In this document: in pieces, positions 1-64,000 of the stretch
Position numbering within the stretch: the first letter of the stretch is position 1
Layout: the number at the start of each line of letters is the position of its first letter
Source of the DNA: an uncultured Alphaproteobacteria bacterium
Lineage (GTDB): Bacteria > Pseudomonadota > Alphaproteobacteria > Rs-D84
DNA length: 64,000 bases
Direction: 5' to 3'
Assembly (NCBI GenBank): GCA_934232895.1
Contig: CAKQGH010000006.1
Location: 138 to 64,137 of the forward strand
Translations under genes and position numbers: made by a program
Notes under the pieces: generated by a model
Told to the model about the DNA's origin: nothing
Database searches by the model: none
What the model saw: the letters and a program-made list of their open reading frames with translations, nothing else

Positions 1-22
1 GCCAATCCCATCAGCTCCACCA
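1..22 (+). ncRNA. 3' end of a small RNA gene truncated by the window edge, with a tRNA/tmRNA-like terminus ...CAGCUCC-A-CCA
   Basis: The window opens inside GCCAATCCCATCAGCTCCACCA. CAGCTCC+A+CCA is the acceptor 3' strand, discriminator and CCA seen in tmRNA/tRNA-Ala-like RNAs. An intrinsic terminator follows at 32-61. No canonical T-arm can be drawn from the visible bases, so the identity is open. Confidence 0.3.
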
Positions 23-31
23 GGAAAATTC

Positions 32-61
32 AAACGCCGTTCATCGGCGTTTTAATTTTTT
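32..61 (+). terminator. Rho-independent terminator
   Basis: Stem-loop AAACGCCG-TTCAT-CGGCGTTT followed by TTTAATTTTTT. Confidence 0.6.
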
Positions 62-184
62 CGGAGCGGGACGAAAACACACGAGACGTGGGTTTGTACC
101 GCCGCAAAAAGGCAGACGTGAGTATGCCGGTTTGCGCCAGCAAATTTTGCAAGGTCGGCGAAGCCAATCCCATCAGCTCCACCA
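62..184 (+). ncRNA. Candidate small RNA, a second tandem copy ending in the same 22 nt ...CAGCUCCACCA
   Basis: 163-184 is identical to 1-22 and is again followed by a terminator. 5' GGAGC-GGGA (63-71) can pair with TCCC-atca-GCTCC (168-180) as an acceptor-like closing helix. At ~123 nt it is too long for a tRNA, and I see no D or T arm. Confidence 0.25.
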
Positions 185-190
185 AGAATC

Positions 191-215
191 AAATCGCCCT
201 TGTGGCGATTTTTTG
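191..215 (+). terminator. Rho-independent terminator
   Basis: AAATCGCC-CTTGT-GGCGATTT followed by a T run. Confidence 0.6.
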
Positions 216-300
216 TGGTAAATCGGGCCCTGCGGGGACAGATTTACCACTACCCCGGCACTTCGTGCCACCCAGTCGCTTGGCGAAGGGGATAGATTTA
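216..300. repeat. Palindromic intergenic repeat, inverted copy of the family also at 11093-11185, 26638-26714 and 48153-48266
   Basis: CCACTACCCCGGCACTTCGTGCCACCC is the reverse complement of GGGTGGCACGAAGTGCCGGGGTAGTGG found in the other copies. Flanking hairpins are GGTAAATC...GATTTACC and CGCTTGGCGAAGGGG. Confidence 0.6.
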
Positions 301-319
301 TGTTGTTGGCCGTTTATAC

Positions 320-348
320 TTGTATTTTTATATCAGACATTGTATAAT
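320..348 (+). promoter_or_regulatory. Sigma70-like promoter candidate (TTGTAT-17 nt-TATAAT)
   Basis: TTGTAT at 320-325 and a perfect TATAAT at 343-348 with a 17-nt spacer. It would drive a ~170-nt structured transcript or the leader of the 535-768 gene. Confidence 0.3.
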
Positions 349-493
349 TCGCGTGCAATGGCGGGTTGCCATTGTGGGGTTTAAGAGCCCGGTATAGAGC
401 GTCCGAGATGACGATACATCTCCAACCAAACCGGTTGGAGGGCGTGAATATATTGAATAAGCGCACTATACTCTATTATAGCTCTTAACCTCC

Positions 494-524
494 AGCCACC
501 TGAATTTTCTGGTGGTTTTCTTTT
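494..524 (+). terminator. Terminator/attenuator-like hairpin just upstream of the HTH gene
   Basis: AGCCACC-tgaattttct-GGTGGTT followed by TTTTCTTTT. It ends directly at the AGGGGG Shine-Dalgarno of the 535 start. Confidence 0.3.
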
Positions 525-534
525 AGGGGGCAAT

Positions 535-768
535 ATGAGAATTGGACTGGAAATAGAACAAATCCGCCAGGAATTGGGATTGTCGGTTGTATTTATGTGC
601 AATGCAATGGATTTAACCACGGGCGAATATCAAAAACTGTTATGTGGGCGATACCGATTAAATATATTCCAGTTGATTGGCTTTATTGGTGCAACATGTC
701 ACCCTTTGCCGTTGAATGAACACCCGTCGCTGCTCTATCCCGCCACGACACAAAGAAAAAATGGGTAA
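535..768 (+). CDS. Small XRE-family helix-turn-helix protein (77 aa)
   Basis: IGLEIEQIRQELGLSVVFMCNAMDLTTGEYQKLLCGRYRLNIFQLIGFI fits the HTH_3 spacing pattern. A strong SD (AGGGGG) lies 5 nt upstream of the ATG. Confidence 0.5.
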   Translation: MRIGLEIEQIRQELGLSVVFMCNAMDLTTGEYQKLLCGRYRLNIFQLIGFIGATCHPLPLNEHPSLLYPATTQRKNG

Positions 769-826
769 GTGATTTAGTGATATAGTGATGAAATAAATAC
801 AGTTTTAGAAAAGAGAACTTAAAAAC

Positions 827-1037
827 TTGTCATTCCCGCTCCGGGCCCCACGAAATTGAAAATTTCGTGGGTGGGCAAAGGCGGGAATAGGGTCTTGGAA
901 ATTGCTCTCGTTCATTGTTGTACAATATTTGGTAAAAGGCGGCGTATACCAATATTACCGTATTCCGCAATGTTCTGTGTTTGGCTCGTTGCACTCGCAC
1001 TGCATAGTCCCTATTCCTGCCTACGCAGGAATGACAA
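827..1037 (+). mobile_element. MITE-like element copy 1 (~175-bp core, ~30-bp hairpin-forming terminal inverted repeats) carrying a 41-nt hairpin insertion at 840-880
   Basis: Termini are TTGTCATTCCCGC...GCGGGAATAGGGTC and GTCCCTATTCCTGCCTACGCAGGAATGACAA. The core is colinear with 26336-26508 and 47726-47900, and inverted at 26952-27164. No coding capacity. Confidence 0.7.
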
Positions 1038-1090
1038 TTAGCAGGTGCGCCAATGGCGCAACCCATTGCTCTCTGCTCTTTGCGCTCTAT

Positions 1091-1118
1091 AAAAAAACGC
1101 GCCGGGGCGCGTTTTTTT
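1091..1118. terminator. Bidirectional rho-independent terminator
   Basis: Perfect palindrome AAAAAAACGCGCC-GG-GGCGCGTTTTTTT with A and T runs on both sides. It abuts the stop of the minus-strand 1117-1434 gene. Confidence 0.6.
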
Positions 1119-1434
1119 ATCGTAATCCCATTGCGCGGCAACATGCCGATGCGCCACTGCGCCAATCGGAATATTGTTCGGTTGGGTTGCGCAAACTGCG
1201 CCATGGTTGCCAACCGCTGCATTTTTTTGCGGCGCCGGTTCCAGTGCATTTGACATAGCGGCGCAAACTGCATGTTTGGTCGGAAACCTTGCCCATATCG
1301 GTTGTGCATTTTACAACCACATTTTGATTGCGGGCGTCGTTTTTGCCCAGTTCCTTGGACGACAAAACCTGGTACGCGGATGCGGTGCATACCGATGTCA
1401 GCACAATCATAAATGCCATCATAAAGCGTTTCAT
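1117..1434 (-). CDS. Small secreted protein, hypothetical (105 aa)
   Basis: Signal peptide MKRFMMAFMIVLTSVCTASA. SD AGGGGG lies 4 nt upstream. Five further Cys in the mature part. Confidence 0.5.
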   Translation of the reverse strand: MKRFMMAFMIVLTSVCTASAYQVLSSKELGKNDARNQNVVVKCTTDMGKVSDQTCSLRRYVKCTGTGAAKKCSGWQPWRSLRNPTEQYSDWRSGASACCRAMGLR

Positions 1435-1524
1435 AATGCCCCCTGTCCTGCTGGTGTTCTTGTTATATATATTATTATATATATTATAAGAATTCGTGGC
1501 AATAATTACAATGGGAAAATTTTA

Positions 1525-3189
1525 TCAATCGTTGTGCGTGGTCCACGGGTCTTCGTTCATAATCAGATAATAAATTGATGGGTTGTCGGTTCCGGGGTTG
1601 CGCAATATTGGCCGCACAACATATATGTCAACATCGCATGCGTTGTTGTTTGCATCAGATTGCGTTTCGGTCAAATCTTGATAGAATTTTGCCGCCATAT
1701 CCATGGCCTGCAAATATGCGGCATCGTCGTCGGCGGGACTGATTGTGTCGCCCAACCACATCAGCCACATTCCATGATTGACAATATTTTCTTGTCCCGC
1801 CAGGTCATCCGCCGACAGCAACAACAGCGGCGCAAATTCAACGCCACTGGTGAATTCGCCGGTGCTGGTTTCGGTCCAATCGTACATGCCGCCAATAAAT
1901 TTGATTGCACCATATATTACGCCGCCGGTGGCCTCCATCTTGGCCAACATGCCGGCACTGCGCATGGTGGAATTGAACAACCAATCGCGAATGCGCCCCG
2001 ATACGGCACTGCTGCGTGCAATGCGTCCCCCGCGGTTCAGCATTTTATTGCCGGTGTTTGCCGCACGCAATGCGCGCCAACCGCGGGCGACAACATTTCC
2101 GCGTTGGGCGGTTTTCAGTCCACGCAGCGCGTGGCGATATTTGTTTATTTCGGCATAACTTTTTGTTGCCTGGTTATATTGTTTTACCTGGTCCGATGTT
2201 TGTTCCATTTCGCGCATAGATTTGGCCAAATCGGCAACCTGGTCCGATTTGCGTGCATATTCGGTGGCATTTGCGGCGCGATCTATTTTCTTTAATTCAT
2301 CCGCCGCGCGGGCATATTGTTGCGACACGCGGATATAGTCGCGAACGGCGTCGGTTTTTGCCAATGTACGGATGGTATTGCCCAAATTTTTCAGTGTGCG
2401 CGATGCGCGCGCGGCCTTGGTCGTGCCCAGCAAAACCGTGCCGCCGCCGGCGGTCACAACGGTTATGGCCACATCCAGCCCTATTTCCAAATACGACACC
2501 CAACGCAAATCGGCATCGCCGGCAACATAGTAATCGTTTGAATCATCGTCCAATCCAACGGTTTTATGCATGGCCACATTTATCATATCACTGTCGTTGG
2601 CGAATGCGCTTTTACTGGTACAGCGGGCGTTTTGTGGGTACAATTCATCAATGTTGTTTTTTATATATTCCAATGAAATTGTATGGTTCGTGCCGGCGGC
2701 GGCAAATCGGTCCAATGCGCCGTGCTGTACAACCATAATGGCGTACCATGCCGGGTCTGTATTGGTCCATACGGCATTGTCACCATCGCCACCAATGCGC
2801 GGGCTGTCCCCCGCCGGGGGCATTGCGGCACGCGTGGCCAACATTAAACGTTGGTGTAAAATTTTTGGTTGGGTTTCGTAATTGATAACTATTTCGCGGC
2901 CGCCCGGGAAAGTATATTTTATTGGCAAAAATTTCACCGTTTCGGTTATGTCAATGCCCGCAATTTCGGGGCACGCCAAAACAGTACGCAAAACATTTGC
3001 ATCGGCAAATGTTTTATGCACCCATTGTTGGATAACAATTTCATCATCGGTTTCAGAAACTGTGTTTGCCGTTGCAGCCAACGCATTTGCAAATGCCGCC
3101 GTCGCACATTCTGTGGCTTCAACCGTCGCACGTGCGGCACTGGCCCACAGACATATACATAATGCACAAAATGCGATTTGAATTCGCAT
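1525..3189 (-). CDS. Secreted hypothetical protein (554 aa) with a central coiled-coil-like region
   Basis: N-terminal signal peptide MRIQIAFCALCICLWASAARA. Long uninterrupted ORF. No motif I recognise. Confidence 0.8.
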   Translation of the reverse strand: MRIQIAFCALCICLWASAARATVEATECATAAFANALAATANTVSETDDEIVIQQWVHKTFADANVLRTVLACPEIAGIDITETVKFLPIKYTFPGGREIVINYETQPKILHQRLMLATRAAMPPAGDSPRIGGDGDNAVWTNTDPAWYAIMVVQHGALDRFAAAGTNHTISLEYIKNNIDELYPQNARCTSKSAFANDSDMINVAMHKTVGLDDDSNDYYVAGDADLRWVSYLEIGLDVAITVVTAGGGTVLLGTTKAARASRTLKNLGNTIRTLAKTDAVRDYIRVSQQYARAADELKKIDRAANATEYARKSDQVADLAKSMREMEQTSDQVKQYNQATKSYAEINKYRHALRGLKTAQRGNVVARGWRALRAANTGNKMLNRGGRIARSSAVSGRIRDWLFNSTMRSAGMLAKMEATGGVIYGAIKFIGGMYDWTETSTGEFTSGVEFAPLLLLSADDLAGQENIVNHGMWLMWLGDTISPADDDAAYLQAMDMAAKFYQDLTETQSDANNNACDVDIYVVRPILRNPGTDNPSIYYLIMNEDPWTTHND

Positions 3190-3193
3190 GTTT

Positions 3194-4399
3194 TTATTTC
3201 AATCCAAATCCTGTATCCGTGTTTTGGGTCCCACAGAAATCAATTATACGCTGACGCTCGGTCTGGATATTTTTAATGGCAGTCGCATACGGATCGGCGG
3301 CTGATGCCGCACCCGGCGCATTTGGCGAAACCACGGCGGTGCCACTTGGTGTGCCGCCGGCAACGCCGCCATCAGATGTATAGCATGTATTACCAGATTT
3401 TGTATATCCCGCCTTGCACACCCAATTCCAACAGAAATTTTCCGTGTCTGGTTGGTATTCAATGTATTCTTCCAGACCGCGCAATGGGGCCTCGCCGCAG
3501 AAACGATATTGACATTCCGGTTCCCAAAAATCGTCTTGCCACAGACCGTCCCACCACGATAATTCTTTGTCGGCCCAAGTTTCGGAACCCTTTTTTATGT
3601 CGCCCTGTAAACAGCGGCGCACACCGTATGCAATGGGTTGGCCATTGGAATCGTTCACGGCGCAAAACATATAGTCGCCAATTTCCGCCTGACGCTGACC
3701 CTTGTTAAATGCGGTGTGACAGCATGTAAATGCACCAGTAATCGGGTCATCCAAACAATCTGTTTCAGAAAACAATTGTGAACCAGTGATTGCGCCGCCC
3801 AGGACCGCACCAACACCCGCAGCAACGGCGGTTCCGATGCCTGGCACAAAACTGCCAACGCCGGCGCCGGCCGTGCCCCCACCAACAACGCCACTGACAA
3901 CATCCCAAGCAGAATGTTTCGTATTGCCAGATGTGGCCGAGACAACGGCGGCTGTGCCCCCCACAATTGCCACCCCGCCAGCAACCTTGGCCTTGGTGGA
4001 CATACCCTTCCAATTGTTTTTGACTGCGGTACCAAATCCGGTTTTCGTGGTATTGGGCGTGTTGACAACCGCAGGTGCCGCGCCGGCGTTGCTGGGGGTT
4101 GATGCATTCGCCGCGGGCACTGATGTAGATGTTGTCGCGGTTGGTGCAGATGCTGCGGGGGCAGATGTAGATGTTGTCGTCGCAGTCGGGGTGGTCACCG
4201 GCGCGGCATTAGGATTTATACCATTCGCCGGCATACCCGTCGTATTGATAAATTGTCCGGTTACTGCATCACGCCACCTGTGGTCTGACAGACTTTGTAC
4301 GGGAACAACATTCGGATCATTCCAATTTAATGCCCAGGCGTCGCCCAGTAATGCGCACAATGAACATAAACTGATAAAATATACATGATTAAATCTCAT
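3194..4399 (-). CDS. Secreted/membrane hypothetical protein (401 aa): Thr/Ala/Pro-rich linker, glycine-zipper segment, Cys/Trp-rich C-terminal domain
   Basis: Start chosen at MRFNHVYFISLCSLCALLGDAWA (signal peptide). Its ATG overlaps the upstream stop as TGATG. GTAGAGVGSFVPGIGTAVAAGVGAVLGGAITGSQ resembles glycine-zipper 2TM (Rick_17kDa_Anti-like) segments. Confidence 0.75.
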   Translation of the reverse strand: MRFNHVYFISLCSLCALLGDAWALNWNDPNVVPVQSLSDHRWRDAVTGQFINTTGMPANGINPNAAPVTTPTATTTSTSAPAASAPTATTSTSVPAANASTPSNAGAAPAVVNTPNTTKTGFGTAVKNNWKGMSTKAKVAGGVAIVGGTAAVVSATSGNTKHSAWDVVSGVVGGGTAGAGVGSFVPGIGTAVAAGVGAVLGGAITGSQLFSETDCLDDPITGAFTCCHTAFNKGQRQAEIGDYMFCAVNDSNGQPIAYGVRRCLQGDIKKGSETWADKELSWWDGLWQDDFWEPECQYRFCGEAPLRGLEEYIEYQPDTENFCWNWVCKAGYTKSGNTCYTSDGGVAGGTPSGTAVVSPNAPGAASAADPYATAIKNIQTERQRIIDFCGTQNTDTGFGLK

Positions 4400-5304
4400 C
4401 AATATACCCCCTGGGTCTGACAACTGGTAAATGGTACGCCCGCCGATTGACATTTTTTCAATGCAGCCAAATCGGCGTCCAATATCGTCAATTTTTGAAA
4501 ATATTTTGTACAGTATGCGGCGCGGCGTGATGCCTGGCGTTGCAAATATTGTTCTTCGCTTTCAATATTTAATTGTTTATATGCCGAGGTGTCTTTGTAT
4601 GGTGCGTATCCAGCGGCCGCGTTTTCCACGCGTTCGGTAAATGATGCGTCGGCAATTGTCGTTGGGAATGCGGCGCGTTCAACATGCTCGGTCCCGGCAC
4701 CATTTTGTGCCTGTAATGTTTCCAATGTTTCGGCGCGCTGTTTCATTTCGGTGCCCCACTCCACACCGTTCCATGTTGGCGATTGTGGTTCGTATGGATT
4801 ATCTATTTTGAATTCAGAATTGGCCGATGTGTTGGCGGCGGTTGCCGTCGGAAATGCCGTTGCGCGGCCCGATTTTGGCGCCGCAATGGCATAATTCGAT
4901 TTGTATTCGGCAAATGTTGTGTCAATAAAACCCGCGCATGGCGTCACATAGTTGTGGTTCGGCAAACTGGCCAATTGAACGGTCAATGCCGGGCGGGCGT
5001 CATCCAAACTGACCCCGATGCAATTATTATGCGTTTGGCAATACGATGCAACCAACGCCGAAACAACGCGTGCGCAATCGCCCGTGTCAACATCGGTGCC
5101 CTGGGCATATACCGGTTGTGGCATACGCTGGTTATATGGGCTGGACGGTGTCCAAAATGGATTAGACGAATAATTTTGCACATTTTGAATTTGCCCGTAT
5201 TGCGACATAATCTTTGGCGTTGCGGCATTCAGCGCGCCCGCACTAAATAAAGAGCAGAGAGCAGAGAGCAGAGAGCAATGAAAAAATAGTTTATTTTTTA
5301 TCAT
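4399..5304 (-). CDS. Secreted hypothetical protein (301 aa)
   Basis: Signal peptide MIKNKLFFHCSLLSALCSLFSAGALNA. The hydrophobic core of the signal peptide is encoded by the (GAGAGCA)n inverted-repeat arm of the neighbouring cassette. Confidence 0.7.
   Translation of the reverse strand: MIKNKLFFHCSLLSALCSLFSAGALNAATPKIMSQYGQIQNVQNYSSNPFWTPSSPYNQRMPQPVYAQGTDVDTGDCARVVSALVASYCQTHNNCIGVSLDDARPALTVQLASLPNHNYVTPCAGFIDTTFAEYKSNYAIAAPKSGRATAFPTATAANTSANSEFKIDNPYEPQSPTWNGVEWGTEMKQRAETLETLQAQNGAGTEHVERAAFPTTIADASFTERVENAAAGYAPYKDTSAYKQLNIESEEQYLQRQASRRAAYCTKYFQKLTILDADLAALKKCQSAGVPFTSCQTQGVY
5249..5286. repeat. Inverted-repeat arm (GAGAGCA heptamer array) of four-helix-bundle cassette 1
   Basis: 5261-5281 GCAGAGAGCAGAGAGCAATGA is the perfect reverse complement of 5686-5706. 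Confidence 0.85.
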
Positions 5305-5689
5305 CGTGTTTTTTCTTTTTTGTGTTTTGTTCTGGTTTAATATTCTTTTCCGTCGTTTTTGTTGTTGCCGCCAACATGCGTATCAGTTCTTTACAATCAC
5401 GGGTCATAGAATTGTACGATTTGTTGTCGATATAATCGGTTTCTTTCAGCAAGCGCAGCCAGTACAAAGTCTCGGAACATTCTTTATAGGCGATGTATAT
5501 TTTTGCCAGAAAGTCTGATTTCGTAATGGCACAGTCCGCTTCGGATATATTGGCGCCAATACTGGTTCCAGAACGCAAAATCTGTTTAGACAGAACAAAC
5601 TCTTGCTGATTGGTGCACAAAAATTTGTACAGATTTATAATCCGTATCGCAAATTTTGTGCTTTTTCCCAGGGCTATGTTCTCTCTCAT
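5291..5689 (-). CDS. Four-helix-bundle protein (23S rRNA intervening-sequence protein / Avd-like family), 132 aa
   Basis: MRENIALGKSTKFAIRIINLYKFL...ILRSGTSIGANISEADCAITKSDFLAKIYIAYKECSETLYWLRLL is the TIGR02436/PF05635 signature as I recall it. It is a paralog of 24847-25230. An alternative upstream start is at 5710. Confidence 0.85.
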   Translation of the reverse strand: MRENIALGKSTKFAIRIINLYKFLCTNQQEFVLSKQILRSGTSIGANISEADCAITKSDFLAKIYIAYKECSETLYWLRLLKETDYIDNKSYNSMTRDCKELIRMLAATTKTTEKNIKPEQNTKKKKHDDKK

Positions 5690-5721
5690 TGCTCTCTGCT
5701 CTCTGCGCATTGCTCTCTTTT
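5679..5721. repeat. Inverted-repeat arm (TGCTCTC heptamer array) of cassette 1
   Basis: 5686-5706 TCATTGCTCTCTGCTCTCTGC pairs perfectly (21 bp) with 5261-5281. It contains the start codon of the four-helix-bundle gene. Confidence 0.85.
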
Positions 5722-5729
5722 AATAATAA

Positions 5730-6200
5730 CTATATCAAAAATGCCATTGTTATTAAAGCCAAAATTATGCCGGTGATAAAGAACGGTGCAAACGGAATAT
5801 ATTTCTGGTGTTTGGCGGCGGCCCACACGGCGCCGGTCACACATGCCACAATCAACGCCAGTGATACGCCCTGGACCCCGGCCCACACACCGCCGGTTGC
5901 AATCAGTTTGATATCGCCCATGCCAATTGGGGTGCTGGCATCTGGATTTTTCCAGCGACGCACCACATCAAATACAAAACCGGTTCCGGCCGCCAATGCA
6001 TATCCAAACGCCGCACCAATTGCCGCACCGCGCGGTCCAACCGGCCAAACGAACCAATTTGTTATCAACAATCCAATCAGCATCAATGGCCACAGAAACG
6101 CATCGGGTATAATACGGCGGCGCAAATCGGCCCGCGAAATTTGCCACGCGCACCACAATGCAATGCCCAGTAAAATAATGAAAAAGATTTGCCAAATCAT
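5730..6200 (-). CDS. A24-family prepilin peptidase (CpaA-like), 156 aa
   Basis: MIWQIFFIILLGIALWCAWQISRADLRRRIIPD...GMGDIKLIATGGVWAG carries the two Asp motifs typical of type IV prepilin peptidases. SD GGGGGA is present. The 326-aa track ORF is an antisense artefact upstream of 6200. Confidence 0.8.
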   Translation of the reverse strand: MIWQIFFIILLGIALWCAWQISRADLRRRIIPDAFLWPLMLIGLLITNWFVWPVGPRGAAIGAAFGYALAAGTGFVFDVVRRWKNPDASTPIGMGDIKLIATGGVWAGVQGVSLALIVACVTGAVWAAAKHQKYIPFAPFFITGIILALITMAFLI

Positions 6201-6276
6201 ATTTTTCCCCCTTGCCTTTCGATTCGGAACTGTGATAGAATTATACCATAAAAAGTACAACAGAGGTTGATATAAA

Positions 6277-6897
6277 ATGAGCAAGGGTTGGGATAACACA
6301 GCACTGAAAAAATTAAAAGCCCTGATGGGCAAGGGTTTGTCCACATCGGAAATCGGTAAAAAATTGGGCATCAGTAAAAACGCCGTTGTTGGCAAATTGA
6401 ACCGGTTGGGCTGGAATGCCAAGGCGGGCGCCACCGCGGCAAAGACCGCACCGGAAAAAAAGGCGACAAAATCGGTTGCATCGGCCCCGACCAAAAAGCC
6501 GGCGGCCAAGAAAACGACCACAAGCGCAAAGCCGGCCAAGGCAACCACGGCCAAGGCGCCAGCGATCAAACCGACCAAGGTCACGCCCGCAAAGAAAGCG
6601 GCCCCGGCCAAATCTGCACCGGCCAAGAAAGCGCCGGCCAAGGCACCGACCCCAGCACCCAAGGCGCCAGCCAAGGAACCCAAATCATTAAGCAATAAAA
6701 CACTGGCCATGCACCAGCGTATAATCCAACATTCGTTGGAAATGGCAAACCTGAAACCGAATCAGTGCCGTTGGCCAATTGGCGATCCGGATTCTGAAAA
6801 TTTCCATTTTTGTGGGGAAACTGTGTTTGTGGGTAAACCATATTGCTATGAGCATTGTAAACAGGCATATCAATTTACACCGCCAAAGAAAAAATAA
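6277..6897 (+). CDS. gcrA: GcrA cell-cycle regulator
   Basis: N-terminus WDNTALKKLKALMGKGLSTSEIGKKLGISKNAVVGKLNRLGW and C-terminus CRWPIGDPDSENFHFCG...GKPYCYEHCKQAY are the GcrA (PF07750) hallmarks. The central linker is Ala/Lys/Pro-rich. Confidence 0.9.
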   Translation: MSKGWDNTALKKLKALMGKGLSTSEIGKKLGISKNAVVGKLNRLGWNAKAGATAAKTAPEKKATKSVASAPTKKPAAKKTTTSAKPAKATTAKAPAIKPTKVTPAKKAAPAKSAPAKKAPAKAPTPAPKAPAKEPKSLSNKTLAMHQRIIQHSLEMANLKPNQCRWPIGDPDSENFHFCGETVFVGKPYCYEHCKQAYQFTPPKKK

Positions 6898-6917
6898 CTA
6901 AATGTGGGGAACGCATC

Positions 6918-8957
6918 ATGCCAGCCGAGAGAGAGAATAAAACCGTTTTAACCCAGCGTCATTATGACATAGATGGCAATGACCTGCGCGCGTACTATAA
7001 TGACGCCGGGCATTTGGTGTTTGTGGTTGATGTGACGACGGGTGATGTTAAACCCAATGTTTTGTTGGTTATGAATCCGGTCGGCAATCGCAAATGGGAC
7101 GATGTGCTGGAAAACGATTGGAATGTTGATTTGGAAACTGTGCGCCCGCGCCGGGATAACAAGTATCAAAAATTGGACATTGAATACGGCGGGCTGAATA
7201 TATATGACAATTTAATTCGTGCGTATGATTCTGGCGATGATATTTCGGGGGCGCTGGGCGAATTGGTGGCGTTTCGTAATGCGTCGGTTCGCCGTGCCGC
7301 CACAGAACGGTTGGACGCCGCAAATCGTACAATTGAACGCGCGAATGAAACAATTGAAAAAACAAATGATTCTGTGGCGGAATTGCAATCGCGTGTGCGC
7401 ACATTAAACGCCAAATTGACCCAGCATCGTAAATCTGTGGGACGCAAACCGACCAAGGAATCTGCATCGAAAATATTAAAGACCGAGGCCCAGTTGGACG
7501 CGACAAACGACAAAATTCGTCGCGCCAAGCGCCGCATAGTAAATGCCAAACGGCGTATGGCGGCGGCCGCCGATGACGCAACCGCGGCCCAGGAATTGTT
7601 GGCGCGCATTCCCGAAATTGTTGATGTGCCCGCCGCACCGCGTAAAAATGATTTGTCTGTGGTGGCGGCAAAATCCAATATCAATGAACCAAAGGCAACG
7701 CAAATGGCCGACGAAGAAGTAAAACCGTTATTTGATAAAGACCCAGAAATTTTGGACGAAGAAATTGCGTTCAAACCAATTGATTTTGATGCGCCGTCAC
7801 CGTTTGTGCCGGGACCAATTGATAATGTGCCCGCGGATGACGCTGTGGCGGTTGTTGAACCGTTGACATTTGTACCGCCGGTGTCGCCGCATGCAACGGA
7901 TGCGACATCTGACGATGTTGCCCGGCAACCACAGACGGTTGTGAATGTGTTTGCACCGGTACCCGATGTGCCGGCGGCGGATTTGGCACCCACACCACAG
8001 TCTGATGCGCCAACACCAATTTTGAACACAATTACACCGGCGGTTGCCTCGGTGGTGGACGATGCACCGGTTGCCGCGACGCCGGCCCCAGATGTGGCGC
8101 CCGCCCCCGCACCAACGCCGGAATCGCGTCCGGCGCCAATTGCGCCAAATATTCCGTCGGCGACAGATGTGCGCCCCGTGTCGCCAATTACGGGTAATGT
8201 GGCACCGGTATCGCCGGGCACCACGCAAAAACCATCGTTTATTTATTATGTTGCATTGGGTGTGCTGATTATATTGTCGATATTTACATTGTGGTTGTAT
8301 CAACAGCGTTCGACCACAACCACCGTTCCGAATTTAACCGCGGTTGTGCCCAGCGAAAATGTGGCGGAAACGCCAGCGGCGCCGACCACAACCGATGCGG
8401 CGACAACACCGTTTGTTGATGAAAATACCGCACCAGTGGCACCGGTTGACACGCCCCAGCCCGCGGTTGTTGAACCCGAACCAGAACCAGTCGCGGTTGA
8501 ACCGGAACCCATTGTTGTCGCGCCAGTGACAGAGCCCGAACCAGAACCGGTTGCGGTTGAACCAGAACCCGAACCAGTGGTGGCCACGCCCGCACCCGTT
8601 GTTGATGAACCCGCCCCGGCACCCGTACCAGCCGTGACGGTAAATCCGATTCCAGCGGCCGCGCCAGCCACGGCGTCAACGGTGACCGAAACACCAAAAG
8701 TTATTGAATCCGAAGAAGAAATATTGGCCAAGAAACCATCTTATTCGGTATCGGCCCAGGAAGAAATGTTTGTGGCATCGCCGTCATACGATACGGAAAC
8801 CGTTGTTGAAACCGAAAATGCCGTGGCCTGTGACGACGGCAGTGCCCCCGATGTGCACGGATGTTGCACGGGCGAAGTTTTCTCGGATATGGGCAACGGT
8901 ACAACGGCGTGTTGTATTGACGGTACCGATACATGTTTCCCACCGTTGGAAATGTAA
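6918..8957 (+). CDS. Bitopic membrane protein, hypothetical (679 aa): coiled-coil N-domain, Pro-rich linkers, one TM, EPEPEPVAV repeats, Cys-cluster C-terminus
   Basis: TM segment FIYYVALGVLIILSIFTLWLY. Repeated VEPEPEPVAVEPEP units. C-terminal CDDGSAPDVHGCCTGEV...ACCIDGTDTC. No recognisable family. Confidence 0.8.
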   Translation: MPAERENKTVLTQRHYDIDGNDLRAYYNDAGHLVFVVDVTTGDVKPNVLLVMNPVGNRKWDDVLENDWNVDLETVRPRRDNKYQKLDIEYGGLNIYDNLIRAYDSGDDISGALGELVAFRNASVRRAATERLDAANRTIERANETIEKTNDSVAELQSRVRTLNAKLTQHRKSVGRKPTKESASKILKTEAQLDATNDKIRRAKRRIVNAKRRMAAAADDATAAQELLARIPEIVDVPAAPRKNDLSVVAAKSNINEPKATQMADEEVKPLFDKDPEILDEEIAFKPIDFDAPSPFVPGPIDNVPADDAVAVVEPLTFVPPVSPHATDATSDDVARQPQTVVNVFAPVPDVPAADLAPTPQSDAPTPILNTITPAVASVVDDAPVAATPAPDVAPAPAPTPESRPAPIAPNIPSATDVRPVSPITGNVAPVSPGTTQKPSFIYYVALGVLIILSIFTLWLYQQRSTTTTVPNLTAVVPSENVAETPAAPTTTDAATTPFVDENTAPVAPVDTPQPAVVEPEPEPVAVEPEPIVVAPVTEPEPEPVAVEPEPEPVVATPAPVVDEPAPAPVPAVTVNPIPAAAPATASTVTETPKVIESEEEILAKKPSYSVSAQEEMFVASPSYDTETVVETENAVACDDGSAPDVHGCCTGEVFSDMGNGTTACCIDGTDTCFPPLEM

Positions 8958-8960
8958 TAA

Positions 8961-8988
8961 AAAAGCACCCGAATGGGTGTTTTTTTTA
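8961..8988 (+). terminator. Rho-independent terminator
   Basis: AAAAGCACCC-GAAT-GGGTGTTTTTTTT. Confidence 0.6.
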
Positions 8989-9060
8989 GTGATATTTTAG
9001 CCCCGCAACGGTAAAAAACATGCGCACCGGACGGCACGCCATCTGTTATCTGTGCCCTGT

Positions 9061-9951
9061 TTATACAATACTGCGACGGGCAACACTGAAAAACGCAAAC
9101 CCCAACAGCAATATCATTATTGCCAAGAATATTACCAGGGCCGCACTGTCGTATTCGGCAAACGGCAATTTCATATTCATGCCGTAATACCCAACGACAA
9201 CCGTTGGCACCACCAGAATAATGTTCCACATGGTCAAACGATTAATATACATGTTGGAATCCATATTAATAACGCTTTCAAATGTCTCCTTGATGGATTT
9301 TAACATCTTGCTGTATGATGTCACGACCTCGGTCGCCTGGGACAATTCAATGCGCGCATCCTCGGCCAGGTCGCGTGCGTCGTCGGTCTTTACAAAACCA
9401 CGAACCTTTTCCAATTTATCCAACACCGCAACATTGCCCTTGATGCCCGCCATATACAGGGTATAACTGTTTTCAACCTCAAGTAATGCCATCAAATCGC
9501 GACGGCGAATGCGCTCTTGCAATGCCTGTTTAGACTCCAAAACGCGCTTGTTCAATTCCTTCAAGAATTTCAAGTACGATTCCGCGATGTAATAAATGAT
9601 GTTCAAAATGAATTCTTCACGTGATGTTTTCTCATCTTTCTTGATTTTATCCAGCAAATCGCACCGTTTACGACAAACGGTTATAACACGCGACGACGAA
9701 TAAATAATCGACAGTGGCTCGGTATGCCAGATGGTGTCCGTTTCGCGGTTTATAATTGGAAAACGCACGATTATAACCTTGTAATCGTCTTCGACCTCTA
9801 TACGCGGTTGTTCATCCGGGTCCAGAATGTCCGAAATGGTATCCTCGTCAATTTTGTATTCGGTTTGTAATTTCTCGAAATCTTCGTGGTCGGGGTTGCC
9901 GACATTCACCCAAGAGAATGTTTTTAATTTTTCAGTCACAAACATGGCCAT
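9061..9951 (-). CDS. corA: CorA-family magnesium/cobalt transporter
   Basis: C-terminal two TM helices with the GYYGMNM (YGMN) signature. Length 296 aa. Confidence 0.85.
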   Translation of the reverse strand: MAMFVTEKLKTFSWVNVGNPDHEDFEKLQTEYKIDEDTISDILDPDEQPRIEVEDDYKVIIVRFPIINRETDTIWHTEPLSIIYSSSRVITVCRKRCDLLDKIKKDEKTSREEFILNIIYYIAESYLKFLKELNKRVLESKQALQERIRRRDLMALLEVENSYTLYMAGIKGNVAVLDKLEKVRGFVKTDDARDLAEDARIELSQATEVVTSYSKMLKSIKETFESVINMDSNMYINRLTMWNIILVVPTVVVGYYGMNMKLPFAEYDSAALVIFLAIMILLLGFAFFSVARRSIV

Positions 9952-10177
9952 TCTCCTTATGCTGATACAGATTTATAAACGGTGGTATTTTATAACACAA
10001 TTTGCAGAAAATCAATCAAATCTGGGAATTCATACCAATATTTTTTATGCGCGCCGCGTGGTACAATTACACCATGGCAACACAAACAAACTCTTTCACC
10101 ATCGCACGATACATATTGCTGGGGCTGGGGATTTTAATTGTCTTGGCAATTTTATTTTGGATATTCTGACGCCACCC

Positions 10178-10330
10178 ATACGGACGGTTAAATTTTTGGT
10201 CGCCGTAGACAGGAATGGCTGCGCCCACCTGGGCACATTCGCTGACGCGAACCGGCATACTGCCGTCTGCCTTGTGGCCTGCGGTTCAAACCTGCTGCCC
10301 CGCAGGTTCGATTCTGGTCACCACAAAAAT
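10178..10330. pseudogene. Degenerate tRNA-derived fragments
   Basis: 10178-10240 (CCATACGGACGGTTAAATTTTTGGTCGCCGTAGACAGGAATGGCTGCG) is a decayed copy of the terminator plus 3' half of the adjacent tRNA-Pro. 10290-10327 holds two T-arm-like strings (GCGGTTCAAACCTGC, GCAGGTTCGATTCTGG). No complete cloverleaf can be drawn. Confidence 0.4.
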
Positions 10331-10359
10331 TTAACCGTCCGTATGGACGGTTTAATTTT
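10331..10359 (-). terminator. Rho-independent terminator of tRNA-Pro
   Basis: On the minus strand: AAACCGTCC-ATA-CGGACGGTT followed by AAATTTTT. Confidence 0.55.
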
Positions 10360-10436
10360 TGGTCGGGGTGACAGGAATCGAACCTGCGACCCCTTGCACC
10401 CCATGCAAGTACTCTACCAGGCTGAGCTACACCCCG
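10360..10436 (-). tRNA. tRNA-Pro (anticodon GGG), 77 nt with encoded CCA
   Basis: Reverse complement is CGGGGTG-TA-GCTC-AGCCTGGTA-GAGT-A-CTTGC-ATGGGGT-GCAAG-GGGTC-GCAGG-TTCGATT-CCTGT-CACCCCG-A-CCA. This is a full cloverleaf with U33, anticodon GGG and G37. Confidence 0.9.
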
Positions 10437-10567
10437 AACGCACACAAATATAATCTATTCGTTTCAAAAAAACAATACTTTTATTTGACGCATTTTGTGC
10501 TTGCACGAATCGGAAAAAAGTTACTAGTATGCGCATATCGAATTTAACCTGATGGGGGTGCCGTTCT

Positions 10568-10945
10568 ATGATTATGGGAATTGGAATTGATTTGGTAGAA
10601 AGCGGGCGTTTCTTGGATTGGTCCGCGTTCAAAAAACAACGCATATTCACAAAGAAAGAATTGGAATATGCCGATACCGATAATGCAAACGCCGAAAAGC
10701 ATTTGGCAAATTTCTGGGCCGCACGCGAGGCTTGTCTGAAGGCGTTGGGCACCGGGTTTGGCGACGACATCGCGTTTTCCGATGTTTCGGTTGTACACAA
10801 TGATGCCGGTCGTCCCGAATTACTGATTGCCGGTGGGGCGCGTGCCGCATTAAAGGAATTGGCCGGACCGGATGCGGTTGTACACCTGTCCATCACCGAC
10901 CAGGACGATTACTCCGCGGCCATAGTGGTTATTGAAAAGAATTAA
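10568..10945 (+). CDS. acpS: Holo-[acyl-carrier-protein] synthase
   Basis: GIGIDLVESGRF...FTKKELEYA...ANFWAAREACLKALGTG matches the AcpS 4'-phosphopantetheinyl transferase pattern. Length 125 aa. Confidence 0.85.
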   Translation: MIMGIGIDLVESGRFLDWSAFKKQRIFTKKELEYADTDNANAEKHLANFWAAREACLKALGTGFGDDIAFSDVSVVHNDAGRPELLIAGGARAALKELAGPDAVVHLSITDQDDYSAAIVVIEKN

Positions 10946-10970
10946 AAAACGCCCACTTGGGCGTTTTTTT
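10944..10970 (+). terminator. Rho-independent terminator
   Basis: AAAAAACGCCC-ACTT-GGGCGTTTTTTT. Confidence 0.6.
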
Positions 10971-10974
10971 ATTG

Positions 10975-11465
10975 GGAGAGGCACACGCAAGTGGACGGGG
11001 CGGGTTTTATTTAGAGAGCAAATCGCAGAGAGCAGAGAGCAATGAAGTGCGCCATTCGGCGCACTTTTTTCATTCCCGTTGCAATCCAAAATCCCCTTCG
11101 CTAAGCGAAGGGGTGGCACGAAGTGCCGGGGTAGTGGTAAATATAGCCCCGCGGGGCAATGGTCCCCGACCTTCGTCGGGGTGACGGTTTGTTCCCTGTG
11201 CTCTGCAATACCGTCACGTGCAAGTTCCCCTCCGGTGGAGGGGTGGCCGCAGGCCGGGGTGGTCTTGAAAGCGCGTAATGTTGTACGAAGTTTCAAATAA
11301 AAAGACAACCTCCCCGCTACGCGGGACTCCTCCACAGGAGGAGAACTTGCATCGTTCAAGTGAATAATAAGTTTCCCGCTGGCGCTTCGTGCCACCACGA
11401 CTCGGGCCCCGCGGAATTGATAAATTCCGTGGGGGGTTCCTGGAGGGGAATTAAGGTGGGGTGGT
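10975..11465. repeat. Gene-free mosaic of palindromic repeat modules
   Basis: Contains a GAGAGCA-array arm (11013-11046) and a copy of the GGGTGGCACGAAGTGCCGGGGTAGTGG module (11093-11185). It also contains a 155-bp module (11222-11377, also at 26771-26925 and 48012-48128) and the hairpin GGGCCCCGCGGAATTGATAAATTCCGTGGGG (11403-11445). Track ORFs here are artefacts. Confidence 0.75.
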
Positions 11466-11467
11466 TT

Positions 11468-12031
11468 TTATTCCAATGCGGCCAAGATGTTTACAAAATT
11501 ATCGGTGGCGGCGTCGGCGCTGACATCCACGTCAGAAAAATGAATTCCGGGTGCGGTGCGCAGCCATTCGATTGCCGGCATAGTTATATCCAAAAATGTT
11601 TTAATGCGGCGTTCCACAACCGCGTTGTCGGCATCGTCGGCGCGGGTGCTGCCTGTGTTGTGGCGTTTTGCCAGGCGGCGGCGAATGATATCAATTGACA
11701 CATTCAAAAATATTACGCGAATGTTGAACGCGTCGGCATACGATTTGACCAGCCATTTTGCCTGGGACAATGTGCGGGGAAATCCATCCAATAATACATC
11801 GGAATCTGTGCCGATATGGTGGCGCATCAAATCAAACAATGGTGCGTCGGGTACCAATTCGCCGCGTGCAATCAACCGCCCTATTTCGGAATCCGCCGGC
11901 ATGGCGCGCAATATTGCGCCGGTTTCGACATAGTTAAATTTGCAATGTTCCTGCAACAGGTGGGCAAATGTGCCTTTGCCTACGCCGGGCCCGCCCATTA
12001 AAACAATCATTTCGTTTTTCATAGTGACCAT
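11468..12031 (-). CDS. Adenylate-kinase-family nucleoside monophosphate kinase (short form, no obvious LID insert)
   Basis: P-loop GGPGVGKGT and LLDGFPRTLSQA motifs. 187 aa. It occupies the position upstream of rpsA where cmk usually lies. Confidence 0.75.
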   Translation of the reverse strand: MVTMKNEMIVLMGGPGVGKGTFAHLLQEHCKFNYVETGAILRAMPADSEIGRLIARGELVPDAPLFDLMRHHIGTDSDVLLDGFPRTLSQAKWLVKSYADAFNIRVIFLNVSIDIIRRRLAKRHNTGSTRADDADNAVVERRIKTFLDITMPAIEWLRTAPGIHFSDVDVSADAATDNFVNILAALE

Positions 12032-12098
12032 ATTGTATCACAAAAATAAATCCCCGACAAGGATGTCGGGGATTATAGGAATAATTTACAATCGTAAA

Positions 12099-13787
12099 TT
12101 ATTTTTTGCTGTTTTCAATCGCAGCGCCCAAGATGTCGCCCAAAACCGAGCCGCTGTCGGCCTGGTTGGCGTATTCTTTGACGGCCTGTTTTTCCAGGGT
12201 CACCTGCAATGCGCGGATGGACAGTTTAACAGTGTTGTCTTCGACAGAAACAACAGATGCTTCGACTGTGTCACCGATTTTGAATTTGCTGGTGTCCTGT
12301 TCCGCTTTTTCGCGTGACAGGTCTGTGCGACGAATAACACCGCGGATTTCATTCGGCAATGCCAAAATCAATTCGTCTGGTGTAATTTCGGAAACAGTAC
12401 CGGAAACAACCGCGCCTTTCTTGATGGCAGCGTTTTTGCTGTCTGCACCTTCGGTCAATTGCTTGATACCCAGTGTGACGCGTTCTTTTTCCGGATTGAT
12501 GTCCAAAATTTTCGCTGTCACTTCTTGGCCACGAACGAACTTTTTCAGTTCTTCTTCGTCCAATTTGTTCCAAGACAGGTCGGAAATGTGAACCATACCG
12601 TCCAATTCTGGGGTCAATTGAACAAACAGACCGAATTCGGTTGTGTTTTTAATTGGGCCAGTCACGACATCGCCAACATTGTGGGTTTCGGCAAATTGTT
12701 TCCATGGATTTGGTTGCAATTGTTTGTATCCCAACGAAATGCGGCGTTTATCCTGGTCAATACCCAAAACAACAACATTTACATCCTGGCCCGCTTGCAA
12801 AACTTTGCTGGGGTGAATGTTTTTGTTTGTCCAGGACAGTTCAGACATGTGAACCAAGCCCTCGATATTGTTGCCCAGGTCAATGAATGCACCGTAATCG
12901 GTAATGGATGAAACCTTGCCTGATACTGTGTCGCCAACATTGAACGCGCGGGATGCTGTTTCCCATGGGTCAGCTTCCAATTGTTTCGCACCCAACGAGA
13001 TACGATGGGATTCTGGATCGAATTGGATAACTTTGACCTTGATCTTTTCACCAACATGAACCAATTCGCGTGGGTGATTTACGCGCTTCCAGGACAGGTC
13101 TGTCACATGCAACAAACCGTCGATGCCACCCAAATCAACGAACACACCGTAATCGGTAATGTTTTTAACGGTACCTTCGATAACGGCACCCAGTGTGATG
13201 TTTTTCATCGCTTCGCGTTGTGCGGCCGCGATGGAGTCAGACTGAATCGCGCGACGAGACACGATTGCGTTCGTGCGCAATGCATCCATTTTCAAAACGC
13301 GGAATTTGTCTTTCAGACCAATCAACGATTTTGCATCGCGAACCGGTTTGTGGTCAACCTGGGACGATGGCATAAATGCAAATACGCCGCCCAAATCAAC
13401 GGTGTAACCACCGCGAACAACATCGATAATTGTACCCTCGGGGTCAATGCCTTCGGCAACTGTCTTTTCCAAATCTTTCCATGCTTTTTCAGCACGAGCC
13501 TTGGTATACGACAGAACCGCCGTGCCTTCGCGTGATTCATAACGTTCAACAAAAACGTCAATGATGTCGCCAACGGCCGGAACAGATGCGCCAAATTCTT
13601 TTAATGGAATGCGGCCTTCGGATTTCAGGCCAACATCAACCATCGCGAAATCGCCGCGAATGTCTTTGACGGTACCCTTGGTTGCATAACCCTGCAAAGT
13701 TTCCTGTGTGCCATAGTCCTTGTCGAACATCTGGACGAAATCTTCACCGGATAATGGATTGAATAAATCTTTGGATAAATCTTTCAT
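12099..13787 (-). CDS. rpsA: 30S ribosomal protein S1
   Basis: 562 aa with six S1 OB-fold repeats (GxVxG.V..i.d.GaFvdlg...GllH.se pattern repeated). Confidence 0.95.
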   Translation of the reverse strand: MKDLSKDLFNPLSGEDFVQMFDKDYGTQETLQGYATKGTVKDIRGDFAMVDVGLKSEGRIPLKEFGASVPAVGDIIDVFVERYESREGTAVLSYTKARAEKAWKDLEKTVAEGIDPEGTIIDVVRGGYTVDLGGVFAFMPSSQVDHKPVRDAKSLIGLKDKFRVLKMDALRTNAIVSRRAIQSDSIAAAQREAMKNITLGAVIEGTVKNITDYGVFVDLGGIDGLLHVTDLSWKRVNHPRELVHVGEKIKVKVIQFDPESHRISLGAKQLEADPWETASRAFNVGDTVSGKVSSITDYGAFIDLGNNIEGLVHMSELSWTNKNIHPSKVLQAGQDVNVVVLGIDQDKRRISLGYKQLQPNPWKQFAETHNVGDVVTGPIKNTTEFGLFVQLTPELDGMVHISDLSWNKLDEEELKKFVRGQEVTAKILDINPEKERVTLGIKQLTEGADSKNAAIKKGAVVSGTVSEITPDELILALPNEIRGVIRRTDLSREKAEQDTSKFKIGDTVEASVVSVEDNTVKLSIRALQVTLEKQAVKEYANQADSGSVLGDILGAAIENSKK

Positions 13788-13943
13788 AAGAAAATTTCAT
13801 ACAAAGTTTGCCACCCTTCGCAGATGCTTCGGGTGGCACAGCCATCCAAAAAATCTCTGGGGGACTTGTGGGGTTAATCGGATTGGTAATGCGCCCACCC
13901 GCAAAACCGAACGGATTATACGGGATTTTTTTTGAAATTGCAA

Positions 13944-13966
13944 GAAAAAACGCCCCGTCCGGGGCG
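13944..13966 (-). terminator. Rho-independent terminator
   Basis: On the minus strand: CGCCCCG-GA-CGGGGCG followed by TTTTTT. Confidence 0.55.
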
Positions 13967-13969
13967 ATG

Positions 13970-14377
13970 TTATCGTTGATTTATTGTCCAGCCACTGTTT
14001 ACGAACCATAAACTGTCGCATGGGGCAATTGTGCCGGGCTCTAATACTATATTGCCGCGGCCACGAATGCGCGATGGTGCCATATTTATGCGTTCGGACA
14101 TGTATTCGCACAGCAAATCCGAAATGCCCGGTGAATATACCGCGAAATCGGTGTCGCCGGCGGCGGTTAAATAGATATTGTTCACCGTTGAATCGTTCAG
14201 ATATTTTTGAATATTTTCAAATGAAATTTCAACACTGCTGCGGCGGTCCCAATGCAGGTCTATATCGCGTTTGGTGGCGTTATCTTGGGCGTTTATGTTG
14301 CACACAGACGCGCCGGCAATGCCCAGTATTGGTAATGCGCGTTTCAATTTATACGATAAGATTTGTGTCGTTTTCAT
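13970..14377 (-). CDS. Secreted hypothetical protein (135 aa)
   Basis: Start chosen at MKTTQILSYKLKRALPILGIAGASVCNINA (signal peptide). No recognisable family. Confidence 0.55.
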   Translation of the reverse strand: MKTTQILSYKLKRALPILGIAGASVCNINAQDNATKRDIDLHWDRRSSVEISFENIQKYLNDSTVNNIYLTAAGDTDFAVYSPGISDLLCEYMSERINMAPSRIRGRGNIVLEPGTIAPCDSLWFVNSGWTINQR

Positions 14378-14493
14378 ATTTTTTGCCTTGTTATAATGCA
14401 TAAATATATGCACACAAATGTGTTTTGTCAAGTGTTAAAGGCGGTTTTCTTGCTCGTGGTGCAAAGCCATTGCGCTATCATTGCTCTATGCTC

Positions 14494-14527
14494 TTTAAAA
14501 AAATGCCCCGAACGGGGCATTTTTTAT
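14494..14527. terminator. Bidirectional terminator downstream of tig
   Basis: AAAAAAATGCCCC-GAAC-GGGGCATTTTTTAT. Confidence 0.6.
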
Positions 14528-15837
14528 TTCACTGGTGCTGCCTGGAATAATTCTTCGGGCTTTACCGCTTTTTCTTTCTGTTTGACATGCGTCAACATTG
14601 CGTCCAATGCCTTGCGTTCGAAAATCATACCGCGCAGCATCGCCAAGGCATTTTGATTCTTGTTATAGAATTCGAATACCTGTTTCGGATCTGGATAACG
14701 GGACGCTTCGGCCCAGACCGCCTGTTGCAGGTCGTCACGGGTGACTTCGACCTTGTTCTGGGTGCCCCATTCGGCCAAAATCAGCCCCAGTTTAACGCGG
14801 CGTTCGGCGTCTTTACGTTCTTTCTTTTCATCCCATTTGTGATCATCGGCCTTGCAATCATCGCCACAGTGTTCGTGGTTGTGATCATGTTCCGATTTCG
14901 CCATATTTAATTCCTGGTCGACCAATGTTTCTGGCAAATCTAATTTGACTTTGTCGGCCAAAATGTCCAGCAATTCGTTGCGCATATCGCGTTGCGCGGC
15001 CTCGGCATACTGGTCGTTATAGATTTTGCGGATGTGTTCGCGTAATGCGTCAACCGATTCCTGGCCAACGGTTTTCGCCAATTCGTTGTTCAGTTCTGGC
15101 AAAATGTGTTTGCGAACCTCGTGAACTTTGACCGCGAAACGCGCGTCTTTGCCGGCCAAGTTGGCGGCATGATAATCTTTGGGGAATTTGACATTTACAT
15201 CAAATTCATCGCCCGATTTGTGGCCGATGATTTGATCTTCGAATCCCGGGATAAACGCACCAGAACCCAAAATCAAGTGATGTTTTTCCGCGGCGCCACC
15301 TTCGAATGCTTCGTCGCCGATGAATCCCTTGAAATCAATTACGGCTGTGTCGCCATTGGCGGCCTTGTAATTTTCGTCTTGTTTTTCTGCGGTGCTGCGG
15401 CTGCGACGCAGGTTTTCAATTGCCTTTTCAACCTCGGCCTCGTCCAATGTGGTTGTTTTCTTGGTGACGGTGAATTTTTCCAAATCAATTGCCGGCAATG
15501 TTGGCAGAATATCAAATTCCAATGAATATTCGACATCTTTGCCAAATTCCCACCCGGCCAAGTCAACCTTTGGTGTGCCCGCCAAACGGATTTTTTTGTC
15601 GGCGATAAAATCGTTCAAGTCTTTGTTCATCAATTTATCGACCGCTTCGGATGTTGCCGATGCGTTGAATTTCTGGCGCAATACCGACAATGGAATGTGC
15701 CCCGGACGGAATCCCGGCATTTTTGCGGTTTTGCCGTATTCGGTCAAAATTTCATCGGCCGCCGCCTGGACATCGGCTGCGGAAATCGTTCCATTTACGG
15801 AATAATGTAAATCTTTGATTTTTTCTTTTGTAAACAT
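14524..15837 (-). CDS. tig: Trigger factor
   Basis: 437 aa. N-terminal ribosome-binding region with GFRPGHIP, central FKBP-type PPIase (IDFKGFIGDEAFEGG) and a C-terminal arm domain. SD AGGGGA. Confidence 0.9.
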   Translation of the reverse strand: MFTKEKIKDLHYSVNGTISAADVQAAADEILTEYGKTAKMPGFRPGHIPLSVLRQKFNASATSEAVDKLMNKDLNDFIADKKIRLAGTPKVDLAGWEFGKDVEYSLEFDILPTLPAIDLEKFTVTKKTTTLDEAEVEKAIENLRRSRSTAEKQDENYKAANGDTAVIDFKGFIGDEAFEGGAAEKHHLILGSGAFIPGFEDQIIGHKSGDEFDVNVKFPKDYHAANLAGKDARFAVKVHEVRKHILPELNNELAKTVGQESVDALREHIRKIYNDQYAEAAQRDMRNELLDILADKVKLDLPETLVDQELNMAKSEHDHNHEHCGDDCKADDHKWDEKKERKDAERRVKLGLILAEWGTQNKVEVTRDDLQQAVWAEASRYPDPKQVFEFYNKNQNALAMLRGMIFERKALDAMLTHVKQKEKAVKPEELFQAAPVK

Positions 15838-15900
15838 ATTGTTCCCCTAAAATGTAATTGCCGTGTGATTATTGCACGCTTTTTTTATAAACGCAATAAT

Positions 15901-15929
15901 AAAAAATCCCGCATTGTGCGGGATTTTTT
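15901..15929. terminator. Bidirectional terminator downstream of rpsI
   Basis: AAAAAATCCCGCA-TTG-TGCGGGATTTTTT. Confidence 0.6.
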
Positions 15930-15945
15930 ATCTGTATTCGGCAAA

Positions 15946-16452
15946 TTAACGTTTGCTGAACTGTGTCGAACGACGCGCCTTGTGGTGACCAAAGTGTTTA
16001 CGTTCAACAACACGGCTGTCGCGGGTCAAGAATCCGGCGGCTTTCAATGCCGAACGCAATTCTGGTTCAACCTTTTCCAATGCTTTGGAAATACCGTGTT
16101 TAACAGCGCCCGCCTGGCCCGACAGACCACCCCCAATAACCATGGCGTGAATGTCGTATGCGGTTTCGCGTTTTGTGACACCAAATGGTTGTGCAATAAT
16201 CATTTGCAACACCGGACGACGGAAATATTCGTTTGCCGGAATTTCGTTGACAAAGATGTTGCCCTTGCCCGGAACCAAGTATACGCGTGCAACGGAATCT
16301 TTACGTTTGCCGGTTGCGTATGTTGCGCCGGTCAATTTAACGCATGCGGTCTTTTCCGCAGCGGTTGCTTTCTTGGCGGCCGGTGCTTTTTTCGCCGGGG
16401 CGGCTTTCTTTACTGTTTTTGCCGCGGTTGCGGTCTTTTTAGTTTCTGTCAT
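15946..16452 (-). CDS. rpsI: 30S ribosomal protein S9, with a ~40-aa Lys/Ala-rich N-terminal extension
   Basis: [12 protein letters not shown]...[19 protein letters not shown]...[27 protein letters not shown]. Confidence 0.95.
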
Positions 16453-16925
16453 TATTCGCCCCTTTTGTTTTTACGATTCAATTCGGCAAAATTGATAACA
16501 ACTGGTTTTTGTGCCGCGTGTTTGTGGTCGGCACCCGCATATACATGCAGTTTGGTCAAACGCTGGTTCGCCAACGCAACCGCAGTGCGACGGCCCATCA
16601 TACGTTTCACAGCGTTGAAAACCAACTGTTCTGGTTTTTCTTCGCGCATTTGGCCCAGTGTGCGTTCTTTGGTGCTGCCGGTCCACAGAGAATGCCAAAA
16701 GAATTTGGTTTTGTCCGCTTTTTTACCAGACAATGCAACCTTGTCCGCGTTGATAATGATAACATGGTCGCCGCAATCCATATTTGGTGTCCATGTCGGC
16801 TTGTTTTTACCGCGCAGGATGTTCGCGGTAAATGCCGCCAAACGCCCCAGTGTGCAGTCAGTTGCGTCAATCAGATACCATTTGGCGTCCAATTCGCACT
16901 GTTTTAACGATTTTGTCGCTGCCAT
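16452..16925 (-). CDS. rplM: 50S ribosomal protein L13
   Basis: [48 protein letters not shown]. Its stop overlaps the rpsI start. Confidence 0.95.
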
Positions 16926-16964
16926 TTTATGTTTTCCTTATGGTTTTATAAATTTAGCGTGCGT

Positions 16965-16993
16965 ATTATGACGCAACCCCGCAGGAAAGTCAA
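16965..16993 (-). promoter_or_regulatory. Sigma70-like promoter candidate for rplM-rpsI (TTGACT-17 nt-CATAAT)
   Basis: On the minus strand: TTGACT (16993-16988), 17-nt spacer, CATAAT (16970-16965), about 40 nt upstream of the rplM ATG. Confidence 0.45.
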
Positions 16994-17025
16994 GAAAAAT
17001 CCGTATGGTATTATAATACCGTATA

Positions 17026-17102
17026 CAAAGTTCAAATGAATAAAGTAGTGCGCCGGATGGCGTACACATTATTTGCACTTTGAACTTTGGTATTTGAACT
17101 TT
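17026..17102. repeat. ORF-less hairpin built from AAGTTCA heptamers (solo version of the cassette-2 stem)
   Basis: CAAAGTTCAAA (17026-17036) pairs with TTTGAACTTTG (17079-17089). An inner GCGCC/GGCGT pairing is also possible. An extra TTTGAACTTT copy lies at 17093-17102, abutting the argS stop. Confidence 0.6.
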
Positions 17103-18753
17103 ACATTTCGTTTGGCACACGCAGGCCCATCATATCAATTGTGCGTCCCAATGTGTTGGCGGCAATGCGCACTATGTGCAAACGCGCCGCACGGATTTCG
17201 GGTGCAACATCATCGCGCAGAATTGGGCAATTGTGATAGAACGAATTTATCAACTGGCACAAATCGTACGCATAATTTGCAATCATATCGGTTGCGCGGT
17301 TGTCAAATGCGCCCTGCACTGTGCGTTCAAAATCCAGAATTTCAATCAACAGGTTGCGCTCATCCGTGGTCAATTCGGCCATTTTCGCGTCGCCCGCATC
17401 GCCGGCACGGCGCAAAACAGAATTCAAACGCACGGCGGTGTACAGGATATATGGACCGGTACGGCCCTCGAAACTGGTGATTTGATTTGGGTCAAACACA
17501 TAGTCGGCGCGAACATCGTGGATTAAATCGTTGAATTTCACCGCCGCCAATGCAATTGCATCAATTGTGTCGTCATCCAGCTTTTTATCGGCGGCGGTCA
17601 CGCGTTCGCGTACGGCATCGCGTGCGGTGTCCAAAATATCCAGTAATTCCGCCACCCCACCATCGCGGGTCTTGAACGGTTTGCCGTCGGCGCCGGTCAG
17701 TGCGCCAAAGCCCGTGTGGAATAATTCGGCGTTTGTGATTTCGGCCAGATGCGCCGCACGAAATACCTGTTGAAAATGCAGGTTCTGGCGGGAATCGGTA
17801 AAGTACCCAATAATATCTGGATGGTCGGTATTTGTGCGGTATAAAATAGCCGACAAATCCGCCGCCGCGTATGTTTGGGTGTCGGCACTGGTGCGGAACA
17901 TCAATGGCGGCATTGGCGCGCGGTCATCATCGCGTTTAATGTTCACAATCATTGCGCCATCGTCCATAGTCAACAAATGTTTTGATTCCAAAATTTTCTG
18001 CATTTCTGGGACATACGGTGCAACACCGCGTTCGCCCATTGTTGCATCAAAAGGCAATACATTCAACCGATGCAACACGGTATCCATTTGCGCCAATGAT
18101 ATTTTCATAAACGCGTCATAAATACGTTTGCATTCTGGGTCGCCAGCCTGCAATTTGGCGGTGATTTCCTTGGCATGTGCCATCCAGGCTTCGTCATCTT
18201 TGGCGCGTGCGGTCGACGCCGGATAGATTTTGTTTAATTCGGCGGCGGTGTCTGGCATACCATATTCCATAATCCACGCGATAATCAGCCCCATCGGACG
18301 GCCCCAATCGCCAATATGGTTATAGCTTTTTGTTGTATGCCCCAATGATTTCGCAATGCGGTTAAATGTATCGCCCACGATTGTCGTGCGCAGGTGCCCA
18401 ATGTGTAATGCCTTGCCCACATTGTAGCCGCCGTAATCTAAATCGATTTTCATTGTTTTTTCGGCATGTGGATTTTGTGGTTGTTGGGCGGCGTCCCACA
18501 AAAATTCATCGCGCAATTTAATGTTGATAAATCCCGGGCCGGCGATTGATACATCGGCAACAAAATCCAATTCGCGCAGACGCGGTAATAATTCGCCCGC
18601 CAATTCGCGTGGGTTTTTGCCGGCACTTTTCGCCATAACCATGGCGGCATTTGTGGCAAAATCGCCAAATTCGCGGTTGCGTGGCACATCCAGTTTAACC
18701 GCCACGCCCAGTTTGTCGTTTATCGCATCTGATACATATTTATACAAATTCAT
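17101..18753 (-). CDS. argS: Arginine--tRNA ligase
   Basis: 550 aa. N-terminal Arg_tRNA_synt_N-like region, HIGH-type motif (LHIGHLR) and a DALR anticodon-binding C-terminus ending ...GLRVPNEM. Confidence 0.9.
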   Translation of the reverse strand: MNLYKYVSDAINDKLGVAVKLDVPRNREFGDFATNAAMVMAKSAGKNPRELAGELLPRLRELDFVADVSIAGPGFINIKLRDEFLWDAAQQPQNPHAEKTMKIDLDYGGYNVGKALHIGHLRTTIVGDTFNRIAKSLGHTTKSYNHIGDWGRPMGLIIAWIMEYGMPDTAAELNKIYPASTARAKDDEAWMAHAKEITAKLQAGDPECKRIYDAFMKISLAQMDTVLHRLNVLPFDATMGERGVAPYVPEMQKILESKHLLTMDDGAMIVNIKRDDDRAPMPPLMFRTSADTQTYAAADLSAILYRTNTDHPDIIGYFTDSRQNLHFQQVFRAAHLAEITNAELFHTGFGALTGADGKPFKTRDGGVAELLDILDTARDAVRERVTAADKKLDDDTIDAIALAAVKFNDLIHDVRADYVFDPNQITSFEGRTGPYILYTAVRLNSVLRRAGDAGDAKMAELTTDERNLLIEILDFERTVQGAFDNRATDMIANYAYDLCQLINSFYHNCPILRDDVAPEIRAARLHIVRIAANTLGRTIDMMGLRVPNEM

Positions 18754-18784
18754 TTTTCATACCTGTCGTAAAAAAGTGTTGATA

Positions 18785-20065
18785 TTATATTGGCAATACA
18801 ACGCGAACGCGCAGACCGCCCAAATCGCTGTTTTCCAAGAACATTTGGCCACCGTGGTTTTCAATTGCGGTTTGTGCAATTGATAACCCCAGCCCTGTTC
18901 CGCCGGTGTCGCGACCGCGCGCATTATCCAGGCGCACAAACGGACGCATGGCATCGCGTTTTTTATCATCTGGAATGCCGGGACCGTCATCTTCGATAAT
19001 AACCTCTACCTGGTCGGCGGTGTCGATTTCCGATATTTTAATGGTCTTGTTCGCAAAACGTGCGGCGTTTTCAATAATGTTGCCAAACGCGCGCGCCAAC
19101 GCCATTGGACGGGCATAGAATTGCGCCGGTGCATCCGGGAATGATGTTTCTATGTTTTTATCCGGAGCCGCGTCGCGTGCGGTGCGTACCAGCATTGCCG
19201 GCAATTCGGTTGCCTGTTCAATTTCGGGCATTTCGCCGCGTGCAAATGCCAAATATCCGTTGACCATTTCAGACATACGATCAATGTCGCGGATTAATTC
19301 GTCATTCGTGGCACTGCCCGTTTCAACGGCCAGACGCATACGCGTCAATGGTGCCTTTAAATCATGGCTGACCGCGTTCAGCATATCGGTACGGGTGCGG
19401 TTATAACGGTCCAGACGCTCTTTCATTGTAATCATAGCGCTGGCGGCCTCGCGTATTTCGTACGAGCCCGATGGTTTGAATCCCGGCGCATCCAGACCAC
19501 GACCAAAACGCGATGCGGCGCGCGCAATGTGGCGTATGCTGCGCGTGTGCAGAATTATGAACGGCGAAATCAACAGCAGTACAATCAAGAACGATCCGAA
19601 CAGCCAGATAATAAATACCTCGGTGCTGGTGGAATATACGCGATACAACGATGTTCCAAATGTTGCAATTTGGTTGTCGCGTGTGGGAACATCGATAAAT
19701 ATCAGGCGCTTGCCTTTGTCAATATAAATACTGGCCGGGCGGTTCAGGCGCGCCGACAATTCGCCGGCCAGATGTCCGGCCTCGCGCGATTTATTGTCGT
19801 TTTTGCTGGGACGGTTCAGATGCGGATTCACCGAAACATTTATACCGATACTGCGTGCCATGGAATTCAACGCGTCGGAGTTGCCATCGTCCATAAAATT
19901 CATCATGGTGGTTATTTCGCCGGCCAAACTGCGCGCCAATGTTGAATGCACGCGATCCCAGTGATTGCCAAAAAAGACATTAGCAACAATAATTTGGGCC
20001 ACAATCAATGGAATAACAATCATTAAAATGGTCCGCCATAAAAAACTGCGTGGAATCAATCTCAT
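18785..20065 (-). CDS. Two-component sensor histidine kinase (EnvZ-like: 2 TM, HAMP, HisKA, HATPase_c)
   Basis: H-box VSHDLKAPLTRM, N-box NIIENAARF, G-boxes DDGPGIP and GGTGLGLSIA. Confidence 0.9.
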   Translation of the reverse strand: MRLIPRSFLWRTILMIVIPLIVAQIIVANVFFGNHWDRVHSTLARSLAGEITTMMNFMDDGNSDALNSMARSIGINVSVNPHLNRPSKNDNKSREAGHLAGELSARLNRPASIYIDKGKRLIFIDVPTRDNQIATFGTSLYRVYSTSTEVFIIWLFGSFLIVLLLISPFIILHTRSIRHIARAASRFGRGLDAPGFKPSGSYEIREAASAMITMKERLDRYNRTRTDMLNAVSHDLKAPLTRMRLAVETGSATNDELIRDIDRMSEMVNGYLAFARGEMPEIEQATELPAMLVRTARDAAPDKNIETSFPDAPAQFYARPMALARAFGNIIENAARFANKTIKISEIDTADQVEVIIEDDGPGIPDDKKRDAMRPFVRLDNARGRDTGGTGLGLSIAQTAIENHGGQMFLENSDLGGLRVRVVLPI

Positions 20066-20727
20066 GCTTGGTCCTTGTTGTTGGTTATGTTCGCGTTCGC
20101 CGATACCAGTTTATATCCGCGGCCCCGAACGGTTATTATATCCAGGTTTGATAATACACTATTTAATTTTGTGCGCAAGCGTTTTGCAACCATTGGTGAT
20201 GACGCGGGTGCAATGTTGCCCATGGGGCGCGTCAGACGGCGCAGTAATTTTTTCTCTTCGCCCGACAGCCCCAGCAATTGTGGCGTGTTGCCGTCGCCGG
20301 TAATATAAAATTCGTCATCGGCAAACATTAAACCATCGGGTAATTCGGCGTCTGGGGGGGCGATGCGCGTGCGGATAATATTCCCCAAACGCAGGACCAA
20401 TTCGCGTAATTGAAACGGTTTTTCCAAATAGTCGTTTGCGCCGCCCGCCAGGCCATCAATAGTATTTTCGGCCCCGGTCATCGCGGTCAGCATTATAACC
20501 GGTGTTTGGTCGCCCCCGTCGCGCAATTTTTTCAGAAATGTCAATCCATCCATTCCGGTCATCATACGGTCCAGAACAATTGCGTCAACCGTGACGCGCG
20601 CCAACACGTCCGCCCCAGATTCCGCAGAATCAGCCGCCAAAACATTAAAATCGTTATTTTGCAACCCACGCGTCAATGTGTGACGCAACATATCATCGTC
20701 ATCAATAATCAGAACGGTTTTGTTCAT
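20062..20727 (-). CDS. OmpR-family response regulator
   Basis: Receiver domain (LIIDDDD...DAIVLDRMMTGMDG...YLEKPF) plus a winged-helix C-terminus (ITVRGRGYKL). 4-nt overlap with the kinase gene. Confidence 0.9.
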   Translation of the reverse strand: MNKTVLIIDDDDMLRHTLTRGLQNNDFNVLAADSAESGADVLARVTVDAIVLDRMMTGMDGLTFLKKLRDGGDQTPVIMLTAMTGAENTIDGLAGGANDYLEKPFQLRELVLRLGNIIRTRIAPPDAELPDGLMFADDEFYITGDGNTPQLLGLSGEEKKLLRRLTRPMGNIAPASSPMVAKRLRTKLNSVLSNLDIITVRGRGYKLVSANANITNNKDQA

Positions 20728-20742
20728 CTGTTCCCATCACAA

Positions 20743-21678
20743 TCACTTTTTCATCGGTTCAACGGCGTATTCGCCCGGCTGAATTGTGCGCATGCGGTTG
20801 TTTGCCCCGGCCATATCTTCTTCGTCATATACGGCGGCGCGGAATTGCATGCCATTGGTTGTAAATTCGGTTTTGAACAACGCGTATCCTGTGCCACCAC
20901 CGGTGGTTGGCCCCTGCATCCCCAGGGAATAATATCCGCCCAAAATGCCATAGTCCAAATCAATGTAATCGATGCTGACCAACAATGATATATTGGACAG
21001 ACCGTCACTGGTCATATTGCATGAAAATTCACGGTTAGACAATGTTGCCTGGGAATTGATTGGCACCATAATATCCATAACGGTTGGCTCGCACTTACGA
21101 TCAATTCCGTTTACCAAAAATTCGTATGTCATACCAACGGTTGCCTTGGACAGACCGGTTGAAACATTTACCTGGGAAATGGTGGCTTTGGGTATTTTGA
21201 CCAATGCGTTGGCAATACCACTGCGAACCGGGAAAGAAATGCCCGATTGCAGGCAATCACGCGAAAACGGGTCGGCTTCACATATATACAGGCGCGAATG
21301 TGCGTTCATCATAAACATATTGGCCAGACTGTTGAACAAAAATGTGCGCGTGATTTTTTCATTCAGGCGTGTGCATCCGAAATTACGGCAAATAATCATT
21401 GGGCGGTCGGCAAAGATTACACCCGGATGGGCTTGTTCCTCGGCCGCGCGGGCATCGATGATGTTCTGGTCATAATCCAAACTGTCGGCGCGTTCCATAA
21501 ATTCGGTTTCCGGAATAAAGTTCGGATCATCTGGATATGCATAGTACGATTGCACCGGTGTTTCGGTGTAAATAGTCTGGAAATCGTCATACACGATTTC
21601 GGTGTCGTATGCGTCCTGGGCGTATGCCACAACCGCAAATACAGATGCAATTGCCGCGGTTAAAATAAACTTCGCCAT
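20743..21678 (-). CDS. Secreted hypothetical protein (311 aa)
   Basis: Signal peptide MAKFILTAAIASVFAVVAYA. It sits 15 nt upstream of the response regulator gene on the same strand. Confidence 0.75.
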   Translation of the reverse strand: MAKFILTAAIASVFAVVAYAQDAYDTEIVYDDFQTIYTETPVQSYYAYPDDPNFIPETEFMERADSLDYDQNIIDARAAEEQAHPGVIFADRPMIICRNFGCTRLNEKITRTFLFNSLANMFMMNAHSRLYICEADPFSRDCLQSGISFPVRSGIANALVKIPKATISQVNVSTGLSKATVGMTYEFLVNGIDRKCEPTVMDIMVPINSQATLSNREFSCNMTSDGLSNISLLVSIDYIDLDYGILGGYYSLGMQGPTTGGGTGYALFKTEFTTNGMQFRAAVYDEEDMAGANNRMRTIQPGEYAVEPMKK

Positions 21679-21821
21679 ATCAAAGCCTTTCGTTCTTTCT
21701 GTTAAATCTTAGAACATTCGGGGGCGGCGTGTCAAAGCAAAAATATTTTTATTGAAAATTGGTGTGCGTTTGTTCTATAAATTATGCGTAATATAAATAT
21801 TAGTCAAAGGAAGGTGTTATT

Positions 21822-22481
21822 ATGGTCGATGTTATAATTGCCGGTGAATCTGGCAAATTACATGCGGTTTATCATAAATCTGTTATACCGTCGGCGCCGC
21901 TGGCGGTGGTGTTGTCTGGTAATCCGCGCCAGAAATATCACATGAACGACCGTGTGTCGTATGCAATGTTTCGTGCGTTTATGGATGCCGGTTTTTCGGT
22001 TGTGCGTTTTAATTATCGCGGCGTAAATGATTCCGAGGGCGCAATTGGCACCACCGCGGACAATATGCTGGACATTGCAACCGTGATTGATTGGATTCAG
22101 AATAAAAACGAAGACAGCGATAAAATCTGGTTGGCGGGGCACCAATTGGGCGCCTGGTATGTGTTACAGGCAATGATGCGTCGTCCCGAGGTTTCGGGTT
22201 TTGCGCTGGTGTCACCGGATGCATCTATTTCTGATTTCGCGTTTTTGTCCCCGCGTCCGAACCGTGGCTTGTTATTACAGGGGGCGGCGGAATCTGATGA
22301 TGCGCGCGCGTTTGCGGCGCACCTGACCCAGGTGTTGAAAAAACAGGCACAAATTGACCTGGAAACAATCCGCGTGAAAAATGCCGATGCAAATTATTCC
22401 ACACCGGCCGACCTGCGCCAGATGTATAATGATTTGAAGGCATACGTTGGTCGTGAAAATTCCGAAGACAAGTTGTTGTAA
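21822..22481 (+). CDS. COG2945-type alpha/beta-fold protein with the nucleophile Ser replaced (GHQLG instead of GFSFG)
   Basis: GKLHAVYH...VVLSGNPRQKYHMNDRVSYAMFRAFMDAGFSVVRFNYRGVNDSEG...IWLAGHQLGAWYVLQAMMRRPEVSGFALVSP is colinear with the family as I recall it (xWLAGFSFGAW). Confidence 0.7.
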   Translation: MVDVIIAGESGKLHAVYHKSVIPSAPLAVVLSGNPRQKYHMNDRVSYAMFRAFMDAGFSVVRFNYRGVNDSEGAIGTTADNMLDIATVIDWIQNKNEDSDKIWLAGHQLGAWYVLQAMMRRPEVSGFALVSPDASISDFAFLSPRPNRGLLLQGAAESDDARAFAAHLTQVLKKQAQIDLETIRVKNADANYSTPADLRQMYNDLKAYVGRENSEDKLL

Positions 22482-22484
22482 ACC

Positions 22485-23477
22485 ATGCAAGCAAATACTG
22501 AACGATTTTTGGACCCAAATATCCCAGACGAAATGGCGGCGTCTATCCGTCCGCATGCGTTGTCGGATTTTATTGGACATGATGCCCTGAAACAAAACCT
22601 GTCGGTGTTTATCAATGGCGCAAAATCGCGGGGCGAGGCAATGGACCATGTTCTGTTATACGGTCCCCCGGGATTGGGTAAAACAACACTGGCGCACATT
22701 GTGGCGAATGAATTGGGTACGAATTTTCGCGCTACATCGGCCCCAATGTTGACCAAACAAGGCGACCTGGCGGCGATTTTGACCGCATTGGAACCGATGG
22801 ATGTGTTGTTTATTGATGAAATTCACCGTTTGCCAACCGCCATTGAAGAGGTTTTATATTCCGCAATGGAGGATTTCAAGCTGGACATTATGCTGGGCGA
22901 AGGCCCGTCGGCCAAAAGTGTTCGCATTGACCTGCCCCCGTTTACATTGGTTGGGGCGACGACGCGCACGGGGTTGTTGTCGAACCCATTGCGTGACCGT
23001 TTTGGAATTGATTTGCGGTTGACTTTTTATTCGCCGGACGATTTGGCAAAAATTATTGTGCGCAGTGCGAATATATTGGGTACACCAATCGATGCCGATG
23101 CGGCATTGACACTGGCGCGCAGTGCGCGTGGCACACCCCGTATTGCGAACCGATTGCTGAAACGCGCGCGTGATTTTGCGGGTGCACTGGGGCGTGATGA
23201 AATTTCGCCCGACACAATTAAAACCACCCTGTTTCAATTGCATATTGACGGGTGCGGGTTGGACGAAATAGACCGTGAATATATGACGACCATTGTTCGG
23301 CACTATGCGGGTGGCCCGGTTGGTATTGAAAACCTGGCGGCGGCATTGTCGGAACCGGCGGACACTATCGAAGATGTGATTGAACCGTATCTGATGCAAA
23401 TGGGCTTTGTCCAGCGTACGCCGCGCGGCCGCGTTATTACGGATGCGGGGTATAAACACCTGGGGTTGGAGAAATAA
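22485..23477 (+). CDS. ruvB: Holliday junction DNA helicase RuvB
   Basis: Walker [10 protein letters not shown], Walker [10 protein letters not shown], sensor and winged-helix regions. 330 aa. Confidence 0.95.
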
Positions 23478-23481
23478 TCCT

Positions 23482-23865
23482 ATGTCAAACATTCATAAAT
23501 TTCCGTTCGCCATTGCATACGCGGACACGGATGCGGGCGGGATTGTATATCACGGCCGGTATATCGAAATTGCCGAGCGTGCGCGTATGAATTGGCTGCA
23601 CGGCATGGCGGCGACCGACGGCGATGTGGGCTTTGTTATTCGTGAATTGAACATTAAATATATTCGGCCATTGAAATTGGGCGATGAAATTATGGTTGAA
23701 TCCACCGTCACGCATGTGGGTGCGGCGTCACTGTCGCTGGAACAAAAGTTCGTGCGTGATGGGGAAATTTATGCTATACTGAATGGGACGGCGGCATACA
23801 TTGGTGGCGATATGCACCCAAAACGCATTCCCAACCAGATTTTGCAGAAAATAACCGCAGAATAG
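23482..23865 (+). CDS. ybgC: Tol-Pal-associated acyl-CoA thioesterase (YbgC, 4HBT fold)
   Basis: Start at MSNIHKFPFAIAYADTDAGGIVYHGRYIEIAERAR. The YxDTDxxGxVYHxxY motif is present, and the gene lies between ruvB and tolQ. Confidence 0.85.
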   Translation: MSNIHKFPFAIAYADTDAGGIVYHGRYIEIAERARMNWLHGMAATDGDVGFVIRELNIKYIRPLKLGDEIMVESTVTHVGAASLSLEQKFVRDGEIYAILNGTAAYIGGDMHPKRIPNQILQKITAE

Positions 23866-23890
23866 TAAAAAAATATAAAGGAAAGGAAAA

Positions 23891-24391
23891 ATGGAAACAA
23901 CAAGCAGTTTTTCGCTGGCAAACCTGTTTACGGGCGATTTGATGACATTGTTTATATCGGTCGTTCTGGTGATTGGCAGCATTATGTCGTGGGCAATTAT
24001 TATCGAAAAAATCCGCATGTGGCACTATGCGAAAAAGAACCCGGTTAAAATTAAGCCGACCGACAATCTGGATTTGATTGTTGACCGCTTGACGCGACCG
24101 TTCGAGCGGAATCTGTGGTTTTTGTCCATGGTGTCGTATGTTGCGCCGTTTATCGGTCTGTTTGGCACAATTTGGGGCGTTATGGATTCGTTTTCGTCAA
24201 TTGGTGTGAACCAGTCTGTATCCATTGGCGTTGTTGCACCGGGTTTGGCAACCGCATTGGGTACAACGGCATTGGGGCTGATTGCGGCGGTTCCGGCGGC
24301 GATTGCATATCAATATTTTATTAAAAAGGTCGACACCCTGTACGACGATTTGGATGACGCGCGCCGTGAAATGCGGACCGCACGCAAATAA
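23891..24391 (+). CDS. tolQ: TolQ (MotA/TolQ/ExbB proton-channel family), short 166-aa form
   Basis: Three TM segments. APFIGLFGTIWGVMDSF and GLATALGTTALGLIAAVPAAIAYQYF are the family signatures. Confidence 0.85.
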   Translation: METTSSFSLANLFTGDLMTLFISVVLVIGSIMSWAIIIEKIRMWHYAKKNPVKIKPTDNLDLIVDRLTRPFERNLWFLSMVSYVAPFIGLFGTIWGVMDSFSSIGVNQSVSIGVVAPGLATALGTTALGLIAAVPAAIAYQYFIKKVDTLYDDLDDARREMRTARK

Positions 24392-24402
24392 AGGAAATTG
24401 CC

Positions 24403-24804
24403 ATGTCGCGCAGAAGACAAAGAAATTCAGACGCCGCAATTTCGTTGACGCCAATGATTGACATTATGACGGTGCTGTTGGCGGTGTTTATGGTGACCAC
24501 GCCGATGATGACCACGGGCATTGATTTGGATTTGCCGAATGCCGGGCACACTACATTGACCGGGAATGACCACGCGATTCAAGTCAGTGTTGATGCATCG
24601 GGGCGGTACTATATTGGCGAAATGCAAATGTCCCGGGACGAAGTGGTCAAACGCGCAATTGCTATGCGCGGCGAAAACCCCCAGTTGACCATTATGATAA
24701 ATGGTGACCGTCACGCGGATTATGGCGCGGTAATGTCGGTTATGGGCAAATTAAAGGACGCCGGTTTTCAGCGCGTTGGTCTGCGCACCCAGTTGGATAA
24801 ATAA
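24403..24804 (+). CDS. tolR: TolR (ExbD/TolR family)
   Basis: ISLTPMIDIMTVLLAVFMVTTP with the conserved Asp in the TM helix. 133 aa. Confidence 0.85.
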   Translation: MSRRRQRNSDAAISLTPMIDIMTVLLAVFMVTTPMMTTGIDLDLPNAGHTTLTGNDHAIQVSVDASGRYYIGEMQMSRDEVVKRAIAMRGENPQLTIMINGDRHADYGAVMSVMGKLKDAGFQRVGLRTQLDK

Positions 24805-24834
24805 AAGTTCAAAGTTCAGAGTTCAAAGTTCAAA
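24803..24834. repeat. Inverted-repeat arm (AAGTTCA heptamer array) of four-helix-bundle cassette 2
   Basis: 24804-24830 AAAGTTCAAAGTTCAGAGTTCAAAGTT is the perfect reverse complement of 25209-25235 (27 bp). Confidence 0.9.
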
Positions 24835-24846
24835 CGGGGGACACCG

Positions 24847-25230
24847 ATGAAAAACAATGTAGCAATGAAGAAAAGTGAAGCGTTTGCACTGAGAGTGATA
24901 AAATTATATAATCATCTGACGGAAATTAAAAAGGAGTATGTGTTATCAAAACAAATTTTGCGGTCTGGTACAAGTATTGGTGCAAATTTGGCCGAGGCGG
25001 AGTGTGCAATAACTAAAAAAGATTTTTTGGCCAAGGTCTATATAGCGCTGAAAGAATGTGCAGAAACCCAATATTGGTTGCGTCTGTTGAAAAATTCAAA
25101 ATATTTGACCGCAACAGAATATGCTAGCGTGTACAAGGATTGTAATGAAATTACAAGGATTTTGATGGCAACAACAAAAACAATAAATTTCAGGGATTCC
25201 GAGGACAAAACTTTGAACTCTGAACTTTGA
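24847..25230 (+). CDS. Four-helix-bundle protein (23S rRNA intervening-sequence protein / Avd-like family), 127 aa
   Basis: MKKSEAFALRVIKLYNHL...ILRSGTSIGANLAEAECAITKKDFLAKVYIALKECAETQYWLRLL. It has its own SD (GGGGGA) inside the loop. The last 22 nt lie in the 3' stem arm. Confidence 0.85.
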   Translation: MKNNVAMKKSEAFALRVIKLYNHLTEIKKEYVLSKQILRSGTSIGANLAEAECAITKKDFLAKVYIALKECAETQYWLRLLKNSKYLTATEYASVYKDCNEITRILMATTKTINFRDSEDKTLNSEL

Positions 25231-25242
25231 ACTTTGAACTTT
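25207..25242. repeat. Inverted-repeat arm (TTTGAAC heptamer array) of cassette 2
   Basis: 25209-25235 AACTTTGAACTCTGAACTTTGAACTTT pairs with 24804-24830. It ends 4 nt before the tolA ATG. Confidence 0.9.
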
Positions 25243-25245
25243 ATT

Positions 25246-26013
25246 ATGAAATGCAAGTTTGATATTTTTAAGTCTGAAAATTTATTGATGTCTGTGATGG
25301 GGCATCTGGTTGTGCTGGCGATTATGGCGACATCGTTCGTTGTGTTGGCCAACCGGACCAAACTGGTCGCGCCCGACCGAATTCAGATTTATGAAATCGA
25401 CCTGAACGCGGTGCGTGTTTCGGGCGATGAAACGATTTTATATAATGTAAATGCGGACGCCGCGCCAATACAGCCCGGAAAACAGGCCGAACCCACCCCC
25501 ACGCCAGAGCCTGCGCCCGCCCCGGCGGATGAACCGCAACCGATAGAGACGCCGTCGCTGGTGGATGAACCCGCACCCGTGCCAGAAAAGAAGCCCGAAC
25601 CCGAAAAATCCGTCGACACCCCGGCCCCAGACGACACGCCCGCCCCGCGCAAGAAAACGGTTGTTCGCGTCAATCGCCAGGTTGTATCCCTGGACAGAAC
25701 ATTGACCGTGTCGGTGGTTGATGCGCTGCGTGTGGCAATGACACGGTGTTGGGCCATTGATACGAACCATCCCGGTATTGGGGATATCCGCGCGGTGGCG
25801 CATTTGACCATGCGGCGCAATGGCACGGTGCGTGATGTGTGGTTTGAATCGGCCGCGCGCGAAAATACCGACCCAGCATTTGCGTATGTTTTGGGTACAA
25901 TTCGCAATGCGATAAACACCTGCCAGCCGTTCCGTATGTTGCCTGTGAATGAATTTTCCAAGTGGGAAAAAATACAATTGACCTTTTACCCAACCCAGGG
26001 CAAAGTCATGTAA
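25246..26013 (+). CDS. tolA: TolA-like cell-envelope integrity protein (N-terminal TM, Pro/Glu-rich linker, TolA/TonB-type C-domain)
   Basis: ATG at 25246 (MKCKFDIF...MGHLVVLAIMATSFVVLA). PTPTPEPAPAPADEPQP linker. C-terminal ...RCWAID...AVAHLTMRRNGTV...AINTCQPFRMLP...KIQLTFYP. The track start 25234 is a TTG inside the repeat arm. Confidence 0.75.
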   Translation: MKCKFDIFKSENLLMSVMGHLVVLAIMATSFVVLANRTKLVAPDRIQIYEIDLNAVRVSGDETILYNVNADAAPIQPGKQAEPTPTPEPAPAPADEPQPIETPSLVDEPAPVPEKKPEPEKSVDTPAPDDTPAPRKKTVVRVNRQVVSLDRTLTVSVVDALRVAMTRCWAIDTNHPGIGDIRAVAHLTMRRNGTVRDVWFESAARENTDPAFAYVLGTIRNAINTCQPFRMLPVNEFSKWEKIQLTFYPTQGKVM

Positions 26014-26037
26014 AAACGGGGCCCCGCCCCGTTTTTT
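26012..26037 (+). terminator. Rho-independent terminator after tolA
   Basis: AAAAACGGGGC-CCC-GCCCCGTTTTTT. Confidence 0.65.
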
Positions 26038-26335
26038 ATGAAAGAGAGCAAAGAGCATCCGTCTCCGCTGGCGCTCCGCCGCGACAAGGAGAGCAGGAGC
26101 AATGATTGTGCTCGCATTTGCTCGCAACACCATATACCTGGATCCCGGTGTCAAGCACCGGGATGACACCTATGAAAAGATTCGTAACCAAGACCTAAAC
26201 TACGTTCATAAAAAAAAATCAGTATTCCGCCTTTGTCATCCCGTGGCTTGTCCGGACCCCGCAAAATCGTCAGATTTTGTGGGTGATGTCCTCGGGAACC
26301 AGGTGAATATATGTGCGCGGAACGCGCCTACCTTA

Positions 26336-26508
26336 TTGTCATCCCCGCGCAGGCGGGGATAGGGTCTTGGAAATTACTCTCGTTCATTGTTGTACGATGT
26401 TGGTAAAATGGCGGGGACCAATATTGCCGTACACCGCGATATTCTATGTCTGGCTCGTTGCCACTCGCACTGTATGGTCCCTATTTCCTGCCTACGCAGG
26501 AACGACAA
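26336..26508 (+). mobile_element. MITE-like element copy 2 (uninterrupted)
   Basis: TTGTCATCCCCGCGCAGGCGGGGATAGGGTC...GGTCCCTATTTCCTGCCTACGCAGGAACGACAA. Colinear with 827-1037 and 47726-47900. Confidence 0.7.
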
Positions 26509-26951
26509 AAGAGCTATAGTCTCTGTCATTGCGAGCGGAGCGTGGCAATCCATAAAAAACGACTACCCTGCCGGGCGTGTGCCCGGCACCCCTTCTGGCC
26601 AGAAGGGGACTTAACTGCACCACCATCGCGGGGCGAATTCCCCTTCGCTGGCGAAGGGGTGGCACAAAGTGTCGGGGTAGTGGTAAATAAGTCCCTGCGG
26701 GGCAATGGTGACCCTCCTGCGCCGGCATGACGTTTTTTTGTGCTGTGTCCCTGTATCCCCATCGCGGAGCAAGTTCCCCTCCGGTGGAGGGGTGGCCGCC
26801 AGGACGGGGTGGTCTTGAGAGTGCACAATGTGGAATAAATGTAAGACAAAAGACCACCTCCCCGCTGCGCGGTACTCCTCCACAGGAGGAGAACTTGCAT
26901 CGTTCGAGTGAATAATAAGTTTCCCCCGGCACTACCAGGTCTCCCCTCCTC

Positions 26952-27164
26952 TTGTCATTCCTGCTCCGGGCCCCGCGGAATTGATAAATTCCGTGGGTGG
27001 GCAAAGGCAGGAATAGGGTCCATACAGTGCGAGTGACAACGAGCCAAACACAGAATGTTGCGGAATACGGTAATATTGGTATACGCCACCTTTTACCAAA
27101 TATTGTGCAACAACAAACAGAAGTAATTTTCAAGACCCTATTCCCGCCTGCGCGGGAATGACAA
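26952..27164 (-). mobile_element. MITE-like element copy 3 (inverted orientation) with a 42-nt hairpin insertion at 26965-27006
   Basis: The core is the reverse complement of the copy-1/2/4 core. The insertion sits in the loop of the opposite terminal hairpin compared with copy 1. Confidence 0.7.
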
Positions 27165-27516
27165 TGGAAAAATATCGTTTTTATTTTATGAACATAGTTC
27201 TCTTTTATGTTTCTTATGCCGTCACCCCGCCCTGGGCCCCACGAAATTGAAAATTTCGTGGGTGGTACTAGGTCGGGGTCTATTGCCCCGCAGGGACAAA
27301 AAGACGACACCCCGCACGCTACTGCGTGCACCCCTCTGGCCAGATGGGTTTGGTCTTTTCCATCGTGGTGGGGGCAAAATAACTGTATCACTCTATCACT
27401 TGCTCGCTTTTTCACTTTTCCGGTTCCCCTGCCCCGTGGTGATTGGAAATGTTGGAGTTGGACGTACATAATTGTCACTGGCGAAATCTTTTTTGTTTGT
27501 ATATACACATTTTTTC

Positions 27517-27546
27517 TTGCGTCGATTGTGGATTTTTTTCTACCAT
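27517..27546 (+). promoter_or_regulatory. Promoter candidate of giant gene 1 (TTGCGT-18 nt-TACCAT), homologous to 48510-48539
   Basis: The block TTGTATATACACA-N5-TCTTGCG-N-GTGG-N-T(6-7)-CTA..AT is conserved upstream of giants 1 and 3. A T7 tract lies in the spacer (27533-27539). Confidence 0.35.
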
Positions 27547-27567
27547 AAACATAAAAGAGAGGAAGTC

Positions 27568-30500
27568 ATGACAAAGAAACGCGGTTTTCTGGGATTTTTT
27601 GCATATTTATTCGTTGCAATGTTTTTTGCAACTGGGGCATTCGCGGCCAGCGAATTGTACGAGGATTGTCCGGTGCCAGATGAAAATTCTGTTGCCGCAG
27701 GCTTTTGGAATAATGTTGCAGAGCCTAATTTCGGTGGCGAACCGTTGGGCTTTTCGGGCAGTGCCGCGGACGCTATTGGCGAGGGCTTTGAACCGTATGT
27801 TATAAACCCGCATCGTGTGGAGGTATCGGAAGAAACAGGCATTACAAATGGTGTTGGCAATTGTGTTGCGGTTATATGGTATATGTCCGACCATGGTATG
27901 TTTTATCGTTTTGTGCAATACAGCGAGAATGCAGAGTTATATGACCACGCCCCAACATTAGAACCATATTCCAAAATACCGTTCGGGTGGATTACGACCG
28001 CACCCGGGTATTATCTGGAAATGCCCATATATGGCGACTATTATGCAGAAGACGCTGAAATCAAAGATCCAATTTTTGCCGCTATTCCGTATCAAAGTTA
28101 TAATTACCAAAACTATAAGTATTATCCGTTCCGCACAAATACCCTGTGTACCCAGGGATCGTATTGTAATTCCGGTGTGACGGATCTGTGGGATTGGGAT
28201 GGCTATGCCACAGGCGAAGGCACATCCACCAAGGGAATTGAACAATGCGATGGCGGATGGCCATCTGCACCCGGTGCGACCGAATGTGATGAAAGTGGAA
28301 ATTATATCCAATTTGATTGTGTTGATAATCAAAATGGCAATGAAAGAAGTGGTGTCAATGTTGATTTTGCAAATGGATATTCGTTTAGTCGGATGCGCGA
28401 CGACAATGTGCACATGGTATGTGCGGCCGGTGGTTGGAACAATGAAAACGGCGATTTCAGTACCCCCGATGACATACAGTGTATTTTGATTGAACCGACA
28501 ACCAAAGAAGTCATAGACGCCAAAGGTCAGGGTTTGTGTAGCATAGATCGGTCCGGTGATTATGAAAATCATTATGTTATGGAGTGGAAGGGTTCTGATT
28601 TATACATAAAATGCCGATTGGCGACCGAAGAAGAAGATCTGAGCGACGGTTCCAGATTGCACGTGGGCGATGTAAGGTGCGAGTATTTTGATGAAAACAA
28701 CAGCGAATCCAAGGTTTACAAGTCGTATAATATTTCATACGATTTGAATGGCGGCACGGCGAATAATCCGGCCAATCCAAAGCGCGAGATATCGGCTGTC
28801 ATCAGCCATGATGCCACTGAATGGACGGTGTACTATGAACCAATCGGTGACCAAGAATGTTATGAACCGTTTTCATACGATTATGATTTGGGCAAGTGCG
28901 TTACGGGGCATGGTGGCGAATATGATTTGTGCAATGGTGCAAATGCCGAATGTGATCCATTTATTCCGTTGCTGGGCCCAAACGATGACGATAATAAACA
29001 GCTGACATTCCGTTGCTGGCACAATATGGCCGACACAAACAATCCCGAATCGTGCCTTTATGATGATTTGGATGTGGGGTCTGATGCCGCTCGTGGTGAA
29101 GAACAATACCCATTTTTGGAAAGGGTATTTGGAACATCGGGCTATATAAATGTTCGTGCGATATGGGACCAATATTCGTGGCTGTGCGAGGCCGGTACAT
29201 ATTACAAGGCGAATACTGGTGTTGATACATGTACGACATGTCCCGCGGGATCGTATTGCCCAGATGACAGACTTTACAGTACTGGCACAGTCGATGATGG
29301 TATTATCAAATGTTCCGCCGGCACAACCAGCGAGGCCGGTTCAAAATCTTGCACAGCAATTACTTACAAAGTGACCTTGGACAAGCAAAATGGTACCGGG
29401 GGTACGGATGCGTATTGGTATAAATATAATTCCAGCAAGACATGTTATTATTTTGCGGATGCAAATTTGACCAAATGTATTGACGGCAGCAATGGTCAAA
29501 ATATTACCATTCCAATCCGCACCGGATATACATTTGACGGGTATTATACCGGCACGAACGGTACTGGTACGCAATATGTGAATGCCAGTGGTTTGACAGT
29601 AAATAACCTGTATAAAACGACTGGCGACCGCACATTGTACGCCAAATGGAAACCCAATACCATCAAGGTGACATTGGATTCTGATGGTGCGACAAGTTCA
29701 GGCACCAAGGCGTATTGGTATCAGTATAACACAAACAACAAATGCTATTATTACTCGGATGCTGCGTTGACCACTTGTATGGGTGGCACAACAACAAACC
29801 AAAAAATAGATACATTACCAAGTAAAAATGGGTACGCGTTTGGTGGTTATTACACTGGTAAAAACGGAACTGGAAAACAGTATATCACCGCGTCCGGCTA
29901 TGCCACGGGCAGTATTGTTGATTCCGTATCATCGGATATAACATTGTATGCGAAATGGGACCTGGTGACATACACAATTGAATACAATGTAAACGGTGGA
30001 ACAATGCCGTCCAGCGGTGTTGTGACAGAATATACCGTTGAAACCGACAGTTTTGAACTGCCCCGGCCAACACACACCAAGGCAAGATTCTGGGGCTGGA
30101 GAAACAAAGCAGCATGGGGTGCGGTTGTTGCCGATAATGTTGTCAAAAAAGGCTCGTATGGGAATTTGGAATTGACCGCGGCATATAACATTGATTGCGA
30201 ACCTGGGAAATATTTTGATAAAACAACCAAGTCATGCGCCGAATGTCCATCTGGTGGCTTTTACTGCGAAGGCGGCAGTTTTGATTACAACGCCACCGAA
30301 AACAAGGGACTTGGCTTTTGCCCAGAACCAGAGGCATCGTTCTTTGAGGAACGCGTCAACGTCGTTGATGATGGCGAGAACATAACAGGCGGTCCGGACT
30401 TGGTGACCCAATGGATGCGTAAAAATTGGGGCGTGCCAGAATTTGAAATAGTGGAATACGCCGTCGAAGATTCTCGTTATGGATTAAGCAGTGTTAACCA

Positions 30501-33500
30501 GTGCCAATATGCATTGCTGTATGATGTCACAATGGCAAAATGGCAAGAAAACGGTTATAATGCAAAACCCCAATTGTTCGAAATATGGCAATATGATTCC
30601 GACGCTAATGAATATACCGCGGTTGTGCAATCTGGGTGGTTGTCGACCATTCCTGGGTATTATTTGAGGAACCCAATCAAGGGATCGTGCACAGACGAAG
30701 GTTTCCTAAGACCGCACTGGGGTAAACAGCCGTATACCGAATTGGAAATTTGCCCGGCGGGTTCATATTGCCCCGGGAACGATAGCAAAGACGAGGTTTA
30801 TGAACCTGAATGCGGCAGCCCCGATGACAGCGATATATTGACCGAATTTGGCCGCGTGACCTGCCCCCGTGGCGGCACTGTCGAGGGCGCAATCGGCGAA
30901 GACCAATGCGATGGCAGTTTTGATTACAGAATTTGTTTTTATGATGAAAACGCCGACGGCGGCATTGGTGGTATAGCGGGGTTTAACCCAGAAAAATGTA
31001 CCAATAAAATAATTGAAAGCTGTGACGAATGCACTGACACAGCAACAGATATTAGTGGCGCATGTGTTGTTGACAGCAGCGAAGGTGATTACACATTTGA
31101 TGATGAGGGGGGTAACGCTTACACAATCTGTTTGATTCATGATGAAAATAATCCCAATGGTGTTCCGGGATATAGGTACAATTGTGATATTGATGCCCAA
31201 CAGGAGGTCCATGGTCCGCGTTGTCAATATGATTTGATTACGTATACACTGACCTATAATGCAAACGGGGGTGCAATAACCGATTTGGCAAATGTGCCGA
31301 CAAAATATACCGTCATTGATTCTTTGCCAACCGTGCCCGATGCCACGCGTGATGGGTATGAATTACTGGGCTGGTTAACTGAAAGTGGCGACACATTGCA
31401 GCCCGGTGAACAATGGACGCCACTTGATTACATGGGTGATAATGCGGATGCCCAGGTTATCAGTCTGACGGCACAGTGGGAAGAATTGATTACATGTTTG
31501 CCAGGGCGCTATTTGCCGGCGGGCGAAACCGAGTGCAAAATATGCCCGGCGGGATATGGTTGCCCAACCGAAAATATGACATACCGCAAGAACGCAACAC
31601 AGGACCAGGGTAAAGCCCCATGTCAGTACACGACATACAGTGATGGCACAGATGGGTTCTGTAACACATGCGCAGAAGGTTCATTCAGCGAATACGATAT
31701 GGCAACCGCGTGCACACCCTGCGGGGCGGGCAGAACGAACAGCGGTGGCGGCATATGCAAGGGCTATTGCAGTAACAGCGACAACGTGGCGTCATGGAAA
31801 ACGCCAACATGGATGACTGGTAATTATGTGGACAATTATTGTGCAATCGCGTCATGTACCGAATTGTATGAATTGCAATCTGATGGGAAAAAGTGTATTG
31901 GACGCGTGTTCAAGGCCACATTGGATAACGATGGCGCCACAACCGCCGGTACCGCCGCATTCTGGTATCGGTATAAAACCAGCGGCGTGATGTACGCTGA
32001 TGCCGATCTGAAAACGCCACTGGGGGGGGTAAAATACAAGATTACCGTCCCGGTCAAAACGAACTATGTATTTGGTGGGTATTATACCCAGAAGAATGGT
32101 GCCGGAACCCAGGTTGTTGACGCCGAAGGTGTAATTGCTAACTATACGGCAAACACATTTGGTGCCGATACGACACTGTACGCACAATGGACGCCGGTGA
32201 CGGTGGATTGTGCGGCGGGGCAATATTTGCCAGCGGCCAAGGTCACATGCGCATCGTGCCCGGCGGGATCCCGTTGCCCAAATGCGGCGACATATTCGTT
32301 CTCGGAAACGGCGGACCAAGGCGCAATCAAATGCAACATAGGTACATTTGCAACCGGTGGCGCGAAATCGTGCACCACCTGTGCCGAAGGTTCAATTACC
32401 TCCAACAGCGGTTCCTATCGTTGTACTGCATGCACCAAGGGTAAAACCACGGCGGGGAATGTGCGTTCCGCATGCGACGCGACATGCCAGAATTCTGATA
32501 TAACCGTGTCATGGCTGGCGCCATCGTGGAATAACAATACCGTGACGAATCTGTGTGCGGCGGCGACATGTAAATCTGGTGCCGTGTTGGCAAATAACGG
32601 GTGCTATCATTTGGTGCGTGTGACATTGGATGCCCAGGGCGGCCGCGCCGGCATACCCGCGTTCTATTATGCGTACCAGAATTATTATGATGGCAGCTAT
32701 TACAAGGATGAAAAACTGACCACCGAGGTCGCGCCGGGTGATTATATCCCGTCGCGCACCGGATATGAATTCGGTGGATATTGGACCGAGAAAAATGGCG
32801 GCGGGCACGAGGCCATTCAATCGTTTGGTGACATAGACCAAGATTTGTACAAGGATGAAAGTGAAAACTTCACATTGTATGCCAAATGGACGGCCAAGGA
32901 AATCACCTGTGCGGCGGGGCAGTATTTGCCGGCGGGTGTCGAGGATTGCAAACCGTGCACCGCGGGTAATTCGTGCGCCGGGGGTACATTTACATTCTCG
33001 GCCACGGCGGACCAAGGACAGACACCGTGTGCCGCGGGCCGTTTCAGCGGCGCGGGCGCGAAAGTATGCACCGCGTGTGGCATCGGATCATACACAAACG
33101 AAACCGGCGCAACGGCGTGCGTGCCATGTCAAAATGGCAAAACCACATCTGGGACCGGGCGCACATCTTGCGACGCATCGTGCGATATGGAACATGTGGC
33201 GGGATGGGCTACGGCCGAATGGTTTACGAATAATACCACCAGCACATGCGTACCAGAGGCGTGCAACGATGGATATTTTGTTTCGCCAGACACATTGGAA
33301 TGTGCCGAAAACAGTTTTGTGGCAAATTTTGATATTGGTAATGGCGGATGGGAATTGTTGAGCGGCGGTCAACCAGACAAATACATTGCTAACCTGAAAT
33401 ACGGCGAAATGGTGCCGGATTTGTGGATGGACACAATGCCAAAATTGGATGGATACCTGTTCATGGGATTCTTTACCGAACCAGAGGGCCAAGGCGATAT

Positions 33501-36500
33501 GTATTGGAATTCCGTCGGGCGCGGTATGCGCGAATGGGAATTTTCCGACCCCGAGATACAGTTCTATGCGTATTATGAAAAAGCCGAAGACACATTGTAC
33601 TATGTCTGTACCGAGTATGACGAAAACGGTGAAATTAACCAAGACGCCTGTTCAACATACCAGGTGACAAACTGTGCGTGCGACAACCAAAACCCGTATG
33701 ACAGTTCGGCCCAGCTTGGAAATTGCAAGATGTACGACCAAACAACGGTTGATTTTGGCGATACGCGTGGGCGCAATCAAAATGTATGCGTCATTTTGGA
33801 TGATGACGAAGGTACGCACCCGCGCCAGGATTTGAAATGGACCTGTATCCCGGACGAGACAAACAAATATGTGTACTGCTATTATGTGCCGCGTGAATAC
33901 ACGATTATATTCGATACCGAGGCGGGCTCGGCCGAGGAAGCCCAGGTTGGTGACAGTGGTCAACCAATAATGTATGTTAAATGGACATACGGGGATGGTC
34001 CGATTACATTGCCGTCGGCGCGCAAACCAGCCGAGGATTTGTATGTCGACCGTTGGAACCTGGCCGATGTGTACGATTTGGCACCTGGCGATGAATTTGA
34101 TCCGGCGAATGCGGATTATCTGGATTACGCAACTAAATTCGTGTTCAAATTTACGCCGTTTTCATGGACCAGCAAAATGATTGCATGCGATGCTGGGTAT
34201 TATTTGCCCGCGGGGGGCGAACAATGTGAAGTCTGCCCATCTGGATCGTATTGCCCGGGTGGCACATACGACCGTGGTGCACCAAATGATGCTGGTGCGG
34301 AAACATGCCCCGGCGGTCTGCGTGATGTGAACAGCAAGTATTTGATGTCAGCGGGCGATTTATCGGAAATATATTCCCCGGGTGTTGGCAGCTTGGAGGT
34401 TGCTGAAAACATCACGCCGGCTGGATCGAAAACAATCACGGATTGCCGAGCCGTTGCAAGGTATTGGGATGACGAGGCGTTCCATCGCCTGATTGAAATC
34501 AGAACGTACAATGCCGATACCGAAAAGTATTCAGACCGCGTGGCCGGTGGGTGGTATCAAACATCGAGCACTGGTGTGTATATGTCTGGGTTCAACAGTT
34601 GTGCGCTGGTTGTCGGTGCCAGTGAAATCAGCAATGGAAACTGGGCATTGTATACCAATTTGGAGGAGTGTCCCGCGGGTTCGTATTGTCCGGCGGCGTC
34701 TGGGGGGCAATGCTCGTCCAGCAAGCCGGCGCCATCAACGGTTGGTATAACCCAATGCCCGATGGGAACCTACAACAGCGGTACAATGGCCAATAATATT
34801 TCACAATGTAATGTTTGCACCGATGGAAAAACATCGGCGGCGGGCGCGGCATCGTGCAACATTTCGTGCACCAATTCAATCGGCGCGGGCACATGGAAAA
34901 CACCAACATTATCCAATGGTGTGGTATCCAACCTGTGCGTGATTGATACCTGTGCGACCGGGTATGTCAAGGTTGGCGATGCATGCGAACGCATTGTGAC
35001 ATTGACACTGGATGCGAATGGTGGTTCGACCCCGGCCGTGACCAAGGTGTATATGATTTCGCGTGGCGAGGATGCATACGAAGGCTTCTTCAAGGATTAT
35101 GCCCTGACCCAGCATGTCACATGCGACGATTTGAAATCCGAACGCACCGGATACACATTCGTGGCCTGGGGTGAATTGATGTATGTATCTGCTGCTGGTT
35201 CATGTGAGTTTGACACTAACGATTTCTTCAAAAATGAAGATGATATGACCATTCAGGCCACATGGCGTGCGAATGAATACACCGTCACATTCAATACAAA
35301 CAATGGTACGGGTGGTGCGTCGACCGCAACCGTTGTGTACGACGCAACAATGGCAAAATTGACATCGTTGCCAACGCGCACTGGGTACCAGTTTGCCGGA
35401 TACTATGATGCGGCGACCGGTGGCACAATGTATTATGGTGTCGATGGTACGGCCGCACGCAAGTGGGACAAGGCCGCGAACACAACCCTGTATGCGCAAT
35501 GGGTGGTCGAAGGCGAATATACCATCGGATACGATTTGGATGGTGGTACGAACGCTGCGTCTAACCCAAGAACATATACGGTTGAAACGGAAACCATTAC
35601 CTTGGCCGACCCGACCAAGACCGGATACACGTTCGGCGGATGGTATTCTGAGGCCGCGTTCGCAAACAAAGTGACGCAAATTGCCAAGGGCTCGACCGGG
35701 AACAAGATGCTGTATGCAAAATGGACCCCGATTAAATACACCATCAGATATAATGCAAATGGTGGTACGGGTACCGTTGCGGATACCGTATGTACATACG
35801 ATGCGGATTGCACAATTGCCGCAAACGGGTTTACCAATGGCACCAAACGGTTCGTTGCGTGGTCAAAAGACACAACCGCACAGAGTGGCGTCTATACCGC
35901 GGGCCAAGTGGTCAAGAATCTGAGTGCGAATGCATCGACGATAACCATGTATGCAATATGGGCCGACTGTGCCGCGTGTGCGGCGGGTGCCGGTGCGAAT
36001 TGCCAACTGACCGCGCCACTGGGTGTGTGCAAATACACAACATCGTGCCGTGCGGGGTATGACACGCCGGTAAATGCGGGCAAATATAACCCATCGTGCA
36101 GTGTGATTCCATACAAAATCACATATAACCTGAACGGTGGCACAAACCCGGCGGGGGCGAAAACACAATACACTGTGGAAACGGCGGATTACACCCTGCC
36201 CACCCCCACCAAGAAAGGTTATGATTTCGGTGGCTGGTTCACAAACGATGCATTGACTGGCACCGCGGTGACCAAGATTGCACGCGGGTCAACCGGCGCC
36301 AAAACATTCTGGGCCAAATTTACCGCAATGAAGATATATTGCAACCCGGGTTATTATCTGGCGGCCGGTGCAACGGAATGCACTGCGGTATGTCCGGCGG
36401 GGTCTATGTGCGCCGGTGACGATGTCACATACACTGGCGCCGAACAAGGCCGTCGCGTATGTCCGGCCGGCACGTTCAGCCAGGCGGGTGCGAACACATG

Positions 36501-37752
36501 TACCAAGTGTCTGTCTGGCGCGTTCAGTGCGACCGATGGTGCAACCGCATGTACGCCATGTGCCGCGGGCACGACCAACGACGGATGGGGCAACACGAAA
36601 TGCGACATCCAATGCGCTAATGGCGCGCATGTGGCAAAGTGGATGGAATCCACATGGAATGTAGGTACCGGTGATATGGGCCAGGTTGTTGCCAGTGAAT
36701 GCGAAATTGAATCATGTGCCACGGGGTGGTTGCTGGGCGACAATGAATGCGTAGAACGCATAATGTGTGTACCAGGTAAATATTACGATGGAACAAAACT
36801 GGTGCAATGCCCGGCCGGGTCATATTGCCCGGGTGGTGGCGAAACAACGCCGGGCGTGCCGTCATGCGCGACATCGTGCGCAACGGTTGGCGATGGTTCG
36901 TACAATGTGTCGGCGCCTGGCGCGTCCAGCACCGCCGGATGCACACATAAATGCGACGCATACCCAATCGCGGGCGGCATGGCAAAACCGAAATTGGAAT
37001 ATGCGCCATATCCGACCCAGTGCGAATTTACCGGCGTGTCCGACACCGGCAACCCGTGTGACATTGTTGACGGGCGTTGTGTGGAAACATCGTGCAACGG
37101 TAATTATGAAATGATAAATGGCCGTTGCGAACCATGCGGACGTGATTTCGCACTCAGTTATAATATGACCGCGGGCAACTGTATCGTGACCAAATGCGAA
37201 ATTGGTTATCATCCGGCGGGCGATGCTTGTGCGGAAAATACGCGCGAATGCACAATACCGGGCGCCATATCGGCGGTCCAGGAATGGAACGAAAAAACAA
37301 AATCGTTCGGCGCATGTACCGTGACCGAATGTGACGATGGGTTCCATATTGCATCGAATAAATGTGTATCTGATACCCAGGCATGCACCGTGACAAACGG
37401 CGTCGGCACCCAGGAGTGGAACCATATATCAAACACTTGGGATGCGTGCGTCGCAACCGAATGTGCGGCCGGATATACCAACGACAAATCTGACAGTGCG
37501 GAACCAACACGCGAATGTGGACCGTGCCGCAACGGATATGGCGTTGATGGTACCCGCGTGGCCAGCAGTTATATCCGTGGATGTGAAATCGCATCGTGCA
37601 TGTACCAGGGCGAAATGTATAACCTGGAAAATAACGAATGCGTTCCGATTTGCAGTGTCGCGGGGTATTCTGATGAAACCGGTACCATGAAATGGAACCC
37701 GGCGACCAAGAAATGCGACCGCACCTGCGCGGATGGATACCGCATGTGGTAA
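27568..37752 (+). CDS. Giant secreted Cys-rich mosaic protein 1 (3,394 aa): ~14 Listeria-Bacteroides (Flg_new) repeats, ephrin-receptor-like/furin-like CxxC repeats, EGF-like tail
   Basis: Start at ATG 27568 after AAAGAGAGGAAG. Signal peptide MTKKRGFLGFFAYLFVAMFFATGAFA. Repeats of the type YTVTFNTNNGTGG...PTRTGYQFAGYY...TLYAQW and C-AAGQYLPA..C..C.AG..C.GG...C..G.F...GA..C..C. The track ORF start 27472 is a repeat-encoded extension. Confidence 0.9.
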   Translation: MTKKRGFLGFFAYLFVAMFFATGAFAASELYEDCPVPDENSVAAGFWNNVAEPNFGGEPLGFSGSAADAIGEGFEPYVINPHRVEVSEETGITNGVGNCVAVIWYMSDHGMFYRFVQYSENAELYDHAPTLEPYSKIPFGWITTAPGYYLEMPIYGDYYAEDAEIKDPIFAAIPYQSYNYQNYKYYPFRTNTLCTQGSYCNSGVTDLWDWDGYATGEGTSTKGIEQCDGGWPSAPGATECDESGNYIQFDCVDNQNGNERSGVNVDFANGYSFSRMRDDNVHMVCAAGGWNNENGDFSTPDDIQCILIEPTTKEVIDAKGQGLCSIDRSGDYENHYVMEWKGSDLYIKCRLATEEEDLSDGSRLHVGDVRCEYFDENNSESKVYKSYNISYDLNGGTANNPANPKREISAVISHDATEWTVYYEPIGDQECYEPFSYDYDLGKCVTGHGGEYDLCNGANAECDPFIPLLGPNDDDNKQLTFRCWHNMADTNNPESCLYDDLDVGSDAARGEEQYPFLERVFGTSGYINVRAIWDQYSWLCEAGTYYKANTGVDTCTTCPAGSYCPDDRLYSTGTVDDGIIKCSAGTTSEAGSKSCTAITYKVTLDKQNGTGGTDAYWYKYNSSKTCYYFADANLTKCIDGSNGQNITIPIRTGYTFDGYYTGTNGTGTQYVNASGLTVNNLYKTTGDRTLYAKWKPNTIKVTLDSDGATSSGTKAYWYQYNTNNKCYYYSDAALTTCMGGTTTNQKIDTLPSKNGYAFGGYYTGKNGTGKQYITASGYATGSIVDSVSSDITLYAKWDLVTYTIEYNVNGGTMPSSGVVTEYTVETDSFELPRPTHTKARFWGWRNKAAWGAVVADNVVKKGSYGNLELTAAYNIDCEPGKYFDKTTKSCAECPSGGFYCEGGSFDYNATENKGLGFCPEPEASFFEERVNVVDDGENITGGPDLVTQWMRKNWGVPEFEIVEYAVEDSRYGLSSVNQCQYALLYDVTMAKWQENGYNAKPQLFEIWQYDSDANEYTAVVQSGWLSTIPGYYLRNPIKGSCTDEGFLRPHWGKQPYTELEICPAGSYCPGNDSKDEVYEPECGSPDDSDILTEFGRVTCPRGGTVEGAIGEDQCDGSFDYRICFYDENADGGIGGIAGFNPEKCTNKIIESCDECTDTATDISGACVVDSSEGDYTFDDEGGNAYTICLIHDENNPNGVPGYRYNCDIDAQQEVHGPRCQYDLITYTLTYNANGGAITDLANVPTKYTVIDSLPTVPDATRDGYELLGWLTESGDTLQPGEQWTPLDYMGDNADAQVISLTAQWEELITCLPGRYLPAGETECKICPAGYGCPTENMTYRKNATQDQGKAPCQYTTYSDGTDGFCNTCAEGSFSEYDMATACTPCGAGRTNSGGGICKGYCSNSDNVASWKTPTWMTGNYVDNYCAIASCTELYELQSDGKKCIGRVFKATLDNDGATTAGTAAFWYRYKTSGVMYADADLKTPLGGVKYKITVPVKTNYVFGGYYTQKNGAGTQVVDAEGVIANYTANTFGADTTLYAQWTPVTVDCAAGQYLPAAKVTCASCPAGSRCPNAATYSFSETADQGAIKCNIGTFATGGAKSCTTCAEGSITSNSGSYRCTACTKGKTTAGNVRSACDATCQNSDITVSWLAPSWNNNTVTNLCAAATCKSGAVLANNGCYHLVRVTLDAQGGRAGIPAFYYAYQNYYDGSYYKDEKLTTEVAPGDYIPSRTGYEFGGYWTEKNGGGHEAIQSFGDIDQDLYKDESENFTLYAKWTAKEITCAAGQYLPAGVEDCKPCTAGNSCAGGTFTFSATADQGQTPCAAGRFSGAGAKVCTACGIGSYTNETGATACVPCQNGKTTSGTGRTSCDASCDMEHVAGWATAEWFTNNTTSTCVPEACNDGYFVSPDTLECAENSFVANFDIGNGGWELLSGGQPDKYIANLKYGEMVPDLWMDTMPKLDGYLFMGFFTEPEGQGDMYWNSVGRGMREWEFSDPEIQFYAYYEKAEDTLYYVCTEYDENGEINQDACSTYQVTNCACDNQNPYDSSAQLGNCKMYDQTTVDFGDTRGRNQNVCVILDDDEGTHPRQDLKWTCIPDETNKYVYCYYVPREYTIIFDTEAGSAEEAQVGDSGQPIMYVKWTYGDGPITLPSARKPAEDLYVDRWNLADVYDLAPGDEFDPANADYLDYATKFVFKFTPFSWTSKMIACDAGYYLPAGGEQCEVCPSGSYCPGGTYDRGAPNDAGAETCPGGLRDVNSKYLMSAGDLSEIYSPGVGSLEVAENITPAGSKTITDCRAVARYWDDEAFHRLIEIRTYNADTEKYSDRVAGGWYQTSSTGVYMSGFNSCALVVGASEISNGNWALYTNLEECPAGSYCPAASGGQCSSSKPAPSTVGITQCPMGTYNSGTMANNISQCNVCTDGKTSAAGAASCNISCTNSIGAGTWKTPTLSNGVVSNLCVIDTCATGYVKVGDACERIVTLTLDANGGSTPAVTKVYMISRGEDAYEGFFKDYALTQHVTCDDLKSERTGYTFVAWGELMYVSAAGSCEFDTNDFFKNEDDMTIQATWRANEYTVTFNTNNGTGGASTATVVYDATMAKLTSLPTRTGYQFAGYYDAATGGTMYYGVDGTAARKWDKAANTTLYAQWVVEGEYTIGYDLDGGTNAASNPRTYTVETETITLADPTKTGYTFGGWYSEAAFANKVTQIAKGSTGNKMLYAKWTPIKYTIRYNANGGTGTVADTVCTYDADCTIAANGFTNGTKRFVAWSKDTTAQSGVYTAGQVVKNLSANASTITMYAIWADCAACAAGAGANCQLTAPLGVCKYTTSCRAGYDTPVNAGKYNPSCSVIPYKITYNLNGGTNPAGAKTQYTVETADYTLPTPTKKGYDFGGWFTNDALTGTAVTKIARGSTGAKTFWAKFTAMKIYCNPGYYLAAGATECTAVCPAGSMCAGDDVTYTGAEQGRRVCPAGTFSQAGANTCTKCLSGAFSATDGATACTPCAAGTTNDGWGNTKCDIQCANGAHVAKWMESTWNVGTGDMGQVVASECEIESCATGWLLGDNECVERIMCVPGKYYDGTKLVQCPAGSYCPGGGETTPGVPSCATSCATVGDGSYNVSAPGASSTAGCTHKCDAYPIAGGMAKPKLEYAPYPTQCEFTGVSDTGNPCDIVDGRCVETSCNGNYEMINGRCEPCGRDFALSYNMTAGNCIVTKCEIGYHPAGDACAENTRECTIPGAISAVQEWNEKTKSFGACTVTECDDGFHIASNKCVSDTQACTVTNGVGTQEWNHISNTWDACVATECAAGYTNDKSDSAEPTRECGPCRNGYGVDGTRVASSYIRGCEIASCMYQGEMYNLENNECVPICSVAGYSDETGTMKWNPATKKCDRTCADGYRMW

Positions 37753-37769
37753 TGCCGCATCGCAAATAC

Positions 37770-37801
37770 AAACGCCCCAAAACCGGGGCGTTTTATTTTT
37801 T
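37770..37801 (+). terminator. Rho-independent terminator after giant gene 1
   Basis: AACGCCCC-AAAACC-GGGGCGTT followed by TTATTTTTT. Confidence 0.6.
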
Positions 37802-37901
37802 CGCAATTTCATAGGAATTATTGTCTTGACGGCATTATTGGAATTTTAGTACCGTTGCATTAAACGATTGAATACAATCAAATAATACACACGGGGGGAT
37901 T

Positions 37902-40900
37902 ATGTTCAAACGCCGCATTTCAGCAAAGTTTGCGCGACTTGTTGCGGGGCTGTTTGCGGCCGTGTTTTTGTTTAGCGCCCCGGCATTTGCTGGCAATTTG
38001 GATGAAATTCAGGCAATATATGATCGGTTGACATACGATTCCCAGAATATAGATGACGTTGATTTCTTTGATGACAATCAATGGCAGGTAATAGATACAT
38101 CACAATATGTCGCCGGAGTTGTAGGAAATAGCGCTGACTCGGCGGAAAAGACAACCTGCCCGGCGTACGCATATTGCAGTAATGAATGCGGCGCGAGCGG
38201 ACGTGAAGATATGTATTGGCTGTATCACGATGATGGCCGAACGATTTCTGATTTGCAGACCGAATTGAGTAGTGTGATGCGGGCCCCCAGCAATGTTATA
38301 GACAATACGTGGAAAAACACTTTTGCCCAGGCGGGGCGTTTCCTGTGCCCATCAAATACGGTCGGCCGCGCGCGTTCGGTCAGTGGTAATGGTTATGACC
38401 CGGGCGAGGGTTGTTGGTGTTGGTGGTCAAAACGCGCGGGTGCGACATCAGGTTATGCGCAATTGGCGCCACAGGTGAATGATAATGTTTTTGAACCGGT
38501 TGCGTATGACGCGGCGTATGCCACGCGTAATGGTTGGTACGCCCCGTGCGAGGAACCACTGGGCACATTTAATGTCGCGTTTGCAACCGGTAGTGACAAT
38601 TCCTCTTCGCCGGAACAGTGGACATGGCGCGTGGCGCAACCGACATCAACCACAACTGATTGGCTTAATACCAGCATATTGAATGGGGATATTGATACCT
38701 CTTGCAGTCCAGGTACCGGGGAAAACAGCCATCTGTATTTGGCCGATATTATGGTGGGCAATAACAGTTTGTTAAAGGAAACGGGTGCTGGGACCCTTTG
38801 TTTTGATTCGGATAATGTGCGCGCTGTGGCCGGTTCTTCGTGCGAAAAGTTATTGACGGTGTTTGCCCCGAATGGCCTGCCCTATGTGTATCGATTAGAG
38901 AGTATAACAACCGGTGATTTGGAACGTTTGGAAATGTGCGTTGACCCGGATTGTTCGCTGGGCAGTGTTTATGACAAAATGGACCTGGATTATTCCGATG
39001 ACGAGGGTCTGGAGGTTCAGTGCGGTATGGTCTATGAATCAACCGATGATGAACACCCGCATTCGCTGTGTTATTATGTTGGATATAATAATGGTGTGCA
39101 GTATAGATTATATCCGTACCAGTTGGATTACCTGATTGATATTTTCACAACCATGTTTGATGATTCCAATTCCGCCGATTGGGAAAGTGTTTACAATGGA
39201 TATGTCGGCAACAATGACATAACATTTGTTTTGGGTGTGACAAATGATGCCGATGCAACCATTTCGGGTACTTGCGGGTCCGGCGGTGGCGGTGGTGGTG
39301 GCACCACAACAGAGTATACTTGCAGTGCGGGGAATTACCTGCCGGCGAATTCTACAACGTGTAAAACTTGTATCGAGGGATATTATTGCCCTGGTGGGAC
39401 ATGGTCCAAAGACGCCACCATCGTCCAGGGGCTGAATCCTTGCCCCACGGGATATACCAGTGCCGCCGGCGCTGCCAGTCGCAGTGAATGTGGGTTGATA
39501 CAATACACCATAACATATAACTTGGATGGTGGCACGAACGCGGCGGCCAACCCGGCAAAATATACGGTGACAACATCGACCATCACTTTGGCCAACCCAA
39601 CGAAAGACGGATATACATTTGATGGATGGTATTCTGATTCCGCATACACAACCAAGGTCACCAAAATCGCCCAGGGTTCAACCGGTAATAAAACTTTTTA
39701 TGCCAAATGGACGGCCAATGGCGTCGCATGCGCCGCGGGTAAATATTTACCCGCGAATGGCAGCACTTGCGCCACATGCCCCGTTGGGAAATATTGCCCG
39801 GGTGGAACATACATCCCGTCGACCAATGACCAGGGTGCCGACGCATGTCCCACCGAATATGGTGCCGAAAAAGAAAGTGAGGTTTCGACCGTTGATTCCG
39901 CCGCGGGTTTGATTGAATATGCTTTTGCCCCAGATGTTACCGGTATCAGTTCGCCCGACGAATGTACCGTGGATGCCGCATATTCTAATGCCTCGGGCGC
40001 ATGGATTGAACGGCGCAAATTCGACCCCGTTGTTGACCTGTTGTACAATACCGTGGTTGGTACATATTATTTTGAAAGTATGGCTGGATACTATTTAAGT
40101 GGCGTAAACACAAAATGCATGAGTACTTTTGGAACGGGACCAAGCGACGGTGTGGTGTATAACAGTATCAAAAAATGTGATGCCGGGTATTATTGCCCAG
40201 CCACGGCCAGTGTGTATGAAAACAATGCCACAACATGCGGCGGGACGAACAACCCCACAACACTGGGGCGCACCCAATGTGCCACCGGGTACACCAGCAG
40301 CGCCGGCGCAACCGCGTGCACCCCGATTACATACAAGGTGACATTGGATAAACAAAGTGGAACGGGTGGAACATCGGAATACTACTATGCCTATGAAACC
40401 AAGGGCGCATGCTATTACTATACTTCGTCGGCGTTATCCACCTGTATCGACAGTTCGGACGGTCAAACCATCACGGTGCCGACGCGTACCGGGTACACAT
40501 TTGGTGGATACTGGACCGGTAAAAACGGAACGGGGACAATGTATGTTGATTCAACCGGATTGACCAAAAACAATCTGTACACGGCCGTGGCGGGAAATAC
40601 AACCCTGTACGCCAAATGGACCGGGATTTCATACACCGTAAAATATGACGCAAATGGTGGTACCGGCACCACCGCAGACAGCAGCCACACATACGGCACG
40701 GCCAAGGCCCTGACCGCGAACGGGTTTACCAATGGTGTCAAAAAATTCTTGGGATGGTCCAAAACCAAAACCGCAACCACGGCAACATACAGCGATGGGG
40801 AAAGCGTCAAAAACCTGACCACTACCGATGGTGATACCGTCACACTGTACGCAATTTGGGGTGAATGCCAGCCTTGCACGCCGGGTGTGGGTGCAAAGTG

Positions 40901-43900
40901 CGAATTGACCGTAGAAACGGGATACTGTTATTACACCACGGAATGCTTGGATGGGTACATTGATATTGAAAATGACGGGGAATACAACCCACAGTGCACC
41001 GCAAATATGCTTACTTGTGAACCGGGCTATTATGTGCCGGCCGGTGCAAGCGAGTGCGCCATTTGTACAAATGAAAATTACTGCCCAGGTGGCGAATACC
41101 TGGTGTTGGCCGAGGCTGATAACGGATTGTTCCCGTGTGAACCCGGCGTCGCCTGTGGTTCCGAAGGAAACAAGTCATTTACCAAATATAATATTTCGTA
41201 TGACCTGGGGACGGGCGCCACGAATAATGCGCAAAACCCCGTGCAATGTGGCGTTTCGTGGTCATACGATGACAGTGCATGGCAACTGACGTGCAGTTCG
41301 GTTGATAAAACGGAATGCGCGCGTCCAACAGACGGGCCGGTTTCGGAAAATCCAGATTACTGCACAATTGCCTATGACGATGGTTCACAGGTATATGTCG
41401 GTATCGAGGCGGCCGATCGCGACGGGTACAGTTTCTATTGCTGGCATAATATGGACGACCCCGACAATACGTGTACTGATGACAGCGTGCGCATGGATGA
41501 TTATACTTATTATCTGGAAAAGTTAGCCAATAAATCTGATGATGACCCACAGTCGGTGTATAATATTCGTTTGCAGGCGGTATGGGATGCGTGGGAATAT
41601 GATATTAAATATAACCTGAACGGTGGTTCGAACCCGTCGGGCGTGCGGACCAAGTACACAATTGAAAGCGATGAATATACCCTGCCCACGCCAACCAAGA
41701 CCGGATATACATTTGGTGGTTGGTACGAAAACTCTGGCCTGACCGGTAATGCCGTGACCAAAATTGCCAGTGGTTCAACCGGTACAAAGACGTTCTGGGC
41801 AAAATGGAACGCGATTGAATATGCCATCACATACAATCTGGACGGTGGCACGAACAACGCATCGAACCCGACCAAGTACACAATCGAAACCGCAACAATT
41901 ACTTTGGCCAACCCAACCAAGACGGGATATACATTCGGTGGGTGGTATTCAGACGCGGCGCTTAAAAACCAGGTGACCCAGATTGCCAAGGGTTCAACCG
42001 GCGATAAAACTTTCTATGCGAAATGGACCTTGTCATCGGTGACCTGTGCGGCGGGCCAGTATTTACCGGCGAACAGCCTGTCGTGCACCAAATGTACCGC
42101 TGGGTATGCTTGCCCGGGCGGCACATTCGAATATAAAAACACCGACCAGGGTATCACCCAATGCACGGGCGCAACATACGCCGGCGCTGGCGCGGCACGA
42201 TGCACATCATGCCCATCGCCATATACATACGACACATCGGCGGGCAAGACCAAGGCCGAACAGTGTACACTGAAAACCGATGGTGGACACTGTGTTATAA
42301 CCGTCGGTGGTGATGCCGGGGCGAACTGTCCAGATGGTTATTACTGCCCCGGTGACATTGTTGTTCCATACGGTTCAACCGGTGGTACGGTTGCGTGCCC
42401 AGACGCGATTCAAAACAAACCGTCAAAATGGCCGGACAATTACCATGATGTCACAAAAGTGGCGTTGGACAGTTCATGGGGTACTGGTGCCGGACACGCC
42501 GGTGACACTATTGACGAATGCGTGTTTGCGTATGACCTGGAAAACAGCCGTGGTACGATTTTTGCGGTTCACAGCTATAATTCCAAAACAGGCAAATACG
42601 ATATTCAAGCGGGGGATGGTGTTTGGATGTGGTATAAATCGCTGAAATCTGGATATTATTTGGGTAAAAAATGGACCAATAATGGCAAAGATGCATGCCA
42701 GGTATTTGGAGAGGGCCAACCCAAATTATACCAAGATGCCCTGCCGTGTCCGACGGATGCGTACTGCCCGGGCTATGATGGCACTATTGAATCGTCTGGC
42801 TGGCCAAAATGTGGTGACGGCGAGTATGCTGCCGAGACGGGGTATTGCCCGGCGATTGCATCGCATACGGTGGACACATGGTCCGCAATGTACCGCAATC
42901 CAACCATAGTCAAAACGTCGTTTTATCTTGATGATTCAGCAGCCGATGGCAGCACATTCTTGGACACAGGTGGCGAGTTCGGTCCGTGTTTTGCAGAATA
43001 TTTATTAAAAAATGACGCTGGAACAATTTTGACAATGCAACCATACAGCGTACAAACCGGCAAATATGAAGCGTATTTTGATGATGCCGAGACACTCAAT
43101 TTTTATAAAGATTATTATGCATTTTATGCTTCGTTGAACCCTGGGTATTACTTTTCCAAAAAGTGGTCGCGTACCCAGAATGGCGAAACAATAGATTGGT
43201 GCAATGGTGCTAGTGATGGCGCTAGACTGTGGCAAGAGGCGGAGCCGTGCCCAGCGGGCTCGTACTGCCCTGGCCTTCCGGATGCTTTGGCAGATTCTAT
43301 TTCGGACCTTGGTAACACACCAAACAGTTGGCCGAAATGTGGCGATACCACTGCGTATACGGATATATATAATAAAAATTCTTGCCCAACCACATATCCA
43401 AATAGTGCGGCAAAATCGAGTGCAATTGAACAGTGCTGGTTGACCACAACGGCGGGCAAGTATGTTGCCACGGCCAAGGCAGATCAGGTTCAGTGTTTGA
43501 AAAACAATTACTGTGCCGGCGGTACAACCGTGAACTATGGTTCAACCGGTGGTATGCAATCGTGTGCCACGGGGTACGAAAGCGCAGCGGGCGCGTCCAG
43601 CTGTACGGCAACGGAATATGCCATCACATACAATCTGGATGGTGGCACGAACAACGCGTCGAACCCGACCAAGTACACAATTGAAACCGCAACAATTACT
43701 TTAGCCAACCCAACCAAGACCGGATATACATTTGACGGCTGGTATTCAGACGCGGCGCTTAAAAACCAGGTGACCCAGATTGCCAAGGGTTCGACCGGTG
43801 CCAAAACTTTCTATGCCAAATGGACGGCGGTATCGTACAGCATCACATACAACCTGAACGGTGGAACGAATGCCGCGGGCGCAAAAACATCATATACGAT

Positions 43901-46900
43901 TGAAACGGCGGATTATACCCTGCCCACGCCGACCAAGACTGGATACACATTTGGTGGGTGGTATGAAAATTCTGGTTTAACCGGCAGTGCCGTGACCAAA
44001 ATAGCCAAGGGTTCAACGGGCAATAAAACATACTGGGCAAAGTGGACCATCAAATCGGTGACTTGTGCGGCGGGTAAATATCTGCCGGCGAACAGTCTGT
44101 CATGTGGCGATTGCGGCGCTGGGTATGCTTGCCCGGGCGGCACGTTTGAATATAAAAACACCGACCAGGGTATCAGCCAGTGTACCGGACGCACAAAGTA
44201 CAGCGCATCGGGCGCGGCATCGTGCAGCAATGTCAGCAGTGGTTATTACACCACGGGTTGTGATGCCGATGGCAATGGTTGTACCGGCCAAACACAGTGT
44301 ACCGGCACAACATATTGCAGTGGCGGTGTTAAAAGCGACTGTCCGTCCGGATATACCGCAAACACCGATGCTGGCAAGACCGTCATATCGCAGTGCACAA
44401 TCAGTGTTCCGGCCGGTAAATACCTGGGCACCGCCAAGGGTACCACAACCACCAGTTGTGCAGCAAACACATACAAAGCCGCCCACACCGTAAATTATGG
44501 CAGCACTTCGTCATGTGGCACCTGCCCCGCTGACTATCCGTATTCTGATGCGGGGGCGGCCAGTGCGGACCAGTGCTATAAAAACGGCACGAACACCGGT
44601 ACGCGTTCAGAGCCGGCTTTGCCAACGGGATGTGCGGCGCAAACAACAACGGCATGCACACCGGGAACTTGTACATACCGCATCTATAAAAGTGGCACAA
44701 CAACATCATGCACACCGACGAATTGTGTAAACACGCACAAGGCATGTACATCGGCGGCCACGGATTATTACCTGGACAGTGGCGTCGCCAAGGGATGCAG
44801 CGTATTGAACAGTGCGTATCCAAAATCGGACGGTGGTAATATAACATCATCGTCGTGCTATGGCACATTCAGCAAGAGCGGCAGCCAAGTAAACGGCACA
44901 ACGCCAACGAATTGCTCGGCGGTGACGGCGTGGAATGCATGCACGCCCGGAACATGTAATTACACTAAATACGCCAGTGGCACAGTAAAAGCGGATTGCA
45001 CACCAACGGATTGCACCAAAACCGTAAAGAGTGTGACGGCCAAATCTGGATACTATGTAAATAATAATACGAGTTGCAGCGCGTGCAGTGGCTTGGCGGG
45101 CGGGTTCTATCCGAACAGTGTGTCGGACAATACCGGTGGTGCATCGGCGTGTTATACGAACAGTATCAGTGGTAAATATGTAGCATCGACCAACGCAACC
45201 AGTGCAACCAACTGTGCCGCCGGTTCGTACAAAGGCGCGCATACAGTGAACTATGGCGATACATCATCGTGCGCATTGTGTGCCACGGGGTACGAAAGCG
45301 CGGCCGGCGCATCCAGTTGCAGTGCAATTGTATACACCATTACATACGAATTAAATGGTGGCGCCGCGGCCACCGGCAACCCGGCAACATACACAATTGA
45401 AACCGCGACAATCACATTGGCGGCGCCGACCAAGACCGGATACACATTTGGCGGTTGGTATGCCGACGCGGCGTTCAAGACCCCCGTGACCCAGATTGCG
45501 CATGGCTCGATGGGCAACAAAACACTGTATGCAAAATGGTCGGGCAACACATACACGGTCACATTAAATGCGAACGGCGGAACGGGTGGCACAACCAGTG
45601 TGACCGCGACATACAATGAACAAATGCCAACATTGGCATCGGTCGCCACGATGACAGATTTCGCATTGGTTGGCTATTTCGATGCAACGACGGGCGGCAC
45701 CAAGTATTATAATGCCGACGGTACGGGCGCCCGCGTGTGGGATAAAACCAGCGACGCGACACTGTACGCGCAGTGGTTGTCTGACTTTATCAGTGTGAAA
45801 TGCGACGCGGGCAAATACATAGCCACCGGGGCAACGGTATGCACCGCAACATGTGTGGCGGGTAATTATTGCCCGGGCGGCACGTTTACCATTCCGCGCA
45901 CGGGCGCAACAATTGATACCGGCATCAACGGCTGCACTGGGCGTACCAGATACGCCGCCGCGGGCGCTACATCATGCGGTACTGTTTCGGCGGGATATTA
46001 CACCACGGGTTGCACCGGCAATGACAAATGCACCGGTCAATCCCAGTGTACCGACGCAACATATTGCAGTGGCGGCATTAAATACGATTGCCCGACCGCA
46101 TATACGGCAAACATCGACGCCGGGAAAACGGCCAACACCCAGTGTCAAATAAAGACCACGGCGGGCAACTATGTTTCAACCGCACAATCGGACCAAACCA
46201 CATGTACCGCGGGCGCGTATTGCCCGGGCGATGTCCTGGTGAACTGGGGTGGTACTGGTGGACGCACATTATGCACGGCGGGCACATACAACCCGAACAC
46301 TGGTTCAAGTCTGGCCACGGCATGTGTTAAATCAGACGCCGGATATTATGTTGGCACCAATGGTGCAACCGCACAAACGGCATGCACGGGCGCAACATAT
46401 ACCGACACGACTGGCGCCACCAAATGCACCACATGCCCAACGGCAACCAAGTACGCAGATGCATTAGCACAGTATTCGTATTACAATACTGGCACAATTG
46501 GTGACCACACGACCAAGACCAAATGCCAGGCGGTGTTTAATTCCACAATTGATCATGGAACATTGGTAAATGATGCGTGCTATTTGGGTTCGGACGATGA
46601 TTACGGTACCAGCACCAGCAGCGGCGCATCGACATGCTGGTTGTTAAAGGATGGTCTGAGCTGTGATGGTGGGTATTATAATAAATCACAGTACGCGGCA
46701 ACTCGTTCGGCGGTATTATCAAATGCGTGTATTGCGGTTGGTGCGGGATATTGGTCGCCGACGGGTGAATTGACACGGAGCCAGTGCGGCACGGGATTGA
46801 CCACCATCGGATATGGCGCGGGTGCGGATGAGGCCGGCGATTGCGGACGGATTCTGTCGTATGGCAACAAAACGGTTTATTTGCGCAGTGTACGCAAGAC

Positions 46901-47033
46901 CACACCATCGCTGAATGTATGGATGGACGGTCGCACATATTATGGCAACGCGGCGGCGGGCAATGTTTCGGGTCGCATTCGCGTGCGGCGTGGCGACACC
47001 ACATATTCGGTATATGACGACAGTATGCAATAA
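37902..47033 (+). CDS. Giant secreted Cys-rich mosaic protein 2 (3,043 aa): ~460-aa unique N-domain, Gly7 hinge, ~10 Flg_new repeats, CxxC repeat arrays, C-terminal module shared with giant 3
   Basis: SD GGGGGG then ATG. Signal peptide MFKRRISAKFARLVAGLFAAVFLFSAPAFA. Gly7 at 39282-39302. Repeats such as YAITYNLDGGTNNASNPTKYTIETATITLANPTKTGYTFGGWYSDAALKNQVTQIAKGSTGDKTFYAKW. Confidence 0.9.
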   Translation: MFKRRISAKFARLVAGLFAAVFLFSAPAFAGNLDEIQAIYDRLTYDSQNIDDVDFFDDNQWQVIDTSQYVAGVVGNSADSAEKTTCPAYAYCSNECGASGREDMYWLYHDDGRTISDLQTELSSVMRAPSNVIDNTWKNTFAQAGRFLCPSNTVGRARSVSGNGYDPGEGCWCWWSKRAGATSGYAQLAPQVNDNVFEPVAYDAAYATRNGWYAPCEEPLGTFNVAFATGSDNSSSPEQWTWRVAQPTSTTTDWLNTSILNGDIDTSCSPGTGENSHLYLADIMVGNNSLLKETGAGTLCFDSDNVRAVAGSSCEKLLTVFAPNGLPYVYRLESITTGDLERLEMCVDPDCSLGSVYDKMDLDYSDDEGLEVQCGMVYESTDDEHPHSLCYYVGYNNGVQYRLYPYQLDYLIDIFTTMFDDSNSADWESVYNGYVGNNDITFVLGVTNDADATISGTCGSGGGGGGGTTTEYTCSAGNYLPANSTTCKTCIEGYYCPGGTWSKDATIVQGLNPCPTGYTSAAGAASRSECGLIQYTITYNLDGGTNAAANPAKYTVTTSTITLANPTKDGYTFDGWYSDSAYTTKVTKIAQGSTGNKTFYAKWTANGVACAAGKYLPANGSTCATCPVGKYCPGGTYIPSTNDQGADACPTEYGAEKESEVSTVDSAAGLIEYAFAPDVTGISSPDECTVDAAYSNASGAWIERRKFDPVVDLLYNTVVGTYYFESMAGYYLSGVNTKCMSTFGTGPSDGVVYNSIKKCDAGYYCPATASVYENNATTCGGTNNPTTLGRTQCATGYTSSAGATACTPITYKVTLDKQSGTGGTSEYYYAYETKGACYYYTSSALSTCIDSSDGQTITVPTRTGYTFGGYWTGKNGTGTMYVDSTGLTKNNLYTAVAGNTTLYAKWTGISYTVKYDANGGTGTTADSSHTYGTAKALTANGFTNGVKKFLGWSKTKTATTATYSDGESVKNLTTTDGDTVTLYAIWGECQPCTPGVGAKCELTVETGYCYYTTECLDGYIDIENDGEYNPQCTANMLTCEPGYYVPAGASECAICTNENYCPGGEYLVLAEADNGLFPCEPGVACGSEGNKSFTKYNISYDLGTGATNNAQNPVQCGVSWSYDDSAWQLTCSSVDKTECARPTDGPVSENPDYCTIAYDDGSQVYVGIEAADRDGYSFYCWHNMDDPDNTCTDDSVRMDDYTYYLEKLANKSDDDPQSVYNIRLQAVWDAWEYDIKYNLNGGSNPSGVRTKYTIESDEYTLPTPTKTGYTFGGWYENSGLTGNAVTKIASGSTGTKTFWAKWNAIEYAITYNLDGGTNNASNPTKYTIETATITLANPTKTGYTFGGWYSDAALKNQVTQIAKGSTGDKTFYAKWTLSSVTCAAGQYLPANSLSCTKCTAGYACPGGTFEYKNTDQGITQCTGATYAGAGAARCTSCPSPYTYDTSAGKTKAEQCTLKTDGGHCVITVGGDAGANCPDGYYCPGDIVVPYGSTGGTVACPDAIQNKPSKWPDNYHDVTKVALDSSWGTGAGHAGDTIDECVFAYDLENSRGTIFAVHSYNSKTGKYDIQAGDGVWMWYKSLKSGYYLGKKWTNNGKDACQVFGEGQPKLYQDALPCPTDAYCPGYDGTIESSGWPKCGDGEYAAETGYCPAIASHTVDTWSAMYRNPTIVKTSFYLDDSAADGSTFLDTGGEFGPCFAEYLLKNDAGTILTMQPYSVQTGKYEAYFDDAETLNFYKDYYAFYASLNPGYYFSKKWSRTQNGETIDWCNGASDGARLWQEAEPCPAGSYCPGLPDALADSISDLGNTPNSWPKCGDTTAYTDIYNKNSCPTTYPNSAAKSSAIEQCWLTTTAGKYVATAKADQVQCLKNNYCAGGTTVNYGSTGGMQSCATGYESAAGASSCTATEYAITYNLDGGTNNASNPTKYTIETATITLANPTKTGYTFDGWYSDAALKNQVTQIAKGSTGAKTFYAKWTAVSYSITYNLNGGTNAAGAKTSYTIETADYTLPTPTKTGYTFGGWYENSGLTGSAVTKIAKGSTGNKTYWAKWTIKSVTCAAGKYLPANSLSCGDCGAGYACPGGTFEYKNTDQGISQCTGRTKYSASGAASCSNVSSGYYTTGCDADGNGCTGQTQCTGTTYCSGGVKSDCPSGYTANTDAGKTVISQCTISVPAGKYLGTAKGTTTTSCAANTYKAAHTVNYGSTSSCGTCPADYPYSDAGAASADQCYKNGTNTGTRSEPALPTGCAAQTTTACTPGTCTYRIYKSGTTTSCTPTNCVNTHKACTSAATDYYLDSGVAKGCSVLNSAYPKSDGGNITSSSCYGTFSKSGSQVNGTTPTNCSAVTAWNACTPGTCNYTKYASGTVKADCTPTDCTKTVKSVTAKSGYYVNNNTSCSACSGLAGGFYPNSVSDNTGGASACYTNSISGKYVASTNATSATNCAAGSYKGAHTVNYGDTSSCALCATGYESAAGASSCSAIVYTITYELNGGAAATGNPATYTIETATITLAAPTKTGYTFGGWYADAAFKTPVTQIAHGSMGNKTLYAKWSGNTYTVTLNANGGTGGTTSVTATYNEQMPTLASVATMTDFALVGYFDATTGGTKYYNADGTGARVWDKTSDATLYAQWLSDFISVKCDAGKYIATGATVCTATCVAGNYCPGGTFTIPRTGATIDTGINGCTGRTRYAAAGATSCGTVSAGYYTTGCTGNDKCTGQSQCTDATYCSGGIKYDCPTAYTANIDAGKTANTQCQIKTTAGNYVSTAQSDQTTCTAGAYCPGDVLVNWGGTGGRTLCTAGTYNPNTGSSLATACVKSDAGYYVGTNGATAQTACTGATYTDTTGATKCTTCPTATKYADALAQYSYYNTGTIGDHTTKTKCQAVFNSTIDHGTLVNDACYLGSDDDYGTSTSSGASTCWLLKDGLSCDGGYYNKSQYAATRSAVLSNACIAVGAGYWSPTGELTRSQCGTGLTTIGYGAGADEAGDCGRILSYGNKTVYLRSVRKTTPSLNVWMDGRTYYGNAAAGNVSGRIRVRRGDTTYSVYDDSMQ

Positions 47034-47067
47034 AAAACGCCGCCCCATTTACAGGGCGGCGTAATTT
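47032..47067. terminator. Hairpin terminator shared by giant gene 2 (+) and rnpB (-)
   Basis: CGCCGCCC-CATTTACA-GGGCGGCG. On the minus strand it is followed by TTTTTT. On the plus strand only TAATTT follows. Confidence 0.6.
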
Positions 47068-47390
47068 CAGATGCACGGTAAGCCGGATTCTGTCCTGCCC
47101 GGGGGCAGTCGTGAAACCGCCCGGGGGTAGTGAGCATAATTAATCTGCACCCGATGTTGCCACCGAATGTCAAGCCTTCTACCCGCCCCCATCCTGGGAC
47201 CGTCATCGGGGGCCTATTTGAAGTTGCTGCGCACAGAGATTGCCCGTTTCACTCGAATTAAATCGCTTCGTCACTGTTGCTCTAATCGTCGGATTGCTCC
47301 GCTCGGTATATTAGCCGATGTGCTGTCCCACGCAGTCCGGACTTTCCTCCGCCACCCGTGGGGATGGCGGCTATGCTCTGTGCATCTGTT
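47066..47390 (-). ncRNA. rnpB: RNase P RNA (bacterial type A), ~325 nt
   Basis: The minus strand carries GGAGGAAAGTCCGGACT (CR-I), AGCAACAG, CAAATAGG, GGGTAGAAGGCTTGA and ACAGAATCCGGCTTA (CR-V) in the canonical order. P1 pairs CAGATGCACAG (5', ~47388) with CCGTGCATCTG (3', ~47068). Overlapping track ORFs are artefacts. Confidence 0.9.
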
Positions 47391-47399
47391 GTGGTGGAT

Positions 47400-48440
47400 T
47401 GTACCAGCATTTGTCAAAAATTCAACGGAAAAACGCATAAAAAAGAGAGCAAAGCGCATCCGTCTCCGCTGACGCTCCGCTGCGATAAAGAGAGCAGAGA
47501 GCAATGTTTTTATTCCATCATACCGGCGCCCGGGCCCCACGAAAATTTCAATTTCGTGGGTGGTACCCGGCCGGTATCCATTGCCCCGCAGGGACAAATA
47601 AAAAGACCACCCCGTCCGCTACGCGTCCACCCCGACCCGGGTCCCACAAAATTTCCAATTTTGTGGGTGATTCCCGGAGGGGAACTGAGTCCGCGACGGT
47701 ATTATGGGGCCCAGCATAAAAAGAATTGTCATTCCTGCGTAGGCAGGAATAGGGTCTTGGAAATTACTTCTGCTCGTTGTTGTACAATATTTGGCAAATG
47801 GTGGTGTATGCCAATATTACCTCATTCCGCAATATTCTGTGTTTGGCTCGTTGACACTCGCACTGTATAGTCTCTATTCCCGCCTGCGCAGGAATGACAA
47901 TTCTTTGTTTCCTGTCATTGCGCGCGGAGCGTGGCAATCCATAGACGGCACCACGCCCTGGCGGGCACCCCTCTGGCCAGAGGGGAACCTAGTCCGCAAC
48001 AGGTACATACTAAGTTCCCCTCCGGTGGAGGGGTGGCACGAAGTGCCGGGGTGGTCTTGAGAGTGCGTAATGTTGTATAAAAAGACCACCTCCCCCTTCG
48101 GGTACTCCTCCACAGGAGGAGAACTTGCTCCGCAACGGTGATAAAACAAATTCCCCTTCGCTGGGAAACCACCCACAAAATTTTCAATTTTGCGGGGTCT
48201 GGGTCGGGGTGGCACGAAGTGCCGGGGTAGTGGTAAATATGTCCCTGCGGGGCAATGGGCCCCGACCTGGTACCACCCACGGAATTTATCAATTCCGCGG
48301 GGCCCGGGTGTCGGGGTGACGATTTTTTTGTGCTATACCCTGCAATACTGTTGCTGGGCCCGGGTGTCGGTATGACGGTGCTTTCTTATGCCGTGGCCTG
48401 CGGGGTGTCGGATGGGTACCATATAGGCACCATTATTGTG
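47400..48440. repeat. 1-kb gene-free mosaic of palindromic repeat modules upstream of giant gene 3
   Basis: Contains a GAGAGCA-array element (47445-47505), hairpins at 47528-47565, 47640-47670, 48165-48200 and 48270-48305, and MITE-like copy 4. It also has GTCATTGCGCGCGGAGCGTGGCAATCC (47913-47939) and module copies at 48012-48128 and 48153-48266. It is partly colinear with 26336-26925. Confidence 0.8.
47726..47900 (+). mobile_element. MITE-like element copy 4 (uninterrupted, best-preserved termini)
   Basis: TTGTCATTCCTGCGTAGGCAGGAATAGGGTC ... GTCTCTATTCCCGCCTGCGCAGGAATGACAA. ~30-bp terminal inverted repeats, each itself a hairpin. Confidence 0.75.
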
Positions 48441-48509
48441 TAATTTATTGACCGGGGATTATTTTTCCAAAAAGCGTAAAAAAGTTGCGTTGTATATACA
48501 CAAAAAGTC

Positions 48510-48539
48510 TTGCGATGGGTGGTGCATTTTTTCTATGAT
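48510..48539 (+). promoter_or_regulatory. Promoter candidate of giant gene 3 (TTGCGA-18 nt-TATGAT), homologous to 27517-27546
   Basis: Same conserved block as upstream of giant 1, with a T6 tract in the spacer (48527-48532). The in-frame ATG at 48535 lies inside this -10 element. Confidence 0.35.
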
Positions 48540-48573
48540 TACACCACAAAGGTCAGGAAAAGAGAATAAAGAA

Positions 48574-51500
48574 GTGGGAATTTTGTCCAGAAATCTGCGG
48601 TTTTTAGGTGCGATTTTTGTAATGGTGTTTGGCGCGTTGTTCGGCGCCCTGCCCGCGCGTGCTGTTTACATCGAATATGAAGATTGTACGAATGGCAGCG
48701 TGTGCACGGAAACCGCTTTGGACCAAAATGTTGCCCTGACATTTCCGTTGCCAAATGGTAATTGGGCCAGTCCTGGTTGGGCAGTGTTCTCCAAAGAGAT
48801 AAAACCAGCCTCGGTGTGTTTTGACAATGGCGACTATGGTGGTGCGATTGAATTGTATACATCCCAGATCGGTACCGTTTGGGTGTATTTACAATGTAAT
48901 GAAAGTACGGGTTATTATGATACTGTGTTCAGTCATACCCAGGCAGATGGTAATCAAAATTCCGAGCTTTCGTCCGGATGGGGCTATTTATCAGTTGGAC
49001 CAGGGTATTATGCCACGAGAGGCAATATATTCCTGATTGATCCATATGTGGGAAAATGGCTGGATTACTACGGCGATGTTGAGACTTGTGACGGCATGTG
49101 CGGTGATGGTGTAATTGTCGTGCGTGATGTTCAAAAGTGCCCAGCGGGCTATTATTGCCCTGGGGCGGGGCCATTTGTGCAACTGCTGTATAATGATGAG
49201 AATATTTATGGTCGGATAAAATGCCCCGATGGTACATACAGTGAACCCGGCGCGACCAGTGTGAATGATTGTGTCCCATATGAACAAGCGGATGATGGTG
49301 CCAAACAGTATTTGGCAACATGTGAATACACATACGACAATATGGATGCCAAAATATCCTGTAGAGAGGGCTTGGTACGGGACTGTTGGTGTAAGCTGGC
49401 CGAAGATGACACCAGCCAAGCTGTTTTGAATGATTGTAGTGCAGATGTGCAAGAAGATGGTAACGGCAATCGTTATTGTGTAGTTAATTATGTGGATATA
49501 GCGGATAGTACTTATCGTGCATATTGCCGCCCCAGCACGCGTGAGGAAGATGGTCGGTCCGAGGACGATACCCTGAATTCAGAGATTATTTATTGTGAGG
49601 CGCGGTTAAGTTCAAAGAGCGGCGCCACAAAATACTATGTAAAATATGATTTGAATGGCGGTATATGGCAAAACAGCGACACAACGGGCGTCACAAACTA
49701 TATTGACGATGGGTCTGGAAGTTGCAGCGACGAAGACCGTGTATATTTGGGCGAACCATATCGTGCAGACTGCACCTTTGACTATTGGATTGATGCTAAC
49801 CGCGACGACGATGAACCATTTAATGGCACCACAGATCCAGAAAAGAACCAGTATTTTTGCCCGGGCGATTTCCAGGGTGTGTCGGTTCGTGCAAAATGGT
49901 CTTGTGAACCCGGACTGACCAAGGCAGTGCGTGAATGCGCGGCCGGTGAATATTTGCCGGCGGGCCAGGATGATTGTGTGGTGTGTCCTCCAGATGGCAG
50001 TGGCGTATATTGCCCCGGTGGTGTTTTTGGCGCAATTGGCGACGGTGGATACACCGAAGACCAGGGACGTTTTGAATGTGCCATCGGTTCGTACGAGGAT
50101 GATGGAAACCTGGGCGATACGGGTGGTGTAAAACAATGCACGGCATGTGATGGTGGGTATACCACACCAAAGGCTGGTGCGCCGAATCATTATTCCTGTG
50201 ACACGTGCGACAACAATACCAGCGGCGTTTCGTCATGGGCGACCCCTGTTTGGAACAGTAATAATTATGTAAATAATTTGTGTCAGATATCCAGTTGCCA
50301 TACGGGGTACAAAAGCGTTACCGGAGATGGCGTTGATGGTCGATGTTCCATTATCACATACAGCATTACATACAACCTGAATGGTGGAAAAAATCCATCG
50401 GGCACGCGGACATCGTACAATGTTAAATCGTCGACATATACCCTGCCCACGCCGACAAAATCGGGATACACATTTGGCGGGTGGTACACGAATTCCGGTC
50501 TGACGGGAAATGCCGTGACAACAATTGCGGCTGGTTCGATCGGTAATAAAACTTTTTATGCCAAATGGACGGCCAATGGCATCACATGTGCGGCCGGGAA
50601 ATATTTACCAGCGAACAGCACAACATGCACCACCTGTCCAGCTGGGTCATATTGCCCGGGCGGAACATGGTCCCAATCGTCCAGTGCCCAGGGTTTAAAC
50701 ACATGTCCATCGTTTGGTGATGTTAACAGTAATTTTGACTCGTTGGTTGCTGGCGATAACTCTTGTATGGTAGATGGCGGTTTTGCACCAGATGTCACGG
50801 GAATTACCAGTAAAAGTGGATGTGTATATGATGCAACATGCGGGACCAAAGCAAGCTGGGTTGAACGTCGTGGGTTCAGTTCGGCCAGTGCGACATCGTA
50901 CGATAAATTGATTGGCACATACTATTTCGATGTTCCTGCGGGATACGGGTATTATATGAGTGGACCAACCACGAAATGTTTAAACACATTGGGTTCTGGC
51001 CCAAAAACGTCTGGTGTTGGGTACAGCACCCTAACCAAGTGTGAGACGGGGTATTACTGCCCGGGTGGTAATTCGTACGCTAACAGTGCGGTCACATGTG
51101 GCGGGACAAACAACCCACAAATCATTGGGCGTACCCAATGCCCCACCGGGTACACCAGTGCCGCCGGTGCGACCAGCGCCAGCGCATGTACCGCCGCAAC
51201 ATATAAAGTGACATTGGACAAGCAAAGTGGTACCGGCGGTACATCGGAGTATTATTATCAATATAACACCAAGGGTACATGCTATTACTACACCACATCG
51301 GCGCTTTCCACCTGTACCGACAGCAGTGACGGTCAGAATATTACCAAACCAACCCGCACCGGATATGATTTCAAGGGATATTACACTGGCACAGATGGCA
51401 CCGGCACACAGTATGTGAATGCCAGCGGTTTGGCCATAAATAACCTGTACAAAACCGCTGGCAATCGCACACTGTATGCGAACTGGTCACCAAAAACATG

Positions 51501-54500
51501 GTATGTGTATTTTTATGATGATGTAGCGGCTGGTGCGTGTAGCGGGTTTGTTGGTGTGTACTCTTTGGAATACGGAAATACAGCATCTGGTATTAATCAG
51601 CCGGATGGCTGTGAGTGGTATGATGACGATGGGTATTCAGTCATGCCAAAGGGTGATGCGCCAAATGGATACAGATTTGCCGGATGGTATACCGGCGAAA
51701 ACGGTACAGGAATTCAATTGACCGACGAAAACGGCCGAATCCTGGACAACGTATTTACTACCGATTTTGGCGACGACGGTGCGGAAATTGCTGCATACGC
51801 TAAATTTGTCCCCAATGTCACGCCGACATTTACCGTCACGGTAAAAACGACCGAGGCAAATACCGCGTTTTCGTTCAAACTGGCCGCAACCGGTACTTTC
51901 TATGTTGATTGGGGCGATGGCAGTGCCATGGAAACCATAACCAGAACGAACACCACACAAACCACATATTCACACACCTTTGCCACCGCCGGCACATATA
52001 CGGTTGGTTTTGCCGGCCGCGCAACCGGGTATGTCACACAACCCACATTGTCGGACAGTGCTTGTACATCGAATGCTGGAACTTCGGCCTGTGGCAATTC
52101 AATTCCGGCGTTTACATTACAGGGGATGGGTAAATACATATATGGCATGTCGGGTTCAATTGGGTCTATATTCCCAACATTGGCCAGTGGTGCCCAGCCC
52201 GGATTCCGTTTTGCATTCAGCAGTATCCAGGCAACATCAATTCCAGAAAATCTGTTCAGTGGTATTACTGGAACACCCACGGCGTGTATGTTCAATGATA
52301 CATTTTATGGTGCGAAAATTACATCGATTCCGGAAAATTTATTCCATGGTATCACCGGCACAGCCCCCGGGTTGTTCAGTGGTACATTCTGGGGGACGAA
52401 AATTACATCAATTCCGGCGGGGTTGTTTTCGACCATTACCGGAACACTGCAACCATATATGTTCGAGGCAACATTTATTGATACAACCGCAGTGACATCG
52501 GTGCCGGCGGGGCTGTTTGGTGGCGTGACCGGCGCGCCCGCCAGATGCGCATTCAAAGATACGTTCAGATCTGCCGAGGGCGTGACGGCGTTGCCCGCCA
52601 ATTTGTTCCCGAATTTAAGTGGTAAACCCGGGTACTATTCATTGAAAAATATGTTCGCGTTGGCCAGCAACCTGGCGGGCTATGTGCCGCAGACAATGTT
52701 TTCAAACCTGGACAGCACCGGTTACAGCGCGGGCCCAATGGACAGTATATTTGTCGATACCAAATTGGAAACAACATGCCCGGCGGGAAAATATCAATAC
52801 CTGACCGGATTCGAGGACGATTGGGAAAGTGGTATTGTGTGCAGTGACTGTGCCCAGACACCATATACCGATTCCGGTACCGACACCGAGACAATTACCA
52901 ACGGTTCGCGTTCACGCACAAAAACACGCAGTTGCTATAAAACCAGTGTTGCCGGCAACAAGGGCGGCATTGCGGCGTGCGATGCATCGACATCGTGTGG
53001 TGCGTATACGTACGGCGATTGGACATATACTTGCAATACCGGGTATCATTTGTCTGGCACAACATGCGTCGCAAATACGTATACGATAAAATACCAGTCC
53101 GGTGTAAATGGTGCCACTGTCTTAGGTACAATGCCAGATACAACCTGTACATACGATCAAGATTGCAAATTGGCGCCCAATGGATTTTCAATACATGAGA
53201 AATGGAAATTTATTGGTTGGTCCCGACAGATCTTGGCCGATGCGGAGTACGCAAATGGTGCCACTGTAAGGAATTTGACTAGCCGTAATGGTGGTACGGT
53301 ATATCTGTATGGCATATGGGAAGATTGTCCCGCGTGTAATGCGACTAATGCGAATTGCACCTTGACCGCGCCACTGGGTGTGTGCACATACACCACATCG
53401 TGCAAGACTGGTTACGGCAATATTCAAAACAACGGCGCGTACAATGCATCGTGCAGCGCCAGCACATACACCATTACATTGCGCGACTATGCGGACGCAA
53501 ATACGCACAGCACCATATACCAGGTCTATGGCAGTAAATATTACAGCGACACATCAACCGAAACCGCCATTACCAAGGCCACGGTGCCAACGCGCAGTGG
53601 GTACAAATTCCGCGGGTTCTATACCGTAAAGCAATCTGATTTGACCGGCAACGGCGGCAGTGGCACGCGCCGCATTACATCGGATGGTACCCTGCCTGGA
53701 AATACCACATTTACGGCCAGCACAAAACTGTATGCCGCATGGGCCCAGGATTGCACAACCCCGTCAAATGGTACCTGCAGTTTGACAATAAATACCGATG
53801 GCACCGCGACGTATACCGCGTCGTGTAACAGTGGGTACACTGTGTCGGGTGCAACCACCGCAACACCGTCATGCACCGCGAACACGTATACCGTCACATA
53901 CGCCGCAAATGGTGGCACGGGTTCGAACCAGACACAGTCTGTGACATATAAATCGTCGTTCACGACCAAGGCGTCAAGTACATTTACCCGCAGCGGTTAT
54001 ACATTCGCCGGATGGGGTGGTAATTATCCAAAATCGAACACGGCATACACATATACCACCACGGGCAACACAACGCTGAACGCCCAGTGGTGCCAGAACT
54101 GCGCATCGGTATCGAACGGCTCGTGCACATTGACCGTGAATGAAGCCACCGGTGCCTGCACATACACCACATCGTGCAATGCCGGATACACCATCAGCAA
54201 CAACGGTAAATACAACCCGACCTGCACCGCAAATACGTATACTGTTTCGTTCAATGCCAATGGCGGTTCCGGGGGCCAAAGCACATCGGTGACCGCAACA
54301 TACGGCGCGGCCATGCCGGCAATAAGCACCACCGCCCCAACCCGTACCGGATATACATTCGGTGGGTGGTATGACACCAGTGCGGCAACTGGCGGCACAC
54401 AGTACTATACCGCGGCGGGCGCATCGGCACGCAGTTGGAACAAAACCGCAAACACAACGTTGTATGCGCGGTGGACGGTTAAATCAATAAAATGTGCGGC

Positions 54501-57500
54501 TGGTAAATATTTACCGGCCGGCAAAGACGCATGCGCAACTTGCGTTGCGGGTTATGCTTGCGCGGGAGGCACATGGACATACGATGGTGACGAACATGGT
54601 CGCACCCAATGCACGGGTGCAACATACGCGGGTGCGGGCGCGACGCAGTGCACATCGTGCCCATCGCCATACACATACGACGTATCGGCCGGTAAGACCA
54701 AGATTGAACAATGCACGGTTCAGACCACGGCTGGGTCGTATATCAAAGATGCCAAGGGTGACAAAGTCTCATGCCCGACGGGATATTATTGCCCTAGCGC
54801 AGTAGTTGCATACGGTTCGACAAATTCGCCAACCGCGTGTCCGGCAATTGCGTCGCACACACCGACAACATGGCAATCAAATTATTATAACCCAACACCT
54901 GTATCCAGTGAGTTTACTAGTGCTGGTGGCGAAAGCATCGATCGTTGTGCGGTCACATATACACTGAAAAATGATCGTGGTACAATATCAACACTGAAGA
55001 TGTATAATCCAGAAACTGACAAGTATGATTATGGATGGCAAAATGATTATTACATGTTGTATATATCGTTAAATCCTGGCTATTACTTTACCAAAAAGTG
55101 GTCGGTTACTTTGAGTGATGGCGAACATACAATGTGCGATGAGTCCGCGGACAATCCAAAAATATACGTTGATGCCGCGCCATGTCCAGCGGGGTCGTAT
55201 TGCCCTGGTTATGTTGATAGTCTGGATATGAATGGCGGCACCCACCCAGATAGTTGGCCAAAATGCTCTGATGGTGAATATACTGACACCATGGGAATAT
55301 ATGCGTGCCCAACCACATATCCGAACAGTGCGGCAAAATCGAGTGCAATTGAACAGTGCTGGTTGACCACAACGGCGGGCAAATATGTTGCGACCGCACG
55401 CGCAGATCAGGTTCAGTGTTTGGCGAACAATTACTGTGCCGGCGGTACAACCGTGAACTATGGTTCAACCGGTGGTATGCAATCGTGTGCCACGGGGTAC
55501 GAAAGCGCAGCGGGCGCGTCCAGTTGCACGGCAACGACATACAGCATTACATATAACCTGAACGGTGGAACGAATGCTGCGGGCGCAAAAACATCGTATA
55601 CGATTGAAACGGCGGATTATACCCTGCCCACGCCGACCAAGACGGGATATACATTTGGTGGGTGGTATGAAAATTCTGGTTTAACTGGCAGTGCCGTGAC
55701 CAAAATAGCCAAGGGTTCAACGGGCAACAAAACATACTGGGCAAAATGGACCATCAAATCTGTGAACTGTGCGGCGGGTAAATATCTGCCGGCGAACAGC
55801 CTGACGTGCGGTGACTGTACGGCTGGGTACGCCTGTGCGGGTGGCACATATTCATACAGTTCCAGTACCCAGGGGCGCAGTGCCTGTACCGGTCGCACAA
55901 AGTACAGCGCGGCGGGCGCGGCATCGTGCAACACCGTCAGCAGCGGTTATTACACCACGGGCTGCAACAGCAGCAACAATAACTGCACCGGTCAAACACA
56001 ATGCACGGGTACAACATATTGCAGTGGTGGTGTTAAAAGCGACTGTCCGTCCGGATATACCGCAAACACGACCGCCGGCAAGACCGCCGCATCACAATGC
56101 ACAATCAGCGTTCCGGCTGGTAAGTACCTGGGCACCGCCAATGGTACAACCACCACGAGTTGCGCGGCGGGTACATACAAGGCCGCCCACACCGTAAACT
56201 ACGGCAGCACATCATCGTGCGGTGCCTGTACCGGTCGCACAAAGTACAGCGCATCGGGTGCGGCATCATGCAGCACCGTCAGCAGTGGTTATTACACCAC
56301 GGGCTGCAACACCAGTGGCAATAACTGTACCGGCCAATCCCAGTGTGACGGCGGTGTGTATTGCACCGGTGGTATTCAAAACGACTGTCCAACGGCAGAG
56401 ACAGGTTGGACCCAGGGTACTGGCAAGGGATGGAGTGCGGTGACAAGCTGCTTTGAAACCAAGGCCGCGACAAGCGTCAGCACATATTGCAGCGCTGGCC
56501 AATTAAAGAAAAATGCGACCAGCAGCACCGCATGGGGCACCAGCACCATCAGCACCGCATTACAGGCGAAAGCGGGTTCTTTTGTCAGTGGTCAGACATG
56601 TACGCAATGCACCGGTGCATCGTACAGCGCGGGTGGCACGGCGACCAGTTGTACATCGTGTCCGTCGGGTTATGCGGCGAACACCGATAATGGTAAAACT
56701 GCCGCAACACAGTGTGAAATTAGCATTGCCGCTGGTAAATACTTGGGTACGGCCAAGGGAGCAACCACAACCAGCTGTGCCGCCGGTACATACAAGGCCG
56801 CCCACAATGTCAGCTATGGCAGTACTTCATCATGCAGTGCATGTTCCGGTCGCACAAAGTACAGTGCGGCGGGCGCGGCATCGTGCAGCAATGTCGGCAG
56901 TGGTTATTACACAACTGGATGTGACACCAGCGGCAATAAATGTACCGGTCAAAAACAATGCACAAGTGGCACATGGTGCGCGGCCGGCGTAATGAACCAG
57001 TGCAGTTCGTTGGCTGGTGTATCGTCTGCGGGTGGTGTGTACAGTTCGGCGGTGGGCTCAACCGCAAACACGGCATGTAAATATACCGCACCAACCCAAA
57101 TCATAACCGGGTGTCTGAGTGTCATATCAAATACCGTGACATATACCGGTTCGGCGTGGCCCAAAACAACATACGAAGCCGATGCGGCCGCGGGATACAT
57201 TGTTGCCAACAATAACACGGCAGGCGCGACATGTACGCAATGCACCGGTGCAACATACAGTGCGGGCGGCCGTGCAACATCATGCACGGCGTGCCCGACG
57301 GGCTATACGGCGAATACCGATAATGGTAAATCCGCTGCGAGCCAGTGCACAATCAGCGTGACCGGTGGACATTATATTGGCACCGCGGGCCAAAACAGCA
57401 CCAATTGGGGTACTTGCGCGGCCGGTTCGTACAAGGCGGCCCACACCGTAAACTATGGCAGTACTTCTTCGTGCAGTGCCTGTACCGGACGCACAAAGTA

Positions 57501-60500
57501 CAGTGCATCGGGCGCGGCATCATGCAGCACGGTTTCAACCGGGTACTATACAACGGGTTGCAACACCAGCAATAATAACTGTACCGGTCAAAAACAATGC
57601 ACAAGTGGCACATGGTGCGCATCGGGTGTAATGAACCAGTGCAGCAGTCTGTCCGGTGTATCGGTTTCTGGTGGTACATATAGTTCGGCGGCGGGTTCAA
57701 CTGCGAACACGGCATGCAAATATACCGGACCGTCCAAGACACTGAGTGGGTGCAAAACGGTGACGACGAATACGGTGACCTATACTGGTACGGCATGGCC
57801 TGCAACGACCTATTCCGTGACGGCGAATGGTGGATATATTATAAGCAATAATAACCAAGCCGCCGCGGCGTGCACACAGTGCAGTGGTGCGGTATACAGC
57901 GCGGGCGGTACCGCAACATCATGTGCGGCGTGCCCATCTGCGGAATCTGGATGGACCCAGGGTACCGGCAAGGGATGGAGTGCGGTGACAAGCTGCTTTG
58001 AAACCAAGGCCGCAACCAGTGCCAGCACATATTGCAGCGCTGGTCAGTTAAAGAAAAATGCGACGAGCGCGACCGCGTGGGGCAACAGCACAATCAGCAC
58101 GGCATTACAGGCGAAACCAGGTTCAATCGTCAGCGGTCAAACCTGTACACAATGCAGTGGTGCAAAGTACAGCGCGGGTGGCACAGCAACCAGTTGCGCA
58201 TCATGTCCGGCGGCAACCAGTGGTTGGACACTTGGTACCGGTACCGGATGGAGTGCGGTGACGAGTTGCTATCAGACCAAGGCGGCAACCAGTGTCAGCA
58301 CATATTGCGCCGCGGGCCAGTTAAAACAAAACGCAACAAGCGCGACCGCATGGGGCAACAGTACCATCAGCACCGCATTGACCGCGAAACCTGGCGCAAT
58401 CGTCAGTGGTCAGACATGTACACAGTGCACAGGAACATCGTACAGTGCGGGCGGTACAGCAACATTATGTGAATTATGCCCGGATGGATATACAAACGAC
58501 ATCGGCAATGGCAAGACATCTGCCAGCCAGTGTGCAATCAGTGTCGACGGTGGGCACTATATTGGCACCGCGGGTCAAGACAGCACCAATTGGGGAACAT
58601 GCGCGGCGGGTACATACAAAGATATACATCTGGTGTACTATGGTAGTACATCATCGTGCAGTGCCTGCACCGGTCGCACAAAGTACAGCGCGTCGGGCGC
58701 ATCGGCATGCAGCACGGTTTCAAATGGATACTATACAACGGGTTGCAACACCAGCAATAATAACTGTACCGGTCAATCGCAATGCACAAGTGGCACATGG
58801 TGCGCATCGGGCGTGATGAATCAGTGCAGCAGTCTGACGGGTGTATCGGTTTCGGGGGGTACATATAGTTCGGCGGCGGGCTCTACCGCGAACACGGCGT
58901 GTAAGTATACCGGACCATCCAAGACACTGAGTGGATGCAAAACGGTGACGACGAATACCGTGACCTATACTGGTACGGCATGGCCAGCAACGACCTATTC
59001 CGTGACGGCAAATGGTGGATATATTATAAGCAATAATAACCAAGCCGCCGCGGCGTGCACACAGTGTGGCACCGGGAAATATAGCGCAGGTGGTACGGCT
59101 ACATCGTGTTCTTCTTGTCCGACGGCCGATTCTGGGTGGACCGCGACAGCGCCCGCCGGCAGCACATCGTACAGCGCATGCTATGAATACCAGACGCCGG
59201 CCAATTGCGCCAGTGGTTCGGTAAAGCGCACGGCAACCAGCGCGACCGCGTACGGCACCACCATTGCATTATTGAATAAATTGTCATCCAAGGCCGGGTA
59301 CTATGCATCAGCAACCGCAACATCATGCACAATTTGCCCAACAGGATCGTCCTGTGCGGCGGGGGCAACCGCTCCGATGGTGTGTGCAAATTGGACATAC
59401 GCGCCGAAGACCGGAATGTCGTCATGCACGGCGTGCCCGGCATTGACAACAGGATGGTCGAAATTTGACAGCAGTTCAGATGGCTGGAAATCGCACACCA
59501 TGTGCATCCAGGTCAGCCCGACCCCAGACAGTTGCAGCGCGGGTAATTTGAAACAGGTTGCATCGGCCGATGGCGCAACGACATGGGGCACTTCGTCGGT
59601 GAACACCGCGTTAAAGGCCACGGCTGGGAACTATGTCGCCGGCACATCTTGCACATCGTGCCGCGGTCTGGGTGGTGGGTTCTATCCAAACAGTGATGCC
59701 GATAATGCCGGTGGTGCGTCGGCATGCTATACGAATTCAATCAGCGGCGGATATGTTGCGTCGGCCACGGACCACCAAGCAACCGATTGTGCCGCCGGAA
59801 CATACAAAGGTGCACATACGGTTCACTTTGGCAGCACATCATCATGTGATTCCTGTATGGGACGCACGAAATACAGTGCGGCGGGTGCGTCGGCGTGCAG
59901 CACGGTTTCAACCGGGTACTATACAACCGGCTGTGACACCAGCAGCAATAAATGTACCGGCCAATCCCAATGCGATGGCAGTGTATACTGCACGGGCGGC
60001 GTTCAGAAAAATTGCCCGGCGGCGGAATCCAAATGGACGCTGGGCACCGGCAAGGGATGGAGTGCGATAACAAGTTGCTTTGAAACCATCCAGGTTGCAG
60101 ATGAAGTGCAATATTGCAGTGCCGGTCAATTAAAGAAAAACGCTACAACCGATGGTGCATGGCCAACAGTTGCAACAACCAGTGTTGCCATCCAGGCGAA
60201 ACCAGGTTCTGTTGTGGTCGGTCAATCTTGCGCACAGTGCAGTGGTGCATCATACAGCGCGGGCGGAACGGCGACACAATGTTCGTCTTGTCCGACGGCG
60301 ACCAGTGGTTGGACACGGAATACCGGCACCGGATGGAGCAAGGTTGAACAATGCAACCAGACCAAGACGGTTGGCGGGAACTGCGCCGCGGGTCAATTAA
60401 AACAAAATGCAACCAGCGCGACCGCATGGGGCGCCAGCACAATCAGCATTGCACTGTCGGCAAAACCGGGCGCATTTGTGAATGGTCAAACATGCAGCCA

Positions 60501-63500
60501 ATGCAACGGTGCGTTGTACAGCGCGGGTGGTACGGTGACATCGTGTTCTTCGTGCCCGACGGCCACCAGTGGTTGGACCATCAGCAGCGGTATTGGATGG
60601 ACCAAGGTTGAACAGTGCAACCAGACAAAGACTGTTGGCGGGTATTGCAGTGCGGGTGCACTGATTCAGAATGCAACCAGCTCGACCACATGGGGGACCA
60701 GTGAAATTCTGACAGAATTACAGGCGAAACCGGGCTCAATTGTCAGTGGTCAGACCTGTACACAGTGCAGTGGCGCAAAGTACAGCGCGGGTGGTACGGC
60801 AACCAGTTGCGCATCATGTCCGGCGGCAACCAGTGGATGGACACTTGGTACCGGTACCGGATGGAGTGCGGTGACGAGTTGCTATCAGACCAAGGCGGCA
60901 ACAAGTGTCAGCGCATATTGCGCCGCGGGCCAGTTAAAACAAAATGCAACCAGCGCGACAGCCTGGGGTACCAGCACCATCAGCACCGCATTGACCGCCA
61001 AGGCCGGTGCAATTGTGGATGGTCAGACATGTACACAGTGCAGTGGTGCAACATATTCTGGGGGTGGCGTGGTGACGCAATGCAGTGTATGCCCAACTGG
61101 ATACGATGCGAATATTGTCAATGGCAAAACAGCGGCATCACAGTGCCAGATAAAATGTTCTGCAAAGACAGTGGTCAGCATTGTCAACGGTTCATGTACT
61201 GCATTGACCACGGGCGGATATTACAAGGGTGAACACCTGGTGAACTATGGTTCAACAAGTTCGGCGGAACAATGTCCGGCGGGCTATCGTGATGGTGCGG
61301 TTGGCGCGGCGATAACCGATTGTGCAAAATCGGTTGCAGGTGGTAATTATGTGCGGACCGCAAAGGACGAAAACGCCAGCACTTGCGTGGCGGGAACATA
61401 TCGGACGGCGCACACGGTTACATACGGCAACACATCGTCATGCAGTGCCTGTAACGGTCGCACAAAGTACAGCGCGGCGGGCGCGGCATCGTGCAGCAAT
61501 GTTTCAACTGGGTACTATACAACCGGATGCAACACCAACAACAATAATTGTACCGGTCAATCCCAGTGCGATGGCAGTGTATATTGCACCGGCGGTATTC
61601 TGAATAATTGCCCAACGGCCGAGACTGGTTGGACCCAGGGTACCGGCAAGGGATGGAGCGTGGTGACAAGTTGTTTTGAAACCAAGGCGGCGACCAGCGT
61701 CAGCACATATTGCGCATCGGGCGTATTAAAGAAAAATGCGACCAGCGGCACCGCATGGGGCACCAGCACCATCAGCACCGCATTGACCGCCAAGGCCGGC
61801 GCAATTGTGGATGGTCAAACATGCACACAATGCAGTGGCGCATCGTACAGCGCCGGCGGCACGGCAACACTGTGTGAATTATGCCCGGCCGGGTACGAGG
61901 CAAACATTGGCAACGGTAAAACCGCGGCAACCCAATGTGAAATCAGTGTTGATGGTGGCCATTATATTGGTGCGGCGGGTCAAAACAGTACTAATTGGGG
62001 CACATGCGTCGCCGGTACATTCAAGGCAAACCATTTCGTGCGCTATGGCAATACATCATCGTGCGATGCATGTACAAGTCGCACAAAATACAGCGCAGCG
62101 GGCGCATCGGCGTGCAGCACCGTCAGCGGTGGTTATTACACCACGGGTTGCACGGGTGAAGACAAATGTACCGGTCAGGCGCAGTGCACAAGTGGCACAT
62201 GGTGCGCATCGGGCGTGATGAATCAGTGCAGCAGCCTGTCCGGTGTATCGGTTTCGGGTGGTTCGTATAGTTCGGCGACGGGATCAACCGCGAATACTGC
62301 ATGTAAGTATACCGGTCCATTACAGATAATTGATGGTTGTTCCTATGTCACGCCGAATACTGTGACATATACGGGTACAACATGGCCAGAATCAACATAT
62401 ATGGTTGATGCAATGCCTGGGTGGTATGTGGTTGGCGACAACACAGCCGATGCGACTTGCAAACAGTGCAGTGGTGCAGTATACAGCGCGGGTGGCAAGG
62501 CAACATCGTGTGCGTCATGCCCGTCGGCGACCAGTGGTTGGACACGGAACACCGGCACCGGATGGAGCAAGGTTGAACAATGCAATCAAACCAAAACGGT
62601 CGGCGGATATTGCAGTGCGGGTGAATTAAAACAAAATGCAACGAGCGCGACCGCGTGGGGCACCAGCACCATCAGCGTTCCATTACAGGCCAAGGCGGGT
62701 TCCATTGTCAGCGGCCAAACATGTGCCCAGTGCAGTGGCGCAAAATACAGCGCGGGTGGCACCGTGACCAGTTGTACCGCATGCCCAACGGCGGATACCG
62801 GTTGGACATTGGGTACGGGCACCGGATGGACATCGTACAGTGCGTGCTATGAATATCAAACACCGACTAATTGTGCCAGTGGTTCGGTCAAACGCGTGGC
62901 ATCGGATGCGTCGGCGTACAGTGCAACCATTACATTGCGCAACACATTGTCATCCAAGGCCGGATACTATGCATCCACAACCGCAACATCGTGCACAATT
63001 TGTCCAAAGGGTTCGTCTTGCGCGGCGGGCGCGGTAAATCCAACGGCATGTGCGAATTGGACCTTTGCCGATAAAACGGGAATGTCGTCATGCACATCGT
63101 GCCCAAGCGTCACAAGTGGATGGAGCAAATCCAACACGACCGGCACCGGGTGGACATCGTACAGCCAGTGTCAGCAAACAACGGGCACGCCGGAACACTG
63201 TGTGTCGGGCGGACTGAAACAAACCGCAACCAGCAGCACCACATGGGGCGCCAGCACCGTGAATGTGGCCCTGTCGGCGGATGCGGGATATTATGTAAAT
63301 GGCACCGCGTGTTCAATTTGCACTGGGGCAACATACTCGGGTGGTGGCACATTGACCAAGTGTGACGAATGCCCAACCATTTACACGCACAATACAACAG
63401 ATGGCAAAATCCATATTGATCAATGCCAGGCAAAAACAACCGCGGGTAAATACATCAAAACGGAAAATGATGATATGGAAACGGTTTGCGCGGCTGGTGG

Positions 63501-64000
63501 ATATTGTGCGGGTGGCACAATCGTGAACTGGGGTGGTACTGGTGGACGCACATTATGCACGGCGGGCACATACAACCCGAACACTGGGTCAAGCCTGGCC
63601 ACGGCATGTGTTAAATCAGACGCCGGATATTATGTTGGCACCAATGGTGCAACCGCACAAACGGCATGCACGGGCGCAACATATACCGACACGACTGGCG
63701 CCACCAAATGCACCACATGCCCAACGGCAACCAAGTACGCAGATGCATTAGCACAGTATTCGTATTACAATACTGGCACAATTGGTGACCACACGACCAA
63801 GACCAAATGCCAGGCGGTGTTTAATTCCACAATTGATCATGGAACATTGGTAAATGATGCGTGCTATTTGGGTTCGGACGATGATTACGGTACCAGCACC
63901 AGCAGCGGCGCATCGACATGCTGGTTGTTAAAGGATGGTCTGAGCTGTGATGGTGGGTATTATAATAAATCACAGTACGCGGCAACTCGTGCGACGGTAT
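48574..64000 (+). CDS. Giant secreted Cys-rich mosaic protein 3, 3'-truncated by the window (>5,140 aa): Flg_new repeats, CxxC repeats, VDWGDG domain plus LRR-like repeats, long array of novel Cys-rich modules
   Basis: It is not in the ORF track because it has no stop inside the window. After 48535, every plus-strand track ORF lies in one of the other two frames. I translated the remaining frame without stops at 48535-48700, 51781-52800, 55801-56760 and 63523-64000. GTG 48574 follows GGAAAAGAG (alternative ATG 48535). Signal peptide (M)GILSRNLRFLGAIFVMVFGALFGALPARA. By homology with giant 2 the stop is expected ~317 nt beyond the window. Confidence 0.85.
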   Translation, partial: MGILSRNLRFLGAIFVMVFGALFGALPARAVYIEYEDCTNGSVCTETALDQNVALTFPLPNGNWASPGWAVFSKEIKPASVCFDNGDYGGAIELYTSQIGTVWVYLQCNESTGYYDTVFSHTQADGNQNSELSSGWGYLSVGPGYYATRGNIFLIDPYVGKWLDYYGDVETCDGMCGDGVIVVRDVQKCPAGYYCPGAGPFVQLLYNDENIYGRIKCPDGTYSEPGATSVNDCVPYEQADDGAKQYLATCEYTYDNMDAKISCREGLVRDCWCKLAEDDTSQAVLNDCSADVQEDGNGNRYCVVNYVDIADSTYRAYCRPSTREEDGRSEDDTLNSEIIYCEARLSSKSGATKYYVKYDLNGGIWQNSDTTGVTNYIDDGSGSCSDEDRVYLGEPYRADCTFDYWIDANRDDDEPFNGTTDPEKNQYFCPGDFQGVSVRAKWSCEPGLTKAVRECAAGEYLPAGQDDCVVCPPDGSGVYCPGGVFGAIGDGGYTEDQGRFECAIGSYEDDGNLGDTGGVKQCTACDGGYTTPKAGAPNHYSCDTCDNNTSGVSSWATPVWNSNNYVNNLCQISSCHTGYKSVTGDGVDGRCSIITYSITYNLNGGKNPSGTRTSYNVKSSTYTLPTPTKSGYTFGGWYTNSGLTGNAVTTIAAGSIGNKTFYAKWTANGITCAAGKYLPANSTTCTTCPAGSYCPGGTWSQSSSAQGLNTCPSFGDVNSNFDSLVAGDNSCMVDGGFAPDVTGITSKSGCVYDATCGTKASWVERRGFSSASATSYDKLIGTYYFDVPAGYGYYMSGPTTKCLNTLGSGPKTSGVGYSTLTKCETGYYCPGGNSYANSAVTCGGTNNPQIIGRTQCPTGYTSAAGATSASACTAATYKVTLDKQSGTGGTSEYYYQYNTKGTCYYYTTSALSTCTDSSDGQNITKPTRTGYDFKGYYTGTDGTGTQYVNASGLAINNLYKTAGNRTLYANWSPKTWYVYFYDDVAAGACSGFVGVYSLEYGNTASGINQPDGCEWYDDDGYSVMPKGDAPNGYRFAGWYTGENGTGIQLTDENGRILDNVFTTDFGDDGAEIAAYAKFVPNVTPTFTVTVKTTEANTAFSFKLAATGTFYVDWGDGSAMETITRTNTTQTTYSHTFATAGTYTVGFAGRATGYVTQPTLSDSACTSNAGTSACGNSIPAFTLQGMGKYIYGMSGSIGSIFPTLASGAQPGFRFAFSSIQATSIPENLFSGITGTPTACMFNDTFYGAKITSIPENLFHGITGTAPGLFSGTFWGTKITSIPAGLFSTITGTLQPYMFEATFIDTTAVTSVPAGLFGGVTGAPARCAFKDTFRSAEGVTALPANLFPNLSGKPGYYSLKNMFALASNLAGYVPQTMFSNLDSTGYSAGPMDSIFVDTKLETTCPAGKYQYLTGFEDDWESGIVCSDCAQTPYTDSGTDTETITNGSRSRTKTRSCYKTSVAGNKGGIAACDASTSCGAYTYGDWTYTCNTGYHLSGTTCVANTYTIKYQSGVNGATVLGTMPDTTCTYDQDCKLAPNGFSIHEKWKFIGWSRQILADAEYANGATVRNLTSRNGGTVYLYGIWEDCPACNATNANCTLTAPLGVCTYTTSCKTGYGNIQNNGAYNASCSASTYTITLRDYADANTHSTIYQVYGSKYYSDTSTETAITKATVPTRSGYKFRGFYTVKQSDLTGNGGSGTRRITSDGTLPGNTTFTASTKLYAAWAQDCTTPSNGTCSLTINTDGTATYTASCNSGYTVSGATTATPSCTANTYTVTYAANGGTGSNQTQSVTYKSSFTTKASSTFTRSGYTFAGWGGNYPKSNTAYTYTTTGNTTLNAQWCQNCASVSNGSCTLTVNEATGACTYTTSCNAGYTISNNGKYNPTCTANTYTVSFNANGGSGGQSTSVTATYGAAMPAISTTAPTRTGYTFGGWYDTSAATGGTQYYTAAGASARSWNKTANTTLYARWTVKSIKCAAGKYLPAGKDACATCVAGYACAGGTWTYDGDEHGRTQCTGATYAGAGATQCTSCPSPYTYDVSAGKTKIEQCTVQTTAGSYIKDAKGDKVSCPTGYYCPSAVVAYGSTNSPTACPAIASHTPTTWQSNYYNPTPVSSEFTSAGGESIDRCAVTYTLKNDRGTISTLKMYNPETDKYDYGWQNDYYMLYISLNPGYYFTKKWSVTLSDGEHTMCDESADNPKIYVDAAPCPAGSYCPGYVDSLDMNGGTHPDSWPKCSDGEYTDTMGIYACPTTYPNSAAKSSAIEQCWLTTTAGKYVATARADQVQCLANNYCAGGTTVNYGSTGGMQSCATGYESAAGASSCTATTYSITYNLNGGTNAAGAKTSYTIETADYTLPTPTKTGYTFGGWYENSGLTGSAVTKIAKGSTGNKTYWAKWTIKSVNCAAGKYLPANSLTCGDCTAGYACAGGTYSYSSSTQGRSACTGRTKYSAAGAASCNTVSSGYYTTGCNSSNNNCTGQTQCTGTTYCSGGVKSDCPSGYTANTTAGKTAASQCTISVPAGKYLGTANGTTTTSCAAGTYKAAHTVNYGSTSSCGACTGRTKYSASGAASCSTVSSGYYTTGCNTSGNNCTGQSQCDGGVYCTGGIQNDCPTAETGWTQGTGKGWSAVTSCFETKAATSVSTYCSAGQLKKNATSSTAWGTSTISTALQAKAGSFVSGQTCTQCTGASYSAGGTATSCTSCPSGYAANTDNGKTAATQCEISIAAGKYLGTAKGATTTSCAAGTYKAAHNVSYGSTSSCSACSGRTKYSAAGAASCSNVGSGYYTTGCDTSGNKCTGQKQCTSGTWCAAGVMNQCSSLAGVSSAGGVYSSAVGSTANTACKYTAPTQIITGCLSVISNTVTYTGSAWPKTTYEADAAAGYIVANNNTAGATCTQCTGATYSAGGRATSCTACPTGYTANTDNGKSAASQCTISVTGGHYIGTAGQNSTNWGTCAAGSYKAAHTVNYGSTSSCSACTGRTKYSASGAASCSTVSTGYYTTGCNTSNNNCTGQKQCTSGTWCASGVMNQCSSLSGVSVSGGTYSSAAGSTANTACKYTGPSKTLSGCKTVTTNTVTYTGTAWPATTYSVTANGGYIISNNNQAAAACTQCSGAVYSAGGTATSCAACPSAESGWTQGTGKGWSAVTSCFETKAATSASTYCSAGQLKKNATSATAWGNSTISTALQAKPGSIVSGQTCTQCSGAKYSAGGTATSCASCPAATSGWTLGTGTGWSAVTSCYQTKAATSVSTYCAAGQLKQNATSATAWGNSTISTALTAKPGAIVSGQTCTQCTGTSYSAGGTATLCELCPDGYTNDIGNGKTSASQCAISVDGGHYIGTAGQDSTNWGTCAAGTYKDIHLVYYGSTSSCSACTGRTKYSASGASACSTVSNGYYTTGCNTSNNNCTGQSQCTSGTWCASGVMNQCSSLTGVSVSGGTYSSAAGSTANTACKYTGPSKTLSGCKTVTTNTVTYTGTAWPATTYSVTANGGYIISNNNQAAAACTQCGTGKYSAGGTATSCSSCPTADSGWTATAPAGSTSYSACYEYQTPANCASGSVKRTATSATAYGTTIALLNKLSSKAGYYASATATSCTICPTGSSCAAGATAPMVCANWTYAPKTGMSSCTACPALTTGWSKFDSSSDGWKSHTMCIQVSPTPDSCSAGNLKQVASADGATTWGTSSVNTALKATAGNYVAGTSCTSCRGLGGGFYPNSDADNAGGASACYTNSISGGYVASATDHQATDCAAGTYKGAHTVHFGSTSSCDSCMGRTKYSAAGASACSTVSTGYYTTGCDTSSNKCTGQSQCDGSVYCTGGVQKNCPAAESKWTLGTGKGWSAITSCFETIQVADEVQYCSAGQLKKNATTDGAWPTVATTSVAIQAKPGSVVVGQSCAQCSGASYSAGGTATQCSSCPTATSGWTRNTGTGWSKVEQCNQTKTVGGNCAAGQLKQNATSATAWGASTISIALSAKPGAFVNGQTCSQCNGALYSAGGTVTSCSSCPTATSGWTISSGIGWTKVEQCNQTKTVGGYCSAGALIQNATSSTTWGTSEILTELQAKPGSIVSGQTCTQCSGAKYSAGGTATSCASCPAATSGWTLGTGTGWSAVTSCYQTKAATSVSAYCAAGQLKQNATSATAWGTSTISTALTAKAGAIVDGQTCTQCSGATYSGGGVVTQCSVCPTGYDANIVNGKTAASQCQIKCSAKTVVSIVNGSCTALTTGGYYKGEHLVNYGSTSSAEQCPAGYRDGAVGAAITDCAKSVAGGNYVRTAKDENASTCVAGTYRTAHTVTYGNTSSCSACNGRTKYSAAGAASCSNVSTGYYTTGCNTNNNNCTGQSQCDGSVYCTGGILNNCPTAETGWTQGTGKGWSVVTSCFETKAATSVSTYCASGVLKKNATSGTAWGTSTISTALTAKAGAIVDGQTCTQCSGASYSAGGTATLCELCPAGYEANIGNGKTAATQCEISVDGGHYIGAAGQNSTNWGTCVAGTFKANHFVRYGNTSSCDACTSRTKYSAAGASACSTVSGGYYTTGCTGEDKCTGQAQCTSGTWCASGVMNQCSSLSGVSVSGGSYSSATGSTANTACKYTGPLQIIDGCSYVTPNTVTYTGTTWPESTYMVDAMPGWYVVGDNTADATCKQCSGAVYSAGGKATSCASCPSATSGWTRNTGTGWSKVEQCNQTKTVGGYCSAGELKQNATSATAWGTSTISVPLQAKAGSIVSGQTCAQCSGAKYSAGGTVTSCTACPTADTGWTLGTGTGWTSYSACYEYQTPTNCASGSVKRVASDASAYSATITLRNTLSSKAGYYASTTATSCTICPKGSSCAAGAVNPTACANWTFADKTGMSSCTSCPSVTSGWSKSNTTGTGWTSYSQCQQTTGTPEHCVSGGLKQTATSSTTWGASTVNVALSADAGYYVNGTACSICTGATYSGGGTLTKCDECPTIYTHNTTDGKIHIDQCQAKTTAGKYIKTENDDMETVCAAGGYCAGGTIVNWGGTGGRTLCTAGTYNPNTGSSLATACVKSDAGYYVGTNGATAQTACTGATYTDTTGATKCTTCPTATKYADALAQYSYYNTGTIGDHTTKTKCQAVFNSTIDHGTLVNDACYLGSDDDYGTSTSSGASTCWLLKDGLSCDGGYYNKSQYAATRATV
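52204..52752 (+). repeat. Five to six tandem 26-32-aa LRR-like repeats inside giant 3 (F..TF.g.kITSIPenLF.GiTG...)
   Basis: Direct translation gives FRFAFSSIQATSIPENLFSGITGTPTACM / FNDTFYGAKITSIPENLFHGITGTAPGL / FSGTFWGTKITSIPAGLFSTITGTLQPYM / FEATFIDTTAVTSVPAGLFGGVTGAPARCA / FKDTFRSAEGVTALPANLFPNLSGKP... Confidence 0.7.
56395..63330 (+). repeat. Array of ~13 copies of a ~85-aa Cys-rich module (SGWT.GTG.GWS...C..TK...YC.AG.LK.NATS.T.WG...GQTC.QC.G..YSAGG...SC..CP), interleaved with CTGRTKYSA.GA.SC and other CxxC units
   Basis: Module landmarks (K/Q-N-A-T codons or variants) lie near 56509, 58061, 58332, 59233, 59565, 60135, 60403, 60668, 60942, 61733, 62632, 62890 and 63215. I translated one copy fully (56395-56650). 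Confidence 0.7.
63523..64000 (+). repeat. Near-identical copy of the giant-2 C-terminal region (46239-46716)
   Basis: Constant offset of 17,284 nt with only a handful of mismatches in 478 nt. Out-of-frame track ORFs 46249-46467 and 63533-63751 differ at 2 of 72 residues. Confidence 0.9.

Follow-up and report, generated by a model that had tools for sequence, protein, structure and literature searches.

An IVS-type, hairpin-bounded four-helix-bundle gene cassette inserted at the tolR-tolA junction of a gut alphaproteobacterium

The origin and purpose of the intervening sequences (IVSs) of bacterial rRNA, and of the S23p/four-helix-bundle (4HB) open reading frames, have been a standing question since the early 1990s. 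To our knowledge, the design of a 4HB gene within a heptamer hairpin has previously been described only inside ribosomal RNA genes; full-text searches found no literature linking PF05635/4HB genes to heptamer inverted repeats outside rRNA, and an earlier description is possible. Here we describe a 4HB gene bounded by such a hairpin in a 64,000-nucleotide stretch of DNA (the window) from a member of a small group of gut Alphaproteobacteria, relatives of Candidatus Enterousia. The gene lies between tolR and a tolA-like gene, and the locus raises the question of whether this is an IVS-type unit in a protein-coding operon, how it arrived there and what its stem and protein may do. The tol locus is laid out as follows.

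22485-23477: ruvB, preceding the tol cluster
23482..23865, + strand: ybgC-like acyl-CoA thioesterase gene, first gene of the tol cluster (4HBT/4HBT_2, E 3e-16; the L001 gene call maps here)
23891..24391, + strand: tolQ, MotA/TolQ/ExbB family (PF01618, 1.4e-25; best NCBIfam model TIGR02796, below its equivalog cut-off)
24403..24804, + strand: tolR, ExbD/TolR family, stop codon TAA at 24802-24804 (PF02472, 7e-28; best NCBIfam model TIGR02801, 1.8e-32, below its equivalog cut-off)
24804..24834, + strand: 5' arm of the inverted repeat, about 4.4 heptamers (AAAGTTC AAAGTTC AGAGTTC AAAGTTC AAA)
24836..24841, + strand: GGGGGA, Shine-Dalgarno-like motif read from the sequence, of putative function, 5 nt before the 4HB ATG
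24847..25230, + strand: 4HB gene, 127 aa (PF05635 / TIGR02436), stop 15 nt upstream of the tolA-like ATG
25209..25242, + strand: 3' arm, about 5 heptamers (AACTTTG AACTCTG AACTTTG AACTTTG AACTTT), complementary to the 5' arm
25246..26013, + strand: tolA-like gene with an N-terminal membrane anchor, a Pro-rich linker and a weak TolA C-terminal match
26017..26037, + strand: terminator-like GC hairpin (CGGGG-CCCCG-CCCCG) followed by T6, read from the sequence, 4 nt past the tolA-like stop

The genes belong to a Tol-Pal cluster in the order ybgC-tolQ-tolR-tolA, which is kept in 80 species. An earlier note on this DNA had placed the unit between tolR and tolA; gene order bears out that setting, and the gene at 25246..26013 is called only tolA-like here because its support is mainly its position, the proline-rich linker and the weak C-terminal match (E 0.009). 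The sequence shows no Shine-Dalgarno motif belonging to this tolA-like gene. The hairpin at 26017..26037 probably ends the tol operon, to judge from its appearance, and was not flagged by the consensus scan; inside the operon, consensus scans of the + strand detected no intrinsic terminator, and promoters no more often than expected by chance.

The inverted-repeat scan recovered the perfect 27-bp stem at the coordinates given in the earlier note: the arms 24804-24830 and 25209-25235 are 100% complementary over 27 nt, with 378 nt between them, and the pairing can be extended to 31 nt at 94% (24804-24834 / 25212-25242). Each arm is a run of tandem AAGTTCA/GAGTTCA heptamers. When up to two mismatches are allowed, the 13-mer AGTTCAAAGTTCA occurs nine times in the window (0.88 expected), and seven of these occurrences fall within the two arms. 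By an arithmetic estimate, chance would produce a perfect inverted repeat of 27 bp within 2.5 kb about 1e-8 times per 64 kb. In the predicted minimum-energy fold (-115 kcal/mol, z = -4.4) the stem encloses the entire cassette; paired with each other, the arms have a predicted duplex energy of -40.9 kcal/mol, where shuffled sequences reach about -8 kcal/mol.

The cassette is about 440 nt in size, with a GC content of 36% against 48-54% in the flanks. It does begin at the tolR stop codon, as had been stated, the 5' arm starting on the last base of that codon (24804), and the 3' heptamer array ends at 25242, with the tolA-like ATG (25246) 3 nt further on. The 127-aa open reading frame and the Shine-Dalgarno-like motif that the earlier note had put in the loop are both present, but the frame does not lie wholly within the loop: its last 22 nt, including the stop, are inside the 3' arm, where they encode ...TLNSEL and the stop. 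Only 12 nt separate the 5' arm from the 4HB ATG, too little room for a promoter belonging to the gene. At least ten independent assemblies have the same cassette structure, which rules out an artefact of assembly. In other strains and in sister species the stem contains a mismatch, which the duplex prediction shows as one unpaired position, and perfect pairing is therefore not required.

The encoded protein scored 102.8 bits on PF05635 (cut-off 33.8; residues 3-107 of 127) and 110.3 bits on TIGR02436 (cut-off 24), which upholds its earlier assignment to the four-helix-bundle family of 23S IVSs. Sequence comparison also matched residues 1-113 to PDB 2rld (E 2.2e-31), an entry named 'Uncharacterized protein'; we infer the four-helix-bundle fold from the family assignment and not from this match. 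A defence or phage function was considered and rejected, as neither PADLOC nor PHROG gave a match to the protein. No transposase or recombinase accompanies the cassette, and the direct repeats found by a repeat scan of the immediate region were all short and at chance level.

The closest known counterpart is the 23S rRNA IVS of Coxiella burnetii, which is 428-444 nt long, with a 28-bp terminal stem and tandem GACAGAT heptamers, in two to three strain-variable copies, before an S23p ORF (PMC4990558). It is excised by RNase III, with cleavage mapped by RACE, and its ORF is decaying and apparently not translated; 23S IVSs with S23p ORFs are also reported for Leptospira, Brucella and Xanthomonas relatives (PMC4990558). 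The tol unit shares this anatomy, as had been proposed: a gene of the same family in the loop, the same size class, terminal inverted repeats forming a stem of about 25-30 bp around the ORF, and tandem-heptamer termini whose copy number varies between strains, as seen at the P0073 loci of a homologous protein. Rotated to AGATGAC, the Coxiella heptamer also fits the consensus A-A-K-T-N-A-G found among cassettes. The host RNA is different, being a protein-coding operon and not helix 25 or 45 of 23S rRNA: the cassette lies at the tolR / tolA-like junction, and the window holds no rRNA gene, its only Rfam matches being RNase P RNA and a tRNA. Two further differences are that the tol cassette has a protein under strong purifying selection with a plausible Shine-Dalgarno motif in the loop, and that RNase III excision was demonstrated in Coxiella whereas the tol cassette has a predicted, substrate-like 27-bp duplex only.

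The earlier inference that the unit had been inserted into an mRNA operon was confirmed by comparing the tolR-tolA spacers of related species. The spacer is at most 18 nt in 70 of 78 species (median 6), with stop and start overlapping in nine, and the exceptions are confined to the clade of the window: spacers of 439-442 nt with the 4HB cassette, of 473 nt with a DUF559 cassette, and of 26, 40 and 40 nt with relics. Because of these short spacers and the low GC of the cassette, the 4HB cassette is an insertion into the tolR-tolA junction; the same survey contradicts its being the ancestral state of the whole family. A separate look-up added one distant species with a filled site. In two sister species, the same site holds a different hairpin-bounded cassette, that of DUF559, and in three species it holds solo heptamer relics (AGAGTGC AACGTTC AGAGTGC AGAGTTC). 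No target-site duplication was visible when filled and empty sites were compared.

Once inserted, the cassette has been kept across species with dS up to saturation. The 4HB protein is under strong purifying selection, with dN/dS of 0.05-0.06 among orthologues (tolR 0.01-0.03). The arms evolve far more slowly than synonymous sites: at dS = 0.43, 2 of their about 65 positions differ. Six close assemblies share an identical 3' arm, and 23 nt of it are also unchanged in the distant orthologue L008, at a distance that has saturated the synonymous sites. Relatives having the ORF without the stem were not found: a strong stem (predicted duplex energy -26 to -41 kcal/mol) is retained at all six filled sites examined.

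The window contains a second cassette of the same type, the only paralogue found by tblastn, with the following parts.

5246..5721, - strand: second cassette, heptamer AGAGAGC/GCTCTCT, 36-nt inverted repeat (86%) around a perfect core of 21 bp
5686-5721, - strand: its 5' arm
5291-5689 (or from 5710), - strand: its 4HB ORF
5246-5281, - strand: its 3' arm
5730-6710: neighbouring Peptidase_A24 gene
4399-5304: neighbouring secreted-protein gene

Its protein matches PF05635 at 2.5e-28 and has 62% amino acid identity to that of the first cassette, its arms are different, and their predicted duplex energy is -61 kcal/mol. As a side observation, the protein encoded downstream of a sister cassette has acquired its signal peptide from the 3' arm of that cassette.

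The design recurs among metagenomic homologues, 69% of 58 having inverted repeats that flank the ORF and score above the 95th percentile of shifted controls. Seven was the best period in 38 of 61 upstream flanks and 45 of 61 downstream flanks, and in none of 61 ORF controls. The heptamer sequence differs from lineage to lineage among homologous cassettes; the arms within one cassette match each other and not those of other cassettes (median score 21 vs 9), which amounts to large-scale covariation. The strand asymmetry of the arms is fixed relative to the ORF, with C at only 6% in the 5' arm. Neighbouring genes are co-oriented with the 4HB gene in most cases (24/31 upstream, 26/29 downstream), and in most co-oriented loci the 5' arm lies about 0-25 nt from the upstream stop. 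The junctions themselves are unrelated, including one in type III mod/res, one after a T4SS coupling protein and one after a terminator. A 23S rRNA context for the homologues was rejected, since a motif scan found the 23S motif set in 0 of 80 homologous loci and no Rfam RNA family was detected in the 20 loci tested. Many heptamer units of other cassettes hold TAG or TGA and AGGAG-like motifs; a role of the heptamers as frame-independent stops or Shine-Dalgarno sequences was nevertheless discarded as a general rule, because the AAGTTCA 5' arm of the window has neither.

The tol unit, with its anatomy, family assignment, insertion and conservation demonstrated by the above data, is a real IVS-type cassette in an mRNA operon. 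We regard it as fairly probable that in the mRNA this single-gene, promoter-less 4HB cassette, inserted in tolR-tolA, has its message looped out by the stem, with processing of the stem and coupling to tolA. The insertion would have taken place in an ancestor of the small gut-Alphaproteobacteria clade, into a once tightly coupled tolR-tolA junction. Because it leaves no room for a promoter and cassettes of this type point the same way as the adjacent genes, the cassette is most simply read as co-transcribed in the ybgC-tolQ-tolR-tolA mRNA. In the RNA, the arms would pair into a 27-31-bp stem with the 4HB message looped out, and the base of the stem would juxtapose the tolR stop and the tolA-like start, much as in rRNA, where the stem of an IVS lengthens a native helix harmlessly. 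To judge from the Coxiella 23S IVS, RNase III probably has a substrate in this stem, and cleavage would separate the tolQR, 4HB and tolA segments. RNase III sites between cistrons are known from polycistronic mRNAs such as the T7 early mRNAs, rpsO-pnp and rnc-era. The likeness is that a long duplex could part the cistrons and give each its own stability; the tol duplex differs in that it closes a 378-nt protein-coding loop and arrived by insertion.

The 4HB protein would be translated from its own Shine-Dalgarno-like motif. Because the stop codon of its ORF lies within the 3' arm, with 15 nt left to the tolA-like ATG, ribosomes finishing the 4HB gene may open the stem and re-initiate on tolA, which would replace the lost tolR-tolA coupling. 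The host would then keep arms and ORF under purifying selection because tolA expression would, on this proposal, now depend on the arrangement. In the longer term, cassettes would be deleted, leaving heptamer relics, or replaced. Such relay coupling is not a general rule, because the spacing between the 4HB stop and the next start varies, being 15, 44 and 93-175 nt in other cassettes.

It is possible, at a rather low probability, that the unit is instead a DNA-level mobile element, in which the inverted heptamer arrays serve as recombination ends. They would fold single-stranded or supercoiled DNA into a hairpin or cruciform, either the 4HB protein or an enzyme acting in trans would recognise them, and the RNA stem would be a by-product. 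The anatomy is indeed like that of terminal inverted repeats, heptamer arrays vary between strains in steps of 7 (those of Coxiella strains shift likewise), and two unrelated hairpin-bounded cassettes have occupied one site. Homologues with 60-70% identity in Alphaproteobacteria, Bacteroidota and Firmicutes and on viral contigs point to horizontal spread, and one organism with 39% GC has near-identical arms although its protein is only 61% identical. The stems also lack an excess of G:U pairs (29 G:U-type vs 43 A:C-type mismatches, p = 0.12), a result that lends no support to a sense-RNA structure and does not separate the RNA from the DNA level. Against such an element stand the missing transposase or recombinase, the lack of a clear target-site duplication, and exact-protein look-ups in which P0001 (24 contigs), P0073 (24) and P0038 (11) each occurred in a single genomic context. 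With identical proteins always at one site, and the two cassettes of the window only 62% identical and different in their arms, there is no sign of recent transposition. Arms serving transposition only would not be expected to show strong co-orientation with host genes or conservation in vertically inherited copies. The earlier note's alternative of a mobile selfish module is thus weakened by the single site of identical proteins and by purifying selection on protein and arms at a fixed site. MITEs and REP/BIME elements are likewise small intergenic units that lack a transposase, have inverted repeats at their ends and are transcribed as part of host operons; the tol cassette differs from them in its conserved, selected protein gene, its copy-specific tandem-heptamer arms and the lack of an identical multi-copy family in the genome, with no near-identical copies found at different sites and no target-site duplications visible.

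Purifying selection on ORF and arms at a fixed locus, and retention up to saturated dS, would also suit a domesticated host regulator, no longer selfish, whose stem, with or without the 4HB protein, tunes or uncouples TolA versus TolQR through RNase III-dependent mRNA decay; the signal peptide of the sister cassette indicates that hosts do use cassette parts. We consider this unlikely, as 70 of 78 relatives do well without the cassette and it has been repeatedly lost or replaced within the clade, while the same cassette type at the mod/res, T4SS coupling protein and terminator junctions speaks against a tol-specific role.

Avd (bAvd, PDB 4DWL) is the accessory protein of diversity-generating retroelements (DGRs) and works with nucleic acid and a reverse transcriptase. 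Its four-helix-bundle family is homologous to that of the IVS proteins (PMC10053308), and the 4HB protein has weak similarity to the Avd models (PF22296 bAvd, 21.9 bits; NF033474, 21.1 bits). A DGR remnant with the ORF as its Avd gene is nevertheless very improbable and effectively refuted, as these scores are far under the cut-offs of 40 and 80, no reverse transcriptase lies within about 2.5 kb (the neighbours being ruvB, ybgC, tolQ, tolR and tolA) and heptamer arms are no described feature of DGRs; the Avd half of the earlier family assignment falls with it. A chance inverted repeat or assembly artefact around an ordinary small gene can be dismissed, given the expectation of about 1e-8, the many independent assemblies and the recurrence of the design in dozens of unrelated loci.

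Solo heptamer arrays elsewhere offer a comparison. Cyanobacteria have heptamer repeats known as STRR. TAACTGA arrays occur in marine Beggiatoaceae, Cyanobacteria and Bacteroidetes, in 169 direct sets and one inverted set (PMC4679880), and are not known to be linked to 4HB genes. TAACTGA/STRR arrays resemble the cassette arms in consisting of 2-6 tandem heptamers, intergenic and forward, one to a few nt before start codons and across phyla, and they sit where the 3' arms and solo relics of 4HB cassettes lie. Solved relatives of the protein, Xcc0516/S23p, form pentamers (PMC4990558).

A broader reading, which we offer tentatively and hold to be rather doubtful, is that 4HB genes in inverted tandem-heptamer arrays are one widespread, unnamed element class, in which the 4HB protein, assembled as a pentameric ring, recognises the arrays of its own element and steers how these are processed or copied to new sites. 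If this were true, about five heptamers per arm would correspond to one per protomer of the pentamer, and the elements would spread horizontally, with phage contigs among their vehicles, and settle where a looped-out RNA hairpin is harmless. Stop/start junctions of operons would be the common case and 23S rRNA helices a special case that was noticed first; solo TAACTGA/STRR arrays before start codons would be relics, and arms could be taken over for coding, for example of signal peptides.

The tol locus is a tractable test case, with a protein that is under selection, unlike that of Coxiella, and an expected tolA phenotype, and the tolR-tolA site offers natural empty, relic and replaced alleles. 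Caution is advised in annotation, where some short intergenic heptamer arrays, and even signal peptides, can be the remains of cassettes. The findings suggest that the rRNA IVSs may be one instance of a wider operon-junction design that extends over several phyla and viral contigs.

Cassette 1 (24804-25242, forward strand) is a gene of the four-helix-bundle (4HB) or 23S intervening sequence (IVS) family, bracketed by two inverted arrays of tandem heptamers, its arms. The perfect inverted repeat reported in the earlier note (24804-24830 / 25209-25235, 27 nt each, 378 nt between) was recovered exactly, and the inverted-repeat search extended the pairing to 31 nt at 94% (24804-24834 / 25212-25242). 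Both arms consist of tandem AAGTTCA/GAGTTCA units; with 2 mismatches allowed, the 13-mer AGTTCAAAGTTCA is found at 9 places in the window, against 0.88 expected, and 7 of the 9 fall within the arms. The 127-aa ORF (24847-25230) is present but not wholly in the loop, as its final 22 nt fall inside the 3' arm. Its assignment to the 23S-IVS/4HB family holds, with 102.8 bits to PF05635 and 110.3 bits to TIGR02436, and its nearest relative with a solved structure is PDB 2rld (E 2e-31). Upstream lie ruvB, a ybgC-like thioesterase gene, tolQ and tolR; downstream is a tolA-like gene, then a terminator-like hairpin. The placement after tolR is correct, down to a 5' arm beginning at the final base of the tolR stop codon, while the name tolA is based on the gene's position together with a weak match at the C-terminus. 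The heptamer array stops 3 nt short of the tolA-like ATG (25246). In the RNA fold the arms enclose the entire cassette (z = -4.4), with a duplex energy of -40.9 kcal/mol versus about -8 for shuffled arms, and GC content is 36% in the cassette versus 48-54% in the genes on either side.

Cassette 1 is an insertion, as the earlier note had claimed. The spacers of relatives were compared by a TolR scan with one genome per species, yielding 80 species of gut Alphaproteobacteria (Candidatus Enterousia and relatives), in which L010 is the source species (TolR identity 100%). The tolR-tolA spacer is at most 18 nt in 70 of the 78 measurable species, with a median of 6 nt and overlapping stop and start codons in 9; this short or overlapping junction is the ancestral, translationally coupled state. 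Longer spacers among the 78 are confined to the window's own clade:

439-442 nt: 4HB cassette inside (species loci L010, L012, L015)
473 nt: a different cassette inside (L011, L014)
26, 40 and 40 nt: solo 5'-arm-type heptamers AGAGTGC AACGTTC AGAGTGC AGAGTTC (L016, L018, L019)

The 11-nt spacer of L017 contains the relic GTTCAATGTTCAAG. In a more distant species (L008/L009) the tolR-tolA site is filled by an orthologous cassette sharing 73% amino acid identity, and in its sister species L034 the site is empty. L008 also has a further 4HB gene (40-417; PF05635, 5e-30) directly upstream of ruvB, making two cassettes within 3 kb.

Both the ORF and the arms are under selection. Orthologous cassettes give dN/dS values of 0.05-0.06, similar to those of tolR (0.01-0.03), and the 4HB protein is on this measure functional. 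Change in the arms is slower than at silent sites: the window and L012 differ at 2 of about 65 arm positions at a dS of 0.43, and the 3' arm is identical to that of L008 across 23 nt with synonymous sites saturated (pS 0.81). A strong stem is retained at each filled tolR-tolA site (-38 to -41 kcal/mol in the close clade, -26 in L008), with one mismatch in other strains of the source species.

The window holds another such element:

5246-5721, minus strand: second 4HB cassette, protein 62% identical to that of cassette 1, arms of another heptamer, AGAGAGC/GCTCTCT

This second cassette led to a survey of 80 metagenomic loci with 4HB homologues at 49-66% identity, 58 of which had a complete ORF and both flanks and were scored. 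The inverted repeat around the ORF exceeded the 95th percentile of shifted controls in 69% of the 58 (median score 17 versus 7 in controls). With few exceptions the arms of these repeats are tandem heptamer arrays, and the unit changes with lineage (GAGTTAG, AATTAGG, TAGAGTT, AGTGAAT, AAGGTAA, AATTGAC, AAATCAC and others). Of 61 flanks on each side, 38 upstream and 45 downstream had 7 as their best period; among 61 ORF-internal controls none did. Arms fit their partner within one cassette (median 21) better than the arms of other cassettes (median 9), so that the two arms covary on a large scale. The units of the 5' arms follow a loose consensus, A-A-K-T-N-A-G, and C accounts for only 6% of their bases. 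Neighbours lie on the cassette's strand upstream in 24 of 31 loci and downstream in 26 of 29, and the 5' arm is about 0-25 nt from the upstream stop in most co-oriented loci. Further contexts include the mod-res junction of a type III restriction-modification system, a position after a T4SS coupling-protein gene and one directly after a terminator. Most of 8 loci on viral contigs have heptamer arms, judged by eye. At a 50% identity threshold the 4HB family (E up to 1e-3) falls into 9,548 clusters. At L106 (2456-2893), from a 39%-GC organism, a cassette directly after an intrinsic terminator has arms (CAGAGTTCAAAGTTCAGAGTTCAAAGTTCAAAT) nearly matching those of the window and a protein only 61% identical.

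Exact-protein comparisons placed an identical 4HB protein always at one site, so recent transposition was not seen. Among strains sharing one exact protein sequence (P0073; L170-L179), where the gene sits between mod and res of a type III restriction-modification system, the flanking arrays vary in length by roughly multiples of 7 nt (14, 28, ~54), complete ORF-less arm-loop-arm heptamer hairpins stand on either side of the 4HB gene, and the mod gene upstream is also of strain-dependent length. Cassettes decay by deletion, most clearly at the second cassette of the window. There (4399-5721, minus strand) the last part of the 4HB ORF contains the start codon of a downstream secreted-protein gene, and the hydrophobic core of that protein's signal peptide (HCSLLSALCSLF) is coded by the 3' arm, (GCTCTCT)n. 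In one relative (L187) the ORF is reduced to its last ~25 codons, which precede the same start codon and signal peptide; in another (L185) it is gone and the relic heptamers TCTCTGCTCTCTGCTCTCTGC still code SLLSALC; the more distant L189 has a 37-nt spacer and an unrelated signal peptide. In L011 and L014 (~4400-4875) the tolR-tolA site holds a ~450-nt DUF559 cassette with a Vsr-like endonuclease fold (E 2e-27), its gene lying within its own GC-rich inverted repeat (TTCCCCTCCGTCGGAGGGG... / ...CCCCTCCGTTGGCGGGGAA). A 4HB 3'-arm relic (GTGAACTTTATTATG; GTGAACTTTATT) remains ahead of the tolA ATG, which points to replacement of the 4HB cassette by the DUF559 cassette, and the site looks like a hot spot of mutual cassette replacement.

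Other features of the window are:

10176-10198 / 10324-10346: perfect 23-bp inverted repeat with a 125-nt loop, directly upstream of tRNA-Pro (10360-10436, minus strand)
26050-27500: 1.4 kb non-coding, between the tolA terminator and a giant gene, full of GC-rich palindromic units, e.g. TTCCCCTCCGGTGGAGGGGTGGC and GTCATCCCCGCGCAGGCGGGGAT
27472-37752: 3,426-aa ORF downstream of repeat region 26050-27500
47400-48400: second repeat-rich non-coding stretch, adjoining the RNase P RNA gene (47063-47389)
51090-51190, minus strand: tRNA-Tyr, 101 nt, called by ARAGORN

The units of 26050-27500 form a large nested inverted repeat (26335-26378 / 27122-27165 and 26417-26485 / 27012-27080). Unit families are common to this stretch and 47400-48400, which has inverted repeats at 47550-47574 / 48262-48286 and 47720-47752 / 47874-47906, and CCCCTCCGGTGGAGGGGTGGC occurs at 48017, 26776 and 11227 (11227-11247). 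Together these units look like a REP/MITE-like family of the source genome, and they resemble the DUF559-cassette arms of L011/L014. The gene called at the position of the giant ORF varies in start and length by strain (L001-L004); the L002 product has 2,755 aa with Flg_new and Ephrin_rec_like repeat matches. The tRNA-Tyr was not reported by Rfam at the gathering threshold; it could be a spurious call or an atypical tRNA.

Cassette 1 is built like the ORF-bearing IVSs of 23S rRNA and, we infer, works like them. Rotated to AGATGAC, the heptamer of the Coxiella IVS (GACAGAT) matches the 5'-arm consensus, whereas the Coxiella ORF is decaying (PMC4990558) and the 4HB ORF here is under purifying selection. 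Identity as an rRNA IVS fails on the defining location, the tolR-tolA junction having no 23S gene; motif scans of all 80 loci and Rfam on 20 found no 23S context. The Avd link suggested earlier was not borne out: both Avd models scored under cut-off, and a diversity-generating retroelement module is rejected on these scores and on the lack of a reverse transcriptase nearby. A MITE-like element does not fit the copy number. No description of 4HB genes with inverted heptamer arrays outside rRNA turned up in full-text searches of the literature. Tandem TAACTGA arrays just upstream of start codons, described as unexplained (PMC4679880), might be related relics.

A mechanism may be proposed from the observed anatomy, insertion, selection on ORF and arms, co-orientation and generality of the design. 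Since only 12 nt separate the 5' arm from the 4HB ATG, cassette 1 would be expressed off the host operon transcript; consensus scans detected no terminator inside the operon, and promoter matches did not exceed chance. In operon RNA the arms would loop the insert out, so that the tolR stop and the tolA start meet at the stem base. As the stem resembles the Coxiella IVS duplex cut by RNase III (PMC4990558), the transcript is likely to be cut into separate tolQR, 4HB and tolA segments. The arms may instead act at the DNA level, since the wobble test on stems, with 29 G:U-type versus 43 A:C-type mismatches (p = 0.12), shows no RNA-specific signature. Ribosomes on the 4HB ORF, which ends in the 3' arm 15 nt ahead of the tolA ATG, would open the stem and could re-initiate at tolA, formerly coupled to tolR; the tolA-like gene has no visible Shine-Dalgarno motif, and at other loci the distance from 4HB stop to next start is not constant. 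The general mechanism is a proposal, the specific case is solid and instructive, and the general pattern is worth more than the specific cassette. Reliance of tolA expression on the stem and ORF arrangement would account for the host keeping both arms and ORF.

Follow-up and report, generated by a model that had tools for sequence, protein, structure and literature searches.

Flg_new repeats, or Listeria-Bacteroides repeats (PF09479, TIGR02543), are units of ~65-70 aa found in surface proteins of gut-associated organisms, where a role in adhesion is presumed. They occur in the internalin B-repeat region, in adhesin-like proteins of the Methanomassiliicoccales, and in giant proteins of gut Clostridia. 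Published genome analyses describe the clostridial giants and regard the Flg_new repeats of gut archaea as adhesion factors. The cysteine-rich domains (CRDs) of Eph and TNF receptors (TNFR) and of ELAPOR1 (PF07699, formerly GCC2_GCC3; PF23091) follow a C-x2-C...G.Y...C-x2-C hairpin pattern. Giardia VSPs and the immobilisation antigens of ciliates are secreted, Thr-rich, periodic proteins with CXXC motifs, belong to variable multigene families, and may well build a coat that resists proteases. Giardia VSPs contain about 12% Cys and carry a C-terminal TM-CRGKA anchor.

The T9SS cargo proteins of Bacteroidota combine a Sec signal, a variable passenger, and a conserved ~80-aa C-terminal beta domain, a small module common to many proteins of one genome or lineage. 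To our knowledge, no T9SS occurs in Alphaproteobacteria. CPR/Patescibacteria, Omnitrophota, and DPANN devote several per cent of tiny genomes to a few giant, repetitive secreted proteins, presumed to act in cell-cell contact, with beta-helix, dockerin, or Rhs architectures.

Rs-D84/Enterousia bacteria occur widely in the guts of humans and animals, and none has been brought into culture. Genomes of the Candidatus Enterousia group measure 0.75-1.0 Mb and lack a TCA cycle and respiration, and the lifestyle is probably partner-dependent (PMC12306168). Machinery for attachment is so far undescribed in this group.

The locus reported here lies in a 64,000-nt stretch of DNA (the window) from a bacterium of the human gut that is related to Candidatus Enterousia (order Rs-D84). 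The relatives are human and animal gut MAGs assigned to Candidatus Enterousia or Alphaproteobacteria, which agrees with an earlier note on this DNA that proposed a host-associated alphaproteobacterium and recognised gcrA. Three giant ORFs (A, B, and C) occupy the slot between tolQRA and secA. All are on the plus strand, as that note had reported, and their interval makes up 56.9% of the window (given there as 57%). They had been called a tandem run; the RNase P RNA gene rnpB separates B from C on the opposite strand. The features are as follows.

6277-6897: gcrA.
27568-37752, plus strand: gene A, 3,394 aa; signal peptide, unique head, Cys-rich/Flg_new mosaic, and type-2 C-terminal module.
27568-27645, plus strand: signal peptide of A, MTKKRGFLGFFAYLFVAMFFATGAFA, cleavage predicted before AS (n-h-c pattern, AXA rule, by eye).
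27646-28722, plus strand: unique N-terminal head of A, residues 27-385; no Pfam match.
28726-36306, plus strand: mosaic of A, Cys-rich modules with 11 Flg_new-like units (7 by Pfam).
33037-33168, plus strand: best Ephrin_rec_like (PF07699) match in A, residues 1824-1867; 32.1 bits, cut-off 23.1.
36469-36591, plus strand: second PF07699 match in A, 27.4 bits.
36715-37749, plus strand: type-2 Cys-rich C-terminal module of A, ~340 aa, ending in ...CADGYRMW at the stop.
37770-37793, plus strand: terminator-like hairpin 3' of A; 9-bp stem with 6 GC pairs, then a T-run.
37902-47033, plus strand: gene B, 3,043 aa; signal peptide, head, mosaic, and type-1 tail.
37902-37991, plus strand: signal peptide of B.
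To about 39320, plus strand: unique head of B.
46239-46716, plus strand: 478-nt B copy of a tract common to B and C, 99.2% identical to C 63523-64000.
46554-47030, plus strand: type-1 C-terminal tail of B, from family alignments; no Pfam match.
47063-47389, minus strand: RNase P RNA gene rnpB, 179 bits, between B and C.
48574-64000 and onward past the window end, plus strand: gene C, >5,142 aa inside the window; alternative start ATG 48535.
48574-48663, plus strand: signal peptide of C, (M)GILSRNLRFLGAIFVMVFGALFGALPARA, cleavage predicted before VY.
50359-55734, plus strand: region of C with Flg_new-like units; 8 of 9 local-profile units lie here, and Pfam finds 4.
55741-63999, plus strand: Cys-rich array of C (residues 2390-5142), with modules of ~75-120 aa and a Cys density of 6-10 per 100 aa.
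63523-64000, plus strand: start of the C stretch common to the B 3' end; past the window end follow the tail proper and an extension of ~107 aa.

Each described system resembles these proteins in part. Like the Flg_new surface proteins, A, B, and C contain the same repeat, but here it is a minority component, single or paired among Cys-rich modules, in a diderm alphaproteobacterium and outside any LRR, LPXTG, GW, or dockerin context. They share the hairpin pattern of Eph/TNFR CRDs and ELAPOR1, but are bacterial, 10-40 times longer, and lack a transmembrane or kinase part. Their likeness to the coats of Giardia and ciliates is one of analogy: they too are Cys- and Thr-rich and periodic with CXXC motifs, appear secreted, come from a gut-lumen organism, belong to a variable multigene family, and may form a protease-resistant coat, but contain 5-6% Cys, lack a PF03302 match and the TM-CRGKA anchor, and comprise three genes at this locus with no evidence of switching. 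T9SS cargo shows the same modular logic in a different phylum; this likeness is also one of analogy, since TIGR04183 and Por_Secre_tail are unmatched. Compared with the giants of CPR, Omnitrophota, and DPANN, the allocation of DNA is similar (~35 kb, or about 4% of a ~0.75-1 Mb genome), whereas the modules are disulfide-rich and TNFR/Eph-like and belong, together with new C-terminal domains, to an alphaproteobacterium. The locus presents a bacterial lineage that builds giants mainly from TNFR/Eph-type disulfide modules, a design usually deemed eukaryotic.

All three N-termini fit the Sec pattern by eye, with a basic n-region, a hydrophobic core, and predicted cleavage sites AFA/A, AFA/G, and ARA/V. 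None has Cys at +1, so the earlier assignment of Sec-type signal peptides without a lipobox stands. The C signal peptide resembles MSRFLRF..., which is usual in the type-1 family described below. Gene C begins at ATG 48535 or GTG 48574. Each protein has an N-terminal stretch of ~450 aa that the other two lack: the A head shows 22% identity to the C head and no match to the B head, and is 83% identical to its orthologue in MAG CAKQNS01. The three proteins had also been called paralogous. A, however, is no simple paralogue of B and C: it ends in a different C-terminal module, and the heads differ throughout.

Flg_new identity is secure. PF09479 scores 202 bits in A (7 stretches), 326 in B (8), and 184 in C (4) against a cut-off of 27 (E 8.9e-61, 1.9e-99, and 6.2e-55), and TIGR02543 scores 109 bits in A and 214 in B. 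The number of copies, put at more than 30, is lower: 19 by Pfam and 30 by a window-trained profile, three of the latter being weak fragments. B contains 10 Flg_new-like units, 8 of them found by Pfam. Cysteine content was likewise overestimated at one residue in ten. It is 5.0, 4.7, and 5.9% overall in A, B, and C, and reaches 10 per 100 aa in local stretches alone. C-x2-C, described as the main spacing, is the commonest one in C only (51 of 304 gaps, with 19 such gaps in A and 11 in B). The unit CAAG.YLPA..C..C.AGY.C.GG is present as reported, three times in B and twice in C. The C array also includes ~91-aa units beginning CTQCSGA.YSAGGTATSC..CP. The proteins are also rich in Thr, Ser, and Gly.

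B and C end in a type-1 tail of ~100-140 aa without a Pfam or PDB match. The type-1 family was defined by a ~100-aa domain at or near the C-terminus with the pattern GLTTIGYG.GADE..DCGR.L..G...YLRS.KKTTPSLNV ... TYSV.DD, preceded by a Sec signal peptide and Cys-rich modules. B belongs to it in full, with the tail pattern CDGGYYNK..AC..VGAGYW..LTR..C..GLTTIGYGAGADEAGDCGR.L..G...YLRS..KTTPSLNV...YYGN...RV..G.TTYSVYDDSMQ ending at the stop. C, whose tail proper is outside the window, is counted through its 99% identical lead-in and its orthologue L004, and A does not belong, ending instead in the type-2 terminal family. The 478-nt tract common to B and C differs at 4 positions, is sharply bounded on its left side, and looks like a recent gene conversion. 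C is about 5,354-5,382 aa in full. Its stop had been predicted at ~+317 nt; gene calls of 5,367 and 5,382 aa in other assemblies and an orthologue with a ~107-aa extension beyond a B-like tail place it about +638 nt past the window.

The type-1 tail is present in 649 protein clusters of 100-6,644 aa, almost all from gut alphaproteobacterial MAGs and usually at the extreme C-terminus; a separate tail search gave 159 matches. In about 68 of 77 genome loci, 61-86 aa separate the motif from the stop. Complete small proteins with signal peptides carry the tail too, a subset of members has extra domains downstream of it, and many share the mature N-terminus AGY[TS]CP.YKKYTSC. An AF2 model of the tail (pLDDT 93.2) predicts a beta domain that is small and hydrophilic. 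It has six strands, each 4-9 residues long, and three terminal beta-hairpins, and is not a membrane barrel. Foldseek returned no PDB match for this model with E below 0.19, and in BFVD it comes closest to gut-phage proteins that are uncharacterised (E 0.19, probability 0.99, rmsd about 3 A over ~66 columns). The type-2 module of A has 29 database homologues at 43-57% identity. In an alignment of 13 homologues, Cys accounts for 26 of the 62 invariant columns, and 12 of the 13 end at the same terminal W. Both C-terminal domains are previously undescribed and lineage-specific. Since the passenger regions vary, the C-terminus is the invariant part of the family. Its terminal position and conservation suggest an envelope or sorting role, and these domains are probably the cell-proximal anchor or sorting part.

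On balance, and with modest confidence, we read A, B, and C as Sec-exported, Cys-stabilised, elongated surface proteins, probably attachment fibres or a coat. The earlier suggestion of a surface coat or adhesin is compatible with all the evidence and, like this reading, is an inference. The N-terminal signal peptide would pass the chain through SecYEG, as its pattern implies. Dozens of TNFR/Eph-CRD-like modules, by their predicted fold, would then form a disulfide-laddered, protease-resistant stalk, and the Flg_new units and unique heads may serve as binding surfaces, as such domains do elsewhere. The type-1 domains of B and C and the type-2 domain of A would tether the protein to the cell envelope or mark it for outer-membrane passage. 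The organism is an anaerobe of a lineage reportedly without respiratory chains, which counts against this reading, as hundreds of cysteines would have to be oxidised. A tail model that is no membrane barrel and a structural similarity to Eph and TNFR domains below significance also speak against it. A more ambitious proposal, which we consider less likely than not, is that the C-terminal domains constitute an unrecognised lineage-specific sorting or anchoring system of reduced-genome gut Alphaproteobacteria for disulfide-laddered, animal-receptor-like fibres, that these fibres form a partner-attachment organelle, and that the tolQRA-secA slot is a fast-evolving specificity locus. If this is true, the fibres are a means to attach to and exploit a partner, whether another microbe, a gut protist, or an epithelium. 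The ~35 kb of genome, the purifying selection described below, and a family of at least 649 unannotated clusters make these proteins obvious candidates for a contact apparatus. The conserved tail provides a handle for finding family members, raising antibodies, and pulling down an envelope partner.

The same C-terminal data bear on a reversed polarity, in which the tail, together with the C extension, binds ligands at the far end, as the tips of phage fibres do, and the N-terminal part anchors the protein. Post-tail domains that are beta-strand-rich by eye, the gut-phage origin of the tail's best BFVD matches, and the conserved mature N-terminus of many members all fit this arrangement. The last of these means that conservation alone cannot tell which end faces the cell, and the post-tail domains make a terminal sorting signal fit less well. 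However, the unique, non-conserved heads of A, B, and C behind cleavable-looking signal peptides would make a poor common anchor, and a ligand-binding tip is expected to vary under pressure from a host or partner, whereas no part of the family is better conserved than the tail. Reversed polarity is judged unlikely.

Searches for known export and anchoring systems bear out the earlier conclusion that the giant proteins show no autotransporter, RTX, or sortase (LPXTG) signal; no T9SS-tail family was reported either. Pfam and NCBIfam gave no match to a type V or trimeric autotransporter barrel (PF03797, PF03895 YadA anchor). A T1SS of the RTX/BAP type (LapA, SiiE) finds no HemolysinCabind match and no transporter genes beside the locus, and the signal peptides are of Sec type instead. 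The C-termini ...CADGYRMW and ...YSVYDDSMQ show no LPXTG and the signal peptides no lipobox, which leaves no sortase or lipoprotein anchor, and B including its tail has no match to Por_Secre_tail (TIGR04183). Foldseek comparisons of the tail with PDB and BFVD and of a module with PDB gave no T9SS C-terminal domain, autotransporter, C1q/TNF, or lectin fold (all E >= 0.06). At E <= 5, Pfam returned nothing for the three heads, the type-1 tail, the post-tail extension, or a P0094 extension. Across HMM and structure searches, no well-characterised adhesin or secretion family with a known anchor claims the whole proteins. Export and anchoring had been called unexplained; it remains true that no known signal is present, but the conserved C-terminal domains are now the best anchoring or sorting candidates. 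Among the clustered neighbouring ORFs of 80 tail-bearing loci, no linked translocator or partner gene was found and housekeeping genes alone recur, led by secA (34 of 80 loci) and then dnaE. The secA adjacency is taken as conserved synteny rather than proof of a functional link. That no outer-membrane translocator is linked to the giant genes in these 80 loci counts against the surface-fibre reading. At one of the loci (L006), a 1,722-aa ORF beside a family member has an OMP-like end, ...SGSYRF, and no Pfam autotransporter match.

These results also allow that the proteins are released as extracellular matrix, mucus-like mesh, or soluble decoys, with the tail acting only in folding, oligomerisation, or secretion recognition. 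The Pfam and NCBIfam searches found no recognisable membrane anchor, and the hydrophilic tail and the richness in Thr, Ser, and Gly suit a released protein. Genomes under 1 Mb, however, rarely spend about 4% of their DNA on freely released proteins, and fibre-like modular giants bearing Flg_new are in general cell-associated. We hold release to be improbable to much the same degree as reversed polarity.

The Cys-rich modules had been likened to several eukaryotic families. For the ephrin-receptor/TNFR likeness, PF07699 passes its threshold in A, while it stays below the gathering score in B and C (one C module reaches 14 bits against 23.1), and the Foldseek matches point consistently to this class but are not significant. 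The top structural matches are the CRDs of EphB6, EphA2, and EphA4 and of 4-1BB, CD40, and OX40, at E 0.07 or higher; the AF2 model of the C array modules has a pLDDT of about 90 or more over its first ~220 residues. Precomputed matches in relatives include PF07699, PF23091 (ELAPOR1 TNFR-like), and PF07562 (NCD3G), and a 4,739-aa relative has a weak galactose-binding-like match below the Pfam cut-off. Membership of the Giardia VSP (PF03302), Furin-like (PF00757), and TNFR_c6 (PF00020) families is not supported, as none appears at E <= 0.01 in the whole proteins or at E <= 5 in a 405-aa module block. A PDB sequence search with A and the Cys-rich half of C returned a chance nanobody as its sole match.

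Host-receptor mimicry would explain the modules as eukaryote-derived TNFR/Eph domains, acquired by horizontal transfer, that bind ephrins or TNF-family cytokines. The PF07699 matches in A, the PF23091 and PF07562 records for relatives, and the Eph and TNFR identity of the Foldseek matches speak for it. The PDB search, however, found no Eph, TNFR, or other Cys-rich protein, the fold matches are no better than E 0.07, disulfide-ladder hairpins are simple and readily convergent, and detectable homologues are all within one bacterial lineage. The bacteria live in hosts as different as chickens, ruminants, and humans, with Rs-D84 MAGs reported from termite guts as well; this breadth argues against one specific vertebrate ligand. 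Mimicry is highly unlikely on this evidence.

The three genes are judged from sequence comparison to be real and functional. Good ribosome-binding sites precede A (GAGAGGAAG, upstream of its ATG) and B, and terminator-like hairpins come after both; the ribosome-binding site of C is indistinct. The A orthologue in a sister MAG is intact over at least 3,052 aa, with omega 0.20-0.38 across its collinear first ~1,790 aa. C and orthologue L004 give a dN/dS of 0.15 over 789 codons, with 57 of 57 Cys conserved, and the B protein is identical across three assemblies. That the ORFs are a repeat assembly artefact or decaying pseudogenes, as the highly repetitive DNA and the frequent breaks of related MAG contigs inside these genes might suggest, is almost certainly wrong, because three public assemblies from two assemblers show 0 mismatches over 29,132 bp of the locus (samples perhaps not fully independent), the frames run stop-free for 3,000-5,000 codons, and sister-species orthologues of A and C are intact with cysteines fully conserved and under purifying selection (dN/dS 0.15-0.38). 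Assembly chimerism, which the earlier note had named as a possible refutation, is accordingly not borne out.

Compared across species, the tolQRA-secA slot is hypervariable. In another species it holds one family member of 444 aa, and elsewhere the gene upstream of secA measures 498 to >2,094 aa. Module duplication, rearrangement, and gene conversion appear to be the mode by which the giant genes evolve. Internal DNA repeats in these genes are 66-99% identical.

Long upstream spacers hold large imperfect inverted repeats. An invertible promoter or other phase variation was considered and rejected: the arms are just 76-84% complementary and the same palindromic units are scattered through the window, so these repeats are read as MITE/REP-like elements rather than invertons. 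A diversity-generating retroelement was also rejected, as no reverse transcriptase was found and the identical B/C tract lacks adenine-specific mismatches. Two further ORFs, 26492-27508 on the minus strand and 47358-47870 on the plus strand, lie over repeat elements and look non-coding; the latter overlaps the end of rnpB by ~30 nt. An Avd-like (23S rRNA IVP) gene is located upstream of the locus.

Genes A, B and C lie on the plus strand at the coordinates proposed in the earlier note, with C running to the window end. Their products share one order of parts: a signal peptide, an N-terminal head, a mosaic of Cys-rich modules and Listeria-Bacteroides (Flg_new) repeats, and a conserved C-terminal domain. 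The region contains:

27568-37752, plus strand: gene A, ORF of 3,394 aa
37902-47033, plus strand: gene B, ORF of 3,043 aa
47037-47062: strong hairpin after B and rnpB
47063-47389, minus strand: RNase P RNA (rnpB, Rfam RF00010, 179 bits), between B and C
48427 to window end, plus strand: open frame of gene C, 5,142 codons if GTG 48574 is taken as the start

RNase P RNA separates B from C in what had been described as a tandem cluster. Transcription of B and of rnpB probably ends at the shared hairpin at 47037-47062, and a terminator-like hairpin lies 3′ of A. Ribosome-binding sites are good in A and B, and C has two candidate starts, ATG 48535 and GTG 48574. Gene calls in other assemblies give C a full length of 5,367 or 5,382 aa, which places its stop ~638 nt beyond the window rather than at the +317 nt first predicted. 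All three proteins carry the expected Sec-type signal peptides, matched to the Sec pattern by eye (AFA/A, AFA/G and ARA/V sites, without a lipobox).

The feature is real and intact. Three public assemblies from two assemblers contain 0 mismatches over 29,132 bp around B; one derives from a Hadza gut sample, and the three are only partly independent, as their samples are possibly related. In a sister species (Hadza MAG CAKQNS01), A and C each have an orthologue. C and its orthologue have a dN/dS of 0.15 over the last 789 collinear codons, with 57/57 cysteines conserved. The A orthologue has an open frame of at least 3,052 codons and is collinear with A over ~1,790 residues at 66-86% identity (omega 0.20-0.38). 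Beyond the collinear regions, the repeats of A and C are rearranged relative to the sister species. The genes are intact and under purifying selection.

The heads are ~350-450 aa long, are specific to each protein (22% identity between A and C; B is unmatched) and have no Pfam match. A generic internal profile counts roughly 9, 13 and 34 Cys-rich modules of ~75-120 aa in A, B and C; Flg_new units are interspersed. Residues 2390-5142 of C form a nearly pure Cys-rich module array whose internal DNA repeats are 66-88% identical. Overall Cys content is 5.0%, 4.7% and 5.9% in A, B and C; the one residue in ten claimed previously is reached in local stretches only. C-x2-C, proposed as the main spacing, is the commonest in C but not in A or B. 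Flg_new membership holds for all three proteins, at lower copy number than the >30 first counted: Pfam finds 7 + 8 + 4 stretches, and a window-trained profile finds 11 + 10 + 9, including a few fragments. The ~91-aa modules of C (residues ~2600-4900, window ~56400-63300) contain a conserved N-A-T-S sequon (...LK[KQ]NATS.TAWG...), which could be a glycosylation site.

Likeness of the Cys-rich modules to ephrin-receptor, TNFR and furin domains was borne out in part. Ephrin_rec_like scores above the Pfam threshold solely in A (32.1 and 27.4 bits), and database relatives have precomputed matches to PF07699, PF23091 (ELAPOR1 TNFR-like) and PF07562. An AlphaFold2 model of a 405-aa block of C has a mean pLDDT of 73.8, with the first ~220 residues near or above 90. 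Its best PDB matches are the cysteine-rich domains of EphB6, EphA2 and EphA4 together with 4-1BB, CD40 and DcR3 of the TNFR family; the matches are of the same kind throughout, yet E is at least 0.066. A PDB sequence search with A and with the Cys-rich half of C gave no meaningful match, and the furin-like, TNFR_c6 and Giardia VSP Pfam families are unmatched. These results support "TNFR/Eph-like disulfide ladder" as a description of the predicted fold class. Giardia-type membership falls away, and Giardia or ciliate coats serve as an analogy only.

Two hitherto undescribed C-terminal domains define a sizeable unannotated family. The type-1 tail of B spans ~100-140 aa (…GLTTIGYGAGADEAGDCGR.L..G…YLRS..KTTPSLNV…TTYSVYDDSMQ, then stop) and is common to the C orthologue and several Enterousia genomes. 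Where C enters the tail region, a 478-nt tract with a sharp left edge is 99.2% identical to B, which looks like recent gene conversion. Judged from its orthologue, C is predicted to extend ~107 aa beyond the tail. In a confident AF2 model of the 199 C-terminal residues of B (pLDDT 93.2, pTM 0.87), three short beta-hairpins cap a Cys-rich stalk; the model has no significant structural neighbour in the PDB or among viral structures, and the tail has no Pfam match. The type-2 module, the Cys-rich last ~340 aa of A, has 29 strong homologues, and 12 of the 13 aligned share one terminal Trp as their last residue. A-type genes in other genomes occupy a different locus.

The tail profile retrieves 159 proteins from the indexed database, and a profile of the same kind matches 649 clusters in a set of 1.84 billion representatives (190 at E ≤1e-30). 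Tail-bearing proteins span ~100 to 6,644 aa. Complete small ones of 320-450 aa have signal peptides, and many members share the mature N-terminus AGY[TS]CP.YKKYTSC. The tail motif lies 61-86 residues before the stop in about 68/77 ORFs and 117-714 residues before it, with a longer extension, in about 8/77. Searched as a degenerate DNA pattern, the motif occurs in 90 stretches of GTDB species genomes; nearly without exception these belong to gut MAGs (alphaproteobacterial, Enterousia or "Rickettsiales") whose hosts are humans, ruminants, horses or chickens. Two matches lie on short contigs of Bacteroidota MAGs labelled Muribaculaceae and Bacteroides fragilis (L033, L072) and are probably mis-binned Enterousia-like DNA rather than true occurrences. 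The tail family is confined to one lineage.

The proteins would be exported and then oxidised into rigid, protease-resistant stalks of predicted disulfide-rich TNFR/Eph-like modules. Their heads and Flg_new units would bind a partner or host surface; the literature regards Flg_new repeats as adhesion factors, and a 4,739-aa relative has a weak galactose-binding-like match. The conserved C-terminal domains may be the cell-proximal anchoring or sorting parts, by analogy with surface-protein systems whose invariant end touches the cell. The polarity could also be reversed. The tail itself is small and hydrophilic rather than a barrel, and no outer-membrane translocator linked to the three genes was found. 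As noted earlier, A, B and C lack autotransporter, RTX, LPXTG and lipoprotein signatures; they match no autotransporters, RTX/T1SS adhesins, LPXTG proteins, lipoproteins or T9SS cargo. Their nearest parallels in function are the architecture of T9SS-type cargo and the giant surface proteins known from other symbionts with reduced genomes. A, B and C belong among giant modular bacterial surface proteins, with an unusual module type and a putative function. No description of them in Rs-D84 or Enterousia was found in the literature searched.

The slot has conserved flanking genes, in the order argS, histidine kinase, response regulator, hydrolase, ruvB, tolQ, tolR, tolA-like, slot, secA, dnaE, rsmH. 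A single 444-aa tail-bearing protein occupies the slot in another species, and a tail-bearing gene lies immediately upstream of secA in 34/80 genome loci (complete ones 498-1,520 aa, truncated ones >2,094 aa). The slot differs greatly in content between genomes and is a hot spot for changes in length; in both the window organism and the sister species it has expanded to three giants. Other features of the window are:

1525-5304, minus strand: three ORFs neighbouring the prepilin peptidase
5730-6710, minus strand: prepilin peptidase (Peptidase_A24)
6277-6897: gcrA, as first reported
24847-25230, plus strand: 127-aa 23S rRNA intervening-sequence/bAvd-like protein (PF05635, 103 bits)
26014-27567 and 47390-48573: unusually long non-coding spacers (1.2-1.5 kb) upstream of A and C

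Both spacers are packed with dispersed palindromic MITE/REP-like units (e.g., CCCACAAAATTTCCAATTTTGTGGG, GGGGTGGCACGAAGTGCCGGGGTGGT), which recur at 227-1039 and 11110-11443; in the sister MAG the A orthologue is preceded by just ~500 nt. Two mechanical ORFs, 26492-27508 (minus) and 47358-47870 (plus), are probably not genes. The bAvd-like gene is an insertion that separates tolR from the tolA-like gene, is present in the sister MAG (L115 6256-6639) and is missing at L019, a syntenic locus; its surroundings showed no reverse transcriptase. Each ORF adjoining the prepilin peptidase (301, 419 and 554 aa) begins with a signal-peptide-like stretch and is unmatched in Pfam, and no pilin-type leader motif occurs anywhere within the window. 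At another locus (L006 2702-7867), a 1,722-aa Cys-poor ORF directly upstream of a tail-bearing Cys-rich gene has no Pfam match, and its C-terminus (...HNIKVSGSYRF) resembles an outer-membrane beta-barrel protein.

Relatives of the C-terminal region all come from gut MAGs whose titles read Candidatus Enterousia or "Alphaproteobacteria bacterium." Enterousia, a member of order Rs-D84, is reported to have genomes of 0.75-1.0 Mb, to lack the TCA cycle, the respiratory chain and some glycolytic steps, and probably to be partner-dependent (PMC12306168). At ~35 kb in total, A, B and C would occupy roughly 3.5-4.7% of such a genome. Near an A-type giant gene in a related genome (L112 16173-21467), a cluster encodes NeuB, a CMP-sugar transferase (CTP_transf_3) and Glyco_transf_29, an animal-type sialyltransferase family, which hints at sialylated, host-like surface glycans in the lineage.

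Follow-up and report, generated by a model that had tools for sequence, protein, structure and literature searches.

A cysteine-rich tandem repeat with an Eph/TNF-receptor-like scaffold in a giant, putatively exported protein of an uncultured alphaproteobacterium

The giant gene g3 of an uncultured gut alphaproteobacterium encodes a tandem array of a ~91-residue cysteine-rich repeat, here called module A, which combines a eukaryote-like Eph/TNF-receptor cysteine scaffold with an insert of its own and has not been described before. Module A is a real domain. It is likely to be an extracellular, disulfide-bonded, all-beta repeat that serves structure or binding in a giant surface protein exported by Sec. 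The following sections describe the gene, the array, the cysteine scaffold and its insert, and the readings that compete with this one.

The giant genes

The window, that is the whole stretch of 64,000 nucleotides analysed here, contains three tandem paralogous giant genes (g1, g2 and g3; ~35 kb). All of the features listed in this paper are on the + strand.

27568–37752, +: giant gene 1 (g1), paralogue; 3394 aa, putative signal peptide, seven Flg_new repeats
37902–47033, +: giant gene 2 (g2), paralogue; 3043 aa, putative signal peptide, Flg_new repeats, one module B
46650–47030, +: conserved ~115-aa C-terminal domain of g2
48535–64000, +: giant gene g3, continuing past the window end; >5155 aa, start Met at 48535
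48535–48663, +: putative Sec signal peptide of g3, MITPQRSGKENKEVGILSRNLRFLGAIFVMVFGALFGALPARA, judged by eye

The + frame of g3 has no stop between 48427 and the end of the window, and its start is supported by an orthologue (P0129) with the same N-terminus. Collinearity with two orthologues (P0001 and P0129; 82% identity, 5567 aa) places a further ~212 aa of g3 beyond the window. In Pfam and NCBIfam scans, Flg_new repeats (PF09479, TIGR02543) are confined to the N-terminal half of g3 (aa 645–2440), with no match in 56395–63999. Neither database detected autotransporter, TPS, T1SS/RTX or LPXTG features. Cysteine makes up ~6% of the giant repeat protein. Module A is absent from g1 and g2, although g1 has a significant Ephrin_rec_like match (32.1 bits).

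The C-terminal domain of g2 follows the pattern GAGYW..SGLTTIGYGAGADEAGDCGRIL...YLRS..KTTPSLNV...YYGN...RV..G.TYSV.DDSM, and it has no known relatives. The same type of domain ends, or nearly ends, the g3 orthologues, and it does so in 68 of 128 module A proteins as well. The context of the giants is that of secreted or surface proteins: putative signal peptides on g1–g3, Flg_new surface-protein repeats, and this C-terminal domain in 68/128 carriers. Together the giants, at ~35 kb, would occupy several percent of the genome if this measures about 1 Mb.

The module array

By regular-expression search and alignment, g3 contains exactly 13 module A copies, at nt 56386–63381 (+ strand), with the pattern CP..(S/T)GW..GTG.GW...C....C.AG.LK.NATS..WG....L.AK.G..V.GQTC.QC.G..YSAGGT.T.C..CP. 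The period is 89–108 aa across the copies and typically ~91 aa. Copies share 41–89% identity in protein and 60–89% in DNA, with DNA identity between repeats reaching 87–89% over 300 nt, and every copy has an even number of cysteines. This repetition is far beyond chance.

56386–56664, +: module A copy 1, 93 aa, KKNATS, 6 Cys
57931–58209, +: module A copy 2, 93 aa, KKNATS
58204–58482, +: module A copy 3, 93 aa, KQNATS
59116–59439, +: module A copy 4, 108 aa, KRTATS, 8 Cys, C-terminal cysteine unit extended
59434–59700, +: module A copy 5, 89 aa, KQVASA, 4 Cys, without terminal CxxCP
60013–60294, +: module A copy 6, 94 aa, KKNATT
60289–60558, +: module A copy 7, 90 aa, KQNATS
60553–60822, +: module A copy 8, 90 aa, IQNATS
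60817–61095, +: module A copy 9, 93 aa, KQNATS
61609–61887, +: module A copy 10, 93 aa, KKNATS
62518–62787, +: module A copy 11, 90 aa, KQNATS
62782–63105, +: module A copy 12, 108 aa, KRVASD, 8 Cys
63100–63381, +: module A copy 13, 94 aa, KQTATS

A preliminary description of this DNA had reported about 13 copies between 56395 and 63330, nine with NAT[ST] and four with K[RQ][TV]A[ST] variants, interleaved with at least eight CTGRTKYSA units. The copy number and both motif counts are reproduced exactly (the four variants being KRTATS, KQVASA, KRVASD and KQTATS), as are the interleaved units, of which g3 has eight matching C.[GS]RTKYS...GYYTTGC. The location also holds; only the limits were drawn slightly too narrowly.

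These interleaved units, module B, are ~53 aa long (CTGRTKYSA.GA.SC..VS.GYYTTGC...) and are always followed by an A, C or D-type unit. Two of the eight lie just upstream of 56395, and one more unit is found in g2.

55885–56043, +: module B copy 1
56227–56385, +: module B copy 2
56842–57000, +: module B copy 3
57481–57639, +: module B copy 4
58666–58824, +: module B copy 5
59854–60012, +: module B copy 6
61450–61608, +: module B copy 7
62071–62226, +: module B copy 8

Module C is a unit of ~99 aa (CSSL.GVS...NTVTYTG.AWP...) that occurs four times in g3 and carries NTVTYTGSAWP where module A has NATS..WG. Profile alignment of the two (hhalign probability 98.3%, E = 2.7e-14) indicates that module C represents divergent, paralogous copies of module A, which brings the array to a total of 17.

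57001–57297, +: module C copy 1
57640–57936, +: module C copy 2
58825–59121, +: module C copy 3
62227–62523, +: module C copy 4

Cysteine scaffold and insert

Module A has no significant match in Pfam-A, NCBIfam, PDB sequence or PDB fold searches, and the region 56395–63999 matches no Pfam family at E ≤ 0.1. A precomputed match of one homologue to PF26010 (DUF8003) is faint only. Below these thresholds a recurrent likeness is found at the ends of the module. Copies in the window score 12–14 bits (E 0.07–0.16) against PF07699 (Ephrin_rec_like), whose gathering cutoff is 23.1 bits; among 40 diverse family copies, 23 match PF07699 weakly (best 5e-5) and 20 match PF23091, in both cases in the terminal CxxC region. 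One homologue (P0144) exceeds the cutoff with 33.1 bits, exactly over a module junction.

The module A alignment contains the CxxC...G.Y...G...CxxCP cysteine spacing of the Ephrin_rec_like/TNFR-type cysteine-rich domain (CRD): C69, C72, C86, C89, P90, Y77, G80 and G81 are invariant, and the unit that comes next contributes G7 and W8. The last ~25 aa of one module and the first ~22 aa of the next appear to make up a single cysteine unit of Ephrin_rec_like/TNFR type. The truly unmatched part of module A is limited to its central ~47 aa; this insert (HMM positions ~22–69) finds nothing in Pfam-A, NCBIfam, or PDB sequence and fold searches. The proposal that the module belongs to no described family therefore stands for the family as a whole, which has no significant database match, but not wholly for its ends, which resemble the PF07699/TNFR type.

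The likeness to Ephrin_rec_like (PF07699, formerly GCC2_GCC3) and TNFR-type domains (PF23091 TNFR_ELAPOR1_6th, PF00020 TNFR_c6) extends to a putatively extracellular setting and to a shared CxxC-x-G-x-Y-S-x-GG-x3-CxxCP-x4-G-(W/F/Y) unit at the period ends. Unlike Ephrin_rec_like, module A has an insert of ~47 aa, a predicted beta-hairpin that carries a conserved Cys of its own and a W-G tip. PF07699 is regarded as essentially eukaryotic, and its rare bacterial cases have been ascribed to horizontal transfer (PMC6993872), whereas the bacterial giants described here are made of dozens of such units.

A fold prediction, which the preliminary description had called for, gave a high-confidence model. 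AlphaFold2 was run on module A copy 3 with its flanks (58141–58494) and an alignment of 31 sequences, and returned a pLDDT of 93.9 and a pTM of 0.80, with five of five models above 91; with 13 sequences the pLDDT was 82.5. In the model, strands run at residues 56–67 and 75–82, the first ending with N64–S67, and the central ~47 aa are predicted to form a long beta-hairpin. A Foldseek search of the PDB with this model returned no match at E ≤ 0.001. Its top matches were the CRDs of EphA2 and EphB6, 4-1BB, OX40, TNFR2 and the Cys-rich domain of CaSR, the best of them not significant (E 0.37, probability 0.93, 66 columns, TM ≤ 0.46).

The module A family

A search of sequence space with a profile of the module, as had also been proposed, was exhaustive over 1.84 billion cluster representatives. 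It matched 128 other proteins at E ≤ 1e-3 (104 at ≤ 1e-10), nearly all across profile positions 1–90, and the family is both real and rare. Most carriers are multi-copy proteins of 1–4.5k aa, and the source annotation of named homologues reads "hypothetical protein" only. Cysteines are invariant at HMM positions 1, 22, 32, 69, 72, 86 and 89; the conserved residues other than cysteine are G7, W8, G15, G35, A41, W47, A58, G61 and V64. Between g3 and an orthologue (L002), dN/dS has an overall value of 0.22, with 0.16 for module A and 0.26 for the remainder, which indicates that module A evolves under purifying selection.

The NATS motif and competing explanations

The preliminary description took NATS for a conserved sequon that might mark either a glycosylation site or a structural turn. 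The first premise does not survive comparison across the family: in 170 copies, the commonest residue at position 40 is T (35%), ahead of N (26%), with Y in a further 8%. NATS is instead the lineage version of a variable position on the first hairpin strand, flanked by the conserved L37, A41, S43 and W47. Of the two suggestions, a structural element is the better supported, although as a strand and not as the turn itself, since the model (pLDDT 93.9) places NATS on the first beta-strand, adjoining the hairpin tip. There it is probably exposed, as judged from the model.

This bears on whether NAT[ST] is a functional N-glycosylation site, with a glycan-coated fibre made by a cytoplasmic HMW1C-like N-glycosyltransferase acting ahead of export or by a periplasmic oligosaccharyltransferase, which we consider distinctly improbable. 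The motif recurs at the same position in 9 of the 13 window copies, is kept in the 82%-identical orthologue and lies near the hairpin tip, where the model makes exposure plausible. N-x-S/T also occurs 260 times in family copies, against 180 ± 11 in shuffled sequences; the probability of S/T at +2 is highest for N of all residues (0.41 vs 0.29), and S/T stands at +2 in 40 of 45 copies with N40 against 78 of 125 without. The excess over shuffles leaves room for selection on the sequon to some degree, but it is inflated because the copies are related by descent, and since S/T is frequent at +2 whether or not N is present, any N at this position creates a sequon by default. Against the glycosylation reading there is also the predominance of T over N at position 40 and the lack of N-x-S/T enrichment over the whole of g1–g3 (z ≤ 0.7). 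The sequon of PglB is D/E-X-N-X-S/T. Among the 45 N-bearing copies the -2 residue is K in 32, Q in 6, R in 3, T in 2, I in 1 and S in 1 (window copies being mainly K-[KQ]-N-A-T) and is never D or E, so that NATS misfits this extended sequon. No glycosyltransferase is encoded among the window ORFs or beside the homologous genes in three other contigs.

Two further explanations concern the array and its cysteines. The array could serve recombination that varies a surface coat, by antigenic or phase variation comparable to that of the Giardia and ciliate coats described below, with modules shuffled between copies and among g1–g3; this is unlikely, even though the three giants are tandem paralogues, repeats share 87–89% DNA identity over 300 nt, the middle of g3 differs from its orthologues in module order and number while the ends are collinear, a relative has a shorter version at the same tolA–secA site, and the intergenic DNA upstream of g1 and g3 is rich in repeats. 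The dN/dS values of 0.16–0.26 are those of purifying, not diversifying, selection, and over its last 2000 aa g3 aligns collinearly with the orthologue, at 82% identity. Rather than being dedicated invertons, the upstream inverted repeats belong to dispersed elements with further copies in the window, and the window holds no recombinase. Giardia variant-specific surface proteins (VSPs) and ciliate immobilisation antigens are CXXC-rich surface coats, and the giants resemble them in having periodic CxxC-rich, Thr/Ser/Gly/Ala-rich, putatively extracellular repeats and paralogous copies. A Pfam scan found no VSP match, and the g3 family differs from Giardia VSPs in lacking a TM-CRGKA tail, in having another conserved C-terminal domain and a bacterial carrier, and in showing no evidence of switching. 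That the CxxC...CxxC pairs of module A bind metal, as zinc-ribbon or rubredoxin-like knuckles, or heme, rather than forming disulfides, is extremely improbable. The CxxC-x12-13-CxxC spacing does resemble that of zinc ribbons, and there are weak Zn_ribbon family matches and a weak match to the CxxCH region of CcoP cytochrome c (E 0.01, PDB sequence search). The zinc-ribbon matches are of single copies, whereas Ephrin_rec_like/TNFR matches recur (20–23 of 40), the fold matches (not significant) are disulfide-laddered CRDs, and the protein has a putative signal peptide. The CxxC is not followed by His (CTQCSG), so that there is no heme c motif; a cytochrome c was rejected on the same motif (C-[TS]-Q-C-[STN]-G, no CxxCH) and on the domain E-value of ~1 of the CcoP match.

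A probable giant surface protein in a reduced-genome lineage

For the preferred reading of module A as an extracellular disulfide-bonded repeat, the following architecture is proposed. Each ~91-aa period would be one Eph/TNF-receptor-type unit (CxxC-G-Y-S-GG-CxxCP-GW-G-G-C), with the ~47-aa insert built into it and folding as a hairpin (C..G.L..xA.S..WG / ....L.A..G..V). The 13 A and four C units, strung together with the cysteine-rich modules B and D, would make up the distal half of a ~5400-aa protein, which would leave the cytoplasm by Sec and be oxidised beyond it. Its most likely place is the cell surface, where it would form a fibre or adhesin that is long, rigid and resistant to proteases. 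The data establish the repeat and its family, a confidently predicted fold, purifying selection, the taxonomic range and the lack of database matches; we infer the disulfide bonding, the exposure on the surface and a role in adhesion or structure, and the giant is possibly an adhesin. Like the giant adhesins of Gram-negative bacteria and reduced-genome symbionts (e.g. HMW1), g3 is very large, with a putative signal peptide and tandem modular repeats; like the Flg_new-bearing surface proteins of Listeria and Bacteroides, it has Flg_new (List_Bact_rpt) domains in its N-terminal half; and like giant-adhesin bacteria, module A carriers are host- or partner-associated. Unlike usual bacterial adhesins, it has ~6% cysteine and an inferred disulfide-ladder architecture, and the C-terminal domain of its family is unique.

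Fourteen of 15 module A genome loci come from gut metagenome-assembled genomes (MAGs) of uncultured Alphaproteobacteria, 'Rickettsiales' or Ca. Enterousia, and the named homologues belong to these groups as well. Rs-D84 genomes are ~0.75–1.6 Mb, and an obligate symbiotic or parasitic way of life is predicted for their owners (PMC12306168). The present carrier is related to Candidatus Enterousia (order Rs-D84), within a reduced-genome lineage that is probably dependent on partner cells. A bolder and very doubtful reading would make g1–g3 the attachment apparatus of a bacterium obligately dependent on a partner, in the form of a host-mimicking, disulfide-laddered fibre of Eph/TNFR-type units, possibly acquired from eukaryotes, with module A as a lineage-specific hairpin domain that binds a ligand and NATS N-glycosylated in this lineage. 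The source of these units might then be a eukaryotic host or a gut protist and, if this were true, the fibre would represent a receptor-like array and a system of N-glycoproteins, neither of them known from Alphaproteobacteria.

The giant genes and the repeat array of g3

Three tandem paralogous giant genes, each a very long open frame, lie in the window:

27568-37752, + strand: g1, very long open frame, 3394 aa
37902-47033, + strand: g2, very long open frame, 3043 aa
48535 to past the window end, + strand: g3, very long open frame, more than 5155 aa

The N-terminus of each of the three is basic, then hydrophobic, and ends in A-x-A; judged by eye, these are read as Sec signal peptides. A bacterial class A RNase P RNA gene, rnpB, occupies the spacer between g2 and g3 (47063-47389, - strand; Rfam 179 bits, E 2.7e-56).

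Four Cys-rich module types make up the mosaic C-terminal half of g3: A (~91 aa, 13 copies), B (~53 aa, eight copies), C (~99 aa, four copies) and D (~61 aa). A module B is followed by an A, a C or a D-type unit. Exactly 13 copies of module A, the repeat with the NATS motif, were located at nt 56386-63381 by regular expression and MAFFT alignment, with a period of 89-108 aa and 41-89% protein identity to copy 1. NAT[ST] is present in nine of the 13, while the other four read KRTATS, KQVASA, KRVASD and KQTATS. Module B, with the pattern C.[GS]RTKYS..GYYTTGC, occurs eight times in g3 and once in g2. The preliminary description, made from the sequence alone, had counted about 13 copies, nine with the motif and four variants, and at least eight B units, and is accurate on these points. 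At the DNA level the copies of module A are 60-89% identical, indicating old duplications rather than assembly artefacts. The number of cysteines per period is even in every copy (6, 8 or 4).

A profile-profile comparison of modules C and A (hhalign probability 98.3%, E 2.7e-14, 89 columns) shows module C to be a divergent module A, which brings the units of this superfamily in g3 to 17. The NATS..WG of module A corresponds to NTVTYTG.AWP at the equivalent site of module C.

Elsewhere in g3, residues ~1160-1440 (window ~51900-52750, + strand) display a ~24-aa periodicity (IPENLF.GITGT…) which by eye resembles BspA-type leucine-rich repeats; this stretch has no Pfam match at E<=0.1. A 101-nt tRNA-Tyr called by ARAGORN in the g3 coding sequence (51090-51190, - strand) was not confirmed by Rfam and is probably a false positive.

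Relation of module A to described families

Pfam-A finds nothing at E<=0.1 in 56395-63999, and on g3 as a whole only Flg_new (PF09479), confined to the N-terminal half, in agreement with NCBIfam. Single modules of the window give sub-threshold scores of 12-14 bits to TNFR_ELAPOR1_6th and Ephrin_rec_like (PF07699, the eukaryote-type Eph/TNF-receptor cysteine unit) over the last ~25 residues only. When 40 diverse copies were scanned with Pfam, Ephrin_rec_like was found in 23 (best 5e-5), TNFR_ELAPOR1_6th in 20 and NCD3G in 11. In the module-A homologue P0144, residues 89-134 match Ephrin_rec_like at 33.1 bits (cutoff 23.1), and g1 has a significant match of its own (32.1 bits). The match in P0144 spans a module junction, covering the end of one module and the start of the next; the period as first delimited thus appears to be one Eph/TNFR-type cysteine unit split at the boundary, plus a central insert of ~47 aa. 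No match to this insert was found in Pfam or NCBIfam, nor among the sequences and folds of the PDB. The initial view of an undescribed module holds for the family as a whole, although only the central ~47 aa is wholly unmatched and the ends of the period resemble the Eph/TNFR-type unit.

Two other identities were considered and set aside. PF26010 (DUF8003), a precomputed match on one homologue, was rated ‘faint’, and a likeness to cytochrome c (CcoP) was ruled out because the module has no CxxCH. Source records, which assign homologues to a Rickettsiales bacterium MAG and to Candidatus Enterousia sp., give them no name other than ‘hypothetical protein, partial’.

Predicted structure

With the 13 window copies only, in the frame first proposed, AlphaFold2 gave a pLDDT of 82.5 with five models disagreeing, and Foldseek returned no match for this model. 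A second model of 118 aa, whose frame takes in the preceding CxxC unit and whose alignment comprised 31 sequences (window copies plus homologues), reached a pLDDT of 93.9 and a pTM of 0.80, with five of five models above 91. In this model module A is all-beta, and its main element is a long hairpin of strands 56-67 and 75-82. N64-A65-T66-S67 is placed at the end of the first hairpin strand, with A-T-A-W-G-N-S forming the tip. Against the PDB, Foldseek found no significant match to the second model (best E 0.37); the top of the non-significant list consists almost entirely of EphA2, EphB and EphA4 cysteine-rich domains, 4-1BB, OX40, TNFR2 and the cysteine-rich domain of CaSR, with 34-66 columns aligned.

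Distribution, conservation and the C-terminal domain

A word-indexed homology search with the 13-copy alignment gave zero matches, and an exhaustive HMM search was required. Run against 1.84 billion cluster representatives, the 13-copy profile gave 128 matching proteins at E<=1e-3, of which 104 pass <=1e-10 and 36 pass <=1e-30. Profile positions 1-90 are covered in nearly all matches, and most of the proteins are 1000-4500 aa long with several copies each. Among 170 full-length copies from these proteins, cysteines at HMM positions 1, 22, 32, 69, 72, 86 and 89 are 82-100% conserved, and G7, W8, G15, G35, A41, W47, A58, G61 and V64 are 78-95% conserved.

Two orthologues, P0001 (3460 aa) and P0129 (5567 aa), align collinearly with g3 at 82% identity over the last 2000 aa; P0129 also shares its signal peptide. 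Alignment to them indicates that g3 in the window is short of only ~212 C-terminal residues. Against a third orthologue, L002, dN/dS of g3 is 0.22 overall, 0.16 inside module A and 0.26 outside, indicating purifying selection on module A, which is, if anything, the most constrained part of g3.

A conserved C-terminal domain of ~115 aa is present in 68 of the 128 representatives, lying within 15 residues of the end in 59 and followed by an extra 100-190 aa in nine. Its consensus is GAGYW..SGLTTIG.GAGADEAGDCGR[IV]L....YLRS.KKTTPSLN....[FY]YGN....R[IV]..GG.TYSV.DDSM. In the window it forms the final part of g2:

46650-47030, + strand: conserved C-terminal domain of g2

It is also found at the C-termini of P0001, P0129, P0144 and P0147 (another module-A homologue); in the orthologues of g3 it is followed by a ~108-aa beta-rich tail. 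The domain has no relative in Pfam, NCBIfam or PDB, and is a second undescribed domain, with a putative role as a sorting or anchoring element.

The NATS motif

The preliminary description took N-A-T-S for a conserved sequon that could mark a glycosylation site or a structural turn. The conservation did not extend to the family: HMM position 40, that of the asparagine, holds T in 35% of copies, N in 26% and Y in 8%, while its neighbours are conserved (A41 81%, S43 74%). S or T stands at +2 in 62% of the copies that lack N at position 40, so nearly any N there yields a sequon. At -2 the residue is mostly K, Q or R, and D or E never occur, which does not match the extended sequon of PglB. Compared with composition-preserving shuffles, none of g1, g2 and g3 is enriched in N-x-S/T (z -0.9 to +0.7). 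No glycosyltransferase was found among the other ORFs of the window, nor among the neighbours of homologous genes on three further contigs. In the 170 family copies N-x-S/T occurs 260 times against 180+-11 in shuffles, an excess that cannot be read as a probability because the copies are related by descent. There, N is the residue most often followed by S/T at +2 (0.41 vs 0.29 overall), and the sequons are scattered over at least six columns.

Organism and genomic setting

The window belongs to a 295-kb contig of an ENA metagenome assembly, and the neighbouring genes have common proteobacterial housekeeping functions (tig, argS, rpsA, adk, a two-component pair and ruvB-ybgC-tolQ-tolR). Scanning genomes with patterns of the module identified 15 loci, with a bias towards close relatives since the patterns were built from eight close copies. 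Fourteen of the 15 are from gut MAGs that carry the label uncultured Alphaproteobacteria, ‘Rickettsiales’ or Candidatus Enterousia; the hosts include human (Hadza), chicken and roe deer. The sole non-alphaproteobacterial match, at 45% identity, is a 3093-nt contig (CAVGNU010000030.1) in a ‘Bacteroides fragilis’ bin, probably a binning contaminant. Enterousia belongs to the order Rs-D84, whose member genomes are ~0.75-1.6 Mb and lack the TCA cycle and respiration; an obligate life as symbionts or parasites on other cells has been proposed for its members (PMC12306168).

The order ruvB-ybgC-tolQ-tolR-tolA-like (window 22485-26013), then one or more Cys-rich surface protein genes, then secA is found in relatives (L018 and L019, loci in other genomes). 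Their tolQRA-to-secA interval holds only a 550-613-aa version and small ORF fragments, compared with ~35 kb of giants here, so the locus is a conserved site, expanded in this genome. Near the start of the window, three adjacent ORFs of 554, 419 and 301 aa (1525-5304 and 5730-6710, - strand) have signal-peptide-like N-termini and no Pfam match, and adjoin the gene of an A24 prepilin (type IV leader) peptidase; they may belong to a pilus or to a type II secretion-like machinery with a bearing on how the giants are exported.

Interpretation

The gene g3 is demonstrably real and conserved. Its product would carry a signal peptide, as read by eye, and extracellular-type domains, as assigned by Pfam. 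For module A the high-confidence prediction is a compact beta domain whose paired cysteines follow an Eph/TNFR-like scaffold, for which the sequence and fold similarities are weak but coherent. Taken together, these steps suggest that module A is probably a repeat, stabilised by disulfides, in a giant fibre or adhesin of the cell surface, and that the hairpin insert is its likely variable or binding surface. That the CxxC motifs are instead metal-binding knuckles is very improbable. Functional N-glycosylation at NATS draws weak residual support from the N-x-S/T excess in related copies and, given the substitutions at the asparagine, is decidedly doubtful; the idea, which had set the finding apart, is mostly deflated.

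A recombining variable surface coat is also unlikely. Dispersed intergenic repeats lie at 227-1039, 11089-11443, 26041-27334 and 47442-48378 (~160- and ~350-nt units, 74-94% identical, in both orientations). Upstream of both g1 and g3 they fill the 1.5 kb of non-coding DNA and make long imperfect inverted repeats. Invertible promoters at these sites (70-150-nt inverted repeats) were ruled out, as copies of the element also lie at 227-1039 and 11089-11443; the repeats look like MITE/REP-like elements, not dedicated invertons. Such a family is unusual in a lineage with reduced genomes. Diversification by a diversity-generating retroelement (DGR) was considered on account of two ORFs:

5291-5710, - strand: 23S_rRNA_IVP gene, four-helix-bundle, bAvd-like
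24847-25230, + strand: 23S_rRNA_IVP gene, four-helix-bundle, bAvd-like, between tolR and the tolA-like gene

A DGR is unlikely because the window contains no reverse transcriptase; dN/dS is also low.

A new repeat in a giant, repeat-built surface protein is, as a category, already familiar. The family itself is undescribed and narrowly distributed: it is a new domain family, with ~128 cluster representatives out of 1.84 billion proteins, and is to date restricted to giant proteins secreted by uncultured gut Alphaproteobacteria with reduced genomes (Enterousia and Rs-D84 relatives). New Pfam or NCBIfam entries could be founded on module A and on the conserved C-terminal domain, one for each. 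PF07699 is treated as a eukaryotic domain, and rare bacterial cases have been put down to horizontal transfer (PMC6993872); a eukaryote-type cysteine scaffold as a building block of giants in a reduced-genome gut bacterium is unusual. These bacteria would assemble very large proteins from a scaffold usually held to be eukaryotic. In organisms thought to live off partner cells, the giants are obvious candidates for the attachment machinery and well-defined targets for metaproteomics, for localisation by antibody or FISH, and for structural studies.
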